64,000 nucleotides of DNA. Source: Candidatus Marinacidobacterales bacterium (GTDB taxonomy: Bacteria; Acidobacteriota; Vicinamibacteria; Marinacidobacterales; DATDRI01). The notes under the pieces were generated by a model. The model made no database searches, had not been told where the DNA came from, and saw only the letters and a program-made list of their open reading frames with translations. Every line of letters begins with the position of its first letter. Position 1 is the first letter of the stretch. Shown here piece after piece: positions 1 through 64,000 of this stretch. Both the position numbers and the translations under genes were made by a program. The DNA is taken from contig OZ245365.1 in the NCBI GenBank assembly GCA_965226495.1, positions 608,001 to 672,000 of the forward strand, in the 5' to 3' direction.

Positions 1-3000
1 AGCTTCGTCCCGGTAGTCAACACCCTCGCCGGCGACGCGCAGGATGACGACGGGAGCGCCAATCGGACGGTTCAAGGGTCGCTGCGCCAGTTTATCCAGA
101 ACGCCAATGCGGTCGTTGGCGCGAACGCCATGCGCTTCGTGCCCTCCGGTCCGACGAATACCACCGACGGGGGTGGGAACAATTGGTGGAGCATCGACGT
201 CACACTGGTCCTGCCCGCCGTCACCGATGTGAATACAACCATCGACGGCACTGCTTATGATCGATCCGACGGTTTCACGGTGCTCAACACCAACGCGACG
301 CTGCTCGGATTCGTCGGTGCGGTGGGCCTAGGTGCCGATGCGCTGCCAGGCACCGCCGATGAGCCGACCCTATCCGGAGTCCAAGGACCCGAGCTCGAGA
401 TCGTCAACGATCGTGCCACGAACGTGGTGGACATTGGCCTCGATCTGCAAGCGAACGATCTCACGGTGCGACGAATCGCCAGCTATGGTTTCGGTAGCAG
501 CAATCTTTTCCAGGACGCCAACATTCGCGTCGGCATCAACAGCGGGGCGACGAACTTCACAGGCATTCTCATCGAGGACAACGTCATCGGGTCGAACGCA
601 GCCAGTTTCACCGACCCCGGTGCCGGCAACCGGTCCACGGTGAATGACATCGCGGTGTTCGGCGCCGACAGCGGCACCATCCAGAGCAATCTCATCGGCT
701 ACGCTGGCCGCTTCGGCGTTTTCCTGAGCGATACCGCAGTGGGATGGACCGTTCAAGGTAACGAGATCCGGGCGAATGCGCTCACCAATGCGGCCCAAGA
801 CGGCTTGGACATCGGCAATAGCTCCAGCGGCGCTACCGTTAGCGGAAACCTCTTTGCTTTGAGCGATGGTGGCGGTGTCGATAGCTGGCGGGGTCTCGGC
901 AATAACCTCATCGAGAACAACACGTTCTCGCAAAATGGTCAAGCTGGCACCGAGCCCGCCGCGATGAGGATATTCGGTGCCGACAACGTCATCAGGCTGA
1001 ACGACATTCAAGATAACGTTGGCCCCGGCGTCTTGATCGTCAGCGACATCAGCCAAACCGGATCGCCTTCGATCCAGAACGACATCAGCCAGAACCGGTT
1101 TTCCGGCAACGGTTCGAACGCCATCGACCTGCTGGCGTTGGGCGGGGACGCCAGTTTGGGGGATGGGATCACTGTCAACGACGCCAGTACGGACGCCCAG
1201 GCGGGCAACATCGGTCTGGACTACCCGGTGATCACCTCGGCCACTATCAGCGCGGGTACGACGACGGTAACCGGCACCACCTGTGCGAGCTGTGATGTGG
1301 AGGTCTACCGAGCGGTCGCCGGCGCAGGCGATACCTTGGCCACTGTCGACTATGGGGAAGGAGTCGAGTTCTTAGGTTCAACGACGGCCGACGGACTCGG
1401 CGACTGGACCGTAGGCGGCATCACCACTCTGATAGCTGGGGACGACGTCTCAGCCATCACGATGGATACGAACGACAATACGTCGGAGTTCGGAGTAAAC
1501 GTCACGGTCGTCGTGGCAGGCAGTGTATCGCTCACCTTGGCGGATCACGGGGTCGGGCAGGTCGGCGACCGTTTCACTACAACCGCTTCGGTGACCGAGG
1601 TACTGTACCAGTTCAAGCTCACCCGCGTCGGGACCTTCGACGTCACCGAGCTGCGCGTCAACTTCACCACCACCGACGGTATCGCCAGCGGGGACGTCAC
1701 AAGCGCCGAGCTGTGGCGGGACCTGAACGGGAACGGCGCCGTCGATGGCGCGGACACAATGATTCAGGGTGGCATTACAGGCTCCGGCGGCCAATTGATC
1801 TTCACGACCGACTTCACTCCGGGTACCGGGGCGGGCACCGATTACCTCGTGCGTGCCACCGTCAACAACCTTGCAGACGGCGAGTTCACGACGTTCTCCC
1901 TCAGCGCCGCCGAGATCACCGAATCGGTCGCGGTCCCGGAGAGCGGAAGCGTTTCGAACGCGCTTCACATCCAGGATCCCGCGCCTCCTTCCTGCTCGGC
2001 CTCTTTCAATTGGCTCGGCACCCCCCTCGACGTGTCCCCCGGAGGCACGGGGGCTTGGGTCGATGTCGATGTCTCGGCCACGGTTCCGGCCGGCTCGACA
2101 GGCGTCATTTTGCAAGTTGTTGGCGATGCGGCAACGGACTACGACTATGGTGTCCGCATGAACGGGTCTAGCGATGACTGGATGATCGTCGACAACGACG
2201 ACAACATGCGCAATGGGCCAATTCAACGCTTCTATATGGTGGGCGTCGACGCCGGCCGTATCTTCGAGGTCTTTCAGGACAGTGCCACCATCACGACCTA
2301 TCTCGTCGGATATACCGGCAATGGTGTGACGTTCTTTCTAAATGCGATCAACAAGTCCTTCGATGCTCCTCTCAACTCGTATCAGCCCATCAGCATCGCG
2401 GCGGACACTGGCGGGGATACGGCGATAGGTGCGATCTTCAACATCAATAACCTGTTTAGCTCCGGCACCGCATATGGGCTGCGACATCCAAGCTCCGGCT
2501 TAGATATCTATAATGAGACCCGCGCAGAGTCTTTCCACACCCAGGTGGTGGGCGTCGACGGTAGCGAAGTCGCCGAAGCCAAGATTGGCAACGCGCAGCT
2601 CGACATCTACCTCACGGGTTACATCACCAGTGGAGCCGTCTTTTTTACGACGCCCCTCAACAAATCCACCGCGACCCTGGAGCCCACTTACGTCGATGTT
2701 GATATTACCGGCGACATCGGCGCAGACGATGCCAACGGCGTTTTCCTCGAGTTCAACGAGGTTGGTAACGCGTCCCGTAACGTCGCCGTTCGAATGAATG
2801 GTGAGACCTACGATCTCGGATACTACAACGAGATGCGCCACCACGGTGCGTTCACTGCGATAGATGGCAGCGATATCTTTGAACAGAAGATCCAGTGGGA
2901 TGACATGGATCTATACATGCACGGTTACACGCTTGCCTCCTGCGGCGCACCAGCTCCTACCACCAACTACCGTTCGATTGGAAGTGCTGGACCTTACTCG

Positions 3001-6000
3001 GCGTTCGATGTGGCGGCGACCAATGGCTCCCCTGTCGTCGTGGGGAATGGTACTGCCTGGGTGACGGCGAACCGCGGACGCGGCGACCATATCGACATCG
3101 ACGGCGCCGACTACACGATCCTATCCGTCGATACCGAGTCGCAACTCACGCTGACCGGGCCGTTTACGGGCGTGACCGGTGTGGGGAAGGCCTACACCAT
3201 CTCACGACAATTCGACACGCTTCAGGAGTGGGAGGATTGCATCAGCACTGGAGTGGGCTGCGTTTACTTCCCGGTCGCCGGTGGGGATCTCGTGGGCGAC
3301 AACCGCCGCGAGGTGGGGATTGCTTATGCGGACACTGACTTCACCTGGTCAGTACTAGGCAACCGAATCCTGTTCATAGACGATTCGACGACCGACGCCG
3401 ATCATGACATCACGCTCACCGCCGACGGGGGAAACCGGCACTACGGGAGGGCCGGGCAAGGCGTTGTTCTCGACAACACGACCAACACCATTGATGCCAT
3501 GGGTGTTCGCGACGATTTTGTCACCGTGGAGTGGCTCGAGGTCAAGAACGGCGGGGCCGGCACCGACGGCATTCAGATTCGAAGCCAGGCCGTGTCGAAC
3601 CGTGTCGTGGTCCGGAACAATCTCGTCCACGATGTGGGCCAGCTCGGCATCGTGACGAATTATGAAGGACTCGTCATCGACATCTATAACAACATCGTCT
3701 ACAACACCCCCGATCCGGGCATACGCATCGGCGCGGCGGTGGCGCTCACCGCGGCAAGCGAAATCCGCATCCTCAACAACACGGTGTACAACATCGGCAA
3801 TAACGGGATTAGTACTAGCGGGGCAGTCGCGGCGGGGAGCACGGAGATTACTCTCCAGAACAATATCGCTCACACGACCGTGGGCGACGCGTTTCTCGTT
3901 GGCAGCCCGGTGGTGGTCAATGCCGCGAGCAGCAACAATCTTTCTAGTGATGGCACGGCGCTTACTCACAGCCCGAATTCCGGTTCCCCCAACGGCATCC
4001 AGGAGGCGGACGTCAACAACCTGAACTTCGTTTCGACGACCCCAGGCTCAGAGGACCTGCACATTACCAGCGGTAGTGCGGCCGAGAACCTTGCCGCGGA
4101 TCTGAGCTCTACCTTTGACTTCGACATCGATTCTGGAGGCCGGGTGCTTCCATGGGACATCGGTGCCGATGACATCGCGGCGACGACCGCGGTGGAGCTG
4201 GTGTCGTTCGAGGCTCGCGGAATCGACGGCGCGGTAGAGCTCACGTGGGAGACCGGCTCGGAGATCGATAATCTCGGCTTCCATCTCTATCGGTCGCTAA
4301 CCGAAGAAGGTGCGTACGAGCAGATTACTGCCAGCGTGATTCCTGGCTTGGGTTCTTCGCCGGAGGGGGCGAAGTACGCTTACCATGATTCAGGCCGCAC
4401 GAACGGCGTCACGTACTACTACAGGCTGGAAGATATCGAAACGACCGGAGTGACGGAGCTCCATGGTCCGGTGTCAGCAACGCCTACCGCAGAGGTTATC
4501 GTGGAAGGGGACACCGGGGATGAAGAAGACGGGACCGGGGAGGAGCTAGGCGAGCTTTCATCTCGCATCACGTACGGGGATCCGGCGGCCAACGAGCTGA
4601 AGGTGCGCCGCCGCGGGAAGAAGTGGATGGAGCTGGAGCTGATTACGGAAGGTTTCTACGCCATACCGCAAGAAGACGGCTCGGTGCTTCTCGAGGTCCC
4701 TGGCTTCGAAGACTTCGGCGGTCCGGATCTACCCGATGTGCCGGCCTACCGCACCTGGCAAAACGTCTTGGCGGGACGCAACGTGAAGCTGGCATCGGTG
4801 AAGGTCGGTGGAGTGGCAGAGTTTGCAAGCTTGCGGCCAAGCTCCTCTGAACTGATCGTCGTCGCTTCGGGAGACGGCACGGTCCAGACCGGCCGTCGGC
4901 GTAAGAAACGTCGCCAAGCGCCTCATGTTTACTACCCCGAATCCTGGGCCCAGCTCATGAACGTGGGTTTCCAAGGTCCGGCCAAAAAGGCCTTGGTCGA
5001 GATGGCCCCCCTTAGGTGGGATGCGACGGCCGAGAAACTGGTCCTGGCCCGCCGCATCGTGGTCCGCATCGCGTTCAAGGGTAAAGACAAGGCGGAGCTG
5101 AAACTTGGCAAGAGCCACCGAGAAGTCGGAAGCCATGCGAACCGGAGCGTCTACGCCCGGATAGCCGTGACGGAGCCGGGTCTCTATGGGGTCAGCTACG
5201 AGTCGGTATTCGGAAAGAGGCGAAAGGCCATCAAGACCAGCTCCTTGAGACTGAGCCGTCAGGGTGAGCCGGTGGCGTTCTTCGTGAGCCCGAACGCGAA
5301 GAAGTTCAAGAAGAAGTCGGTGCTGTACTTCCTGAGCGATGGGTCGGATTTGAACCCCTACGGCCAGGAAGCGGTCTATGAGCTCGAAGCCAGCCAACAA
5401 GGGCTCCGGATGGAAGCCCTGAACGGAGCCCCGGAGGGCGCCCCCACCAGCTTCTACTGGAAGACGGTGAAGCGGGAAGAGAACCTGCTCTACCAAGCAG
5501 CCTTTGAAGGCGAAGAGGACATCTGGCAGTGGGATTGGCTGTTCGGCCCGATGACCAACGGCTACCCGTTCGAAGTCACGAACCTATCGCCGGTGGCCGA
5601 AAACTCGAAGCTCAGAGTGTGGCTCCACGGAGCGAGTGACTTCCCCGAGGATCCCGACCACCACGTAAGACTCTACGTGAATGGAACCCTACTCACCGAC
5701 ACCTGGTGGGATGGCGAGACGCCTCACTTCGTGGAAGCGGAGCTTGGTCCGGGCTTGCTCCAAGAGGGCGAGAACACTCTGGAGATCGAAGAAGTGGGGG
5801 ACACGGAAGCCCAGTACTCGATGGTGATGCTGGACCGATTCGAGGTGAGCTACCCGAGCCAATTAGTAGCGCAGTTGGGAGAGCTTGAAGGCAGCTTCAG
5901 CGAGTCGGGAGTGGCGACCGTCACTGGCCCACGTGGACAGATTGGAGCCCTCAGCCCACCCGCAGTCGCGCAGTCGACGGAGGGTGAGCCTTGGGGGTGG

Positions 6001-7230
6001 GGCCCCAAGGCATTGATATTCGACGTGACGGAGACCGAACCGCGACGAATCAGCGGAGCGAGCGTCGTTCCGGGTGGCTTGAGCTTCGGCGTGGAGTCGG
6101 GCCGTCACTATCTATTGACGGACTCGGTGAAGATTCCGGAAGTGAGCCGCGCGCAGTCGACCGGTCTCAAGCAAGTATGGAGCCGTGCTGAGTATCTGGT
6201 GATCGGACCTAGAGAGTTCCTGGCTGCCGCGGTGCCGCTACTGGCCCACCGGAGAAACGAAGGCCTGATAGCGGGAGCGATCGCGACGGAAGACATCTAT
6301 GACGAGTTCGGATACGGAGAAGCGACGCCGGAATCGATCCGCGACTTCTTGAGCTACGTGTACCACCACTGGAGCGAGCCGACTCTGCGGTACGTCGTCC
6401 TCCTAGGAGATGGGACCTACGACTACAAGGATTACCTGGCCACGGGAGTTAAGAGCCAAGTGCCGGTGAAGATCTTGAAGACGCGTTACATCTGGACGGC
6501 GTCGGATCCATGGTATGGAGCCATCAATGGAGACGACATCCTACCGGATGTGGCGATCGGAAGGCTTCCGGCGGCGTCAATCGAAGAAGTGCAGACACTG
6601 GTCCAGAAGATCCTGGCCTATGAATCTGCCTCGCCAGATTCGGAGGCTCCCATCGTCTTGGTCACAGATAATCCGGACATCGCCGGGAACTTCGACGCGG
6701 ATGCGGAAGAAATAGCGTCGACCGTGTTCTCGGAAGAGGGCGTGGAGAAGATCTACTTGAGCCAATTAGGGACTGCTGGAGCGCAGAGTGCGATCTTGAA
6801 TGCCTTCGATGAAGGCGCGTCTCTGATGAGCTACATGGGCCACGGAGCGATTCATCTTTGGGCCAACGAGAACTTGCTCAACATCTGGCAAGTGGAGTCC
6901 CTGTCCTCACAAGAGCAACAGCCTCTCCTTTTGACCATGAACTGCCTGAACGGGTACTTCCACTTCCCGTACTTCAACTCATTGTCTGAGGAACTGCTGA
7001 AGGCGGAAGGGAAGGGGATCATCGCAGCATTCTCACCGACCGGCTTGAGTCTCAACAACCCAGCGCATCGTTTCCACAAGGCTCTACTCGATCATGTCGT
7101 GAACCAGCAGCACGAGCGATTGGGAGATGCCATCCTAGCGGGCCAGGCTGCTTATGCCGAGACGGGAGCCTTCCCCGAGTTGCTGCGCATCTACCATCTC
7201 CTCGGCGACCCGGCACTTCGTTTGCGTTAA
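1..7230 (+). CDS. G1: giant modular surface/secreted protein, 5'-partial (>=2409 aa): beta-helix passenger modules + TAVEL Ig-like domain + C25 propeptide-like domain + C25 (gingipain/PorU-like) cysteine peptidase
   Basis: Frame 1 is open from base 1 (SFVPVVNT...GSLRQFIQNANA...AMRF), so the ATG at 130 is internal. Contains N/I-ladder beta-helix repeats, WDIGADD then TAVELVSF at 4186, C25 motifs YVVLLGDG, DVAIGRLP, YMGHGA and MNCLNGYF, and ends LLGDPALRLR. Confidence 0.9.
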   Translation, partial: SFVPVVNTLAGDAQDDDGSANRTVQGSLRQFIQNANAVVGANAMRFVPSGPTNTTDGGGNNWWSIDVTLVLPAVTDVNTTIDGTAYDRSDGFTVLNTNATLLGFVGAVGLGADALPGTADEPTLSGVQGPELEIVNDRATNVVDIGLDLQANDLTVRRIASYGFGSSNLFQDANIRVGINSGATNFTGILIEDNVIGSNAASFTDPGAGNRSTVNDIAVFGADSGTIQSNLIGYAGRFGVFLSDTAVGWTVQGNEIRANALTNAAQDGLDIGNSSSGATVSGNLFALSDGGGVDSWRGLGNNLIENNTFSQNGQAGTEPAAMRIFGADNVIRLNDIQDNVGPGVLIVSDISQTGSPSIQNDISQNRFSGNGSNAIDLLALGGDASLGDGITVNDASTDAQAGNIGLDYPVITSATISAGTTTVTGTTCASCDVEVYRAVAGAGDTLATVDYGEGVEFLGSTTADGLGDWTVGGITTLIAGDDVSAITMDTNDNTSEFGVNVTVVVAGSVSLTLADHGVGQVGDRFTTTASVTEVLYQFKLTRVGTFDVTELRVNFTTTDGIASGDVTSAELWRDLNGNGAVDGADTMIQGGITGSGGQLIFTTDFTPGTGAGTDYLVRATVNNLADGEFTTFSLSAAEITESVAVPESGSVSNALHIQDPAPPSCSASFNWLGTPLDVSPGGTGAWVDVDVSATVPAGSTGVILQVVGDAATDYDYGVRMNGSSDDWMIVDNDDNMRNGPIQRFYMVGVDAGRIFEVFQDSATITTYLVGYTGNGVTFFLNAINKSFDAPLNSYQPISIAADTGGDTAIGAIFNINNLFSSGTAYGLRHPSSGLDIYNETRAESFHTQVVGVDGSEVAEAKIGNAQLDIYLTGYITSGAVFFTTPLNKSTATLEPTYVDVDITGDIGADDANGVFLEFNEVGNASRNVAVRMNGETYDLGYYNEMRHHGAFTAIDGSDIFEQKIQWDDMDLYMHGYTLASCGAPAPTTNYRSIGSAGPYSAFDVAATNGSPVVVGNGTAWVTANRGRGDHIDIDGADYTILSVDTESQLTLTGPFTGVTGVGKAYTISRQFDTLQEWEDCISTGVGCVYFPVAGGDLVGDNRREVGIAYADTDFTWSVLGNRILFIDDSTTDADHDITLTADGGNRHYGRAGQGVVLDNTTNTIDAMGVRDDFVTVEWLEVKNGGAGTDGIQIRSQAVSNRVVVRNNLVHDVGQLGIVTNYEGLVIDIYNNIVYNTPDPGIRIGAAVALTAASEIRILNNTVYNIGNNGISTSGAVAAGSTEITLQNNIAHTTVGDAFLVGSPVVVNAASSNNLSSDGTALTHSPNSGSPNGIQEADVNNLNFVSTTPGSEDLHITSGSAAENLAADLSSTFDFDIDSGGRVLPWDIGADDIAATTAVELVSFEARGIDGAVELTWETGSEIDNLGFHLYRSLTEEGAYEQITASVIPGLGSSPEGAKYAYHDSGRTNGVTYYYRLEDIETTGVTELHGPVSATPTAEVIVEGDTGDEEDGTGEELGELSSRITYGDPAANELKVRRRGKKWMELELITEGFYAIPQEDGSVLLEVPGFEDFGGPDLPDVPAYRTWQNVLAGRNVKLASVKVGGVAEFASLRPSSSELIVVASGDGTVQTGRRRKKRRQAPHVYYPESWAQLMNVGFQGPAKKALVEMAPLRWDATAEKLVLARRIVVRIAFKGKDKAELKLGKSHREVGSHANRSVYARIAVTEPGLYGVSYESVFGKRRKAIKTSSLRLSRQGEPVAFFVSPNAKKFKKKSVLYFLSDGSDLNPYGQEAVYELEASQQGLRMEALNGAPEGAPTSFYWKTVKREENLLYQAAFEGEEDIWQWDWLFGPMTNGYPFEVTNLSPVAENSKLRVWLHGASDFPEDPDHHVRLYVNGTLLTDTWWDGETPHFVEAELGPGLLQEGENTLEIEEVGDTEAQYSMVMLDRFEVSYPSQLVAQLGELEGSFSESGVATVTGPRGQIGALSPPAVAQSTEGEPWGWGPKALIFDVTETEPRRISGASVVPGGLSFGVESGRHYLLTDSVKIPEVSRAQSTGLKQVWSRAEYLVIGPREFLAAAVPLLAHRRNEGLIAGAIATEDIYDEFGYGEATPESIRDFLSYVYHHWSEPTLRYVVLLGDGTYDYKDYLATGVKSQVPVKILKTRYIWTASDPWYGAINGDDILPDVAIGRLPAASIEEVQTLVQKILAYESASPDSEAPIVLVTDNPDIAGNFDADAEEIASTVFSEEGVEKIYLSQLGTAGAQSAILNAFDEGASLMSYMGHGAIHLWANENLLNIWQVESLSSQEQQPLLLTMNCLNGYFHFPYFNSLSEELLKAEGKGIIAAFSPTGLSLNNPAHRFHKALLDHVVNQQHERLGDAILAGQAAYAETGAFPELLRIYHLLGDPALRLR
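4186..7230 (+). repeat. Conserved ~3-kb C-terminal cassette, copy 1 of 5 (other copies 22917-25961, 35396-38377, 46500-49490, 56777-59781)
   Basis: The five copies are collinear from TAVEL to the stop codon, with near-identical protein sequence and long near-identical DNA tracts. Confidence 0.95.
5944..6018. repeat. 75-bp in-frame palindromic insertion (REP/RPE-like), copy 1
   Basis: Adds GALSPPAVAQSTEGEPWGWGPKALI, which G3-G5 lack. Perfect 9-bp stem GCCTTGGGG (5988-5996) / CCCCAAGGC (6003-6011), plus an imperfect ACCC..GTCG / CGAC..GGGT stem. Confidence 0.75.
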
Positions 7231-7329
7231 GACAACCAGAAAATTCCAGTTTGTCCGCCTCCGTCATTACGTACAGTTTTGCTGGATTGAGGATGCATCC
7301 CACCACATATGGGAACCTCTACAGAGAGC

Positions 7330-7445
7330 GTAGCCAACTCCCCGCACATGGCTTGAACCGGAAAGATGCCCCCACTCTAAGCGACTGATTCTAAGCGGGT
7401 TCTCGCAGACTTATCTTGACAGCCTTATCAGGCATTGCTCTTGCT
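7330..7445 (+). promoter_or_regulatory. sigma54 promoter of G2 with IHF-like site and upstream 16-bp motif
   Basis: AGGCAT-TGCTC-TTGCT at 7430-7445 fits the -24/-12 consensus (TGGCAC-N5-TTGCW). IHF-like TAAGCGACTGATT at 7378-7390. Motif GTAGCCAACTCCCCGC at 7330-7345. Confidence 0.7.
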
Positions 7446-7511
7446 TTAATCAGGACGCAATGGGGGAAGTGTGTCGATGAAGGCCGGCGTTCCAGGAAAC
7501 GGGTGTCTCCG

Positions 7512-10500
7512 ATGAGGCGATTCGTCGGTGCTCTAGCCCTCGCCGTTCCTTTTCTGGTAGCCAGTCTCCCCGCAGAGGCGCAGGACGTTCTGACCCAGGG
7601 CCATTACCGGTGGCGGAACGATGACGGGGGGGAGGGGGACGTCGATACCGTTCAGGTCAGCGACACCGCCGATACGACTACCGTCAGCGGCACGTACGAG
7701 CTGGTATCGGGCATGACCATCACCCCGGGCGCCGGGGACTACTTGGTCTGGTTCAGTGGGTCGCTGGAGAGCACCGCAGGAGGTTCTACCCAAAATGTCT
7801 CTCTGTTTGTCGACGGCGGCCAGATTACCCATACCGAGCGCGAGATACTGACCGAAGGCTCGATTCCCGACACTCCTTTTACCGCGGTCACCCACGCTTT
7901 CTTGCCGGGAGTAACGGCGGGCCAAGCGATCAATGTGCGCTGGAGGACGAGTGGGGGCACCGCCACCATGCACCAGCGCACGCTGGTGCTCACCAAGGTC
8001 AACGCCGCGGATGTCACGCAGGTCAGTGCGACGGCGAACGACACGACGACCAGCGCCGCCTACACCGCGGTCACCGGGATGAGCATCACCCCGGGAGCGG
8101 GTGATTACTTGGTGTGGTTCAGCGGTTCGGTGAACGGCGACACCAATACGACGGAGCAACAGGTTTCTCTGTTCGTGAACGGGGTCCAGGTGGCGCATAC
8201 CGAGCGCCGGGCGGACCAGGAAGACTCTCTGACCAATACCTATTTTCCCGTGGGGTTGCATGTGCGTTTGACGTCAGTGGGAGCGGCGGAAGCCATCGAC
8301 GTGCGTTGGCAGACCACGGGCGGTACCGCCACCATGGCGGAGCGGACGTTGACGGTGTACCAGATCAACCCGGCCGACAGCTCCCAGGCCAGTGCGACGT
8401 TGGATGACACCACGGTAAGCGCGACGTGGACTCCGGTGGACAGCATGGCGCTGACGCCGGGCGTCGGGGACTATCGCATCTGGTTCAGCAGCTCGGTGGA
8501 AGGGACGACGGCCAACTCGGTCCAAGATGTGGCGCTCTATGTCAATGGCATCCAGGTAGCCCACACAGTGCGGAGTTTCCTGTTGGAAAGCTCCCTGACG
8601 GATACGTTCCAATCTTTTCCTGTCGCCCTTCACGCTTATGTGACGGGGGTGGGGGCGGCGGACGTCATCGACGTGCGTTGGCAGACGTCGGGTGGCACCG
8701 CCACCATGCACGAGCGCACCCTGGTGGTAGACCGATTGCAAAGCGTCAGCGGTGCGACCTTTGCCGCGGCGGAAGACACCAAGCTCACCGCTCTTACCAA
8801 GAACACACTCAAGCGAGTTCGCTTCGAGGTCTCGAACGAGGGCGCGGGAGGCTCCGGCCCCGTCGCCTATGAGCTCCAAGTGGCCGAGACCGCCACCTGC
8901 AGCTCCGGCACCTATACCACGGTACCCACCGCAGCCACCGGCCACTGGCAAGTCATCGACTCCAGCTTCATTACCGACGGCGAGGCGAGCTCGAATGTCA
9001 CCGATGGCCTGACCGATGAAGCGACCACCTTTGTGGCGGGTGAGGCCAAAGACACCGGCAACACCACCGGAAGCATCACCCTAGCCTCGGACGCGTTCAC
9101 CGAGATCGAGTTTGCGGTACAAGCACTAGCCGCTGCCACCAATGGGGGGGACTACTGTTTCCGCCTCTACGATGCGACCAACAATCAGGTCCTCGACGCC
9201 TATTCGGTCTACGCCGAAGTCAGTTTGGCGGTGGACGTTCTGACCCAGGGCCACTACCGGTGGCGGAACGATGACGGTGGAGAGGTCGCCGCCACCTGGG
9301 CAGCCGCCGAGGACACCGCTCTGAGCCCGTTGGAAAAAAACACCATTCGACGGGTGCGCCTCGGGGTGTCGAACGAAGGGACAGCCAGCTCGGGTGGCGT
9401 GGCTTACGAGCTGCAAGTAGCCGAGACCGCGACGTGTAGTGCGGGCGCCTATGCCGCGGTGCCGATCGCGGCCACCGGTCACTGGCAAGTCATCAACTCT
9501 AGCTTCATTACCGACGGTGAGGTGACCTCGAACGTGGCCGGCGGTCTGACCGATGACGCCACCACCTTCGTGGCGGGTGAGGCCAAGGACACTGGCAACC
9601 CGACCAGCGGTTTCACCTTGGCGCCGGACGAGTTCACCGAGATCGAGTTTGCGGTCCAGGCTACGAACAATGCTACGGCCGGCGGGGACTATTGTTTCCG
9701 ACTCTATGACGCGACGAACAACGAGGTCCTCGATACCTATACCGTCTACGCCCAGGTGACCTTGGCGACAGATGTTCTGACCCAGGGCCACTACCGGTGG
9801 CGGAATGACGACGGAGGGGAAGGAAGCGTCGATAACTTTCAGGTCAGCGAAACCGTCGATACGATGACCACCGGTGGGAGCTACGAGCTGGTATCGGGCA
9901 TGACGATCACCCCGGGCGCCGGAGACTACTTAGTCTGGTTCAGTGGCTCGCTGGAGAGCACCACGGGGGGCTCTACTCAACATGTCTCTCTGTTTGTGGA
10001 CACCGGCCAGATTACCCATACCGAACGCGAGGTACTGACCGAAGGCTCGATTCCCGACACTCCGTTTACCGCGGTCACCCACGCGTTTTTGCCGGGAGTG
10101 ACGGCGGGCCAGGCGATCAATGTGCGCTGGAGGACGACCGGTGGCACCGCTACCATGCACCAGCGCACGCTGGCGGTCACCCGGGTCAACCCTGCGGATG
10201 TCACGCAGGTCAGTGCGACGGCGAACGACACGACGACCAGCGCCGCCTACACCGCGGTCACCGGTATGAGCATCACCCCGGGAGCGGGTGATTACTTGGT
10301 GTGGTTCAGCGGTTCGGTGAACGGCAACACCAATACGACGGAGCAACAGGTTTCTCTGTTCGTGAACGGGGTGCAGGTGGCGCATACCGAGCGACGGGCA
10401 GACCAGGAAGACTCTTTGACAAATACTTATTTTCCGGTGGCGTTGCACGCGCGTTTGACGGGAGTGGGAGCGGCGGAAGCCATCGACGTGCGTTGGCAGA

Positions 10501-13500
10501 CCACGGGCGGTACGGCCACGATGGCGGAGCGGACGTTGACGGTGTACCAGATCAACGCGGCCGACAGCGCCCAGGCCAGTGCGACCTTAGATGACACGAC
10601 GGTAAGCGCGACGTGGACTCCGGTGGACAGCATGGCGCTGACCCCGGGCGCCGGGGACTATCTCGTTTGGTTCAGCAGCTCGTTGGAAGGGACGACGGCC
10701 AACTCGGTTCAAGATGTGGCGCTCTATGTCAATGGGATCCAGGTAGCCTACACCTTGCGGAACTTCTTGGTGGAAAGCTCCCTCATCGATACGTTCCAAT
10801 CCTTCCCCGTCGCCCTTCACGCGTATGTGACGGGGGTGGGTGCAGCGGACGTCATCGACGTGCGATGGCAGACATCGGGCGGTACCGCCACCATGCACGA
10901 GCGCACCCTGGTGGTGCAACGGGTAACGAACCCCAGCGGTGCGACCTGGGCCGCGGCGGAGGACACCAAGCTCACCGGTCTCGCCAAGAGCACGATCAAA
11001 AGGGTTCGCTTGGAAGTCTCGAATGGGGGCACCGGGAGCTCGGGGGCTGTGACCTACGAACTGCAAGTGGCCGAGACCGCCACCTGCAGCGCCGGCACCT
11101 ATACCACGGTGCCCACCGCCGCCACCGGCCACTGGCAAGTCATCGATTCCGGCTTCATCACCGACGCCGAGCCCACGTTTAACATCAATCCGGGCCTGAC
11201 GGATGGCGCGACAACGTTTGTTTCGGGTGAGTCGAAAGACACCGGCAACACGACTGGCAGCATCACCCTCGCCTCCGACGCGTTCACCGAGATCGAGTTC
11301 TCGGTTCAAGCACTAGCCGCTGCCACCGACGGCGGTGACTACTGTTTCCGCCTCTACGACGCAACCAACAGTCAGGTCCTCGATACCTACTCGGTCTACT
11401 CCGAGGTCCAGCTGGGCGCCCCGCCCACCGATGTCACGGTGAGTGCGTCGGGCACCCAAACCGCCAGCATGTTCATTCCCAGTACCGACCAGTATGTGGG
11501 TGGCAAGTTCGTCATTATCGACAATACGGGCTCTCGGAACATTACGGGGATCACCATCACCGAAAGCGGGACGGTGGATGCCCTGAACAATCTGGACAAC
11601 ATCAAGCTTTTTTACGAGCTCGACACGACGGCTCCCTATGACGGAGCGAGCGAAAGCTATGCCGGGGGGGAACTCCAGTTCGGAGTGACCGACACCGACG
11701 GCTTCAGCGCCGCCAACGGGACGTCCAGTTTCACCGACACGGTGGCGATCGATACGACCTCTACGCTGGTTGTGTACGTGGTCTTCGATGTGGGTGCGGG
11801 GGCCACCCCTGGTGAGACGGTCGAGATCAGCATCAACGACCCATCCACCGAAGTCACCGCCAGCGCAGGAACCGTCGGCCCGGCTACGCCGGTTGCGATC
11901 CCTGGGACCACGACGCTCACCGCGGCGGTTACTGTGAGTGCGTCAGGTACCCAGACGGCGAGTATGGCCATCCCCAGTACGAACCAGTACGTGGGAGGCA
12001 AGTTCGTCATCGTCGACAACACGGGCTCGCGGAACATCACGGGCATCACGATTACCGAGAGCGGGACCGTCGATGCCCTGAATAATCTGGATAACATCAA
12101 GCTCTTCTATGAGCTCGATTCGACCGCTCCCTATGACGGGGCGAGCGAAAGCTACGCCGGGACGGAGTCTCAGTTCGGGGTAACGGACACGACCGGTTTC
12201 AGCGCTGCCAACGGGACATCGAGCTTCACGGACACGGTGGCGATCAACACGACATCCACGCTGGTGATGTATGTCGTCCTCGATGTCGGTGCGGGTGCTT
12301 CCGGCGGAGAGACCGTCGAGATCAGCATCAACGACCCCTCGACCGAAGTCACAGCGAGTGCGGGCACGGTGGGGCCGGCAACGCCGGTGGCGATTTCTGG
12401 GACGACGACACTTTCGGCGGGGTCTGGCGGCGTCATCTTCTACTCGGTGGGGACGGACAACACCGCCCTTTATTCGGACACCGCCTCGGCGTCGGCCGGG
12501 ACCCTCACGTTGAATAGCCCGGCCGTCGACAAAATCGGAGTCGGTGACGAGATACGGGAAGGAACCAATCGCTATTACATCACTGGGCGCAACTCGGCGA
12601 CCGAGTTTACGATTCAGAACTCTGCCGCCAACGGCGGCACACCGGGGGATACGAATATTAGCTTCGCATCCACTGCGATTACGATTTTCCGAGCCTTCAA
12701 CAGCTTGACGTCCGCGGAAGCGGGCTCCACCGACACAAACCATCTCAACACCGCCGACCTCGTCGCCGGAAACTTCCAAGTCAACTGGACTTGTTACAAC
12801 GATGCTGCTCTCGATGACATGGTGTTGATCAACGGGTACACGACGGGAGCCAGCAACTACATCCACATCTATACACCGACAGCGACAAGCGAAGTCGGCA
12901 CCTCCCAACGTCACACCGGAACAGCAGGAACGGGATTTCGCTTGGTACCGAACACCAGTACTCCACCCAGCCAGGTCAACATCATTGACATCCTCGATGA
13001 TGATGTCCGCCTCACCGGGATCGAGATCGATGGCTCCAGTATTACCAATGCCCAGAATCTGGCAGGAATTAGCGTTGACGTTTCGGTTTCTGCCTCGGGT
13101 GATATTCAATTGAACAAAATCATCCTGCACGATCTTCAGAGTCAGGACGGGACCGGTGGCGATGCCGACGTTAATGCGCTCGACATTGCTAATGGGAACC
13201 TAAAACTCAGCAACTCGATCATCTATGACATCGCACAGACCACGGCGAACGCCAATGCCCGTACTCGAGGAGTCGACATAACGGGCGGTTCCAACCATTA
13301 TCTTCATAACAATACGCTCTTCAATATCAAGAACTCACTCAACACACATTCTGCCTATGGAATCAATGTCGGAGCTGGCACGGTCACCGTCAGGAATACG
13401 GTCGTTCTAGATGTTGTTTCTGCTCTTGGTTCCGAAGGGTGCTTCAATGGAACGATCACTCAACTCAATAACGTTTCCTCCGACACCACCGCGGTCGGCC

Positions 13501-16500
13501 CCCAGAACCAAACGGCCTACGCCACCTATTTCCAGAACATCACCAATGGCAGCGAGAATCTTCACCTGCGGAACGACTCCACCACACTTTGGGGCTCGTT
13601 CGGTGCCGATTTGGACGCTGATCCCAATCTGCCAGTCACCGATGATATCGATGGAGATGCTAGGGATGCCTCTACCCCTGACATCGGTGCCGATGAGTTC
13701 ACCGGTGCCGTGGGGGCGGGTGTCGTCTTCTACTCGGTGGGGACGGACAATACCGCGCTCTACTCGGGGAACGCCTCGGCGTCGAGCGGAACGTTGACAC
13801 TTAGCAGTCCTGCCGCCGACCGTATCGGAGTCGGTGACGAGATACGGGAAGGGGCGAATCGGTACTACATCAACGGGCGCAACTCGGCGACCGAGTTCAC
13901 GGTTCAAAACTCGGCTGCGAATGGAGGCACCCCGGGCGATACGAACATTAACTTCGCGTCGACCGCGATCACGATTTTCCGGGCCTTCAACGACTTGGAC
14001 ACGGCGACCACCGGCTCTGCCGACGCCAACCACCTCAACACCGCTGACCTCGTCGCGGGGGATTTCCAGCTCAACTGGGCCTGTTACAACGACGGGCCGG
14101 ACCCCTCGTGGAGGCCTGCCATCGAGGAGCCCTGGGTTACCGGAGCATCTAACTACATCCGATTATTCACGCCCACCGATCCAAGCCAAGTGGGAGTATC
14201 ACAGAGGCACACCGGCACCGCTGGCACCGGATATCGAATCCGTCCCGTGGGATCAGCCATTGGTATAAGTCACTTCAACTTCGTGTTCATCAGCACCGAC
14301 AACGGTTACGTACGATTGGAAGGTATTGAAATTGACGGCTCCGGGCTTACCAACGCCGAAAACATCCGGGGTATTTATATCAATGATCCTGCGCCAGGCA
14401 CAGGGGAAGACGTTCGGATTTCCCATAGCCTTATCCATGATTTAGTCAATACCACGATCGATGATTCGGATCAGAGCAAAATCCTCGCTCTCTATGTAGA
14501 CCAAACCAACAATACAAAGATCTCGAATAATGTCGTCTACCATCTCCTCAATGTCTCGACCAATGCGGCGAGCGAGACGACAGGACTAGACAGTGTGGTA
14601 GGCGGAACGACACATTATGTCTTTAACAATACGTTTTACGATATTCAGAGCACCGCAACTACCCAACAGGCACGCGGGATTTGGGATAGTGTTGGTTCGA
14701 CGCTTGACGTCCAAAACAACTATGTAGGACTTGTAGACAGCGTCGGGGGATTGGAGGCCTGTTTCGTGGGGCCTTTTGCAAACGAGAACAACAATGTGTC
14801 CTCCGACGCGACCGCCGCCGGCACCGACAGCCAGACCAACCAGTCGGCCTATGCCTCCTACTTCGTAGACACGACGGGTGGTAGCGAGAACCTCCATCTA
14901 ATCAACGACTCCAACACGCTTTGGGGCTCGTTCGGCGCCGATCTAGACACCGATCCCAACCTGCCGGTCACCGATGACATCGACGCCGATGCTCGGGATG
15001 CGTCGACCCCGGATATCGGCGCCGACGAGTTCAGTAATCCGGTCATTGTTACTTTCTATTCGGTGGGGACGGACAACACCGCCCTTTACTCGGACACCGG
15101 GTCCGCGTCGAGCGGTACGTTAACCCTGAACAGCGCTGCCGTGGACAAGATCGGAGTGGGCGACGAGATACGGGAAGGAGCGAACCGCTACTACATCACC
15201 GGGCGCATCTCAGCCACCCAGTTTACGATTCAGAACTCCGCCGCGAATGGAGGCACACCGGGCGATACGAATATTACCTTCGGGTTAACCGCGATCACGA
15301 TTTTTCGGGCCTTCAACACCCTCACCGCGGCCGAGGCGGGCTCCCTAGATGGCAGCCATCTCGGGACTGCGAACCTCGTCGTGAGCAATTTCCAACTCAA
15401 CTGGACCTGCTATAACGATACCGCCCTCGACGACACCGTCATCGTTAACTCGTATACGACCGGGCCCAACAACTACATTTACATTTACACTCCCACCGAC
15501 GCGACCGAGGTCGGCGTCTCCCAACGTCACGATGGAACCGCGGGGACGGGATTCCGCATGGTACCCGTCATCAATTCACCAGTTGGTATAACGCGAGTCC
15601 TCCGTGTCGCTGACGATCATGTCCGCATCACTGGGATTGAGATCGATGGCTCTAGTATTACCGATGGCCAGGAGATCGAAGGAGTTTCAACCGCCAATAC
15701 GCTGACCGCTGCCTCCGATGTTCGATTCACCAAACTCATCGTCCACGATATTCACAGTGAGAACGGTAGCGGCAGTGATGCCGATCCCATTGGCATCGCT
15801 ATTGGTGGAGGAAATGTAAAGCTCAGCAACTCGATCATCTATGACATCGTGCAGACCACCGCGCACGTTGACGCCGATGCTCGAGGAATTCGCACGTCCG
15901 GTGGTGCCAACAACGTCTATTTCCATAGCAATACGATCTTCAATATCAAGAACACCGGCGCCACTCGCTTCGCTTGGGGAATCCACAGCGGTGGCGGCAC
16001 GGTCACTGCCAAGAACACCGTCGTCTTGGATGTCGAAGCGACGAGCGGAACTGAAGGCTGCTTCAATGGGGCGATGACGCAGAGCAACAATGTCTCCTCG
16101 GATGCCACCGCGGTCGGTCCCCAGAATCAAACAGCCTACGCCTCGTACTTCCAGAACATCACCGACGGCAGCGAAGACCTCCACCTACTGAACGACTCGA
16201 ACACCCTTTGGGGCTCGTTCGGTGCGGATCTAGACAGCGATCCAAACCTTCCGGTCACTGACGATATCGATGCTGGCGCCCGTGATGCCACGCAGCCGGA
16301 CATCGGAGCCGATGAGTTTGGCGCTACCCCGTGCAGCCCGACCATCATCTATCGATCCATCGGCACCAGCACCGCAAATCTCGCCGATACGGGCACGGCG
16401 TCGGCGGGCCTCGGCGCTACCATCGTCACCTTCAGCGGCGTTAGTCTACCGACGAACATCGGCCAGGGCGACGAGTTGACGCTCGACATCGGTGGTGCCA

Positions 16501-19500
16501 ACGAGATTCTCTACATCTTGTCTCGGGATTCCGCTACTCAGGTCACACTGCAAACCGCGACGGCCAATGATCATAGCGGTGGCGTGTCTTACACCATCAA
16601 GCGCGCCTTCTCGGGCGTGGACCCCATTCAGGATTGGGAGACCGCTCGCCAAGGCGACCTCGTTGCCCTGAATCGACGCGAGGTAGGAGTTGCCTACAAC
16701 GATGGTGTGTTCGTCAATGGGGTGGACATCAGCGGCTCTGTCACCGACTCGTGCCACTTCATGAGGCTCACTGTGGCTGAAGGCCAGCGACATACCGGCG
16801 TGGCCGGGACCGGTGTTCGGATCGATATGAGCGGCGAGCCCGATCCCCTGGTAGGCGAGCTCGAAACCTTTGACGACTATGTTGTCATCGAGTGGTTCGA
16901 GGTGACCGGTGTCACGGGTAACGCCACCTTCTCTGGTGTGCGGATGGGCAATTTTAGCGCGAACATACTCCTCTCCAACTTAATCCTCCACGGCAATGAA
17001 AATGGCGCAAGAGCCTCGGGTGCTTCCCCCCATAGTTTCACGATCCGAAACTCCATCATCTACGACAACAACGGCGTGGGTATCGAAGGCGACGAGGTGG
17101 GAGATACATTCTTTATTGACAATTGCACGATCTACAACAATTTGTTTGCCGGCGTCGACGCGGTGTTTTCAACGATGACGGTTCGGAACACGATATCGAT
17201 GAACAACCCGCCGGGCTCCGACTTCAAGGCCTCGGCGGGGACGCTGAATCAATCGAACAATATCTCCTCCGACGGTACCGCCTCCGGCGCCGGCTCGCTC
17301 ATCAACCGTACCGCCACCGCCAACGGCAGCCCCGGTGCCGGTGACTGGGTGATTTTCGACAACCTCACCGCGGGCAGCAAGAGCTTCCATTTGCAGAACA
17401 GTGTGGAGAACGATGCCATCGATGCCGGAACGAATCTCTCCTTCAGTTTCGCGGACGACGTCGATGGCGAGATCCGTCCCGCAATCTGGGACGTGGGCGC
17501 CGATGAGCTCTTTGCGGGTGCCGCATCGCTCACCTTGGCCGACCACGATGCGAGCCAGGTCGGTGACAGATTCACCACCACTTCACCGGTCACCGATGGA
17601 CTCTTCCGCTTCAAGCTCACTCGCTCCGGCACGGTGACGATCGACACCGTCAAGGTGAACTTCACCACGGGCTCCGGTGTGGTCAATGGAGATGTCTCGG
17701 CCGGAGAGCTCTGGATCGACACCGACAACGACGGTGTCATCGATGGCGGCGATACCTTAATTCAGGGAAGCGTCACTCCGTCAGGAGGGGTGCTCACCTT
17801 TACCAACAACGTCTCACCCGGCACCGGCGGGACGAACTACCTGGTGCGGGCGACGGTCGCGAACCTGGCCGCCGGCGACTCGACCACCTTCTCGGTAGGG
17901 ACTGCCGATATCGATGAGGTCGAGGGAGGCGTTACCGAGTCCGGCGCGATCACGAACGCCGTTCACACACAAGAAGTAGGCGCCGTCATCTACTACTCGG
18001 TGGGAACGGACAGCACCGCCCTCTATTCGGACACCGCCTTGGCATCGGCAGGGGTCCTCACGCTGAACAGCGCTGCAGCCAACAACATCGGGGTTGGTGA
18101 CGAGATACGGGAGGGAGCGAATCGTTACTACATCACCGGGCGCAACTCCACGACCGAGTTTACGATTCAGGATTCTGCTGCGAATGGTGGCACACCGGGC
18201 GATGCGAATATTAACTTCGCGCTGACTGGGATTACCATTTTCAGGGCGTTCAACACTCTCACGCTAGCCGAGGCAAATTCGCCGGATGGCAACCATCTCA
18301 ATACCTCCGACCTCGTCGGCAGCAACTTTCAGCTCAACTGGACTTGTTACGACGACACCGCGATGAATGATGCGGAGATCGTTATCGACGGCTGGACCAG
18401 TACGGGAGTATCGAATTACATCCGTATCTACACCCCAACGGATAGCAGCGAAGTCGGCACGACACAACGCCATAATGGAGTGGCCGGAAGCGGATTTCGC
18501 CTGGTCCCCTCGAACGCTTCTCCACCTAGCGCGTATGTCGTTATCTACATGTTCGAAGACTACGTTCGTATCGAGGGCATTGAAATCGACGGGTCCAATA
18601 TCTCCAACGGGCAGGATCTGATGGCCGTACGAACGAGCAGTTCTGTTTCTCCTGCGGGGGACTATCGGTTCGACTACCTCCTCATACATGATTTCGCCAA
18701 CTCTTCGGTCAATCAGGCAACGCAAGACGGCGACATGTTCATCATTGCGGTCAGAGAGGGAAGCGCGAAAATAAGCAACAGCATTTTGTATAACTTCGAA
18801 CAATTCAACAATAACGTGACCTCCAGCATTGCCGCCATTCGGTTCGAGGGAGCTGGGACCAGCTACGTCCACAACGTGACCATCTACAACATAAAGGACA
18901 CGGTGGGTACCGGGAGCTGTCGTGGGGTGGACAATTTTGGCGGGCCGACACTTACGGCACGAAATGTTGCCGTGTTCGACGTCATCAGCTCTCTCGATGA
19001 CGAGCAGTGCTTCAACGGGGTCACCACGCAGAGCAACAACGTGTCCTCGGATGCCACCGCGGTCGGCCCCCAGAACCAAACGGCGTACGCTACGTATTTC
19101 ATCGACATCACTGACGGCAGCGAAAATCTTCACCTACGGAACGACTCCAATACCCTTTGGGGTTCGTTTGGCGCCGATCTAGACGGCGATCCGGACCTTC
19201 CGGTGACCGACGACATCGACGGCGATGCACGGGATGCATCGACTCCCGATATCGGCGCCGATGAGTTCAGCTCCAATCCGACAACCAACTATCGCTCCAT
19301 CGGACCGGTAGCGGACTACACGACGAACGACGTCACTGCGACTAACGGCTCGCCCATCGTTATCGGGAACGCAACCGCTTGGGTGACGGCCAACCGCGGT
19401 CGCGGGGACCGGATCCAAATCGACGCGACCGACTACACCATCTTGTCGGTGGATACCAACACCCAGCTCACGCTGACCGAGCCCTTTACCGGCGCGACGG

Positions 19501-22500
19501 GCCCCGGAAAGGCGTACACGATCTCCCGGCAATTCGACACGCTTCAAGAGTGGGAGGATTGCATCAGTGCCGGGGTAGGCTGTGTCTATTTCCCGGTCAC
19601 CGGCGGGGATCTCGTCGCCGATGACCGGGTTGAAGTGGGCATCGCTTACGACGACGGCGTCTTTGCCTTGACGTCCACGGTCACTATCGACGGCTCGACC
19701 ACGGACGCAACCCACACCATCACCCTCACTGCGGATGGCGTAAACCGGCACTACGGAGTCACCGGCGCGGGAGTCGTCGTGGATGGACAAGACTTCGCGC
19801 GCGAGCTGCTCATCCTGGACAATAATGTCACCGTCGAATGGCTGGAGTTCATCCGGGTCCGGGGCGCGGACAACCGAGCCGCGATAAGGGTCGCCGGCCC
19901 AGTCGGCGAACCGTCGACGAACATTCTCTTGCAGAACCTTCTGATTCACGATTTCTTGGACCCCGGCGTCAATCGTGTAAGCGGGATACGTCTTTCGGGT
20001 GACCCGGGCAAGAGCGTGACTGTCCGCAACTGCATGATCTGGGACGGGGATCAAATAGGTATCGAGGCGGACGAGACGACGGATACGCTCATTGTCGAGA
20101 ACTGCTCGATTGACAACATGGATAGTACGGTCGAGAGCAACGGAACCGGCATCGCCGCGATCAATACCGACGTGACCGTCCGGAACACCATCGCTACGAG
20201 CAACCCGGCGGGAGACTTCATCGCGACCGGCTCAGGTGGTTACTCAGGGGCCAGCACCAACAATACCGCTTCTGATGGCACGGCCCCGGGCGCCAGCGCC
20301 CAAACCGCTGCCGCGGTCGATCTTTTCGTGGCTCCTAACTCCAACTTGCATCTCATAAGCGGCGCGGTCGCCATCGACACTGCGGTCGACCTCTCACCGA
20401 GCTTCTCGAACGACATCGACGGGGACGGCCGCCCGTTCGGGCTTTCTTGGGACAGGGGTGCGGATGAATTTGGTCAAACCTACTACCGCTCCATCGGACC
20501 GGCGCCGGACTACACCACCGGTACCATCGATGCCACGAACGGCTCCGCGGTGGTAACGGGAACCGGGACGAGTTGGCAGACGGCGAATCGCGGGCGGGGC
20601 GACGCCATTACATTCCCCTGCCCGGACCCTCCAACCTGCACTGGCGGCACCGATTACACGATCCTCTCGGTCGATTCCGAGACGCAACTCACGCTAACGG
20701 CACCGGTGAGCGGCAATTTCACGGGAACGTACAACGTCGCCCGGCAATTCGACACACTCCAAGAGTGGGAGGACTGCATCAGTGCTGGAGTAGGCTGTGT
20801 TTACTTCCCGGTGACCGGCGGGGATCTCGTCGGCGACAACCGGGTTGAAGTGGGTATCGCTTACGACGACGGAGCCGCCTTCGCCGAGCTCTTGATCGAC
20901 GACGCCACCACTGATGCCAACCACACGATCACCCTCACGGTGGATCCCGGAAACCGGCATAACGGGATTGCCGGTCAAGGGGTGGTGGTCGACCTAGGTC
21001 CTCTGGGCACGATCGATGCGGTGCGAGTGAGAGACGATTTCGTGACCGTGGAATGGCTGGAAATCACAGGTGGACAGCCAACACAAGGCGCGGAGGGCAT
21101 CCATGTCCGCGCTCAGAGCCCTTCTAACCAAATCATTTTGCGGAATAACATCGTTCACGATGTCGATGGAGACGGAATCGTCAGCGCCTACGAAGGCGTC
21201 AATATCGATATCTATAACAACATCGTTTACGGGGGCGCGCTCAATGGCATTCGGATCAACGCCGTGACTCCACCCCACACCGGCGTGATCCGCATCTTGA
21301 ATAACACCGTCTATAACAACGCCCTTAGGGGGATTCGCTCCAGCGATGCGGGTAGCGGGAAGTTGCTTCAAAACAACATCGCCCACAGTAATTCGCCGGG
21401 GTTGGATTTCTCGATTACTGGAACCCTCGATCCGGCCAGCAGTAACAACTTGGCCGGCGACGCGAGCGGTATTGCGCACTGCCCGGCGGGAGGAGGCATC
21501 GACTCGGTCCCGCTATCTGGTGCCGGCGGGGTGAACTTCGTTTCTACCGTCAGTGGCTCGGAGGACCTTCACATTACCAGCGCTAGCCGCGCGGTGGGGG
21601 CGGCGGCGGATCTGAGCGGCATCTTTACCGACGACATCGACGGGTGGATCGCGCGGCAAGCTCCTTGGGATATCGGTGCGGATGAGGTCGACGGGGCGGC
21701 GACCTCACCCACCAACTACCGCTCTATCGGAGGCGCGCCGCACTACACCGCCCCCGGTACTATCGACGCCACGGGCGGCTCCAATGTGGTGACCGGAACC
21801 GCCACGACTTGGCTGACGGCGAATCGCGGGCGGGGCGACGTCATCACCTTCCCGTGCCCGGACCCCCCAACCTGCACCGGCGGCACGGACTACACAGTTC
21901 TCTCGGTCGACTCGAACACGCAGCTCACCCTGACGACGCCGGTGAGCGGTAACTTCACGGGAACCCACAAGATCTCGCGGCAATTCGCGGCGCTTCAGGA
22001 CTGGGAGACCTGCATCTCCAGTGGAGTAGGTTGTGTCTATTTCCCCGTCGGTGGCGGTGACCTCGTGACCGACAACCGAAGCGAGGTGGGGATCGCCTAC
22101 GACGATGGAGCCTCCTTTGCCAGGGTCACGATCGATGGCTCCATAACCGATGCCAACCACACCATCACCCTCACGGTCGACCCAGGGAACCGGCATTACG
22201 GGATTGCCGGTCAAGGCGTTTTGCTCGACAACGGCACTGACACCAACGACGCACTTAGAATAGAGGACGATTTCGTGACCGTGGAATGGCTAGAGATCCA
22301 AGGTGGGGACATCCCGTCCCAACCAAGGGGCATTTTTGTTGCCAACCAGAACGTGCCGAACAAGATCATCGTGAGGAACAATCTCATTCATGAGGTAGGG
22401 GAAGACGGAATCGCGACTCTCGAGGCGGACCTCGTTATGGATGCGTATAACAACATCATCTACGCCACACCGGATGATGGCATCCAGATCGGCGAAACTC

Positions 22501-25500
22501 TCGGCCCAGGGGCTCAGATCCGCCTCTTGAACAATACCATTTACAATTGTACAGACCAGGGAATCACCTCTGCCGTTGGCGATCACTCCACAGTGACACT
22601 GCAAAACAACATTGCCTTCTGCACTGGCAACGATTTCAACATTACCCTACCCGTCAATCCCGCGAGCAGTAACAACCTCTCCGGTGACGGGACTGCAACG
22701 GCCCGTAGTCCCGCCGGGGGCGACCGGCCTAACGTTGCACTGGTGGATGTTCAATTCGTCAACACAGCTGGCCCTATCGACCTTCACATCCGGAGCGGAA
22801 GTCTCCTCGGTGCCGAAGATGGGGGCGTCGATTTGAGCTCCGTTTTCAACTTGGACATCGATGCCGGGGCACGCACGGTTCTCTGGGAGATCGGGGCGGA
22901 TGATGTCGAGGCGACCACGGCGGTGGAGCTGGTGTTGTTCGAGGCTGTGGGTACAGACGGTGCTGTGGAGCTTAGGTGGGAGACCGGCTCGGAGCTCGGT
23001 AACCTGGGGTTCCATCTCTACCGGTCAAACACGGAGGAAGGCCCCTACGATCGGATCACGGCGAGCGTGATCCCAGGCTTGGGCTCGTCGCCCGAGGGTG
23101 CGAAGTACGCGTATCGCGACTCTGGCCTGACCAATGGCGTGACGTACTTCTACAAGCTGGAAGACATCGAGACGACCGGGATAACAGAGCTCCATGGACC
23201 GGTGTCCGCGATACCTACCGCGGAAGTTGTCGTCGAAGGCGACACCGGCGGCGAGGACGATTCGAGCGGAGACGAGCTCGGCGATCTGACCTCCCGCATC
23301 ACGTACGGCGACCCATCTGCGAACGAGCTGAACGTACGCCGCCGCGGGAAGAAGTGGATGGAGCTGGAGCTGATTACGGAAGGTTTCTACGCCATACCGC
23401 AAGACGACGGCTCAGTACTCCTTGAGGTCCCTGGCTTCGAAGACTTCGGGGGTCCGGACTTGCCCGATGTGCCGGCCTACCGTACCTGGCAAGACGTCTT
23501 GGCGGGTCGCAGGGTGAAGCTGGCATCGGTGAAGACCTCCGGCATGGCCGAGTTTGCAAGTCTGCGTCCGAGCTCCTCTGAGCTGATCGTCGTGGCTTCG
23601 GGAGACGGCACGGTGCAGACCGGCCGTCGCCGTAGAAAGCGACGCCAACCCCCTCATGTTTACTACCCCGAGTCCTGGGCCCAGCTAATGAACGTGGGTT
23701 TCCAAGGTCCGGCGAAGAAGGCACTAGTCGAGATGGCGCCGCTCCGGTGGGATGCCACGGCCGAGAAACTGGTCCTGGCCCGCCGCATCGTGGTCCGCAT
23801 CGCGTTCAAGGGTAAAGACAAGGCGGAGCTGAAACTTGGCAAGAGCCACCGAGAAGTCGGAAGCCATGCGAACCGGAGCGTCTACGCCCGGATAGCCGTG
23901 ACGGAGCCGGGTCTCTATGGGGTCAGCTACGAGTCGGTTTTCGGCAATAGGAGAAAGGCCATCAAGACGAGCGCTTTGAGACTGAGCCGTCAGGGAGTGC
24001 CGGTGGCGTTCTTCGTGAGCCCGAACGCCAAGAAGTTCAAGAAGAAGTCGGTGCTGTACTTCCTGAGCGATGGGGCGGCTTTGAACCCGTATGGTCACGA
24101 AGCGGTCTACGAGCTCGAGTCGAGCTCCGAAGGCTTGCAGATGGGAGCCGTGGACGGAAGCCCGGTAGGTGCGCCCACGAGCTTTTACTGGAAGACACTC
24201 GAGCGAGAAGAAAACCTTTTGTACCAGGCGGCCTTCGAGGGCGAAGAGGACATCTGGCAGTGGGATTGGCTGTTCGGCCCGATGACCAACGGCTACCCGT
24301 TCGAAGTCACGAACCTATCGCCGGTGGCCGAAAACTCGAAGCTCAGAGTGTGGCTCCACGGAGCGAGTGACTTCCCCGAGGACCCCGACCACCACGTAAG
24401 ACTCTACGTGAATGGAACCCTACTCACCGACACCTGGTGGGATGGCGAGACGCCTCACTTCGTGGAAGCGGAGCTTGGTCCGGGCTTGCTCCAAGAGGGC
24501 GAGAACACTCTGGAGATCGAAGAAGTGGGGGACACGGAAGCCCAGTACTCGATGGTGATGCTGGACCGTTTCGAGGTGAGCTACCCTGCCCAGCTCCTAG
24601 CCGAAGAGGGTGAACTGAAGGGCCTCTTCAGCGAGTCAGGAGTGGCGACTATCACTGGCCCACGTGGACAGATTGGAGCCCTCAGCCCACCCGCAGTCGC
24701 GCAGTCGACGGAGGGTGAGCCTTGGGGGTGGGGCCCCAAGGCATTGATATTCGACGTGACGGAGACCGAACCGCGACGAATCAGCGGAGCGAGCGTCGTT
24801 CCGGGTGGCTTGAGCTTCGGCGTGGAGTCGGGCCGTCACTATTTATTGACGGACTCGGTGAAGATTCCGGAAGTGAGCCGCGCGCAGTCGACCGGTCTCA
24901 AGCAAGTATGGAGCCGTGCTGAGTATCTGGTGATCGGACCTAGAGAATTCCTGGCTGCCGCGGTGCCGCTACTGGCCCACCGGAGGAACGAGGGTCTGAT
25001 AGCGGGAGCGATTGCGACGGAAGACATCTTCGACGAGTTCGGCTATGGCGAGGCGACACCGGAGTCGATCCGGGATTTCTTGAGCTACGTGTACCACCAC
25101 TGGAGCGAGCCGACCCTGAGGTACGTCGTCCTACTAGGAGACGGGACGTATGACACCAAGGACTATCTAGCAACCGGCGTCACGAGCCAGGTGCCGGTGA
25201 AGATCCTGAAGACGCGTTACATCTGGACGGCGTCGGATCCGTGGTACGGCGCCATCAACGGCGACGATATCTTGCCGGACGTGGCGATCGGACGACTACC
25301 CGCGGCCTCGGTAGAAGAAGCGGAGAGATTGGTTCAGAAGATCCTCGAGTACGAATCCGGGGAGGGAGATCCGGAGGCACCTTTTGTCCTGGTGGCGGAC
25401 AACCCGGACCATGGAGGAGACTTCGTGGCGAACGCGGAGGAGCTTGCGACGACGGTACTGTCTGGCCAAGAGATTGACGAGCTCTATCTTTCCGAGTTGG

Positions 25501-25961
25501 GAACCGCGGCGACGCGAAGTGAGATCCTCGATGCATTCGACAGCGGAGCGTCTCTCATGAGCTACATGGGCCACGGCGCGATCCATCTTTGGGGCAATGA
25601 GAATTTGCTCAACATCTGGGATGTGGATTCACTGTCACCACAGTCTCAGCAACCTTTCCTCCTGACCATGAACTGCCTGAACGGGTACTTCCACTTCCCG
25701 TACTTCAACTCGCTATCCGAGGAACTACTCAAGGCAGAGGGCAAGGGCATCATCGCGGCCTTCTCGCCGACGGGATTCAGTCTGAACAGCCCCGCGCACC
25801 GATTCCACAAGGCTCTGCTAGATCATGTGGTGAACCAGCAGCACGAGCGATTGGGAGATGCGATCCTGGCCGGTCAGTCCGCTTATGCTCAGACGGGAGC
25901 CTTCCCCGAGCTTTTGCGTATCTACCATCTGCTGGGCGATCCGGCCCTGAGGTTGCGCTAG
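7512..25961 (+). CDS. G2: giant (~6149 aa) modular surface/secreted protein with C-terminal C25 peptidase cassette
   Basis: Uninterrupted ORF. ATG 7512 gives a signal-peptide-like MRRFVGALALAVPFLVASLPAEA|Q, and the track's TTG at 7416 lies upstream of the sigma54 site. Contains several internally repeated modules, TAVEL at 22917, and YMGHGA / MNCLNG. Confidence 0.9.
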   Translation: MRRFVGALALAVPFLVASLPAEAQDVLTQGHYRWRNDDGGEGDVDTVQVSDTADTTTVSGTYELVSGMTITPGAGDYLVWFSGSLESTAGGSTQNVSLFVDGGQITHTEREILTEGSIPDTPFTAVTHAFLPGVTAGQAINVRWRTSGGTATMHQRTLVLTKVNAADVTQVSATANDTTTSAAYTAVTGMSITPGAGDYLVWFSGSVNGDTNTTEQQVSLFVNGVQVAHTERRADQEDSLTNTYFPVGLHVRLTSVGAAEAIDVRWQTTGGTATMAERTLTVYQINPADSSQASATLDDTTVSATWTPVDSMALTPGVGDYRIWFSSSVEGTTANSVQDVALYVNGIQVAHTVRSFLLESSLTDTFQSFPVALHAYVTGVGAADVIDVRWQTSGGTATMHERTLVVDRLQSVSGATFAAAEDTKLTALTKNTLKRVRFEVSNEGAGGSGPVAYELQVAETATCSSGTYTTVPTAATGHWQVIDSSFITDGEASSNVTDGLTDEATTFVAGEAKDTGNTTGSITLASDAFTEIEFAVQALAAATNGGDYCFRLYDATNNQVLDAYSVYAEVSLAVDVLTQGHYRWRNDDGGEVAATWAAAEDTALSPLEKNTIRRVRLGVSNEGTASSGGVAYELQVAETATCSAGAYAAVPIAATGHWQVINSSFITDGEVTSNVAGGLTDDATTFVAGEAKDTGNPTSGFTLAPDEFTEIEFAVQATNNATAGGDYCFRLYDATNNEVLDTYTVYAQVTLATDVLTQGHYRWRNDDGGEGSVDNFQVSETVDTMTTGGSYELVSGMTITPGAGDYLVWFSGSLESTTGGSTQHVSLFVDTGQITHTEREVLTEGSIPDTPFTAVTHAFLPGVTAGQAINVRWRTTGGTATMHQRTLAVTRVNPADVTQVSATANDTTTSAAYTAVTGMSITPGAGDYLVWFSGSVNGNTNTTEQQVSLFVNGVQVAHTERRADQEDSLTNTYFPVALHARLTGVGAAEAIDVRWQTTGGTATMAERTLTVYQINAADSAQASATLDDTTVSATWTPVDSMALTPGAGDYLVWFSSSLEGTTANSVQDVALYVNGIQVAYTLRNFLVESSLIDTFQSFPVALHAYVTGVGAADVIDVRWQTSGGTATMHERTLVVQRVTNPSGATWAAAEDTKLTGLAKSTIKRVRLEVSNGGTGSSGAVTYELQVAETATCSAGTYTTVPTAATGHWQVIDSGFITDAEPTFNINPGLTDGATTFVSGESKDTGNTTGSITLASDAFTEIEFSVQALAAATDGGDYCFRLYDATNSQVLDTYSVYSEVQLGAPPTDVTVSASGTQTASMFIPSTDQYVGGKFVIIDNTGSRNITGITITESGTVDALNNLDNIKLFYELDTTAPYDGASESYAGGELQFGVTDTDGFSAANGTSSFTDTVAIDTTSTLVVYVVFDVGAGATPGETVEISINDPSTEVTASAGTVGPATPVAIPGTTTLTAAVTVSASGTQTASMAIPSTNQYVGGKFVIVDNTGSRNITGITITESGTVDALNNLDNIKLFYELDSTAPYDGASESYAGTESQFGVTDTTGFSAANGTSSFTDTVAINTTSTLVMYVVLDVGAGASGGETVEISINDPSTEVTASAGTVGPATPVAISGTTTLSAGSGGVIFYSVGTDNTALYSDTASASAGTLTLNSPAVDKIGVGDEIREGTNRYYITGRNSATEFTIQNSAANGGTPGDTNISFASTAITIFRAFNSLTSAEAGSTDTNHLNTADLVAGNFQVNWTCYNDAALDDMVLINGYTTGASNYIHIYTPTATSEVGTSQRHTGTAGTGFRLVPNTSTPPSQVNIIDILDDDVRLTGIEIDGSSITNAQNLAGISVDVSVSASGDIQLNKIILHDLQSQDGTGGDADVNALDIANGNLKLSNSIIYDIAQTTANANARTRGVDITGGSNHYLHNNTLFNIKNSLNTHSAYGINVGAGTVTVRNTVVLDVVSALGSEGCFNGTITQLNNVSSDTTAVGPQNQTAYATYFQNITNGSENLHLRNDSTTLWGSFGADLDADPNLPVTDDIDGDARDASTPDIGADEFTGAVGAGVVFYSVGTDNTALYSGNASASSGTLTLSSPAADRIGVGDEIREGANRYYINGRNSATEFTVQNSAANGGTPGDTNINFASTAITIFRAFNDLDTATTGSADANHLNTADLVAGDFQLNWACYNDGPDPSWRPAIEEPWVTGASNYIRLFTPTDPSQVGVSQRHTGTAGTGYRIRPVGSAIGISHFNFVFISTDNGYVRLEGIEIDGSGLTNAENIRGIYINDPAPGTGEDVRISHSLIHDLVNTTIDDSDQSKILALYVDQTNNTKISNNVVYHLLNVSTNAASETTGLDSVVGGTTHYVFNNTFYDIQSTATTQQARGIWDSVGSTLDVQNNYVGLVDSVGGLEACFVGPFANENNNVSSDATAAGTDSQTNQSAYASYFVDTTGGSENLHLINDSNTLWGSFGADLDTDPNLPVTDDIDADARDASTPDIGADEFSNPVIVTFYSVGTDNTALYSDTGSASSGTLTLNSAAVDKIGVGDEIREGANRYYITGRISATQFTIQNSAANGGTPGDTNITFGLTAITIFRAFNTLTAAEAGSLDGSHLGTANLVVSNFQLNWTCYNDTALDDTVIVNSYTTGPNNYIYIYTPTDATEVGVSQRHDGTAGTGFRMVPVINSPVGITRVLRVADDHVRITGIEIDGSSITDGQEIEGVSTANTLTAASDVRFTKLIVHDIHSENGSGSDADPIGIAIGGGNVKLSNSIIYDIVQTTAHVDADARGIRTSGGANNVYFHSNTIFNIKNTGATRFAWGIHSGGGTVTAKNTVVLDVEATSGTEGCFNGAMTQSNNVSSDATAVGPQNQTAYASYFQNITDGSEDLHLLNDSNTLWGSFGADLDSDPNLPVTDDIDAGARDATQPDIGADEFGATPCSPTIIYRSIGTSTANLADTGTASAGLGATIVTFSGVSLPTNIGQGDELTLDIGGANEILYILSRDSATQVTLQTATANDHSGGVSYTIKRAFSGVDPIQDWETARQGDLVALNRREVGVAYNDGVFVNGVDISGSVTDSCHFMRLTVAEGQRHTGVAGTGVRIDMSGEPDPLVGELETFDDYVVIEWFEVTGVTGNATFSGVRMGNFSANILLSNLILHGNENGARASGASPHSFTIRNSIIYDNNGVGIEGDEVGDTFFIDNCTIYNNLFAGVDAVFSTMTVRNTISMNNPPGSDFKASAGTLNQSNNISSDGTASGAGSLINRTATANGSPGAGDWVIFDNLTAGSKSFHLQNSVENDAIDAGTNLSFSFADDVDGEIRPAIWDVGADELFAGAASLTLADHDASQVGDRFTTTSPVTDGLFRFKLTRSGTVTIDTVKVNFTTGSGVVNGDVSAGELWIDTDNDGVIDGGDTLIQGSVTPSGGVLTFTNNVSPGTGGTNYLVRATVANLAAGDSTTFSVGTADIDEVEGGVTESGAITNAVHTQEVGAVIYYSVGTDSTALYSDTALASAGVLTLNSAAANNIGVGDEIREGANRYYITGRNSTTEFTIQDSAANGGTPGDANINFALTGITIFRAFNTLTLAEANSPDGNHLNTSDLVGSNFQLNWTCYDDTAMNDAEIVIDGWTSTGVSNYIRIYTPTDSSEVGTTQRHNGVAGSGFRLVPSNASPPSAYVVIYMFEDYVRIEGIEIDGSNISNGQDLMAVRTSSSVSPAGDYRFDYLLIHDFANSSVNQATQDGDMFIIAVREGSAKISNSILYNFEQFNNNVTSSIAAIRFEGAGTSYVHNVTIYNIKDTVGTGSCRGVDNFGGPTLTARNVAVFDVISSLDDEQCFNGVTTQSNNVSSDATAVGPQNQTAYATYFIDITDGSENLHLRNDSNTLWGSFGADLDGDPDLPVTDDIDGDARDASTPDIGADEFSSNPTTNYRSIGPVADYTTNDVTATNGSPIVIGNATAWVTANRGRGDRIQIDATDYTILSVDTNTQLTLTEPFTGATGPGKAYTISRQFDTLQEWEDCISAGVGCVYFPVTGGDLVADDRVEVGIAYDDGVFALTSTVTIDGSTTDATHTITLTADGVNRHYGVTGAGVVVDGQDFARELLILDNNVTVEWLEFIRVRGADNRAAIRVAGPVGEPSTNILLQNLLIHDFLDPGVNRVSGIRLSGDPGKSVTVRNCMIWDGDQIGIEADETTDTLIVENCSIDNMDSTVESNGTGIAAINTDVTVRNTIATSNPAGDFIATGSGGYSGASTNNTASDGTAPGASAQTAAAVDLFVAPNSNLHLISGAVAIDTAVDLSPSFSNDIDGDGRPFGLSWDRGADEFGQTYYRSIGPAPDYTTGTIDATNGSAVVTGTGTSWQTANRGRGDAITFPCPDPPTCTGGTDYTILSVDSETQLTLTAPVSGNFTGTYNVARQFDTLQEWEDCISAGVGCVYFPVTGGDLVGDNRVEVGIAYDDGAAFAELLIDDATTDANHTITLTVDPGNRHNGIAGQGVVVDLGPLGTIDAVRVRDDFVTVEWLEITGGQPTQGAEGIHVRAQSPSNQIILRNNIVHDVDGDGIVSAYEGVNIDIYNNIVYGGALNGIRINAVTPPHTGVIRILNNTVYNNALRGIRSSDAGSGKLLQNNIAHSNSPGLDFSITGTLDPASSNNLAGDASGIAHCPAGGGIDSVPLSGAGGVNFVSTVSGSEDLHITSASRAVGAAADLSGIFTDDIDGWIARQAPWDIGADEVDGAATSPTNYRSIGGAPHYTAPGTIDATGGSNVVTGTATTWLTANRGRGDVITFPCPDPPTCTGGTDYTVLSVDSNTQLTLTTPVSGNFTGTHKISRQFAALQDWETCISSGVGCVYFPVGGGDLVTDNRSEVGIAYDDGASFARVTIDGSITDANHTITLTVDPGNRHYGIAGQGVLLDNGTDTNDALRIEDDFVTVEWLEIQGGDIPSQPRGIFVANQNVPNKIIVRNNLIHEVGEDGIATLEADLVMDAYNNIIYATPDDGIQIGETLGPGAQIRLLNNTIYNCTDQGITSAVGDHSTVTLQNNIAFCTGNDFNITLPVNPASSNNLSGDGTATARSPAGGDRPNVALVDVQFVNTAGPIDLHIRSGSLLGAEDGGVDLSSVFNLDIDAGARTVLWEIGADDVEATTAVELVLFEAVGTDGAVELRWETGSELGNLGFHLYRSNTEEGPYDRITASVIPGLGSSPEGAKYAYRDSGLTNGVTYFYKLEDIETTGITELHGPVSAIPTAEVVVEGDTGGEDDSSGDELGDLTSRITYGDPSANELNVRRRGKKWMELELITEGFYAIPQDDGSVLLEVPGFEDFGGPDLPDVPAYRTWQDVLAGRRVKLASVKTSGMAEFASLRPSSSELIVVASGDGTVQTGRRRRKRRQPPHVYYPESWAQLMNVGFQGPAKKALVEMAPLRWDATAEKLVLARRIVVRIAFKGKDKAELKLGKSHREVGSHANRSVYARIAVTEPGLYGVSYESVFGNRRKAIKTSALRLSRQGVPVAFFVSPNAKKFKKKSVLYFLSDGAALNPYGHEAVYELESSSEGLQMGAVDGSPVGAPTSFYWKTLEREENLLYQAAFEGEEDIWQWDWLFGPMTNGYPFEVTNLSPVAENSKLRVWLHGASDFPEDPDHHVRLYVNGTLLTDTWWDGETPHFVEAELGPGLLQEGENTLEIEEVGDTEAQYSMVMLDRFEVSYPAQLLAEEGELKGLFSESGVATITGPRGQIGALSPPAVAQSTEGEPWGWGPKALIFDVTETEPRRISGASVVPGGLSFGVESGRHYLLTDSVKIPEVSRAQSTGLKQVWSRAEYLVIGPREFLAAAVPLLAHRRNEGLIAGAIATEDIFDEFGYGEATPESIRDFLSYVYHHWSEPTLRYVVLLGDGTYDTKDYLATGVTSQVPVKILKTRYIWTASDPWYGAINGDDILPDVAIGRLPAASVEEAERLVQKILEYESGEGDPEAPFVLVADNPDHGGDFVANAEELATTVLSGQEIDELYLSELGTAATRSEILDAFDSGASLMSYMGHGAIHLWGNENLLNIWDVDSLSPQSQQPFLLTMNCLNGYFHFPYFNSLSEELLKAEGKGIIAAFSPTGFSLNSPAHRFHKALLDHVVNQQHERLGDAILAGQSAYAQTGAFPELLRIYHLLGDPALRLR
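7584..11410 (+). repeat. Internal duplication in G2: DVLTQGHYRWRNDDGGE...YCFRLYD modules starting at 7584, 9234 and 9771
   Basis: 7584-~9230 and 9771-~11410 are highly similar at DNA level. Each holds three ~125-aa GM.ITPG.GDY..WFS subrepeats. The middle copy lacks these subrepeats. Confidence 0.9.
11430..12420 (+). repeat. Tandem pair of ~165-aa domains in G2 (VTVSASGTQTASM.IPST.QYVGGKF...GTTTL)
   Basis: Two adjacent copies near-identical in protein but with many synonymous DNA differences. Confidence 0.9.
12432..19270 (+). repeat. Beta-helix modules of the YSVGTD type in G2 (starts ~12432, 13722, 15050, 17985; another at ~60065 in G6)
   Basis: Conserved head (YSVGTD.TALYS...IGVGDEIREG.NRYYI.GR) and tail (LWGSFGADLD.DP.LPVTDDID...PDIGADEF) enclose divergent beta-helix cores. 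Confidence 0.85.
19284..22910 (+). repeat. Three YRSIG...NRGRGD beta-helix modules in G2 (19284, 20478, 21711; relatives at 2962, 41241, ~50936)
   Basis: Conserved head YRSIG..., W.T.NRGRGD, YT.LSVD..TQLTL, RQF..LQ.WE.C and tail W..GAD, with a variable core. Confidence 0.85.
24675..24749. repeat. 75-bp in-frame palindromic insertion, copy 2
   Basis: Same sequence as 5944-6018, at the same position in the G2 cassette. Confidence 0.75.
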
Positions 25962-25985
25962 AGATCCAGTCCCCCGGCCACGCAC
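25959..25985 (+). repeat. 27-bp direct repeat (stop codon + 24 nt), also at 27626-27652
   Basis: TAGAGATCCAGTCCCCCGGCCACGCAC occurs identically after G2 and after the 27456-27628 remnant. Confidence 0.95.
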
Positions 25986-25986
25986 T

Positions 25987-26352
25987 TCAAAGGAGGTCTT
26001 TACCCGTGGTGAGGGCCGTTCGGAGTAGCGGTTCCCCTTCTTGTTGGAAACGTTCCACTTCTTCATTCGTCAACACGAACAGATCGACTGCGCAGGGTAG
26101 CGGTCCCAGCGCGCGAAGCGCGGACGGGATCCGGTCGCGAGACTGATCGTGGGGACTGCTCTCTACCACGATTAGAAGATCGGCATCCGAGCGAGGTGAC
26201 GGGACCCCCGTTGTCAGAGAGCCGAAGAGGATCACTCGTTCAATCTCAGGAACCCGTTTCCGGGCACGCAACGCCGCCTGGCGAAGTTGCTCAATTCTCT
26301 CCGCTTTGTTGAGGTAGATGGCGCCGGCAGAAATCGATGATCGTTCTTGCAT
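25987..26352 (-). CDS. Minimal nucleotidyltransferase (MNT) domain protein, partner of the HEPN gene
   Basis: 121 aa with the pol-beta-type motif VILFGSLTTG...SDADLLIV and a later VDLFV. Overlaps the HEPN gene. Confidence 0.85.
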   Translation of the reverse strand: MQERSSISAGAIYLNKAERIEQLRQAALRARKRVPEIERVILFGSLTTGVPSPRSDADLLIVVESSPHDQSRDRIPSALRALGPLPCAVDLFVLTNEEVERFQQEGEPLLRTALTTGKDLL

Positions 26353-26695
26353 CGGAGATCGCTCCTTCAGCCTCTCCCCGTGTGTACAGCTTCCCGGGAT
26401 ATCCCTCGGCGAAGCCGTTAGGGTAACGAGTCGGAATGTAATGCTTGTCGAGGCGGCTGGCGGTTTCGATGATCTCCTCAGGGGCTGCGGCGTCCTTGGG
26501 CAACGCCTCTACTAGCCCGGTGACCAAATGGCCCCACGGCTCTCCTCCCCGGACCATACTAAGGGCATTGACCGTCTTTTCAGCTGCTTGTTGCGAGGCG
26601 AAGGCGGCCCACTCGTAATCCGCGTCGTCGAGGGAATGCTCCGCGTGGCGGAGATCCCGCACGCCTTGCTCCAGCCAGTCACGCCATCTGTTCAT
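26291..26695 (-). CDS. HEPN domain protein (HEPN-MNT toxin-antitoxin pair)
   Basis: MNRWRDWLEQG.RDL..A, WAAFASQQAAEK, WGH and LDKHYIPTRYP are typical HEPN motifs. Likely start is ATG 26695. Confidence 0.85.
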   Translation of the reverse strand: MNRWRDWLEQGVRDLRHAEHSLDDADYEWAAFASQQAAEKTVNALSMVRGGEPWGHLVTGLVEALPKDAAAPEEIIETASRLDKHYIPTRYPNGFAEGYPGKLYTRGEAEGAISDARTIIDFCRRHLPQQSGEN

Positions 26696-26775
26696 ATCTA
26701 ACAACTTATTATCGCATGCCACTGTGGCACACGCTAAGGCTGACCGCCGCGCGCAAAGGGGGTAGTATCAGAGGT

Positions 26776-26866
26776 CGCCAGGGAGCGCATGCTGATCCCG
26801 GAGCCTTCTCCGGGCTTCTGCGTATCTACCATCTGACTCGGTGACCGGGCGCTCAGTCTCAGGTAG
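26776..26866 (+). pseudogene. Decayed remnant of the last ~30 codons of a C25-cassette gene
   Basis: Translates as RQGAHADPGAFSGLLRIYHL(+1)LGDRALSLR*, compared with ..GAFPELLRIYHLLGDPALRLR* in G2. Confidence 0.85.
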
Positions 26867-26971
26867 TCCTCGGGCACGCTATTATCCAGAGAAACCATCT
26901 ACCGCCTGATCCAGCGCTCGGTTCCTTCCGCGGGCGGCGTTTAGAACCAAGAGTGCTATGACCGTTCGGTA

Positions 26972-27387
26972 TCAGGTGATGTTGAATCGCTTGCGGATAG
27001 CCATGACGAACGCCAGCAAATCGTCGAGGTGGTCCTCGACCACCTCTCTCAGGATGGCCAGATCGACGATCTCGTATCCGTGAACAAGTATATTGCGGAA
27101 ACCCACGATGTTCTTGAGATTCGCCACCAGGCGGTCCGGCAGAAAGCCTGCACGTTCCAGGATGTCGAATAACTCGCGGTTGGTACGAGGTTCTCCGAGG
27201 CGCTCGTCGGAAACGATGTGCGAAGCGACGTCGAGTGCCGCTTGGATTGCAATTTGAAGCGTGTGCTCGACAAAGCGCTCTTCACGGACATCACGCGAGA
27301 TTTCGGCCGGACGGCTGAGGGTTTGGAGCTCCCGAACACTGTCTCGATGAGAGCCAACTTCTTGGCTATCAGTTCGGGATCGGTCAC
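26972..27387 (-). pseudogene. DUF86/HepT-type HEPN ribonuclease toxin, frameshifted near 27339
   Basis: GTG-start MTDPELIAKKLALIET is in one frame. VRELQTL...LQIAIQAALD...GFRNILVHGY (Rx4H motif) continues in another. One added base would join them. Confidence 0.8.
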
Positions 27388-27447
27388 TTAAGCTCCTTAC
27401 GACGGTGCGCCGCCTCCCGCAGCACAATTTTAGCATGTTCATCGATG
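27384..27447 (-). pseudogene. C-terminal stub of the gene upstream of the DUF86 toxin (probably a deleted MNT antitoxin)
   Basis: Reads IDEHAKIVLREAAHRRKELK*, and its TGA overlaps the toxin GTG (GTGA coupling). Identity is inferred from position only. Confidence 0.4.
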
Positions 27448-27455
27448 TGTCGGGC

Positions 27456-27628
27456 GGCCCGGCGCACGGATTCCACAAAGCTGTACTCGCAAACGTCCTG
27501 AATCAGAACCACGAGCGTCTGGGCGACGCGATCCTTGCCGGCCAGCGTGCCTACGCACAGACGGGACTTTCCCCGAGCTTCTACGCATCTACCATCTCCT
27601 CGGCGATCCGGCCCTGCGGTTGAGATAG
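27456..27628 (+). pseudogene. Remnant of the last ~57 codons of a C25-cassette gene
   Basis: Reads GPAHGFHKAVLANVLNQNHERLGDAILAGQRAYAQTG(-1)FPELLRIYHLLGDPALRLR*, followed by the same 24 nt as G2. Confidence 0.9.
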
Positions 27629-27748
27629 AGATCCAGTCCCCCGGCCACGCACCTACTCGTTACGCCTATTCAGTGCGCATGATGAATCAGCATCCTGCGC
27701 GGCTGAAACCGGCCAAGTAGGAAGCATTTCTGGGAGGTGGACAAAAAG

Positions 27749-28015
27749 CTAATCGTAATGGGTCCACATCCGGATGACTTTGACGATGCGCTCCTTCTCG
27801 TAGACCTGATAAACGAGACGGTGTTGCACGTTAATTCGGCGCGAGTAGGCGCCAGACAGGTCACCCATGAGCTTTTCGAAACGTGGCGGGCTCCGGAACG
27901 GATCTTTCTTCAAAATGGCGAGTAGGAACTCTACCTTTGGCCGAAGTCCTGACGCTGAGACTTTCTTCGCGTCTTTCTGGGCCTGGCGGGTCATGACGAC
28001 CCGCCACTCAGTCAC
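27749..28015 (-). CDS. yoeB: Txe/YoeB family toxin (ribosome-dependent mRNase)
   Basis: 88 aa with EKLMGDLSGAYSRRINVQHRLVYQV and a terminal MWTHYD. Confidence 0.92.
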   Translation of the reverse strand: MTEWRVVMTRQAQKDAKKVSASGLRPKVEFLLAILKKDPFRSPPRFEKLMGDLSGAYSRRINVQHRLVYQVYEKERIVKVIRMWTHYD

Positions 28016-28254
28016 CAGTCCAATTCCTCAGCGCAGTCTTCCAATCTGGTAGCGAGACCCTCACGAATCGATTCCCGCATGTTGGGAATCGAGAGGAGAT
28101 AGACCGTTTCTTGGAGCGCGCGCCAGTCATCTTCCGATACGAGGATGGCATTGGCTCTCTTACCACTGATCTGGATGACCTCGCTCGAAACAGCCACTTC
28201 ATCCAGCAAGCGGTAGAGGTTTTGCCTTGCCTTGGTTGCGGTGATGCTCTTCAT
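28012..28254 (-). CDS. yefM: Phd/YefM family antitoxin
   Basis: MKSITATKARQNLYRLLDEV...NAILVSEDDWRALQETVYLLSIPNMRESIREG. AGGAGG RBS upstream and a 4-bp overlap with yoeB. Confidence 0.92.
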   Translation of the reverse strand: MKSITATKARQNLYRLLDEVAVSSEVIQISGKRANAILVSEDDWRALQETVYLLSIPNMRESIREGLATRLEDCAEELDW

Positions 28255-28273
28255 CAATCCTCCTATTTCATGT

Positions 28274-28302
28274 ATCGTACGCTAAAGCGTACGTGTCGTC
28301 AA
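28274..28302 (-). promoter_or_regulatory. sigma70-type promoter and palindromic operator of yefM-yoeB
   Basis: Minus strand TTGACG-17 nt-TACGAT, overlapped by the inverted repeat CGTACGCT-AA-AGCGTACG (28276-28293). Confidence 0.75.
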
Positions 28303-28383
28303 GGGCAGTGTGTCCCATCGCCTTCGACAAGGCCTCACGCTTGGGGCGCCGAACCCCTACCCATGGGGAAGTTAGTCCCGAGC

Positions 28384-28486
28384 GTGGCTGATTCCCCACG
28401 TGCCGCGCGACTCTGACGGCGGTCATCCCGGTAAATACCTGATTCAAAAGCCCTAAGTTGCACTCATCGGCGGCATCACAATTGCT
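28384..28486 (+). promoter_or_regulatory. sigma54 promoter of G3 with IHF-like site and upstream 16-bp motif
   Basis: CGGCAT-CACAA-TTGCT at 28471-28486, TAAATACCTGATT at 28432-28444, GTGGCTGATTCCCCAC at 28384-28399. Confidence 0.7.
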
Positions 28487-28513
28487 TTAATTCGGGTGAT
28501 GGAAGTGCGTTCG

Positions 28514-31500
28514 ATGGGGAGTGGTGCGCCCGGTAACAAGATCCTGGGTCTTGCTCTGCTTGCTGTCACCTGTCTATTCGGAACGACCTCGCCCTCCTAT
28601 GCCCAGATCGCGACCGGTACCTACATCGGGGACAACAGCGCAGGCCGTGTGATCACAGTTGGCTTCCAGCCGGACATCGTCATTATTAAGGTCGACGACG
28701 GAAGCATTTCCACTCCAACACAGGGGGTCATCAGAACCTCCACGATGGGCAACACGAAGGAAGCCTGGGGCAGTTCCGCCCTCCAGGCTGGTTACATCAC
28801 AGCGCTCACGGGTACGGGGTTCACCGTGGGCAACGACATTCGAGTCAATGGCAGGGATATCTGCGGGCTGGGGACGGACCCTTGTGTCTACTACTGGATT
28901 GCCCTCAAGGCCGATAGCGATATCAAACTCGGCACCTACGTTGGCGACGGGAACGCCACGCAGTCCGTCACCGGGGTGGGTTTCTCTCCCGAGTACGTGA
29001 TGACGATGGCTGACGCCAATCACTACCCTTACAACCGCACCAATCAGGGAACCGTGGAATCTCGTCGGCTGCGCAACGGAGGAACACCCAACAACGGCCT
29101 TCCATCTCTCGACGTCGGCGGCTTCACCGTCGGAAATGCAGGAAGTACCTCCGAGTTTCAAAACGAGAACCTCGTGACCTACCACTACATCGCGCTCAAT
29201 GACGTCCCTGGGAAGATCAAGGTGGGTGGCTACGCAGGCATCGGGTCCTCGCAAAACATCACTGGACTCGGTTTTCAACCCGAATTCGTGATGACGCAGG
29301 CTTGGACCGACTCCAAGGAGGCGAATTTCAAGAGCGACAAGATGGCGGCCGGCGAGACGATGGACTTTGCTTCGGCCGTTCTTACGGGTCGCATCACGGC
29401 GATTCTTCCCGATGGTTTCACCGTGACCGGTGACAGCCGCGTCGGAAACTCCGGCGAAAGCTACGGTTACGTCGCCTTCAACGCCGGTCAAAACCCGCTT
29501 TGCTGGGACCCAAGCTACTTACACCGTCAGCAGGTGACGGTCTCGGCCGGATCCGTCGCGGTCCCGGCCGACTACACGCAATCTTTGACGTTCGACCACG
29601 CGGCGCTGGTCTCGGCGGGAAAATCCCTGGCGAACGGCGACGATCTCCGAGTTGTCTATTGGAATGGCGCTACCTGGGAAGAGCTCAACCGCATCCTCGA
29701 TCCCGCGTCCTCGTGGAACAGCGCCACAACCACGATCTTGTTCAAGCTACCGGCCGGAATCGCTGCCTCTTCTTCGGACACCAACTACTACCTTCATTAT
29801 GGCAACCCCGCCGCGACCAATCCGCCCGCGGACCCCGCATACGTATACGTCCATTACGATGGCTACGAGAGTGGGGACTACGGTGGCTGGACCGGTGAGA
29901 GCTCGGGGCCCGGAGACACCAACACTATCGTCACTGGGCCATCTCCCGTTCACAGTGGCACCTACGCCTCGGAGTCCTTCGTGGACGGCGACGCGGTTCA
30001 GTCGGACTGGGCGTTCGTCGACGAGGACTTCACCGGCAAGCCGGGTCTGCACTCGACGATCTGGGTCTACATTCCGACCGGCTACACCGCAGAAGATGAC
30101 ATCACCGTTCTTCATACCTACACCGGTGGCTGGACGACGAAGGTGGCGTCTTTGGCAATCCGCTCACCTATTGGGGATATGAGGCCCCTCCTTGGCATTC
30201 ACCCGGCCGGACCCACGTTTCATTTCGGTACCGGTACCGCGCTGAGTTTGGATACATGGCACAAGTTGGAGATGAAAATCTGGGTCGATCCCGTCAACGG
30301 GCGCGCCGAGGTGTGGCAAGACGACGTCAAGACCATAGACCTGACCGGCGTCAACACCGGCAGTGGACCCATCGACCATACGATCCACAACATATTTCAT
30401 AAGACGATTAGCGCCGTGCTCCCCGACACTCTCTATTTCGACGACTCTCTCGACCAGGTCTGGCTGGATGGCAACGACCCGACCGCCGTCTTAGGTGCCG
30501 AAACGGATGGGTGCGCCTGCGATTGGCAATTCACCAAGAAGATCACGATCGATCACACGAAAGTCGGGCTGGATAACACGGGCTCCCTGTCCGGCAACTT
30601 TCCCGTCTTCATCGATATCACCGCGGATTACCTGAAGACGACAGCAAACGGTGGCGACATACAAAACGCCAACGGCTATGACATCATCTTCCTGGATTCC
30701 GACCAGATGACTCCGCTCGACTACGAGGTCGAAAAATACGATGGATCGACTGGGCGCCTCGTGGCGTGGGTGAGCGTGCCCAACCTGTCCAAGGCGACCG
30801 ACCGAGATATCTTCCTTTCTTATAGCAACGCCTGCATCTTCTCGTCTCAGGAGAACGTCGCCAATATTTGGACTTCCTTCAACGGAGTCTGGCACTCCAA
30901 GGAAACACCAGCAGACGGAACGACCGATGCTCATCGAGATTCGACCTCAAACAACAACCACGGAACCCCAGAGGACTTCGAAGATGGAGACGGCGGATCG
31001 ACCGACGCGGTAGGCAATTTCGATGGCGCCAATGATTACAAGGTTAATGCCGACCGAGTGGCAGTCAATGACGACGCGAGTCTGGAGCCCAGTGGCGACA
31101 TGACCCTGGAGGCTTGGGTGCAGTTCGATGCATCGACGGACGGATCGATCGTCTACAAGCGTCATTCGGCAGCGCCATGGTTCTCTTATCAACTCTACGC
31201 GAGCAGCTCGCAAGGCACCTTTAAGCCGTTTTTTGAATGGAGAAATAGTTCAGGGACCGCCTGGGTCACGTTCCAGACTGCTGGTGCATTGAGCATGGGG
31301 ACTTGGTACCACCTGGTTGGTGTGCATTCGGGAACGGATCTCAAACTCTATATCAACGGAAGTAACGTCAACGTGACGAATGGGACGACTTCTGGGACGC
31401 TCTTCGATTCCGATTTCGAACTTAATATCGGGGCGACTTGGAGCGGAGGTCTGTCGATTGACGGTATCATCGACGAGGTTCGCATTTCTCCTAGCGCTCG

Positions 31501-34500
31501 CTCGGAGGATTGGATTCTGACCTCCTACAACCAGGGCTTACCCTCTTTCTACACCATTGAAAGTGCCGAGGACGTGACCCTTGCCGATCATGCGGTAGGT
31601 CAGGAATCGGACAAGTTCTTCTCCGCCCCCTCGGTCACGGGAGCGGAGCTCTTTGCCTTTCAGCTCACCAACAACACAGCCGGCGCCCTCACCGTGGACC
31701 AAGTGGTTCTGCCCCTGTCCGCCGTCAGTGGAATTGCCGATACGGATTTCGCCAATCTGCTTCTCTACGTAGATGACAACGGAGATGGAACGATCGATGG
31801 CTCCGATGTCACCGGCACGGTGGGGGGCTCGGGTTCCGTCGACGCGGGCGTGACGACAATCACTTTCGGTGCGAATTTCCCGATAGCCGCCAGCTCAACC
31901 GTCAACTACATCCTCATCGGGGACGCAAACAATCTGGTCTCCAACGACACGGTCACCATCGATCTAGATACTACTGATGTAACGCTCCTTTCGGGCACCG
32001 TGGCAGGTGTTGCGGCTACGAGTGCCACGCATACGTCGGATTGCCCCTTCAGCTTCTCGAGGCCGATTACCATCGACTACACCAAGGTCGGCGTGGACAA
32101 CACCGGCTCGATACCCAATTTCCCCTTCCTGGTCAGTCTCACGCGGGACTACCTCAAGAGCTCCGGCAACGGAGGGGACGTCCAAGATATCAACGGCTAC
32201 GACATAACTTTTCGGGCCGCGGACATGATGACGCAGCTCGACCACGAGGTGGAGACCTACAATCCGGTAACGGGTGAGCTAGTGGCTTGGGTGAGGATCC
32301 CGATTCTCTCGAAGTCCGCCGACACCGTCATTCACATGTTCTATGGCAGCGCCTGCGTGAGCTCATCCCAGGAGAATCCCGCCGGTCTGTGGGACGCATG
32401 CTACAAGGGTGTCTGGCATCTCCCCGAGGAGCAGGCAGGGATCGGCAACCTCGATCTTTATGTCGACTCGACTTCCCCTTCTTACGACGGTGACGACTAT
32501 GTCGTGGCAACCGGGCAAAACGGGCAAGTAAACGGTGGGCAAGAGTTCGATGGCGTGGGTGACTATATCGACACCGGTGCCGATGATCCACTGGATATCA
32601 CAGGGCCGCTGACGATGTCTGCGTGGGTGTATCGTCGAAGCACTGTCAACACTCACCATATCGGATCAAAAAACACTGGGCCCCTTACCCCTTGGCAGTT
32701 CGCCATGGTGTCGTCGACTAATGTCCTGAGACATTTTGTTGCGTCAGGCCCCGGTGGCCAAGGCGTTGGTTGGGAATCCCTCGATTCGAACGATCCGGTG
32801 GCCCTTGATGAATGGCACCACGTGGCGGTCGTGAGAACTCTGACCGACGTCACGTTCTATATCGATGGTGTCCAAGATTCGGGCGGGTGGCAGGCAATGA
32901 CAATCTTTCCGACCGCCAATGCTACTACTGCGAAGCTGGGCGCTCATGCGGATGTCACCGTGAGTTTCTTCGATGGGTTCATGGATGAGATCCGGATTTC
33001 CTGTGAGGCGCGCTCCGCGGACTGGCTCCGGACGTCTTACAACAACCAGAGCGGCCCCAATGGCTCCTTTTCAGTGGGCGAGTGTCCCGACTTGTCGGTC
33101 GCCGATGCCGGGAACACCATCACCGTCACCGCTCCCAACAGCTTCGAGATGACCTTCGACACCTCCGCGGGAGGTGCCATCAAGACTTTCTATGACCTGG
33201 CAGAGGGACCCTCAGGAGTGAACGATCTGGCAGGTGACTTGAATACCGTCCAGGGGCTCCACAACTCCGGGGTGAGATTTTCCAGCACCAATTACAACAC
33301 TTCGAAGAACAGTACTGCGAAACTGGACCTGCTCGAGGCTACTGCGACGCGAGTAAAGGTTCGCCAGGAAGCGTTTTACGAGTCCAACGCCGGCGTCATA
33401 CTCGCTGGCATCAAAGGCCGTGGTGACTACAGTATTTACCCGTCCGGAAGGCTTGCGCTTCGTTGGAACCGACGGACCACAACCGCGTGGACATACGACA
33501 CCGAATACCATGAGCTAGTCGCCCACTACATGACCACTCCGCCACTCGACTCTTGGGCTTCTTCCAGCGATACGGACGATACGCCAGATAACGCGGGAAC
33601 GGATACTTTTCTGCTGCATCAGAATGAGGTGGTCGGAGCGAGGACTGACTTTCTCGACATCATTTATCAGGACTGGATCTTGGGCAACGGCTACCTCGGT
33701 GACGCCGACATAGCCGGCTGGGGTACGAACGGCCCCAATGAACGTCTGAACGCCTATTGGGATGATTTGACAAGCACCCCGCTGCCTGCCAACCGAAGTG
33801 ATCTCTGGAACTTCCTGACTTACTTCAAGCCGGTGAATTTGGGTAGAACGCCAAACCCGTGGGAAGACACCGAAGTCAAGGGTCGTCGAGATGACTATCG
33901 GGTCACCGGCGCCTGTCCGACTTGTGGGCCCGACAACCTGGCGAGTCCCGCCGTTCCCATCGCGGGCGGCGGCTGGTTTCATCCAAGCGAGAATACTACC
34001 GGGCCGTCCGATTTCTTCAATGAGTCGGAAGCCGTTTACACGTTGGAATTCGACATGTCCGCGGGCCTTGAATTCGACATCGACGGTGGCACGGGAACAC
34101 CTCCTACACGGTACTCGCCGGTGCTGAAGATCCGCCACTGGCGTTCGTTCCAGGATCCGGAAACGGTGACGCTCGAGGGCACAACGTTAACCAACGACGT
34201 CGACTTCAAGGCGGATGTCAAGCCGATTGCCCGCGCACACTTTGCGGACGAACTCACCTGGTACTCGACGCTCCAGAGCGCGGCGGTCACTTCGACTCCC
34301 ACGGTGGGCACGACGACGGCTGTCTCTGGCGGGATCAGTTTCGTGGGTGCCAAGTACGGCAGCGGCGCGTCGATCGACGCAAACGGCGACACCATCACGT
34401 TCCCGGCGGCTCAGAACTTCAATGCGAGCGAGGGCACGGTGGAGTTCTGGTACCGGCCGAGCTACGAGTGCCAGCCGGCCCCGGGGACCTGCGACGGCGC

Positions 34501-37500
34501 GAGCCACGTATTCTGGCATATGCAGCAAGTCCCGACGGACTACTTCGCCTTCCGCAAGTCGGCCAGCAACGCGCTCGATTTCGAGACGCGCAACAATTCG
34601 AGCGGTCTCACCACGACCAAGACGGTTGCGCTGGCAGACTTCGGGTGGAGGGCCGAGGACTGGGTGCACCTGCGCGTGACCTGGGACAGCTCGGCCCCGG
34701 TGGCGAGCGACCGTCTCATGATCTACGTGAACGGCATGGCGCCCACGCAGTCGATCGCCGGCGGACCTTTCAACGGGGCTGGCCTAACAGTCGGCCCGAA
34801 CTACATCGGCACGACCTCGTCCGGGGGCAATCATGCTTCCGGCATCCTCGACGAGTTCCGCGTCTACAGCACGGCGAATGCGCCGACGCCACTCGCTCAC
34901 GGGGGGCTGACGTCGAGCGCAAACGAGTACTTGGCGAGCACAAGCCAGAACTTCCAGCTCGCGTTCGATGGGGTGGACGTGGACCGGCGAGGCGAGTACG
35001 CGTACTTTGGCGCGGACTCGCAGTTCCGTGGTCTGAACATAGGTCTGAGTGTAGTGGGAACGGGTGTGGGTGCCGGCGATTTGGTGTGGGAGTACTGGAA
35101 CGGAACGACGGGTGCCTGGGATGATCTGGAAGCGGTGTTGAACTTCACCGACGAGACGGACTCGCTGACGAAGTCGAACGGCACGGTGTACTGGGAAGAG
35201 GACCCTCCGAACTGGGCGGAGTACTCTGTTAACGGAAGCCCCGATCTCTACTACATACGGGCGCATCTCGTGAACGGGGCGAGCTACGGTACGCCGCCGA
35301 CTGAAGCTTTGATAAAAACCGACATTCTGTTGTTCCAGTACTGCAGCGATATTACCCAGGCCGCGCAGACTTTTAACTTCGCGGTACCGCTCGCGACAGC
35401 GGTGGAGCTGGTGTCGTTCGACGCTCCCCAAGACGCTCAGCCTCTCGATGGGGCCGTGGCTTTGGAGTGGACGACCGGCTCGGAGCTTGACAACCTCGGG
35501 TTCCATCTCTACCGAGCGGAATCGGAGGAAGGCCCGTTCACGCGGATCACCGCGAGCGTGATACCCGGACTCGGTTCTTCCCCGCAAGGAGCCACGTATA
35601 GCTATAGGGATTCCGGGCTCACCAACGGCGTGACCTACTACTACCAGCTGGAGGACATCGAGACCACAGGGAAGAAAGAGTTTAATGGCCCGGTATCGGC
35701 GACGCCCACAACAGAAGTTGTAGTGGAAGGGGACCCTGACGGCGAGGAGGGTTCGTCTGGAGCCGAGCTCGGCGAGCTGTCGTCTCGCATCACTTTTGGA
35801 GATCCATCTGCGAACGAGCTGAAGGTACGCCGCCGCGGTAAGAAGTGGATGGAGCTAACGCTCATCACCGAAGGCTTCTACGCGATCCCTCAAGAAGATG
35901 GCTCGGTACTGCTCGAGGTCCCGGGGTTCGAAGACTTCGGTGGTCCAGACTTGCCCGATGTCCCTGCCTACCGCACCTGGCAAGACGTCCTGGCGGGCCG
36001 GAATGTAACTCTAGTTTCGGTGAAGACTTTCGACGTCACCGAGTTTGCGAGCCTGCGCCCGAGCTCGTCCGAGCTGATTGTGGTGGCCAGCGGAGATGGA
36101 ACGGTCCAGACCAGACGTCGCCGCAAGAAACGCCGCAAGCCCCCGCACGTGTACTACCCAGAGAAGTGGGCCCAGTTGATGAGTGTGGGTTTCCAGGGAG
36201 CGGCGAAGAAGGCGCTGGTCGAGATGGCCCCGCTGCGTTGGGATGCGACGGCGGAGCGTCTGGTACTAGCTCGACGTGTAGTAGTTCGGATCTCGTTCAA
36301 GGGCAAGGACAAGGCAGAGCTGAAGCTAGGTAAGAGCCACCGAGAAGTAGGAAGCCACGCCAACCGGAGCGTCTACGCCCGGATAGCGGTGACGGGGCCT
36401 GGCCTCTATGGGGTGAGCTACGAGTCGGTATTCGGCCAAATAGGTAAGACGAGAAAGGCCATCAAGACCAGCTCTTTGAGGCTGAGCCGTCAGGGCGAGC
36501 CGGTGGCGTTTTTCGTGAGCCCGAACTCGAAGAAGTTCAAGAAGAAGTCGGTGCTGTACTTCCTGAGCGATGGTGCGGACTTGAACCCCTATGGCCATGA
36601 AGCGGTCTACGAGCTCGAAGCCAGCCAACAAGGACTCCACATGGAATCCCTGAACGGAGCTCCGGTGGGAGCCCCGACCACCTTCTACTGGAAGACGGTG
36701 GAGCGGGAAGAGAATCTGCTCTACCAGGCTGCCTTTGAGGGCGAAGAAGACATCTGGCAGTGGGATTGGCTGTTCGGCCCGATGACGAACGGCTACCCCT
36801 TCGAAGTCACGAACCTGTCGCCGGTGGCCGAAAACTCGAAACTGAGAGTGTGGCTCCACGGAGCGAGCGATTTCCCCGAAGATCCGGACCACCACGTCAG
36901 ACTCTACATAAACGGGATTCTCGTTAATGACACGTGGTGGGACGGCGAGACGCCTCACTTCGTCGAAGCGGAGCTGGGTCCTGGATTGCTCCTAGAGGGT
37001 GAGAACACTCTAGAAATAGAAGAAGTGGGGGACACGGAAGCTCAGTACTCGATGGTGATGCTGGACCGTTTCGAGGTGAGCTACCCATCGCAACTAATCG
37101 ACGAACTGGACGGAAGCTTCACCCAATCAGGGTTAGCCATCATCTCCGGCGGAGCAGGACACCTTTTCGACGTGACGGAGGCCCAACCGAAACGCTTGAG
37201 CGGAGTGCAAGCAACTCAAGACGGATTGAGCTTCGGTGCGGCGTCGGCCCATCGCTACCTATTGGCGAGTTCGGTGCTGACTCCAGAGGTAAGACCGGCG
37301 CAGTCGACGGGTCTGAAGAAGGCGTGGAGTCGAGCGGAGTACCTGGTCATCGGTCCAAGGGAGTTCCTTGATGCTGCGGAGCCTCTGCTGGCCCACCGGA
37401 GAAACGAGGGCTTGATCGCAGGAGCGATTGCGACGGAAGACATCTTCGATGAGTTTGGATATGGAGAGTCGACCCCGGAATCGATCAAGGACTTCCTGAG

Positions 37501-38377
37501 CTATGTGTACCACCACTGGAGTGAGCCGACCCTGCGGTACGTCGTCTTACTAGGAGATGGTACCTACGATTTCAAAGATTACCTAGCGACGGGCGTTGCG
37601 AGCTATGTCCCAGTGAAGATCGTGGAGACTCGCTACATGTGGACGGCGTCGGATCCCTGGTATGGCGCGATCAATGGAGATGACATCCTACCGGACGTCG
37701 CCATAGGGCGACTTCCAGCTGCATCGGTCGGCGAAGTGCAAGCGTTGGTGCAGAAGATCCTCGACTATGAGTCTGGAGAAGGGGACCCGGGGGCTCCGAT
37801 CGTTCTTATAACGGATAACCCGGACGTTGCAGGGAACTTCGACGCGGATGCTGAGGAGATAGCATCAACGTTGCTGACCGAACAAGGCGTCGAGAAGGTC
37901 TACCTGAGTCAGCTTGGACCCGCTGTCGCGCGCGGAGCCATCCTCAATGCTTTCGACGACGGTGCCTCGATCGTGAGTTACTTGGGTCATGGCGCAATCC
38001 ATTTGTGGGCTCAGGAAAACTTGCTCGACATCTGGCAAGTGGGTTCCCTGGCACCACAGTCGCAGCAACCGCTCTTATTCACGATGAACTGCCTGAATGG
38101 GTACTTCCACTTCCCGTATCACAACTCGCTTTCGGAAGAGCTCTTGAAGGCAGAAGGGAAAGGCGTTATCGCTGCCTTTTCGCCGACCGGGTTGAGTTTG
38201 AACAGTCCGGCACATCGTTTCCACAAGGCGCTTCTCCAACAAGTCGTGCACAGCGACCATGAGCGATTGGGAGACGCGATACTTGCCGGTCAAGGAGTTT
38301 ACGCGCACACTGGAGCCTTCCCCGAGCTTCTGAGCATCTATCATCTATTAGGTGATCCTGCCCTCAGGCTTCGCTAA
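28514..38377 (+). CDS. G3: giant (~3287 aa) protein with GTY.G repeats, DUF2341-like and LamG/concanavalin-like domains, and the C25 peptidase cassette
   Basis: Signal-like KILGLALLAVTCLFGTTSPSYA|Q. DUF2341-like motifs (NFP..I, NGYDI.F, LD.EVE.Y, L.AWV..P.LS) and LamG motifs (WYHLVGV, LYING, G.IDEVRIS). TAVEL at 35396; YLGHGA / MNCLNG. Confidence 0.9.
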   Translation: MGSGAPGNKILGLALLAVTCLFGTTSPSYAQIATGTYIGDNSAGRVITVGFQPDIVIIKVDDGSISTPTQGVIRTSTMGNTKEAWGSSALQAGYITALTGTGFTVGNDIRVNGRDICGLGTDPCVYYWIALKADSDIKLGTYVGDGNATQSVTGVGFSPEYVMTMADANHYPYNRTNQGTVESRRLRNGGTPNNGLPSLDVGGFTVGNAGSTSEFQNENLVTYHYIALNDVPGKIKVGGYAGIGSSQNITGLGFQPEFVMTQAWTDSKEANFKSDKMAAGETMDFASAVLTGRITAILPDGFTVTGDSRVGNSGESYGYVAFNAGQNPLCWDPSYLHRQQVTVSAGSVAVPADYTQSLTFDHAALVSAGKSLANGDDLRVVYWNGATWEELNRILDPASSWNSATTTILFKLPAGIAASSSDTNYYLHYGNPAATNPPADPAYVYVHYDGYESGDYGGWTGESSGPGDTNTIVTGPSPVHSGTYASESFVDGDAVQSDWAFVDEDFTGKPGLHSTIWVYIPTGYTAEDDITVLHTYTGGWTTKVASLAIRSPIGDMRPLLGIHPAGPTFHFGTGTALSLDTWHKLEMKIWVDPVNGRAEVWQDDVKTIDLTGVNTGSGPIDHTIHNIFHKTISAVLPDTLYFDDSLDQVWLDGNDPTAVLGAETDGCACDWQFTKKITIDHTKVGLDNTGSLSGNFPVFIDITADYLKTTANGGDIQNANGYDIIFLDSDQMTPLDYEVEKYDGSTGRLVAWVSVPNLSKATDRDIFLSYSNACIFSSQENVANIWTSFNGVWHSKETPADGTTDAHRDSTSNNNHGTPEDFEDGDGGSTDAVGNFDGANDYKVNADRVAVNDDASLEPSGDMTLEAWVQFDASTDGSIVYKRHSAAPWFSYQLYASSSQGTFKPFFEWRNSSGTAWVTFQTAGALSMGTWYHLVGVHSGTDLKLYINGSNVNVTNGTTSGTLFDSDFELNIGATWSGGLSIDGIIDEVRISPSARSEDWILTSYNQGLPSFYTIESAEDVTLADHAVGQESDKFFSAPSVTGAELFAFQLTNNTAGALTVDQVVLPLSAVSGIADTDFANLLLYVDDNGDGTIDGSDVTGTVGGSGSVDAGVTTITFGANFPIAASSTVNYILIGDANNLVSNDTVTIDLDTTDVTLLSGTVAGVAATSATHTSDCPFSFSRPITIDYTKVGVDNTGSIPNFPFLVSLTRDYLKSSGNGGDVQDINGYDITFRAADMMTQLDHEVETYNPVTGELVAWVRIPILSKSADTVIHMFYGSACVSSSQENPAGLWDACYKGVWHLPEEQAGIGNLDLYVDSTSPSYDGDDYVVATGQNGQVNGGQEFDGVGDYIDTGADDPLDITGPLTMSAWVYRRSTVNTHHIGSKNTGPLTPWQFAMVSSTNVLRHFVASGPGGQGVGWESLDSNDPVALDEWHHVAVVRTLTDVTFYIDGVQDSGGWQAMTIFPTANATTAKLGAHADVTVSFFDGFMDEIRISCEARSADWLRTSYNNQSGPNGSFSVGECPDLSVADAGNTITVTAPNSFEMTFDTSAGGAIKTFYDLAEGPSGVNDLAGDLNTVQGLHNSGVRFSSTNYNTSKNSTAKLDLLEATATRVKVRQEAFYESNAGVILAGIKGRGDYSIYPSGRLALRWNRRTTTAWTYDTEYHELVAHYMTTPPLDSWASSSDTDDTPDNAGTDTFLLHQNEVVGARTDFLDIIYQDWILGNGYLGDADIAGWGTNGPNERLNAYWDDLTSTPLPANRSDLWNFLTYFKPVNLGRTPNPWEDTEVKGRRDDYRVTGACPTCGPDNLASPAVPIAGGGWFHPSENTTGPSDFFNESEAVYTLEFDMSAGLEFDIDGGTGTPPTRYSPVLKIRHWRSFQDPETVTLEGTTLTNDVDFKADVKPIARAHFADELTWYSTLQSAAVTSTPTVGTTTAVSGGISFVGAKYGSGASIDANGDTITFPAAQNFNASEGTVEFWYRPSYECQPAPGTCDGASHVFWHMQQVPTDYFAFRKSASNALDFETRNNSSGLTTTKTVALADFGWRAEDWVHLRVTWDSSAPVASDRLMIYVNGMAPTQSIAGGPFNGAGLTVGPNYIGTTSSGGNHASGILDEFRVYSTANAPTPLAHGGLTSSANEYLASTSQNFQLAFDGVDVDRRGEYAYFGADSQFRGLNIGLSVVGTGVGAGDLVWEYWNGTTGAWDDLEAVLNFTDETDSLTKSNGTVYWEEDPPNWAEYSVNGSPDLYYIRAHLVNGASYGTPPTEALIKTDILLFQYCSDITQAAQTFNFAVPLATAVELVSFDAPQDAQPLDGAVALEWTTGSELDNLGFHLYRAESEEGPFTRITASVIPGLGSSPQGATYSYRDSGLTNGVTYYYQLEDIETTGKKEFNGPVSATPTTEVVVEGDPDGEEGSSGAELGELSSRITFGDPSANELKVRRRGKKWMELTLITEGFYAIPQEDGSVLLEVPGFEDFGGPDLPDVPAYRTWQDVLAGRNVTLVSVKTFDVTEFASLRPSSSELIVVASGDGTVQTRRRRKKRRKPPHVYYPEKWAQLMSVGFQGAAKKALVEMAPLRWDATAERLVLARRVVVRISFKGKDKAELKLGKSHREVGSHANRSVYARIAVTGPGLYGVSYESVFGQIGKTRKAIKTSSLRLSRQGEPVAFFVSPNSKKFKKKSVLYFLSDGADLNPYGHEAVYELEASQQGLHMESLNGAPVGAPTTFYWKTVEREENLLYQAAFEGEEDIWQWDWLFGPMTNGYPFEVTNLSPVAENSKLRVWLHGASDFPEDPDHHVRLYINGILVNDTWWDGETPHFVEAELGPGLLLEGENTLEIEEVGDTEAQYSMVMLDRFEVSYPSQLIDELDGSFTQSGLAIISGGAGHLFDVTEAQPKRLSGVQATQDGLSFGAASAHRYLLASSVLTPEVRPAQSTGLKKAWSRAEYLVIGPREFLDAAEPLLAHRRNEGLIAGAIATEDIFDEFGYGESTPESIKDFLSYVYHHWSEPTLRYVVLLGDGTYDFKDYLATGVASYVPVKIVETRYMWTASDPWYGAINGDDILPDVAIGRLPAASVGEVQALVQKILDYESGEGDPGAPIVLITDNPDVAGNFDADAEEIASTLLTEQGVEKVYLSQLGPAVARGAILNAFDDGASIVSYLGHGAIHLWAQENLLDIWQVGSLAPQSQQPLLFTMNCLNGYFHFPYHNSLSEELLKAEGKGVIAAFSPTGLSLNSPAHRFHKALLQQVVHSDHERLGDAILAGQGVYAHTGAFPELLSIYHLLGDPALRLR

Positions 38378-38387
38378 CCTTCCCGTT

Positions 38388-38499
38388 GTAGTCGAAACCC
38401 CTCACTATCCAATACGCCCCTTCAGCTAACGCTGTAAGTGGTTGACGATTAAACGATTGCAAAGAGGCCCAACTGCGAGGGTTCGGCACGACCATTGCA
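38388..38499 (+). promoter_or_regulatory. sigma54 promoter of G4 with IHF-like site and upstream 16-bp motif
   Basis: CGGCAC-GACCA-TTGCA at 38484-38499, TAAGTGGTTGACG at 38435-38447, GTAGTCGAAACCCCTC at 38388-38403. Confidence 0.72.
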
Positions 38500-38558
38500 T
38501 TACTCCAACCGACCAGAGGGAGAAGTCCGCCCTTGTAGGGTCAATGCCGCGAATCAAT

Positions 38559-41500
38559 ATGAAAACGACCGCTCGGATGCCAGGGATGCCACGCCTCGTG
38601 ATGATCTCCGTTCTCGCCGTCGTTTTCGCCACTGTGACGACCGAGGCAGAGTCCCCACACGCCGGTGACCTGGTCAGCTCGTCAGGGGAGCGGGACCTTA
38701 CCCGCGGTGTACTCGCCTTCAATGCGAACAAATCGGTCTACTTGCCGACCGAGACCGCGTACCTTCAAATGGGTGTCGTTGATGAAGACGGGCGTACGAT
38801 TTGCGACGCCGAGCTCGACCTCACAGTTACGACACCCACTGGCGAGGTTGATACCCTCTCCACCGAGAACGGTCGGATTCGGAGAAATCCGGAATGCGGT
38901 CCCGACAACGTGATCGAAGCTCCGGACTACTTTGCCTACTACGCGACGCGGACTACCGGTACGTATGACGTTGCCCTAACGAGCCGCACTTTGGATGGCG
39001 TCAAGGAAACTCGAAATAGTTTCGAAGTTCGGGAAGACAGGCCCTTTGACATCGAGCGCATAGGCCCATCCCGAGTCTATCCTGTGGCCGACTACAGGAT
39101 GCAACTTCGAGTCAAGGCCAACCAGGGGTACCAGGGCACACTCCGTGAGTACGTTCCAAGCGGTTTCGTCATTCGGGACCATCGTCTCAGGGTCAAGAGT
39201 CACGGAAGGGCGCAATTCGCACCGATCGATCGACCCTTGTCGAACCACGAAACCAGCGATGGCCGGATGGCTCTAACGTGGAAGGACATCGCCCTAACCC
39301 CTGGTGACGAACTGGAGGTCACGTACACGTTCAATACACCCAACACGTCTCCAGAATTCTACCTCTTGGGTGGAGTCGAGTTGGCCGATTTCGTCGAGGC
39401 GCGGTCGTGGCAGATTGCGGTGGATTCCACCGCGGTTTTCGATACATTCACCGAGACAGTCGATACGCCCATCACCGCTCACACACCCGATACGGGTTCC
39501 GGGTGGACGACAGTGTTCGACGATACGGGGGGTACTGAAGCCGAGATATCTGAAACGACGGATATCTTTCAAGCAAGTCAGATTCAGAACAATGTGGGGC
39601 AAGCTTACACCGCGCAGCCCACACCCACCACTGTCAACCAAAACGTCAGCATAACGCTAAAAGTCTTGGACACCACGTCGTCGGACAGGTCGGTGGGAAT
39701 ATTCGCCCGGAGAGCGGACAATAGCAACTTCTATCACGTACAGATCTTACCGAACGCTCACACTAACCCGAGCATTACCCTCTACAAGTTCGAGGGCGGC
39801 GTTCCTACGATTCTAGGAACCTTCGATGCGATCCTCGCGGTGGGGACGGTTATCAAGCTGGAAGTAAGAGACGTAACCAAGAAAGTCTTCGTGGACGGTG
39901 TGGAACGGATCAGTTCCTCAGACAACTCTCTGACTGCGGCCGGCACTTGGGGAGTCTATTTCGGAAATTTTAATGGCGCGGGAATTGGAGGCGATATACG
40001 GGGGACCTGGGACCTTGACGATTTTCTCGCCGAGGACGGCAATTTCCCTGACCCGCAGTCCTGCGCCCGCATAACGACAATTGGTGCGGGCGACGAACAG
40101 GCCTTCGACATGATCGTCCAGCCCGACGGCAGGTTCATTTTGGTGGGTTACAGCAACAACGGCAGCGACGAGGATATCGCCCTAGCCCGTTACCACCCGG
40201 ACGGGCGACTAGACCTCAGCTTCGACGGCGATGGCATCCGGACCGACGACATTGGAACGAGTAACGAGCGGGCTCGCGCGGTGGCTCTCCAGTCGGATGG
40301 GAAGATTGTGGTCGCCGGTTACACGGACGACCCCGGTAACGAGGATTGGTTCGTGGCGCGGTACGATACCGACGGAAGTCTTGACCCGAGCTTCGGCGGC
40401 GGGATCGTAACCACTGCTATTAGCGGCCTCCAGGACCGACCCGCAGCCTTGGCTATCCAGCCGGATGGAAAAATTGTCGTCTCCGGCTATGGTGTTGCTG
40501 GAGGCGACGACGTGGCAGTGGTTCGCTATAACACCGACGGGAGCGTCGATCCGACCTTTAGCGGTGGAATCGTGACCACTGACGTCGCGGTCACAGACCG
40601 GGCCAATGATGTCAAGATTCAATCCGACGGAAAGATCGTCGTGGGCGGAACTACCACGATTGCTGGTGACCGGGCCTTCCTAGTCATCCGCTACAACAGC
40701 GACGGCAGCCCGGATAATTCTTTCGGCGCGAGCGGAGTCGTAACCACCCAGGTCCCGCTTAGCGACGAATTCGGCGAGGGGCTCGATATCCAGCCTGACG
40801 GAAAGATTGTGCTTGGCGGCTTCACCGACAACTTGACGGGCGACTTCATGGTCGCGCGTTATGACAGCAATGGCACATTGGACTCGACGTTCGGCACCGG
40901 TGGCATCGTGACGACCGACATCCTCGGTGGAGACGACGACGCGGACGATCTCCTGCTGCAACCCGACGGCAAGATCTTGGTGGCGGGGTACGCTCACAAC
41001 GGACTGAATCAAGACTACGGAATCGTCCGGTACAACTCCGATGGCAGTTTGGATACTTCGTTCGGCACCGGCGGCAAAGTCACGACACCGATTGGCAGTC
41101 TCGACGACAACTCCGAAGCGTCGGCCCTCCTGCCGGACGGCAGCTTCATCGTGGCGGGTTTCAGCGCTAACGGCAGCGATTCCGATTTCTCCTGGGCCCG
41201 GCACAATCCGGATGGGAGTCTCGCCACCGGGTGTGGTGTGGTCAACTACCGCTCGATCGGAACCGCAGGAAACTATACTGACGGCACCGGCGTCGCCGCG
41301 ACGAGCGGTTCGACTGTCGTTACGGGTATTGCCGCCGCAACTTGGAAGACCTCAAATCGCGGTCGTGGCGATCTGATCACGATCGACGGTGTGCCTTACA
41401 CGGTCCTCTCGGTCGATTCCGAGACCCAGCTCACCCTGACCTCGCCCTACACCGAAGTGACTGGTTCGGGCAAGGCTTATACCATCGCCCGCAAGTTCAC

Positions 41501-44500
41501 GACGCTTCCGGCATGGGAGGAGTGCGTCGACGCCACCACGGTGGTCCTCCCCTCGTGTCACGACGTCTATACGTCAAGCTTGACGGCGGACGATCGGAAT
41601 GAGATTGGTATCGCCTACGCGGATACCGATTTTGTCGATCACGTCCTCATCCAAGGTGCCAGTACGGATGCCGATCACTTCATCACGCTGACCGCGGATG
41701 CAGGTAATCGTCACCTCGGAATAGCGAACGGCGGCGTGGTTCTCGATCCTTCCTCTACGAACGACCATGCCATCGAGGTGTGGACCGATTACACGCGCGT
41801 CGAGTGGCTCGAGATTACCGGCTGGGAAGGGAACAGCACAGAGGCTGTTCGCATCGACGCGGACTTAACCGAGTACGAGTTCTTGCTCATCCATGGGGGT
41901 CCGGAGACTAGCGACTCCGAGCAAGACGGGATTTACGTGGGTTCCAATCCTAACAGTTACACTGCGACGATTCGAAACACGATCGTCTACCGCGTCCCAA
42001 GAGCGGGAATTCACCTACAGAACCATATGGCTGGCCCGAGTCTCACGCTGAACGTGGAAAATGTCACGCTTTACGACAATGGCTTCGTGGGGATCGACTT
42101 TCAGCGAGGCGGTTTGACCAACCGGGGAGAGGCGGGGGCGATCGCTACAATCAACGCTAAAAATGTTCTTTCAGTGGGGAACACGAACAACGACTACACC
42201 ACGATCGGCCCCGCAGCCTCATGGGGGAGCTCGGATAACAACTTGGATTCCGACGGGACAGCTCAGGGCACGAACCCTGTGAACTCGTCTGTCGCCGCGG
42301 TGATGTTCGTCTCCGATGTCCTAGGCACCGAGGATCTTCACATTCAACCCACGAGCAGCGCCGAAAACACGGGTGCCGATTTGAGCGGCTCCTTCTCGCT
42401 CGATATCGATGGGGGCACGAGGCCGGCGGGTCAATGGGACATTGGGGCGGACGAAGAGAGCGCTGCCGCGAGCTCACTCTCCTTGGCAAATCACGCTTCA
42501 GGCCAAGTCACGAATAAGTTTACCGGGGCTTCGCCCATCACGGACACGTGGTTTCAGTTCCGCCTGACTTCCTCGGGGACGGTCAACGTGGATGCCGTCC
42601 GTGTAGGATTCACGACCCTAACCGGTGTGTTGAACGGGGATGTTACCAACGGTGAGCTCTGGGAGGATACGAACGGAAACGGTACGTGGGATGACACCGG
42701 CGGCGGCGACACCCTCCTGGAGGGGAGCGTGACGCCATCCGGGGGAATATTGACTTTTAGCAACAACTTTCCGCCGGGCGCTGGCGGGACGAACTATTTC
42801 GTGAGGGCGAGCGTTGCCAATCTGGTGGCCGGTAATTCAACCGTCTTTTCGTTGGACAGTGCGGGCATCGACGAGGTGGAAGCGTCGGTGGGTGAGTCCG
42901 GCTCAATCACGAACGCTCTTCACTCGCAGAGTCTGAGCCCCTCGGTGAATTATCGTTCTGTTGGCACCAACAGCGCCATCCTCTATCAAGCGGGAACAGC
43001 CTCTATTTCGGCGGGCTCGAACGCCGTAACCTTCGGCGGTGGTGCCAGCCTACCGGTTCCGACGGCGATCGGTGCAGTAGGCCAAGGCGACAAGCTGGTC
43101 ATCGGAAGCGAGACGTTCTTCATTCTGTCCCGAGACTCGAACACGCAGGTTACGATTCAAGAGATCGCGGTGTCCAACCACGCGGGCGAAGCCTATACCA
43201 TCACTCGCGCCTACAACACATTGCAGGATTGGGAGGACGACTGTGTGGCGGTGCCGGGATGTCTGCCTACTTCTAGCGGTGGTCGAGGGGGCGACCTGGT
43301 CACGGACGATCGCTACGAGATCGGGGTTGCCTATAACGACGTGACGAGCGGTGCCTTCATCGATAATGACGCGGACGGAAGAGTGGTTCGAATTCTGGGC
43401 TCGACGGTGGATGCAACCCATCATAGGGACCTAACCGTCGCGGTGGGTCAGCGGCACAACGGAACGGCAGGAACGGGAGCGGTGGTCGACGGCCAAACGA
43501 CGACTGCTTTTCCCATCCAGGTGAGCGAGAACGACACTCGCGTCGAGTGGCTCGAGGTCAAGAACGGCTACGATGTCGGAGACGGCGGGAGCTCATCCCT
43601 GTATATAGGCAATGGAGCCAGTAGTGTCACGAATGTCGTGCTGGAGTACATGCTGGTCTACGATTACGCCCTGAACTTCAACGCCGGCGCCAGGCCCAAC
43701 AGCGGCGGAGGGAGCGACAGCTTCACTGTGCGCAACTCCATCTTCTATAACGGAGAGTACGGGGTGCGGAGCGTGCAGGCCGGCGACGTGGTGACGGTGG
43801 AGAACTGCACGTCGTACAACATGAGCAGCATTGGATACCACATAGGTGGCGGTGGTGTGATGTCCGTAACCAACTCCATCGCCACTGTCAGTGGCACCGC
43901 AGACTTCTCGGCCGGAATCACGGGTGATTACAATCTGGACCAGGACGGCAGTTCGGCGCCAGGGGCGAACTCGCTCCACGGCATGACGGCGGCTAGCCAG
44001 TTTGTCTCCATCACGCTAGGCTCCGAGGACTTGCATTTGAAAGTGGCAGCTAATGCTATCGACGCGGCGAATCCCACGCCCTTGTCCTTTTGCTGTGACA
44101 TCGATGGAGGGCCGCGCATTGGGAGCTGGGACATCGGGGCCGATGAGTTCGGAGCGGGAGGAGCCGGAGGTTGTGGGCCCGAACTTCAGCTGGCCGAAAC
44201 AGCGAGCTCGATCACTGTCACCGCCCCGAATAGCTTCGAGATGACCTTCGACTTACAGGCTGGGGGCGGGATTCAGAAGTTTTACGATCTCGCCGAGGAT
44301 CCAGGCAGAAACTACGACTTGGCCGGTTCGCTCGAGTCTACGACAAGTCCCCGAAGCCTTCACAACCTCGGCCTGCAAGTCGGTGGGAACTTTCACAACC
44401 TAGGGGAGAACGACGCTGGTTCGACGCTCTCATTGCTCGAGGCGACACCGACAAGAGTGCGTATTCGCCAAGATTCGTTCTACGAGGACGGCGACACTGC

Positions 44501-47500
44501 CACTATTCTGGTCGGTGCGAAGGGTCGGGGCGACTACAGTATCTACCCCTCGGGCCGCCTGGCTCTCCGTTGGAATCGCACGAATACCGCAACAGTCAAT
44601 TATGCGACGGAGATCCACGAGCTGGTGGTCCATGAGGCGGTAGCGCCCCTGGACAACTGGGGGAACTCCTCGAGTACCGACGATACCGATCCGAACCCAG
44701 GTACCGACAGCTTCGTTCTCGCCAAGAAGGATGTCGTCGGTGTCCGAACGGACTTCCTGCACATCATCTCTCAAGACTGGTCGACTGTAAATGGGCATCA
44801 GGACACCGCGGACGAAGTGGATTGGGCCTCATCCGGAGCGAACGAGCGGGTCGTCTTGTGGTGGGCCGAGACCGATGGGCTTTCGCTGAGTAATGGCGAC
44901 AGCGATTCCTGGAGCTTGCTCACGTACTTCAAACCCACGAATTTTGGAAGTACGCCGAACCCATGGCAAGACCCGGAGGTTACCGGACGGCGAGACGATT
45001 ACCGAGTGACCACCGGTTGTCCGACCTGCGGACCCGACGATCTGGCGAGTCCTGCAGCCCCTACCGCGGGAGCCGGCTGGTTCCATGCGAGTGAGAATAC
45101 GGTCGGGCCGAGTGACTTTTTCAACGAGTCGGAGGCCGCGTATACCCTGGACTTCGATATGGCGGCGGGGTTGACGTTCGACATCGATGGCGGGCTGGGC
45201 ACGCCGCCGGTTCGGTACTCACCGTTCTTCAAGATCCGTCAATGGCGCTCGTTCCAAGATCCCGAGACCGTGACCGTCGAGGGGACGACACTGAGCAATG
45301 ACGTAGACTTCAGGGCGGACGTCAAGCCCGTCTCCCGCGCCCACTTCGCGAGCGACCTCACCTGGTACTCGACGCTCCAGAGCGCGGCGGCCACTTCGGC
45401 GCCCGCGGTGGGCACGACGACGAGTGTCTCCGGCGCGATCAGCTTCGTGGGTGCCAGGTACGGCAGCGGCGCGTCGATCGACGCCAACGGCGACACGATC
45501 ACGTTCCCGGCGGCTCAGAATTTCAATGCGAGCGCGGGAACGCTGGAGTTCTGGTACCGCCCGAGCTACGAGTGCCAGCCAGCCCCGGGGACCTGCGACG
45601 GTACAAAGCACGTGTTCTGGCACATGGAGCAAGTCCCGACGGACTACTTTGCGTTTCGCAAGACGACGGGCGACACGCTCCAGTTCGAGACGCGCAATAG
45701 CTCGAGTGGTATCACAACCACCAAATCCGTCGCGCTCGCGAACTTCGGGTGGAGGGCCGAGGACTGGGTGCACCTGCGCGTGACCTGGGACTCCACGGCC
45801 CCCGTGGCGAGCGACCGGCTCATGATCTACGTGAACGGAGTGGCGCCCACACAGTCGATCGCCGGCGGACCCTTCAACGGGGCTGGCCTAACAGTCGGTC
45901 CGAACTACATCGGCACGGACTCAGGTGGGGGGAACCATGCTTCCGGTATCCTCGACGAGCTCCGAGTCTACAACACGGCGAATGCGCCGACGCCACTCGC
46001 TCACGGGGGGCTGACGTCGAGCGCAAACGAGTACTTGGCGAGCACAAGCCAGAACTTCCAGCTCGCGTTCGATGGGGTGGACGTGGACCGGCGCGGTGAG
46101 TACGCGTACTTTGGCGCGGACTCGCAGTTCCGTGGTCTGAACATAGGTCTGAGTGTAGTGGGAACGGGTGTGGGTGCCGGCGATTTGGTGTGGGAGTACT
46201 GGAACGGAACGACGGGTGCCTGGGATGATCTGGAAGCGGTGTTGAACTTCACCGACGAGACGGATTCGCTGACGAAGTCGAACGGTACGGTGTACTGGGA
46301 GGATGACCCCGCAAACTGGGCAGAGTACTCGGTGAACGGAAGTCCGGACCTCTTCTATGTACGGGCTCACCTGGTGAACGGAGCTAGTTACGGCACGCCA
46401 CCAACCGAGGCTTTGATAAAGACCGACATTTTGTTGTTCCAGTACTGCAGCGATATTACTCAGGCCGCGCAGACGTTTAGCTTTGCCGTGCCGCTCGCGA
46501 CGGCAGTGGAGCTCGTGTCGTTCGAGGCTCTGCCGCTCGACGGCGCTGTGGCCTTGGAGTGGAAAACCGGCTCGGAGCTCGACAACCTGGGCTTCCATCT
46601 TTACCGGGCAGAATCTGAGGAAGGCCAGTACACGCGAATCACGACGAGCGTGATACCCGGCCTGGGCTCCTCTCCGCAAGGAGCCACGTACAACTATCGT
46701 GACTCCGGGCTGTCCAATGGCGTGACCTACTACTACAAACTTGAGGATATCGAAACGACGGGGGCGAAGGAGTTTCACGGTCCGGTGTCAGCGACACCGA
46801 CGGGAGAAGTTGCAATTGAGGACGATCCTGAGGGTGAAGACGGAACCGCGGGAGGCGGCACGTCCGGCGAGGAAGAACTTGGTGAGCTCTCGTCCCGGAT
46901 CACCTACGGAGATCCCTCAGCGAACGAGCTCCTGGTCCGCCACCGCGGGAGGAAGTGGATGGAGCTGACGCTTATCACCGAAGGCTTCTACGCCATTCCT
47001 CAAGAAGACGGCTCGGTACTCCTCGAGGTCCCGGGCTTCGAAGACTTCGGGGGTCCGGACTTGCCGGATGTCCCCGCGTACCGTACCTGGCAAGACGTCC
47101 TAGCTGGCCGCGACGTGAAGTTGGCCTCCGTGAAGACCGATGGGGTGGCGGAGTTTGCAAGCCTCCGTCCCAGCTCTTCGGAACTAATTGTCATTGCTTC
47201 CGGAGACGGCACGGTACAGACCGGCCGTCGGCGTAAGAAACGGCGCAAGCCGTCCCATGTTTACTACCCCGAGTCCTGGGCTAAGCTGATGAGTGTGGGC
47301 TTCCAAGGTGCTGCGAAGAAAGCCTTAGTCGAGATGGCTCCCCTTAGATGGGATGCGACGGCTGAGAAACTGGTCCTGGCCCGGCGCCTCGTGGTCCGCA
47401 TCGCGTTCAAGGGAAAAGACAAGGCGGAGCTGCAACTCGGCAAGAGCCACCGAGAAGTGGGAAGCCACGCGAACCGGAGCGTCTACGCCCGGATAGCGGT

Positions 47501-49490
47501 GACGGGGCCTGGCCTCTATGGGGTGAGCTACGAGTCGGTATTCGGCCAAATAGGTAAGACGAGAAAGGCCATCAAGACCAGCTCTTTGAGGCTGAGCCGT
47601 CAGGGCGAGCCGGTGGCGTTTTTCGTGAGCCCGAACTCGAAGAAGTTCAAGAAGAAGTCGGTGCTGTACTTCCTGAGCGATGGTGCGGACTTGAACCCCT
47701 ATGGCCATGAAGCGGTCTACGAGCTCGAAGCCAGCCAACAAGGACTCCACATGGAATCCCTGAACGGAGCTCCGGTGGGAGCCCCGACCACCTTCTACTG
47801 GAAGACGGTGGAGCGGGAAGAGAATCTGCTCTACCAGGCTGCCTTTGAGGGCGAAGAAGACATCTGGCAGTGGGATTGGCTGTTCGGCCCGATGACGAAC
47901 GGCTACCCCTTCGAAGTCACGAACCTGTCGCCGGTGGCCGAAAACTCGAAACTGAGAGTGTGGCTCCACGGAGCGAGCGATTTCCCCGAAGATCCGGACC
48001 ACCACGTCAGACTCTACATAAACGGGATTCTCGTTAATGACACGTGGTGGGACGGCGAGACGCCTCACTTCGTCGAAGCGGAGCTGGGTCCTGGATTGCT
48101 CCTAGAGGGTGAGAACACTCTAGAAATAGAAGAAGTGGGGGACACGGAAGCTCAGTACTCGATGGTGATGCTGGACCGTTTCGAGGTGAGCTACCCATCG
48201 CAACTAATCGACGAACTGGACGGAAGCTTCACCCAATCAGGGTTAGCCATCATCTCCGGCGGAGCAGGACACCTTTTCGACGTGACGGAGGCCCAACCGA
48301 AACGCTTGAGCGGAGTGCAAGCAACTCAAGACGGATTGAGCTTCGGTGCGGCGTCGGCCCATCGCTACCTGTTGGCGAGTTCGGTGCTGACTCCAGAGGT
48401 AAGACCGGCGCAGTCGACGGGTCTGAAGAAGGCGTGGAGTCGAGCGGAGTACCTGGTCATCGGTCCAAGGGAGTTCCTTGATGCTGCGGAGCCTCTGCTG
48501 GCCCACCGGAGAAACGAGGGTTTGATCGCAGGAGCGATTGCGACGGAAGACATCTTCGAAGAGTTCGGGTATGGAGAAGCGACACCGGAATCGATCAAGG
48601 ACTTCCTGAGCTATGTGTACCACCACTGGAGTGAGCCGACCCTGCGGTACGTCGTCTTACTAGGAGATGGTACCTACGATTTCAAAGATTACCTAGCGAC
48701 GGGCGTTGCGAGCTATGTCCCAGTGAAGATCGTGGAGACTCGCTACATGTGGACGGCGTCGGATCCCTGGTATGGCGCGATCAATGGAGATGACATCCTA
48801 CCGGACGTCGCCATAGGGCGACTTCCAGCTGCATCGGTCGGCGAAGTGCAAGCGTTGGTGCAGAAGATCCTCGACTATGAATCCGGCGAAGCAGATCCCG
48901 AAGCGCCCATCGTGCTCATTACGGATAATAACCCGGACGTGGCGGGAAACTTCGACGCGGACGCGGAGGAGCTCGCGTCGACCGTACTGAAGGACGAAGA
49001 CCTCGAGAAAATCTACCTCTCGGAGCTAGGGGCAAGTGGAGCTCAAGGCGCGATCTTGAGTGCCTTCGATCAAGGTGCGTCTCTGATGAGCTACATGGGT
49101 CACGGAGCGATTCACTTGTGGGCTCAGGAAAACTTGCTCGATATCTGGCAAGTGGGTTCCCTGGCACCACAGTCGCAGCAACCGCTCTTATTCACGATGA
49201 ACTGCCTGAACGGCTACTTCCACTTCCCGTACTTCAACTCTCTGTCGGAGGAGCTGCTGAAGGCGGAAGGCAAGGGCGTTATCGCCGCGTTCTCACCAAC
49301 GGGGCTAAGTCTGAATAGCCCGGCACATCGATTCCACAAAGCGCTTCTCCAGCAAGTCGTGCATAGTGAGCATGAGCGACTGGGCGATGCGATACTCGCC
49401 GGCCAGACAGGCTATGCACAAACGGGAGCCTTCCCCGAGTTGCTCACCATCTATCATCTACTAGGTGATCCTGGTCTGAAACTCCGTTAG
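38559..49490 (+). CDS. G4: giant (~3640 aa) protein with delta-60 repeat propeller, beta-helices, LamG-like domain and the C25 peptidase cassette
   Basis: Start uncertain (in-frame ATGs at 38544, 38559, 38577, 38586, all downstream of the sigma54 site). Signal-like RLVMISVLAVVFATVTTEA|E. TAVEL at 46500; YMGHGA / MNCLNG. Confidence 0.88.
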   Translation: MKTTARMPGMPRLVMISVLAVVFATVTTEAESPHAGDLVSSSGERDLTRGVLAFNANKSVYLPTETAYLQMGVVDEDGRTICDAELDLTVTTPTGEVDTLSTENGRIRRNPECGPDNVIEAPDYFAYYATRTTGTYDVALTSRTLDGVKETRNSFEVREDRPFDIERIGPSRVYPVADYRMQLRVKANQGYQGTLREYVPSGFVIRDHRLRVKSHGRAQFAPIDRPLSNHETSDGRMALTWKDIALTPGDELEVTYTFNTPNTSPEFYLLGGVELADFVEARSWQIAVDSTAVFDTFTETVDTPITAHTPDTGSGWTTVFDDTGGTEAEISETTDIFQASQIQNNVGQAYTAQPTPTTVNQNVSITLKVLDTTSSDRSVGIFARRADNSNFYHVQILPNAHTNPSITLYKFEGGVPTILGTFDAILAVGTVIKLEVRDVTKKVFVDGVERISSSDNSLTAAGTWGVYFGNFNGAGIGGDIRGTWDLDDFLAEDGNFPDPQSCARITTIGAGDEQAFDMIVQPDGRFILVGYSNNGSDEDIALARYHPDGRLDLSFDGDGIRTDDIGTSNERARAVALQSDGKIVVAGYTDDPGNEDWFVARYDTDGSLDPSFGGGIVTTAISGLQDRPAALAIQPDGKIVVSGYGVAGGDDVAVVRYNTDGSVDPTFSGGIVTTDVAVTDRANDVKIQSDGKIVVGGTTTIAGDRAFLVIRYNSDGSPDNSFGASGVVTTQVPLSDEFGEGLDIQPDGKIVLGGFTDNLTGDFMVARYDSNGTLDSTFGTGGIVTTDILGGDDDADDLLLQPDGKILVAGYAHNGLNQDYGIVRYNSDGSLDTSFGTGGKVTTPIGSLDDNSEASALLPDGSFIVAGFSANGSDSDFSWARHNPDGSLATGCGVVNYRSIGTAGNYTDGTGVAATSGSTVVTGIAAATWKTSNRGRGDLITIDGVPYTVLSVDSETQLTLTSPYTEVTGSGKAYTIARKFTTLPAWEECVDATTVVLPSCHDVYTSSLTADDRNEIGIAYADTDFVDHVLIQGASTDADHFITLTADAGNRHLGIANGGVVLDPSSTNDHAIEVWTDYTRVEWLEITGWEGNSTEAVRIDADLTEYEFLLIHGGPETSDSEQDGIYVGSNPNSYTATIRNTIVYRVPRAGIHLQNHMAGPSLTLNVENVTLYDNGFVGIDFQRGGLTNRGEAGAIATINAKNVLSVGNTNNDYTTIGPAASWGSSDNNLDSDGTAQGTNPVNSSVAAVMFVSDVLGTEDLHIQPTSSAENTGADLSGSFSLDIDGGTRPAGQWDIGADEESAAASSLSLANHASGQVTNKFTGASPITDTWFQFRLTSSGTVNVDAVRVGFTTLTGVLNGDVTNGELWEDTNGNGTWDDTGGGDTLLEGSVTPSGGILTFSNNFPPGAGGTNYFVRASVANLVAGNSTVFSLDSAGIDEVEASVGESGSITNALHSQSLSPSVNYRSVGTNSAILYQAGTASISAGSNAVTFGGGASLPVPTAIGAVGQGDKLVIGSETFFILSRDSNTQVTIQEIAVSNHAGEAYTITRAYNTLQDWEDDCVAVPGCLPTSSGGRGGDLVTDDRYEIGVAYNDVTSGAFIDNDADGRVVRILGSTVDATHHRDLTVAVGQRHNGTAGTGAVVDGQTTTAFPIQVSENDTRVEWLEVKNGYDVGDGGSSSLYIGNGASSVTNVVLEYMLVYDYALNFNAGARPNSGGGSDSFTVRNSIFYNGEYGVRSVQAGDVVTVENCTSYNMSSIGYHIGGGGVMSVTNSIATVSGTADFSAGITGDYNLDQDGSSAPGANSLHGMTAASQFVSITLGSEDLHLKVAANAIDAANPTPLSFCCDIDGGPRIGSWDIGADEFGAGGAGGCGPELQLAETASSITVTAPNSFEMTFDLQAGGGIQKFYDLAEDPGRNYDLAGSLESTTSPRSLHNLGLQVGGNFHNLGENDAGSTLSLLEATPTRVRIRQDSFYEDGDTATILVGAKGRGDYSIYPSGRLALRWNRTNTATVNYATEIHELVVHEAVAPLDNWGNSSSTDDTDPNPGTDSFVLAKKDVVGVRTDFLHIISQDWSTVNGHQDTADEVDWASSGANERVVLWWAETDGLSLSNGDSDSWSLLTYFKPTNFGSTPNPWQDPEVTGRRDDYRVTTGCPTCGPDDLASPAAPTAGAGWFHASENTVGPSDFFNESEAAYTLDFDMAAGLTFDIDGGLGTPPVRYSPFFKIRQWRSFQDPETVTVEGTTLSNDVDFRADVKPVSRAHFASDLTWYSTLQSAAATSAPAVGTTTSVSGAISFVGARYGSGASIDANGDTITFPAAQNFNASAGTLEFWYRPSYECQPAPGTCDGTKHVFWHMEQVPTDYFAFRKTTGDTLQFETRNSSSGITTTKSVALANFGWRAEDWVHLRVTWDSTAPVASDRLMIYVNGVAPTQSIAGGPFNGAGLTVGPNYIGTDSGGGNHASGILDELRVYNTANAPTPLAHGGLTSSANEYLASTSQNFQLAFDGVDVDRRGEYAYFGADSQFRGLNIGLSVVGTGVGAGDLVWEYWNGTTGAWDDLEAVLNFTDETDSLTKSNGTVYWEDDPANWAEYSVNGSPDLFYVRAHLVNGASYGTPPTEALIKTDILLFQYCSDITQAAQTFSFAVPLATAVELVSFEALPLDGAVALEWKTGSELDNLGFHLYRAESEEGQYTRITTSVIPGLGSSPQGATYNYRDSGLSNGVTYYYKLEDIETTGAKEFHGPVSATPTGEVAIEDDPEGEDGTAGGGTSGEEELGELSSRITYGDPSANELLVRHRGRKWMELTLITEGFYAIPQEDGSVLLEVPGFEDFGGPDLPDVPAYRTWQDVLAGRDVKLASVKTDGVAEFASLRPSSSELIVIASGDGTVQTGRRRKKRRKPSHVYYPESWAKLMSVGFQGAAKKALVEMAPLRWDATAEKLVLARRLVVRIAFKGKDKAELQLGKSHREVGSHANRSVYARIAVTGPGLYGVSYESVFGQIGKTRKAIKTSSLRLSRQGEPVAFFVSPNSKKFKKKSVLYFLSDGADLNPYGHEAVYELEASQQGLHMESLNGAPVGAPTTFYWKTVEREENLLYQAAFEGEEDIWQWDWLFGPMTNGYPFEVTNLSPVAENSKLRVWLHGASDFPEDPDHHVRLYINGILVNDTWWDGETPHFVEAELGPGLLLEGENTLEIEEVGDTEAQYSMVMLDRFEVSYPSQLIDELDGSFTQSGLAIISGGAGHLFDVTEAQPKRLSGVQATQDGLSFGAASAHRYLLASSVLTPEVRPAQSTGLKKAWSRAEYLVIGPREFLDAAEPLLAHRRNEGLIAGAIATEDIFEEFGYGEATPESIKDFLSYVYHHWSEPTLRYVVLLGDGTYDFKDYLATGVASYVPVKIVETRYMWTASDPWYGAINGDDILPDVAIGRLPAASVGEVQALVQKILDYESGEADPEAPIVLITDNNPDVAGNFDADAEELASTVLKDEDLEKIYLSELGASGAQGAILSAFDQGASLMSYMGHGAIHLWAQENLLDIWQVGSLAPQSQQPLLFTMNCLNGYFHFPYFNSLSEELLKAEGKGVIAAFSPTGLSLNSPAHRFHKALLQQVVHSEHERLGDAILAGQTGYAQTGAFPELLTIYHLLGDPGLKLR
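40060..41230 (+). repeat. Seven delta-60-type repeats (beta-propeller); homologous block in G5 at ~49750-50930
   Basis: About 55-aa units Q.DGKIVV.G...D..V.RY..DGSLD.SF...G.VTT. Confidence 0.85.
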
Positions 49491-49509
49491 TCGGGTTAAA
49501 TTAAAAGTC

Positions 49510-49624
49510 GAGGGGAAATCCCCACCAAGCTCGGCGATTCACCCTCAGTCGTACCCCCCAGAAGCTCCCTGCTTTCAGTGATATAGGTGAGTTTCCACCA
49601 TCGACTTCGGGCATCGTTCTTGCA
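49510..49624 (+). promoter_or_regulatory. sigma54 promoter of G5 with upstream 16-bp motif
   Basis: GGGCAT-CGTTC-TTGCA at 49609-49624 and GAGGGGAAATCCCCAC at 49510-49525. The IHF-like match here is poor. Confidence 0.68.
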
Positions 49625-49642
49625 AGATCGGTGGGAATTCCT

Positions 49643-52600
49643 ATGACCAATTGCAGCTCGAAATCCAGGCGACGGGGCCTCAGTACGTCTGGCCTCCTCG
49701 CGCTAACCCTCATCTGGAACCTTTTCGCGGCGGCAACCTCCGATGCCCAGTCGTGCGCAAAGTTGACGCAGATCGGGACTGGTGTTGATCAAGCCTTCGA
49801 CATGGCCGTCCAGCCCGACGGCAGGTTCATTCTGGCGGGTCACACAACCGGTGTCGATGAGGATATCGCTTTAGTTCGCTACCACCCGGACGGGCGTTTA
49901 GATCTCAGTTTCGACGCAGATGGCATTCGGATCGACAACATCGGAGTAGGAAGCAACGAGCGAGCCCGCGCCGTGGCTCTCCAGTCGGATGGGAAAATTG
50001 TCGTCGCCGGATTCACCGATGACGCGGGAAACGACGATTGGTTCGTCGCGCGGTACGACACCGACGGGAGCTTGGACCCGAGCTTCAGCGGCGGGATCGT
50101 GACGACCGCGATTACCGGGGTCCAAGACCGTGCCGCTGCGATAGCGATTCAAGCCGACGGGAAGATCGTAGTCGTGGGTTTTGGCGGGATTGGCGACGAA
50201 GACGTTGTCGTGGTGCGCTACAACACCGATGGGAGCGTGGACCCGAGCTTCAGCGGTGGGATCGTGAGCACGGACGCTGGCAGCGGCGATCGCGTCAACG
50301 ACGTCAAGATTCAGGCCGACGGAAAGATCGTGGTGGGCGGCAATACCAACCTTGCTGGAGATAAGGCGTTTTTGGCTGTGCGTTACAACGGCGACGGTAG
50401 CTTGGACACGTCCTTCGACGTCGACGGAGTTGTAACCACCCAGATCTCTGCAAACGCTGACAACGGCGAAGCACTGGATATCTATCCCGACGGCAGGATT
50501 GTGTTGGCAGGTTTCTACTTCGATGGACTGGACGAGGACTTCGCAGTCGTGCGTTACAACAGCAACGGCAGCTTGGACACGTCCTTCGACACCGACGGCA
50601 TCGTAATTACCGACTTTAACGGTAACGACGACAATGCCGACGATCTCCTACTGCAGCCCGACGGCAAGATATTGGTGGCCGGCTACGCCCATAACGGGAT
50701 TGATCAAGACTACGGGGTCGTCCGATACAATTCCGACGGCAGTCTGGATACCTCCTTTGGCAGCGGCGGCAAAGTCACGACGCCGATTGGCGGTCTAGAC
50801 GACAACTCCGAGGCATCGGCCCTTCTGCCGGACGGCAGTTTCATCGTGGCAGGTTTCAGCGACAACGGCACCGATTTCGACTTCTCGTGGACCCGATACA
50901 ACCCGGACGGCAGCGTGGCCATGTCGTGCGGGGTCGTCAATTACCGCTCGATAGGAACCGCGGGAAACTACACAGACGGCACCGGCGTCACCGCTACCAA
51001 CGGTTCGGTGATCGTTACCGGTGCGGCTACAACGTGGAGGTCTTCGAATCGCGGTCGTGGGGACCGCATCACGATAAACGGCGTACCTTACACGGTTCTC
51101 TCGGTCGACTCCGAGACTCAGCTCACGTTGACCGCTCCGTTCAACGGAGCGACCGGCTCCGGCAAGAGCTACACGATCAGCCGCAAGTTCTCGACGCTGC
51201 AGGGGTGGGAAGATTGCATCTCCTTCGGCACCGTACCAGCGGCGAACGTTGCACTGAGCGATGGGTGGTTCACGGGGTTGGGCGCCTATACCGTCCCCGC
51301 CGGTACCGACAGGGTCCTCGTATTTGCAACCAGCTACGAGGATAACGTATCCACCTACCCAATCATCAGCGACGTGACGTTCGGCGGGGTGTCCATGACG
51401 CGCGCGGTCCAGGCACAAGTCGTTAGTGTGGGAACCGCCAATAACTCCGAGATCTGGTATCTGAAAGACACCGATATTCCGGCGGGAAGCAACTCCTTTG
51501 TCGTCGTGTACGATGTTTCTCCGGACGAGGCGGAGCTCCACGGCTATGCGCTTTTTACCAAGGTCGATCAAGTGAGTCCCATCCTAGATTTTGATTCCGC
51601 AACCACTACTTCGGGTGATGTGGTCGGTCCGACCCCGGCGTTCAACGTTGCCCAAGGAGGCATGGCGGTTGCGAGCGCCGCAAGCGGGAAGGACGGAAAC
51701 TTCAGTGACGGTTCATGGGGAGCCGGTTGGGTAGAGGGGGCAGATCAGCAAGACGGCATTCCTGCGATGACGATGGGAACCGCCAATACGTCGAGTGCCT
51801 ACGGAGCCGCCGGTACAGACACTGCCACTGCCACCTATGTTTCCGGTGCCAATCGCCAGGTCATCGTGGCCGCTAGTCTCAACCCGGCCCCACAATCTTG
51901 TGAGGGTGTTTTCAGCGCCAGCTACATTGCCGACGATCGGTCTGAAGTGGGGATTGCTTACAACGATTCCATCGTTCCCACGGATGCCGACTTCACCGCC
52001 GCGGTTTCGATGGTCGGCTCGGTGACCGATGCCGGTCATGACATCACGCTTACCGCCGATGACGGGAATCGTCATTATGGTCTGCAAACACAAGGGGTCC
52101 TCATCGACAACGGCTCCTCCGGGGCTGACACGATCAGTATCGACGACGACTTCGTCACCGTGGAATGGCTGGAGGTCTTCAAAGGAGGCGGGTCGTCCGA
52201 CGGGGTCTCGGTTCAAAATCAAAGCGCCTCGAATCAGATCGTGATCCGAAACATGTTGATACATGATACCGGGTCGAGCGGTATCTCGTTATTGGGCACC
52301 ACTCCGATCGTCGACGTTTACAACAACTTTGTCTTCCAAACCGGTTCCCGTGGGATTGCCATTCTTGGGAATCCGACCGCGACGATCCGGGTTCTCAACA
52401 ACACGGTGTATAGCAATCCGAACCAGGGCATCGAGGCCGCGTTCGCGGGCGTTTATCCGAATGTGCTCCTTCGGAACAATATCTCCCATACCAGTGGACT
52501 GGATGACTTTAAGGTGGCCGGTTTTAACCCAGCGAGCAGCCACAACTTGGCGAGCGACATGACCGGCACCACACACAGCAATCCTCCGGGCACAGGACAG

Positions 52601-55600
52601 GATAACGTTCCCTTGACCGGCGGCGGGGGCGTCAACTTCGTAGATCCGTTCACGGTCAACATGGAGGATTTTCACATCCAACCGGTGACGAGCGTTGCGT
52701 GGAATGTAGGCGCGGACTTGAGTGGCGTTTTTACAACCGACATCGACAACGGGACGAGGCCCTCGGGCCCTCAATGGGACATCGGGGCGGACGAAGAGGG
52801 AGCCGCTGCCAGCTCGCTCTCCTTGGCAAACCATCCCTCCGGTCAGACGACGAATAAGTTTAGCGGGGCGTCTCCCGTCACCGACACGCTGTTTCAGTTC
52901 CGGCTGACCCCTTCGGGGACGGTAAATGTAGATACCGTCCGGGTAGGGTTCACCACCCTTACTGGCGTGTTGAATGGGGACGTGACGAACGGCGAGCTCT
53001 GGGAGGATACGAACGGCAACGGAACCTGGGATGACAGTGGGGGAGGGGATACGCTCCTCGAAGGAAGCGTAACGCCGTCCGGTGGTGTGCTGACCTTCAA
53101 CAACAACTTCCCACCGGGCGCCGGTGGGACAAACTATTTCGTCAGGGCGACGGTTTCCAATCTGGTGGCCGGTAATTCAACCGTCTTTTCGTTGGACGCC
53201 GCGGGCATCGACGAGGTGGAAGCGTCGGTGGGTGAGTCCGGATCGATCACGAATGCCCTTCACTCACAGAGCATGAGTCCCTCCATCAACTATCGCTCCA
53301 TTGGTACTAATAGCAGCGTTCTCTACCAGGCAGGTAACGCTTCGGTCTTGGCGGGCTCGAACGCCGTAACCTTCGGCGGTGGCGCCAGCCTTCCGGTTCC
53401 GACGGCAATCGGCGCTGTGGGCCAGGGCGACAAGCTGGTCATCGGAAGCGAGACGTTCTTCATTCTGTCCCGAGACTCGAACACGCAGGTTACGATTCAA
53501 GAGATCGCGGTTTCGAACCACGCGGGCGAAGCCTATACCATCACCCGCGCCTACAACACGCTCCAAGATTGGGAGGACGACTGCGTCGCGGTGCCCGGAT
53601 GTCTGCCTACTTCTAGCGGTGGTCGAGGGGGCGACCTGGTCACGGACGATCGCTACGAGATCGGGGTTGCCTATAACGACGTGGCGAGTGGCCCGTTCAT
53701 CGACGATGACGTGGACGGAAGAGTGGTTCGAATTCTGGGCTCGACGGTGGATGCAACGCGTCATCGGGACCTAACCGTCGCAGCGGGTCAACGGCACAAC
53801 GGAACGGCAGGAACGGGAGCGGTGGTCGACGGCCAAACGACGACGGCTTTTCCCATTCAGGTGAGCGAGAACGACACGCGGGTCGAGTGGTTCGAGGTCA
53901 AGAACGGCTACGATGTAGGGGACGGCGGGAGTTCATCCCTGTATGTAGGCAATGGAGCCGTTAGTGTCACGAATGTCGTGCTGGAGTACATGCTGGTCTA
54001 CGATTACCTCGCCGGAAACTTCAACGCCGGCGCCAGGCCCAACACCAACCTTGGAGGGAACGACAGCTTCACCGTGCGCAACTCCATCTTCTACAACGGA
54101 GACTACGGGGTGCGGAGCGGCAATCAGGCCGGCGATTCGGTGACGGCGGAGAACTGCACGACGTATAACGTGCTCAAGGATGGATACCAGCAGGCCGGCG
54201 GTGGTGTGCTTTCAGTCACCAACTCCATCGCCATGGCGAGCGGCACGGGCTCTGATTTCAGCGCCGGAGTCACCGGAGACTACAATCTGGACGAGGATGG
54301 CACCGCACCGGGGGCTAACTCGGTGCACGGTGCAACGATTGCCAATCAGTTCGTTTCCATCGCGCTCGGGTCAGAAGACTTGCACCTGAAGGTGGGAGCC
54401 GACGCTATCGACGTCGCCGATCCTACTCCCTTGTCGTTTTGTTGTGACATCGATGGAGGGCCGCGCATAGGAAACTGGGACATCGGCGCCGATGAGTTCG
54501 GAGCGGGAGGAGCCGGAGGTTGTGGCCCGGACCTTCAGGTAACGGAAGGGTCGGGCACCTTTACGGTCACCGCTCCGGGAAGCTTCGAGATGCGCTTCAA
54601 TGAGGCCACCGGTGGTGGCATCGACCTCTTCTACGACTTGGCCGAGGATCCCGGTCGCACGATCGATCTCGCTGGCGGTACCAACGAGGTCAAGACGCTC
54701 TTTCACGTCAACATGTTCGATGGCGCCACTTTTTTCACGACGAGTACGAATGATTCTGGCGCCCAGGTGGACGTGCTCGAGGTGACGGCGACACGTGTAA
54801 GAGTCCGTCAAAACACGTTCCTTCAAGACCAAGGCGGCCCCACGATTCTAGGCGGAGTGAAGGGGTTCGGGGACTACAGCATCTATCCTAGCGGGAAGAT
54901 GGCTATAAAGTGGAACCTAACGTCGACGACCGCTGTGGCCTATCAGTCCCAGGGGATGGAACTGGGTGTTCACCATAGTTCGGCAGGCGGCAACCCACTC
55001 AACAATTGGACGGCCCACCGCGAGTTGGGCACTACCTTTGGACCAGGGCTTTCGTTCGGTGACGATGATTTCGTCATGATGAAAAACGACTCCGTCGGCG
55101 TAAGGACCGATTTCCTTAACGTTCTCTACCAAGATTGGACAACCCCGACGCACGTGGAAGACGCCGATTACTCGGATTCCGTGCAAAACGGCGCCTTCGA
55201 GTATGCGTTCGTCAACTGGCGCGCGGTCGGAGCCGCGGGTCTGCCCGCGGATTCCGATCAGATCTGGAACTTTCTGAGTTTCTTCAAGCCGACCAACTTG
55301 GTAGACCGACTCGACGCCGCCGTAACGGGAAGGCGGGACGACTATCGCGGGCCCGACGATTTGGCGACACCGGTTGCTCCTACAGCAGGTAGCGGCTGGT
55401 TTCATCCCAGTGAAAACACGGCCAGCCCATCCGACTTCTTCAATGAGTCCGAAGGCGTCTACACGTTGGACTTCGACATGACGAGCGGGCTCAATTTCGA
55501 TATCGACGGCGGCTTAGGCGCGCCGCCGGTTCGGCATTCGCCCTTCTTCAAGATACGTCAGTGGCGCTCACTTCAAGACCCCGCGACAGTAACGCTCGAG

Positions 55601-56950
55601 GGCGTGACGCTCGCGAACGACGCCGACTACCGCGCCGACGTGAAGCCTCTGTCGCGAGTCTACGCGGGGCAGGATCCGATTTGGTACTCGACGCTTCAGG
55701 AAACGTCCTTCGTATCAACGCCCGATATCGGGAGCAGCGGTACCATCCAAGGAACAATCAGCTACGTACCTGCCCTGTACGGGCAGGGTGCCCGGTTTGA
55801 TGGGGTGAGCGACGTGATCACGTTCGGCAGCACCGGGATGGATGTCACCCGAGGCACCGTGGAGTTTTGGGTCCAGCCAGAGTTCGATCACACCGATGGG
55901 GTGCGACATACCTTCTGGTTCAACTCGGGTTCCGGGGGAGATTTCTTCCTCCTCGAAAAAACGGCGGCGAACAACCTGGAGTTCGGCGTCTTCAATGGTA
56001 CGTCGACTCTGGTGAGAATCCTGTCCACCGACTTTAGCTGGAGAAACGGGGACTGGGTGCACATCCGTGCGATCTGGACAGAGGCCGGCATCGTAGGTGA
56101 ACAACTACGACTCTTCGTCAACGGATCGGAGCTCACGCATACCGACGTGGGTATGTACAACTCCACCGGTATGACCGTCGGGAGCAATTTCATAGGGAAC
56201 ATTCAGGCAGGAACCTCGCCCGCCATAGCCGTAATCGACGAGTTCGTCCTCTATGAGGGGGACCACCAGCCCGCGCTGCGCGCGTACGCCGGTCTCACGA
56301 GTCACCCGAAAGAGTTCATGGCGAGCCCGACGAACAATCTCACCTTCGCATTGTGGCCTGCGGACGCGAACGGGCGCACTGACTACTTTTACTTCGGTTC
56401 GGATAGCCAGTTTCGCGGCCTCAATATCGCGCTGGAAACAGCGGGCGTCGGCACGCCACTCCTCAAATGGGAGTACTGGGATGGCGTAAACGGCGCTTGG
56501 GCCGACCTGGATACCCTAGGCACCTTTGTCGACGAGACTAATTCGTTGACCGAACTACATGGGACCGTTTACTGGGAAGAAGACCCACCGAATTGGATGC
56601 CGTACGCCGTGACGGACGGTCCGGAGCTCTACTACGTCCGGTTGCATGCACTAATCGGCTCGAATTACACGACCATGCCGAAAGAGGCACTGATCAAGAC
56701 GGACATTCTGTTACTCCAGTTGTGCGGAGACATCACGGCGGCGGCACAGACGTTCAACATTCCTGTGCCTTTGGCGACAGCGGTGGAGCTCGTGTCGTTC
56801 GATGCTCACGGCAAAGACGGTGCGGTCGAGCTCGAATGGAAGACAGGTTCGGAGCTCAACAATCTCGGCTTCCATCTGTATAGGTCGACAACCGCAGACG
56901 GTCTTTATGAACGGATCACAGGTAACGTGAACGGATCACAGGTAACGTGA
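49643..56950 (+). CDS. G5 N-terminal part (passenger: delta-60 propeller, beta-helices, LamG-like), ends prematurely inside the TAVEL domain
   Basis: Signal-like RRRGLSTSGLLALTLIWNLFAAATSDA|Q. Collinear with G4 over long blocks. The stop is created by a 20-bp duplication. Confidence 0.8.
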   Translation: MTNCSSKSRRRGLSTSGLLALTLIWNLFAAATSDAQSCAKLTQIGTGVDQAFDMAVQPDGRFILAGHTTGVDEDIALVRYHPDGRLDLSFDADGIRIDNIGVGSNERARAVALQSDGKIVVAGFTDDAGNDDWFVARYDTDGSLDPSFSGGIVTTAITGVQDRAAAIAIQADGKIVVVGFGGIGDEDVVVVRYNTDGSVDPSFSGGIVSTDAGSGDRVNDVKIQADGKIVVGGNTNLAGDKAFLAVRYNGDGSLDTSFDVDGVVTTQISANADNGEALDIYPDGRIVLAGFYFDGLDEDFAVVRYNSNGSLDTSFDTDGIVITDFNGNDDNADDLLLQPDGKILVAGYAHNGIDQDYGVVRYNSDGSLDTSFGSGGKVTTPIGGLDDNSEASALLPDGSFIVAGFSDNGTDFDFSWTRYNPDGSVAMSCGVVNYRSIGTAGNYTDGTGVTATNGSVIVTGAATTWRSSNRGRGDRITINGVPYTVLSVDSETQLTLTAPFNGATGSGKSYTISRKFSTLQGWEDCISFGTVPAANVALSDGWFTGLGAYTVPAGTDRVLVFATSYEDNVSTYPIISDVTFGGVSMTRAVQAQVVSVGTANNSEIWYLKDTDIPAGSNSFVVVYDVSPDEAELHGYALFTKVDQVSPILDFDSATTTSGDVVGPTPAFNVAQGGMAVASAASGKDGNFSDGSWGAGWVEGADQQDGIPAMTMGTANTSSAYGAAGTDTATATYVSGANRQVIVAASLNPAPQSCEGVFSASYIADDRSEVGIAYNDSIVPTDADFTAAVSMVGSVTDAGHDITLTADDGNRHYGLQTQGVLIDNGSSGADTISIDDDFVTVEWLEVFKGGGSSDGVSVQNQSASNQIVIRNMLIHDTGSSGISLLGTTPIVDVYNNFVFQTGSRGIAILGNPTATIRVLNNTVYSNPNQGIEAAFAGVYPNVLLRNNISHTSGLDDFKVAGFNPASSHNLASDMTGTTHSNPPGTGQDNVPLTGGGGVNFVDPFTVNMEDFHIQPVTSVAWNVGADLSGVFTTDIDNGTRPSGPQWDIGADEEGAAASSLSLANHPSGQTTNKFSGASPVTDTLFQFRLTPSGTVNVDTVRVGFTTLTGVLNGDVTNGELWEDTNGNGTWDDSGGGDTLLEGSVTPSGGVLTFNNNFPPGAGGTNYFVRATVSNLVAGNSTVFSLDAAGIDEVEASVGESGSITNALHSQSMSPSINYRSIGTNSSVLYQAGNASVLAGSNAVTFGGGASLPVPTAIGAVGQGDKLVIGSETFFILSRDSNTQVTIQEIAVSNHAGEAYTITRAYNTLQDWEDDCVAVPGCLPTSSGGRGGDLVTDDRYEIGVAYNDVASGPFIDDDVDGRVVRILGSTVDATRHRDLTVAAGQRHNGTAGTGAVVDGQTTTAFPIQVSENDTRVEWFEVKNGYDVGDGGSSSLYVGNGAVSVTNVVLEYMLVYDYLAGNFNAGARPNTNLGGNDSFTVRNSIFYNGDYGVRSGNQAGDSVTAENCTTYNVLKDGYQQAGGGVLSVTNSIAMASGTGSDFSAGVTGDYNLDEDGTAPGANSVHGATIANQFVSIALGSEDLHLKVGADAIDVADPTPLSFCCDIDGGPRIGNWDIGADEFGAGGAGGCGPDLQVTEGSGTFTVTAPGSFEMRFNEATGGGIDLFYDLAEDPGRTIDLAGGTNEVKTLFHVNMFDGATFFTTSTNDSGAQVDVLEVTATRVRVRQNTFLQDQGGPTILGGVKGFGDYSIYPSGKMAIKWNLTSTTAVAYQSQGMELGVHHSSAGGNPLNNWTAHRELGTTFGPGLSFGDDDFVMMKNDSVGVRTDFLNVLYQDWTTPTHVEDADYSDSVQNGAFEYAFVNWRAVGAAGLPADSDQIWNFLSFFKPTNLVDRLDAAVTGRRDDYRGPDDLATPVAPTAGSGWFHPSENTASPSDFFNESEGVYTLDFDMTSGLNFDIDGGLGAPPVRHSPFFKIRQWRSLQDPATVTLEGVTLANDADYRADVKPLSRVYAGQDPIWYSTLQETSFVSTPDIGSSGTIQGTISYVPALYGQGARFDGVSDVITFGSTGMDVTRGTVEFWVQPEFDHTDGVRHTFWFNSGSGGDFFLLEKTAANNLEFGVFNGTSTLVRILSTDFSWRNGDWVHIRAIWTEAGIVGEQLRLFVNGSELTHTDVGMYNSTGMTVGSNFIGNIQAGTSPAIAVIDEFVLYEGDHQPALRAYAGLTSHPKEFMASPTNNLTFALWPADANGRTDYFYFGSDSQFRGLNIALETAGVGTPLLKWEYWDGVNGAWADLDTLGTFVDETNSLTELHGTVYWEEDPPNWMPYAVTDGPELYYVRLHALIGSNYTTMPKEALIKTDILLLQLCGDITAAAQTFNIPVPLATAVELVSFDAHGKDGAVELEWKTGSELNNLGFHLYRSTTADGLYERITGNVNGSQVT
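56908..56950 (+). repeat. Perfect 20-bp tandem duplication causing a frameshift in G5
   Basis: ACGGATCACAGGTAACGTGA at 56911-56930 and 56931-56950. Removing one copy restores YERITGNVIPGLGSSPQG, matching the paralogues, and a 3372-aa ORF. Confidence 0.95.
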
Positions 56951-59781
56951 TCCCGGGGCTCGGCTCGTCGCCGCAGGGTGCTACGTATAGCTACCGTGAT
57001 TCCGGTCTCACCAATGGCCTGACGTACTACTACAAACTGGAGGACATCGAGACTGCCGGCGAGAAAGAATTTCACGGCCCCGTGTCGGCGACCCCGACCG
57101 CGGAAGGTGGCTCCGAGGGTGAAGAGGAAACGAGTGGCGGAGTCTCTTCCGGCGAGGAAGATCTCGGCGAGCTAACTTCGCGCATCACGTACGGAGATCC
57201 GTCGTCGAACGAGCTGAAGGTGCGCCGCCGTGGGAAGAAGTGGATGGAGCTGGAGCTCATCACGCAAGGTTTTTATGCCATTCCTCAGGAGGATGGCTCG
57301 GTGCTGCTCGAGGTCCCAGGCTTCGAGGACTTCGGTGGTTCGGACCTGCCGGACGTGCCGGTCTATCGCACTTGGCAGGATGTCCTGGCCGGCCGCAACG
57401 TGACGCTCGATTCTGTGAGTACCGAAGGAGTGGCGGAGTTCGCAAGCCTTCGGCCGAGCTCTTCAGAGCTGATCGTCGTTGCTTCGGGAGACGGAACGGT
57501 GCAGGCGGGCCGTCGACGTAAGAAACGCCGCAAGCCGCCTCACGTTTACTACCCCGAGTCCTGGGCGCAGTTGATGAGTGTCGGCTTCCAAGGAGCCGCC
57601 AAGAAGGCCATGGTCGAGATGGCCCCACTTCGGTGGGATGCCACGGCCGAGCGTCTGGTCCTCGCGCGTCGCCTGGTGGTGCGTATTTCGTTCAAGGGTA
57701 AAGACAAGGCCGAGCTGAAGCTCGGAAAGAGCCATCGAGAAGTCGGGAGCCACGCCAACCGGAGCGTCTACGCTCGGATCGCGGTGACCGAGCCGGGTCT
57801 GTACGAGGTGAGCTACGAATCGGTATTCGGCCAATTCGGTAAGAAGAGAAAAGCCATCAAGACGAGCTCCTTGAGACTGAGCCGTCAGGGCGAACCGGTG
57901 GCGTTTTTCGTGAGCTCGAACGGTAAGAAGTTCAAGAAGAAGTCGAAGTTGTACTTCCTGAGCGAGGGAGCTTCCTTGAACCCGTACGGTCACGAAGCGG
58001 TCTATGAGCTCGAAGCCAGCCAACAAGGTCTCCAGATGGAACCCCTGAACGGAAGCCCGGTGGGAGCTCCGACCAGTTTCTACTGGAAGACGGTGAAGCG
58101 GGAAGAGAACCTGCTTTATCAAGCTGCATTCGAAGGCGAAGAGGACATCTGGCAATGGGATTGGCTCTTCGGCCCGATGACCAACAGCTACCCGTTCGAA
58201 GTCACCAATCTGTCTCCAGTACCGGAGAGCTCGAAACTTAGAGTCTGGCTGCACGGAGCGAGCGATTTCCCTGAGGATCCGGACCACCACGTCCGGCTCT
58301 ACATCAATGGGATTCTCATTGATGAAACCTGGTGGGATGGCGAGACCCCGCACTTCGTAGAAGCACAGCTTGGCCCAGGTCCTCTCCTCGAGGGTGAGAA
58401 CAGTCTAGAGATAGAGGAAGTAGGGGACACCGAAGCCGAGTACTCGATGGTGATGCTGGATCGTTTCGAGGTGAGCTACCCGGCGCAGCTAGTGGCGGAA
58501 GACGGGGAGCTGAGGGGCAGCTTCAGCGAATCGGGAGTGGCGACCATCACCGGCCCAGCGGCCGAGATATTCGACGTGACGGAGGCGGCACCGAGACGAC
58601 TCACGGGAGTCAGTGTCGGCGACAGTATTACAAGCTTCCGTGCGGAGTCTGGTCGTCGTTATCTATCGACTAGTTCGGTGAAGACTCCGGAAGTGAGACC
58701 CGCACCGTCTGCAGGACTCAAGAAGGCGTGGAGCCGTGCGGAGTACTTGGTGATCGGTCCGAGAGCGTTCCTCGCGGCTGCGGAGCCTCTCCTGGATCAC
58801 CGGAGAAACGAAGGTTTGATAACGGGAGCGATAGCAACGGAAGACATCTTCGACGAGTTCGGGTATGGAGAAGCGACACCGGAATCGATCAAGGACTTCC
58901 TGAGCTATGTGTACCACCACTGGAGTGAGCCGACCCTGCGGTACGTCGTGTTACTAGGAGATGGTACCTACGATTTCAAAGATTACCTAGCGACGGGCGT
59001 TGCGAGCTATGTCCCAGTGAAGATCGTGGAGACTCGCTACATGTGGACGGCGTCGGATCCCTGGTATGGCGCGATCAATGGAGATGACATCCTACCGGAC
59101 GTCGCCATAGGGCGACTTCCAGCTGCATCGGTCGGCGAAGTGCAAGCGTTGGTGCAGAAGATCCTCGACTATGAGTCTGGAGAAGGGGACCCGGGGGCTC
59201 CGATCGTTCTTATAACGGATAACCCGGACGTTGCAGGGAACTTCGACGCGGATGCTGAGGAGATAGCATCAACGTTGCTGACCGAACAAGGCGTCGAGAA
59301 GGTCTACCTGAGTCAGCTTGGACCCGCTGTCGCGCGCGGAGCCATCCTCAATGCTTTCGACGACGGTGCCTCGATCGTGAGTTACTTGGGTCATGGCGCA
59401 ATCCATTTGTGGGCTCAGGAAAACTTGCTCGACATCTGGCAAGTGGGTTCCCTGGCACCACAGTCGCAGCAACCGCTCTTATTCACGATGAACTGCCTGA
59501 ACGGCTACTTCCACTTCCCGTACCACAACTCGCTTTCCGAGGAACTCCTTAAAGCGGAAGGGAAGGGTGTCATCGCCGCGTTCTCGCCGACGGGGCTAAG
59601 TCTGAACAGCCCGGCACATCGATTCCACAAGGCGCTTCTCCAACAGGTCGTGCACAGCGACCATGAGCGACTGGGCGATGCGATACTCTCCGGCCAAACG
59701 GTCTACGCCCACACCGGAGCTTTCCCCGAGCTTCTGAGCATCTACCACCTTCTCGGTGATCCAGCCTTGACGCTCCGATAG
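56947..59781 (+). CDS. G5 C-terminal part: C25 propeptide-like domain + PorU-like region + C25 peptidase (944 aa)
   Basis: Collinear with the cassettes of G1-G4. Its GTG overlaps the upstream TGA (GTGA). No signal peptide. Confidence 0.75.
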   Translation: MIPGLGSSPQGATYSYRDSGLTNGLTYYYKLEDIETAGEKEFHGPVSATPTAEGGSEGEEETSGGVSSGEEDLGELTSRITYGDPSSNELKVRRRGKKWMELELITQGFYAIPQEDGSVLLEVPGFEDFGGSDLPDVPVYRTWQDVLAGRNVTLDSVSTEGVAEFASLRPSSSELIVVASGDGTVQAGRRRKKRRKPPHVYYPESWAQLMSVGFQGAAKKAMVEMAPLRWDATAERLVLARRLVVRISFKGKDKAELKLGKSHREVGSHANRSVYARIAVTEPGLYEVSYESVFGQFGKKRKAIKTSSLRLSRQGEPVAFFVSSNGKKFKKKSKLYFLSEGASLNPYGHEAVYELEASQQGLQMEPLNGSPVGAPTSFYWKTVKREENLLYQAAFEGEEDIWQWDWLFGPMTNSYPFEVTNLSPVPESSKLRVWLHGASDFPEDPDHHVRLYINGILIDETWWDGETPHFVEAQLGPGPLLEGENSLEIEEVGDTEAEYSMVMLDRFEVSYPAQLVAEDGELRGSFSESGVATITGPAAEIFDVTEAAPRRLTGVSVGDSITSFRAESGRRYLSTSSVKTPEVRPAPSAGLKKAWSRAEYLVIGPRAFLAAAEPLLDHRRNEGLITGAIATEDIFDEFGYGEATPESIKDFLSYVYHHWSEPTLRYVVLLGDGTYDFKDYLATGVASYVPVKIVETRYMWTASDPWYGAINGDDILPDVAIGRLPAASVGEVQALVQKILDYESGEGDPGAPIVLITDNPDVAGNFDADAEEIASTLLTEQGVEKVYLSQLGPAVARGAILNAFDDGASIVSYLGHGAIHLWAQENLLDIWQVGSLAPQSQQPLLFTMNCLNGYFHFPYHNSLSEELLKAEGKGVIAAFSPTGLSLNSPAHRFHKALLQQVVHSDHERLGDAILSGQTVYAHTGAFPELLSIYHLLGDPALTLR

Positions 59782-59804
59782 CCGCGGGAAAACCCTCCGG
59801 AACC

Positions 59805-59916
59805 GTAGGGAACTCCCCTCTCCTGGGGGGTCCTCAACCGATATAAACCTCTAAACCATTGCATTTAAAACTATTTCGCCATGGGCCCGGCCGCCCCTCC
59901 CGGCACGGGTCTTGCT
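59805..59916 (+). promoter_or_regulatory. sigma54 promoter of G6 with IHF-like site and upstream 16-bp motif
   Basis: CGGCAC-GGGTC-TTGCT at 59901-59916, TAAACCATTGCAT at 59852-59864, GTAGGGAACTCCCCTC at 59805-59820. Confidence 0.7.
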
Positions 59917-59929
59917 CTTCCATTGCCCG

Positions 59930-62290
59930 ATGGACCCGAGAACTGTGCCCACACGCGCATTCATAAGGAAGCCTCTATGCCAGTGGCGCGACCTTGCGAG
60001 TCGAGCGGCGTCCCTCGCCGTAGTCATTGGGCTTTCTTTGTTTGCGGTGGGGGTAGAAGCTGAGGTCATCTACTACTCTGTAGGGACGGACAACACGTCG
60101 CTTTATTCAGATACGGCTTCGGCCGCGAGCGGAACGCTTACCCTGAATAGCCCGGCTGCGGACCGCATCGGGGTGGGTGACGAGATACGGGAAGGGTTGA
60201 ATCGTTACTACATCACAGGGCGTAACTCAACGACCGTGTTTACGATTCAAAACTCCGCGGCCAACGGTGGAACGCCCGGGGATACCAACATTAGCTTCGC
60301 GTCAACCGCGATTACGATTTTCCGGGCCTTCAACACGCTGTCTGACGCCACCCGGAACTCCGACGATGGCACCCACCTGGGCGGCAACGATCTTGTCACC
60401 AACGACATCCAACTCAACTGGCCTTGCTACAACGACGCTGCGGCGGACCCTTCCGCAAGGGTGCAGGTCCGTGAGTCGGGGTCGGAAACGTGGACCACCG
60501 ACGCCACCCGCTACATCAGGATCTACACGCCCACCACCACGAACGAGGTCGGAGTCTCCCAGAGACACGATGGCCGGGCCGGCACGGGGTATCGGATCGC
60601 TCCCACAGGTCCCGCCGGTGTGAATTTCTTCAACTTCATCTACGTCGGCACGGGAAACGTGCGCATCGAGGGGCTCGAGATCGACGGCTCGGGCCTCACC
60701 AACGCAGGGAACATCCGGGGCATCATGGTCAACGAGGACGTCAACCCCATGGCCGACGTCCGGATCTCCCACAACCTCATTCACGACATCACCAACACCA
60801 CCGACTACGACGGGGCGGGCCAGGCCGACCTCATGGGAATGCGGATCGAGGACGTCGACAACGCCACGGTCTGGAACAACATCGTCTACAACCTGACCAA
60901 CGGCTCCCTCCACGCCAACAGCGACACCTCGGGCATCCAGAGCGCGGGCGCCAACGGGAGGACGCACTACGTATACAACAACACGGTCTACAACCTCGAT
61001 GGTGGCCAGCGGCCGGTGCGGGGGATCTTTGACTTCAACATCACGATCAACGCCAGAAACAACTACGTCGGCCTGATGACGAGCACCACGACCAACGAGT
61101 GTTATAACGGCCCTTTCCTCAACGCCGCGGGCGACAACTACAACGTCTCCTCGGACGGGACCGCGTCCGGCACCGGAAGCCAGACCGGCCAGTCGAATTA
61201 CGCCGCCTATTTTGCCGATGTTACGGGCGGAAGCGAGAATCTACACTTGCAGAGCGACTCCGACACCCTGTGGGGCTCGTTCGGCGCCGATCTCGATAGC
61301 GATCCTGACCTTCCCGTCACCGACGATATTGATGGGGAGGCTCGGGATGCGGTGACCCCCGATATCGGCGCGGACGAGTTCTCCGCGACAGAGCTCCACC
61401 GCTCGGTAGGCATCACCCCGACCGACCTCAATACGAGTGCCCGCACGGTGCAGATCTCGGGTAACACCGCCGTCTTTTCGGGTCCGATGCCGGACAACGT
61501 GGGTGTGGGCGACGTGCTCCAGTACCAAGTGGCCTCCACGTTCTACCTAGCTTTTATCCATGGCCGGAGCTCCAACACGGTCTACACGGTCGGAACATCG
61601 GCGGGTGGCACGGCCCAGGCCGCCGCGGCAGGCACCGCCGTCGGCGTCTACCGCGCCTATACGTCTCTCAATAATTGGGAGATCCAGGACGAGAACAACA
61701 CGTTAGATGATTCCGTCGAAAATTTCGACACGTCGAAGGATCTTCTCGGTGATCGGACCTTGATGCTGGTAGCCTGCTACGGCGACGGTACGGATACCGC
61801 TCCGGTTTCCATGCAGAACTTCAACACGGGTCCGGATAACTACATCCGCATTTACACTCCTGTGGGACCGTCAGAAGTCGGCGCGAGTCAGCGGCATAAC
61901 GGGATGTGGGATCCGAGCGCCTACCACATGATCGTTGGCAACGCCACGGGGATTCTCGTTCAGGACAACTACGTCGATATCGATGGTCTGCAAGTTTACG
62001 TCAACAGCGTCAACGCTCCAGATCAAGCGGCTATCTATTATTTCAATATCACCGGAGCCGGAGAGGGTAGGGTATCCAACAACATTCTCCGAGGCATCAA
62101 CATCGCCATAACCAATCACGCTGGAACCGGGTTTTTCAACGTTGGGACGGTGGACCTCTACGTAAACAACAACGTCATTTATGACTTCCGTGGAGATATG
62201 TGGAATAACGGTATCTTCGCGGACGACGCCGAATCCACTCTCTACGCCTACAACAATACGATTCACAACTGTCAGGAAGGTCTTTCGTGA
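59930..62290 (+). pseudogene. G6: sixth paralogue, truncated within a beta-helix module, with no TAVEL/C25 cassette
   Basis: Signal-like RAASLAVVIGLSLFAVGVEA|E and a YYSVGTD module like those in G2. The second module stops at AYNNTIHNCQEGLS* before its DIGADE tail. Confidence 0.7.
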
Positions 62291-64000
62291 GCTCGCACGA
62301 AAAGAGATTGGATACCTCCGCCATGTGCTCCCGCAGCTTCCTCAACCGTCCGACCAAATTGAGGAAGACGAGCGCACGCAGCGGGAGGGAATTTTCATCG
62401 CCCTGGCGCGGTTCATTCCGCGCGCCTTGGACAATAGACCACTGGTGCTCCTGGTGGATGATCTTACCGCCGCGGACGAGGCAACGCTTCTGCTGTTCCG
62501 GTGGCTCGTGCGTTCCACGAACCTAAAAATGCTGGTTTGTGGCACGTCCATGAAGCTCCTCACGCTTGGCGAGGAAGACGAATCACCGCTTCGCCGTTTT
62601 TATGGAACGTACCACGAGGAGCTAGACATCCAAGCGATTCAATTGCGGCCTCTGAAGTCGAAGGACATCGCCGAGTTTCTCAAGGGAGCCTTTCCGGGGT
62701 TGAATCTATCCGAGTCGTTCGCCGAGGAGCTCGAGCGGCTGACCTATGGCAATCCGCTCTTTCTGACGGAGATCGCACGAAAGCTCGTCGCCAACGACAA
62801 GATAAAGCTGGTAGGTCGACAATGGATATTGCAGCCGCTTAGCGCCGGTTACCTTCCTCGGTCTCTCGAGGAGGTCGTTCTGGAAAAGATCTCCGCCCTC
62901 AACGATTCGGATCGCGAGTTCCTCGCCCGAGCGTCGACCCTCGGCGAGGATGTCCCGGTGAGCCTCTTGACGGGGAGCTCTCAAGAGCAGGAAACCGCGG
63001 TCCTGGAGTTCGTGGATCGGGCGGCGGCACTTGGACTCGTGAAACTCGATTTTCAGTTGAACGACGAAACCATGCGCTTTCTTGGAAAACGAGTGCTGGA
63101 GATCAGCTACGGCGCCATTGAGCCAGAGAAGCGGAAGGCTCTCCACGAGAGTATTGGTGATTACCAGGAAGGCTTGGCCAAGCAACACCTGATGTCATCC
63201 GCGTCGGTGCTGGCCTACCACTTCCAACGTTCTGCGAACCAAGAGAAGGCGCGGCGATACGAACAGATGCGACGTGCCTACGGTGAAGCGACCTTCAGCG
63301 GCGAGGAAGCCGTCAATTATTCAGGCGAGTTGCCGGAGCTCGATGCGCAAACGGAACTCCCTTTGGACGAGGAAAGTCTTCGGGTCGTCCATGACCTCCT
63401 GCGCTCCGTGCTGTCCGCGGTGCGTAGTCTCAAGCTGTATCCTGCCGAGAGTCCTGCGATTGCGCGCGCGCGACGTCAGGTCAAGGAAGTCCTGGACCGG
63501 CTTCTGGACCAGAACCCAGTGGTACGGCTTTCCCGCACCCAGCGCACCCTTCGAGTCAACGATCAACCTCTGAAGGTGGCAGAGTATCGGTCGCTCACCA
63601 AGGCCTTCATCGCGCTCATGGACGAGTCAGATTTGGATGCCATTCGATTTCGTAGTCAGGTTCCAGAGGAAGAGCTCGACATCGTGCTGCAAACACTTTC
63701 CGAGCTGGAGCCCAAGAAGATCGGGCGGCGATTTTGGCGGAAACTGCGAGAGGAAAAAGATCTGCGACACGTCGAGCCTCAGCAGTTGCCTTCTGCGGCG
63801 GTTCGCAAAATTCGGAAAGCCAATAAGGGAAAATCGAAACGGACGAGCAAGGGATCATCGGCCCCTCCCGTATTTGGTCCAGAGGAAGAGCTTCGAGAAG
63901 ACGAGCTGACCGCGGTACCCAACATCCTCCGCTCGTTTCTCGGGGCGGCCAAGAACGCACGGTTGTACCCCATTGACAGCCAACCGGTGACGAGAGCCGT
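62277..64000 (+). CDS. STAND-class (AAA_16-like) ATPase domain protein, N-terminally truncated and 3'-partial; not in the ORF track
   Basis: A frame with no stop up to the window end reads KVFRELARKE...RPLVLLVDDLTAADEATL (Walker B)...LRPL...TYGNPLFLTE...LPRSLEE...LAYHF, then two LRS.L.A....LYP..S helical repeats. No Walker A motif is seen. Confidence 0.8.

Follow-up and report, generated by a model that had tools for sequence, protein, structure and literature searches.

This locus raises the question of why several giant exported proteins of one bacterium end in the same protease unit, and what that protease does to the chain that carries it. To our knowledge, peptidases of family C25 are known almost only from Porphyromonas, where they comprise a group of virulence proteases, the gingipains, and the enzyme PorU, which serves sorting in type IX secretion. 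The organism studied here is an uncultured, soil/sediment-type member of the Acidobacteriota, a group that is dominant among the bacteria of soils and sediments. The window, i.e., the whole stretch of 64,000 nucleotides that was analysed, contains five co-oriented genes (A to E) whose products of 4009, 6181, 3293, 3682 and 3376 residues, as deduced from the open reading frames and their translations, share a C-terminal unit that we call the cassette (Table 1). A sequence-only reading had counted six such paralogues; this holds for five, whereas the sixth, F, lacks the cassette and has a truncated passenger that breaks off at the junction to an AAA_16 gene lacking its 5' end. All six products start with what, judged by eye, looks like a signal peptide. 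The N-terminal parts, or passengers, of A to E (2300–5200 residues) are filled with binding-type modules such as Laminin_G_3 (lectin), beta-helices and propellers. They differ from gene to gene, as had been claimed, but those of A to F are mosaics of shared modules and so not wholly different. The array extends upstream of the window with one further member in two frames (genome positions 585147–602950), and its seven members, of approx. 85 kb in all, rank among the largest genes of the genome; three more cassette-bearing loci are located elsewhere, and two decayed fragments are present in the genome as well. The cassettes of the array do not adjoin any peptide-modification gene set.

Table 1. 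Genes, cassette parts and sequence remnants in the window (positions counted from its first nucleotide).
Feature	Position	Strand	Remarks
Gene A	1..7230	+	part within the window; whole gene 4009 aa, start 4799 nt upstream of the window, signal peptide; beta-helix passenger and cassette
FnIII-like 'TAVEL' domain, cassette A residues 1-104	4180..4491	+	strands at 7-100 in the model; FnIII domains matched with VIA Z 10.7
Acidic disordered linker, cassette A residues 105-127	4492..4560	+	pLDDT <50; approx. 25 aa between FnIII domain and prodomain
Gingipain-type prodomain, cassette A residues 128-302	4561..5085	+	Arg/Lys-rich loop GRRRKKRR at 238-248; VIA Z 13.9 to Kgp prodomain 5mun (163 of its 182 residues aligned)
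Basic linker, cassette A residues 303-322	5086..5145	+	motif HRE..SH..R; low pLDDT at 310-318; candidate maturation site (putative cut)
Beta-sandwich region, cassette A residues 323-660	5146..6159	+	starts RIAVT.PGLY.V; CBM-like domain 424-561; variable loop 587-608; colinear with N-terminal part of PorU
C25 catalytic domain, cassette A residues 661-1016	6160..7227	+	Asp830, His888 (6841-6843), Cys922 (6943-6945); ends LLGDPALRLR, then stop
Gene B	7416..25961	+	6181 aa; signal peptide; passenger of repeated beta-helix modules; cassette starts at 22911
Decayed 3' end of a further cassette	27405..27625	+	70-78% identical to catalytic-domain residues 306-361
Gene C	28496..38377	+	3293 aa; passenger with DUF7483, DUF2341, Laminin_G_3; cassette from 35393
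Gene D	38442..49490	+	3682 aa; passenger with delta-60/DUF5122 propeller and beta-helix; cassette from 46497
Gene E	49631..59781	+	passenger with delta-60 propeller and beta-helix; cassette from 56774; two assembly ORFs, 49631-56950 and 56947-59781 (2439 + 944 aa)
Tandem 20-mer, two copies, inside FnIII domain of E	56908..56947	+	56908-56927 = 56928-56947; causes the frame break
Gene F	59912..62290	+	792 aa; signal peptide and beta-helix module resembling those of B; truncated, no cassette

The cassette has approx. 1016 residues and is built, in this order, from an FnIII-like domain ('TAVEL'), an acidic linker, a gingipain-type prodomain, a beta-sandwich region and a C25 catalytic domain at the extreme C-terminus (model pLDDT 82.4). 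The motifs first noticed in the sequence (TAVELVSF, the acidic linker, G.PDLPDVP, YYPE, APLRWD, RIAVT.PGLY.V, GHG and MNCLNG) are all present in A to E, and each of these proteins stops directly after LLGDPxLxLR. The beta-sandwich region gave CBM36/BcsB-like matches with VIA (Z 10–11). Among the best 150 representative clusters of relatives, 92 best stretches reach the cassette end, and 88 of these 92 proteins end within 10 residues beyond it. Autotransporter barrels and type IX CTDs also sit at the extreme C-terminus, and the constant position of the cassette could thus be read as that of an inactive structural or export-related module, e.g., a plug or an anchor, for which the protease fold is a scaffold. 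We consider this highly improbable, given that the His, the Cys, the acidic third residue (Asp/Glu) and the GHG and NCLNG motifs are invariant in all 31 relatives compared, whose overall identity is 40–57%, and that a prodomain is sensible for an active enzyme only.

Searches with the Pfam profile Peptidase_C25 (PF01364, gathering cut-off 23 bits), which had been proposed as a check, matched all five cassettes along profile positions 1–374 of 374, with 245–268 bits (268 for copy A) and E values of 2e-72 to 2e-79. The modelled domain has the clan CD fold: it superimposes on RgpB with Z 41 and an rmsd of 2.1 Å over 318 residues (24–25% identity), and on Kgp with Z 36.5. Residues D830, H888 and C922 are intact and align with E152, H211 and C244 of RgpB, whose roles are given in PMC4138498 and PMC4357240. 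On these profile and model data, together with the prodomain described below, the cassette protease is assigned to peptidase family C25. Its specificity for Arg or Lys is uncertain, since the column aligned with the Arg-binding Asp163 in the S1 pocket of RgpB, in a loop aligned from sequence only, has Asp in just 21 of the 31 relatives and Asn in copy B.

The claim that every cassette forms an entire C25 unit and that its propeptide lies within the chain was borne out by the structural match to the Kgp prodomain (Z 13.9) and by a profile match (A3) to 5mun_A (E 7e-6). The Pfam model Propeptide_C25 agrees in part: two paralogues of the genome score above its cut-off of 22 bits (22.9 and 22.5), but copy A falls below it (14.6). 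A stand-alone enzyme of 939 residues, with a signal peptide, a prodomain (Propeptide_C25, E 5e-20), C25 and the same LLGD motif at its end, is colinear with cassette residues 251–1016 (30% identity, E 2e-98). Judging from this alignment, the cassette without its FnIII domain equals the stand-alone prodomain-C25 enzymes of other Acidobacteriota. What had been called an inverted domain order is more aptly seen as a passenger to whose C-terminus an entire enzyme of this kind is fused.

The comparison with RgpB, RgpA and Kgp of Porphyromonas gingivalis (PDB 1cvr, 4ief, 4rbm, 5mun) is instructive in both directions. The catalytic fold and the Glu/Asp-His-Cys residues are shared, a homologous prodomain of approx. 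175 residues lies directly upstream in the chain, and both are polyproteins that unite a protease with adhesin or binding domains and are cleaved between these parts at basic residues, although for the cassette proteins such cleavage is putative. On the other hand, the binding part of the cassette proteins is N-terminal and far larger, hence the prodomain is internal; the beta-sandwich region, of approx. 340 residues, is placed between prodomain and catalytic domain; and the IgSF domain and type IX CTD that follow the catalytic domain in the gingipains proper are absent from A to E, which stop where that domain ends.

From these features we favour a reading to which we would give a probability of about 0.45, namely that the products are exported polyproteins whose protease is kept latent by the internal prodomain, and in which cuts in basic loops would separate passenger and protease. 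Each gene would thus encode a Sec-exported chain in which a giant modular binding part leads, via the FnIII-like domain and a flexible acidic linker, to a complete C25 zymogen. As in gingipains, the prodomain would hold the enzyme latent, with its basic loop presumably in or near the active site. Activation would consist of cuts in the Arg/Lys-rich loop 238–248 and in the conserved basic linker 303–322, and, with the prodomain lying inside the chain, it would split the mature protease from the passenger and its FnIII domain. The products would be a giant binding protein, free or held at the surface, and an active protease, much as cleavage of RgpA and Kgp separates their catalytic from their adhesin parts. 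The likely role would be to attach to extracellular polymers or to other cells and to degrade them. That the proteins probably cut themselves free after export can reasonably be inferred, as there is no way to remove an internal prodomain other than to cut the chain. The basic character of loop 238–248 and the HRE..SH..R linker are conserved among relatives. Both segments have low pLDDT, and they appear likelier cleavage sites, inside and after the prodomain, than the TAVEL boundary that had been suggested. In gingipains, prodomain autoprocessing takes place at Arg126 and Arg229, according to PMC4357240. Against the favoured reading counts the column aligned with the inhibitory Lys129 of Kgp, which has Gly in the window copies. 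Likewise, the FnIII domain of most other lineages of the phylum lies 50–175 residues ahead of the beta-sandwich region, which leaves no space for a prodomain, and therefore latency of this kind cannot be a general rule for FnIII-C25 fusions.

The same features have to be weighed against the idea that the chain stays whole, with the giant N-terminus as a targeting or binding arm that would carry the attached protease to its substrate. The prodomain, retained in the chain, would then assist folding or serve as a lid that can open and close. The linkage of the parts is indeed strict: in the 64 clusters (of the best 150) in which the whole cassette forms one stretch, 136–2648 other residues always precede it, and the 19 short 'cassette-only' database entries inspected all looked like fragments and had no signal peptide. 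The binding-type modules of the N-termini would suit such an arm as well. However, according to PMC4138498, the binding affinity of gingipain prodomains is nanomolar, and activity requires their degradation; two conserved, basic and disordered loops flank or interrupt the prodomain, and the disordered acidic linker parts it from the FnIII domain. Thus, a permanently tethered protease seems unlikely to us. If the favoured reading, i.e., a latent protease that is released by cutting, is right, the cassette proteins would be alike in action to the toxins with a cysteine protease domain (MARTX and large clostridial toxins; described in PMC4357240), in which a built-in clan CD protease cuts its own giant exported chain and frees the other parts. 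Those domains belong to family C80, to which we do not assign the cassette, and they are internal instead of C-terminal and activated by a host ligand instead of by prodomain removal.

The relation to PorU requires separate consideration, since the enzyme had been proposed to be sortase-like. In a Foldseek search, PorU (PDB 6za2) was the best match of the cassette model over the longest span (E 7e-26 over 821 columns), and VIA placed model residues 307–1016 on PorU 25–788 with Z 21.3 and an rmsd of 6.2; that is, the beta-sandwich region and the catalytic domain are colinear with PorU, whose layout of N-terminal beta-sandwich domains followed by the C25 domain is found in the cassette. The likeness holds for the pre-catalytic region, but the catalytic domain is nearer to the hydrolase gingipain RgpB (Z 41 versus 21), and the NCBIfam PorU model NF033707 gave 206.5 and 202.2 bits, along profile positions 250/306–732 of 1095, against a cut-off of 420. 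The cassette also differs from PorU in that it has no C-terminal CTD, carries a gingipain-type prodomain and is fused to its presumed cargo. A survey for type IX core genes found no match for SprA, Por_Secre_tail, PorV or GldM (four family models) in this single-contig, 94.8%-complete genome, a search in which the control genomes of the tool were silent for three of the four families. What we describe is a complete prodomain-C25 unit used as the constant C-terminal cassette of giant, shuffled surface proteins, in a phylum for which no type IX gene was found here.

A second resemblance to PorU comes from the FnIII domain, a small beta-sandwich domain that is also located at the C-termini of other exported proteins. 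With an HMM built from 24 sequences, this domain was detected in 80 of the 200 acidobacterial genomes sampled. Among the matches listed outside the source genome, 57 of 140 have a same-strand C25 match at most 4 kb downstream. Approx. 13 separate FnIII-domain ORFs in 11 genomes are located within 5 kb of a C25 gene, among them a group that recurs in three genomes and consists of one or more FnIII proteins, an HprK-like protein and a stand-alone C25, and in one genome the FnIII domain directly follows the catalytic domain. Stand-alone prodomain-C25 enzymes often adjoin genes whose products bear the FnIII domain near the C-terminus, and 11 of the 23 free copies examined end 8–41 residues before the stop codon of unrelated enzymes, e.g., a C39-like peptidase. 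The expected link between TAVEL domain and C25 was thus found across the phylum, fused or side by side, in several arrangements; the build with a giant passenger and a C-terminal C25 is undescribed yet widespread in Acidobacteriota, and the whole cassette was seen in Vicinamibacteria-type genomes only. A gene for an HprK-family kinase is found beside stand-alone C25 genes and also beside the divergent copy of the source genome.

These associations would fit a cis-acting sorting enzyme, in which the FnIII domain is a C-terminal sorting tag of the Acidobacteriota, comparable to the type IX CTD, and the C25 domain a PorU-like signal peptidase or transpeptidase; the array would fuse substrate and enzyme, and a cut after the tag would release the passenger or link it to a surface glycan. 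We regard this as doubtful. Apart from the low score with the PorU model and the closeness to gingipains, the sequence carries no readable transpeptidation signal; at the thresholds applied, 17 genomes contain FnIII matches but no C25 match, and 6 show the reverse; and behind half of the free copies comes another domain, of approx. 105–118 residues. In addition, the genomes are related, so the co-occurrence is not an independent count, and the domain may be a mere common spacer of exported proteins. In the source genome the FnIII domain is never found without the cassette (9 of 9 loci), and therefore there are no trans substrates there. A wider form of the idea, to which we give little credence, is a sorting pair of the Acidobacteriota independent of type IX secretion, in which a PorU/gingipain-like C25 enzyme would recognise the FnIII domain at or near the C-terminus of many exported proteins and either cut this domain or transfer the protein to the surface; the array would be its cis-fused form, and the stand-alone enzymes beside FnIII genes its trans form. 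Either way, fusions and gene neighbourhoods connect the cassette with a small domain that also lies at the end of other exported enzymes. Should the protease free or anchor its own passenger, surface proteins would be matured by a self-contained route, which would also bear on the origin of PorU-type sorting. On the plain reading too, the array proteins likely shape the attachment of this organism to polymers and their digestion.

Another aspect of the array is how its cassettes are kept alike. At the DNA level, blocks with 100% identity (approx. 1 kb between C and D, approx. 600 bp between C and E, and parts of A and B) adjoin blocks with 67–88% identity. The identical blocks are far beyond chance, and this pattern, which involves different pairs, indicates that gene conversion homogenises the cassettes.

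Finally, the apparent split of gene E is due to the 20-bp tandem duplication. One copy of the 20-mer is absent from the contigs of all four public runs compared, from four studies, which cover positions 55800–57400 with no other difference, and without that copy E reads through as 3376 residues with no stop.

The genome is a single contig of 6.34 Mb, in which the genes of the array follow one another on the forward strand (see the table below). Gene A, which starts 4799 nt before the first base of the window, encodes 4009 residues; the N-termini of all six products, A to F, are hydrophobic and by eye resemble signal peptides. When the last 1150 residues of the proteins were aligned, A, B, C, D and E proved to share a cassette of approx. 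1000 residues, which ends at LLGDPxLxLR immediately before the stop; every motif that the sequence-only reading had listed is present in these five copies, and Pfam Peptidase_C25 matches all five at full length (E 2e-72 to 2e-79). The passengers that precede the cassette had been described as different N-termini; they do vary, but they are mosaics of shared modules and not unrelated sequences. Gene F had been counted as a sixth paralogue, and this proved wrong, as F carries, after its signal peptide, a beta-helix module resembling modules of B (43-47% identity), and ends without the cassette. An AAA_16/STAND-like gene abuts the truncated gene F; it is without its own 5' part (the first ~70 positions of the AAA_16 profile are missing) and has a weak likeness to a TOMM kinase/cyclase fusion. 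The junction between both genes is probably a deletion joint. The gap between B and C (25987-28257) carries three toxin-antitoxin pairs adjoined by a decayed 3' end of a cassette, and the whole has the look of an island that took the place of an earlier array member.

Features of the array, of other cassette loci in the genome, and of the cassette of copy A
Feature	Position	Strand	Content and basis
Gene A	window 1..7230	+	ORF call; passenger: Beta_helix (profile match)
Gene B	window 7416..25961	+	ORF call; passenger: Beta_helix (profile match)
MNT nucleotidyltransferase with HEPN	window 25987-26722	-	toxin-antitoxin pair
HepT	window 26972-27478	-	toxin-antitoxin pair
Decayed catalytic-domain fragment	window 27405-27625	+	cassette 3' end
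YoeB with Phd/YefM	window 27749-28257	-	toxin-antitoxin pair
Gene C	window 28496..38377	+	ORF call; passenger: DUF7483, DUF2341, Laminin_G_3 (profile match)
Gene D	window 38442..49490	+	ORF call; passenger: DUF5122/delta-60 propeller repeats, Beta_helix (profile match)
Gene E, two frames	window 49631..56950 and 56947..59781	+	ORF call; passenger as in D (profile match)
Gene F	window 59912..62290	+	ORF call
AAA_16/STAND-like gene	window 62181-64000, runs to ~65792		
Seventh array member, two overlapping frames (L001, L002)	genome 585147-597479 and 597377/597863-602950		~5800 aa
Locus L005, two giant genes	genome ~222.7-240.6 kb	-	catalytic domains each in two frames
Decayed catalytic-domain fragment	genome 1387581		
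Divergent copy (L004)	genome 5490400-5499851		2617 aa
FnIII 'TAVEL' domain	cassette 2-109		FnIII domains, Z 10.7 (structure comparison)
Prodomain	cassette 128-302		Kgp prodomain 5mun, Z 13.9, 163 aligned of 182 residues (structure comparison)
Sandwich	cassette 424-561		CBM36/BcsB-like, Z 10-11 (structure comparison)
Catalytic domain	cassette 670-1016		RgpB, Z 41, rmsd 2.1 over 318 residues, 24-25% identity; Kgp, Z 36.5 (structure comparison)
Beta-sandwich region and catalytic domain	cassette 307-1016		PorU residues 25-788, Z 21.3; Foldseek E 7e-26 over 821 columns

The cassette of copy A (1016 residues) was modelled with AlphaFold2 from an alignment of 31 relatives, with a mean pLDDT of 82.4 and a pTM of 0.77; the model shows four low-confidence loops (105-127, 242-248, 310-318 and 587-608). 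Sequence comparison gave E-values of 8e-12 for RgpB and 2e-8 for PorU. A profile of the prodomain segment, built from 18 sequences, detects the prodomain of Kgp (E 7e-6) and gives 0.79 for that of RgpB; the Propeptide_C25 model suggested earlier as a check scored above its cut-off in the paralogues at 224.9 and 239.6 kb, and below it, with 14.6 bits, on copy A. In the sequence alignment, D830, H888 and C922 correspond to E152, H211 and C244 of RgpB, which two studies name as active-site residues (PMC4138498, PMC4357240). The three residues are invariant in 31/31 relatives, and we regard it as very improbable that the domain is an inactive scaffold. The column of Asp163, which binds Arg in RgpB and would indicate the putative specificity, contains Asp in 21/31 relatives and Asn in copy B. 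Apart from the specificity residue, all features tested place the array proteins in family C25.

The prodomain bears on how these proteins may work. According to the same two studies, gingipain prodomains are nanomolar inhibitors; that of RgpB places a loop with Arg126 in the S1 pocket, and it has to be cut at Arg126 and Arg229 and then degraded (PMC4138498, PMC4357240). In the cassette, a disordered Arg/Lys-rich loop, GRRRKKRR (residues 238-248), lies a few residues past the column of Lys129 of Kgp, and a second disordered basic linker, with the conserved motif HRE..SH..R, connects the prodomain with the beta-sandwich region. From the homologous prodomain, these two loops and the gingipain precedent, we infer that each array protein may be a polyprotein with a latent protease. 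Once it has been exported by Sec, the basic loops, as candidate cut sites, would be cleaved in cis or by another copy of the enzyme, and the protease would become active; with a prodomain inside the chain, these cuts would also part the protease from the portion formed by the passenger and the FnIII domain. The architecture and the homology are established; latency, cut sites and specificity are proposed. A probability of roughly 0.45 is assigned to this reading. The column of Kgp Lys129 itself is Gly in the copies of the window, and roughly half of the relatives have Arg there; that the protease stays tethered permanently, despite the two basic loops, has also to be weighed and is considered unlikely.

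The internal propeptide pointed out by the sequence-only reading is indeed present, and its position is explained by a stand-alone enzyme of another acidobacterial genome (L108). In this protein of 939 residues, a signal peptide is followed by Propeptide_C25 (E 5e-20) and Peptidase_C25; it terminates at the LLGD motif as the cassettes do, and is colinear with cassette residues 251-1016 (30% identity, E 2e-98). The cassette proteins are therefore a complete zymogen fused to the end of a passenger whose last part is the FnIII domain. Stand-alone cassettes within the array family itself were looked for and rejected: 19/19 inspected database entries of ~1000 residues start inside the passenger or the FnIII domain, without a signal peptide, and look like fragments.

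The array proteins share a similar layout with PorU, but their 206 bits against the NCBIfam PorU model fall below its cut-off of 420. In a survey of the genome (94.8% complete) for core genes of type IX secretion, SprA, PorV, GldM and Por_Secre_tail were all unmatched; the control genomes were silent for three of these four models, so this negative result is of uncertain sensitivity. A sorting reaction like that of PorU, acting on the FnIII domain, is compatible with the layout and improbable overall. The array proteins are not gingipains proper either, because the IgSF domain and the CTD of the latter are absent. If the array proteins process themselves, as the latent-polyprotein reading proposes, they would work like MARTX-type toxins with their clan CD protease domains. 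A polymorphic-toxin or Rhs-like reading was discarded, given that what stays constant here is a prodomain-bearing enzyme and that no toxin/immunity pair lies beside the genes. The sequence-only reading had named a prior account of this architecture as an ordinary exported protease among the findings that would refute it; literature on C25 in Acidobacteria(ota) or Vicinamibacteria and on gingipain- and PorU-like homologues, subscription journals being outside the coverage, contained no description of the passenger-cassette build, and public records label such proteins only 'C25 family cysteine peptidase'.

In a representative library, the cassette has 30568 matches at E <=0.001 and 5472 at <=1e-30. 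Among the best 150 clusters, the best stretch reaches the cassette end in 92, and the protein ends within 10 residues from there in 88 of these; the whole cassette is found as one stretch in 64, preceded in every case by 136-2648 other residues. In species-representative genomes, 477 stretches encode a relative, the largest number of copies in one genome being at least eight, and the 78 loci kept are all from Acidobacteriota (Vicinamibacteria, Candidatus Marinacidobacterales, or unclassified). Of 200 genomes sampled evenly across the phylum, 63 match at E <=1e-20 (a tally that includes G152, flagged as unpublished); the full 1-1016 match occurs in only one, of the same class as the window's organism, and in the remaining ones the match starts at ~residue 326, that is, it covers the beta-sandwich region and the catalytic domain. 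When the ORFs flanking 50 related loci (>=15 kb, out of the 78) were clustered, the only recurring families were C25 itself, at 49/50 loci, and a Mutator transposase, at 8; therefore, the array type has no conserved partner gene in these flanks. In the genome under study, the flanking regions carry kinases, a PilY1-like gene and fatty-acid genes, with no secretion system found there.

The FnIII domain has no family in Pfam or NCBIfam; in a protein atlas it falls near unnamed clusters at 0.87-0.88, and the Por_Secre_tail cluster, at rank 23 with 0.82, is below the meaningful level. In the organism's own genome it occurs solely with the cassette (9/9 loci). In the 200-genome sample, an HMM built from 24 sequences matches 80 genomes at E <=1e-6 (including G152 and also G024, equally flagged as unpublished). 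Among the 140 matches listed outside the own genome, 28 further ones being outside this count, 57 are followed within 4 kb by a listed C25 match of the same orientation and the other 83 are not; most of the 57 sit 150-530 nt ahead of the beta-sandwich region, a gap that leaves no space for a prodomain. At the thresholds used, 53 genomes among the matches listed have both features, 17 only FnIII and 6 only C25, an overlap from which no statistic is drawn because kin are not independent. Free copies were inspected at 25 loci (L084-L108), excluding five that run into a C25 cassette (L087, L088, L093) and one at a contig end (L101). Of the 23 placed, 11 end 8-41 residues before the stop, e.g., on a C39-like peptidase, 11 are followed by one more domain of ~100-150 aa, and one by a tail of 75 residues. 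When 16 FnIII ORFs were checked for a nearby C25 gene, ~13, from 11 genomes, were separate ORFs within 5 kb of one, and one was 11 kb away; in G165 the ORF lies 600 nt past the catalytic domain on the same strand, and in G116 the FnIII domain directly follows the catalytic domain in frame. Three genomes (L089, L090, L091) share a gene order that begins with one or two secreted proteins (~450-500 aa) bearing the FnIII 'TAVEL' domain and an extra C-terminal domain, continues with a ~400-aa protein that resembles HprK-related kinase A, and closes with a stand-alone C25 enzyme (1170-1240 aa). This kinase-like neighbour is found beside stand-alone C25 genes and beside the own genome's divergent copy; it is not beside the array.

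The reading frame of gene E is interrupted by a 20-mer that occurs twice in tandem, at 56908-56927 and again at 56928-56947. The stretch around the break is contained in 20 public rows from seven studies; a search for an RNA dataset containing it listed none. Contigs of all four runs compared, from four studies, span 55800-57400 unbroken and are identical except for 20 bases fewer at 56908, and without one 20-mer copy E is an uninterrupted gene of 3376 residues. Hence, either the assembly introduced the break or it is a private variant; in view of these contigs, the reading of E as a pseudogene was rejected. Upstream of the window lies a seventh array member, whose second frame is open from 597377 and lacks a signal peptide of its own. 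Two further cassette copies, at ~223 kb and ~238 kb, show apparent frame breaks that, by analogy with gene E, may be assembly errors. Several homologous genes are also split by stops or frame changes in long-read Marinacidobacterales genomes (e.g., L011, L013 and L023), and gene lengths in such assemblies should be treated with care. The divergent copy at 5.49 Mb stands behind DUF11, DUF7507 and DUF7619 repeats, with an FnIII domain 33% identical and C25 at the C-terminus; a Wzz-like gene precedes it and an HprK-related-kinase-like ORF comes after it. At the DNA level, the cassettes are mosaics in which blocks of 100% identity between differing pairs (C and D over ~1 kb, C and E over ~600 bp, A and B partly) adjoin blocks of 67-88%, and the similarity of all copies begins at the TAVEL motif; judging from this pattern, the cassettes are subject to gene conversion, with the FnIII domain as its upstream boundary.
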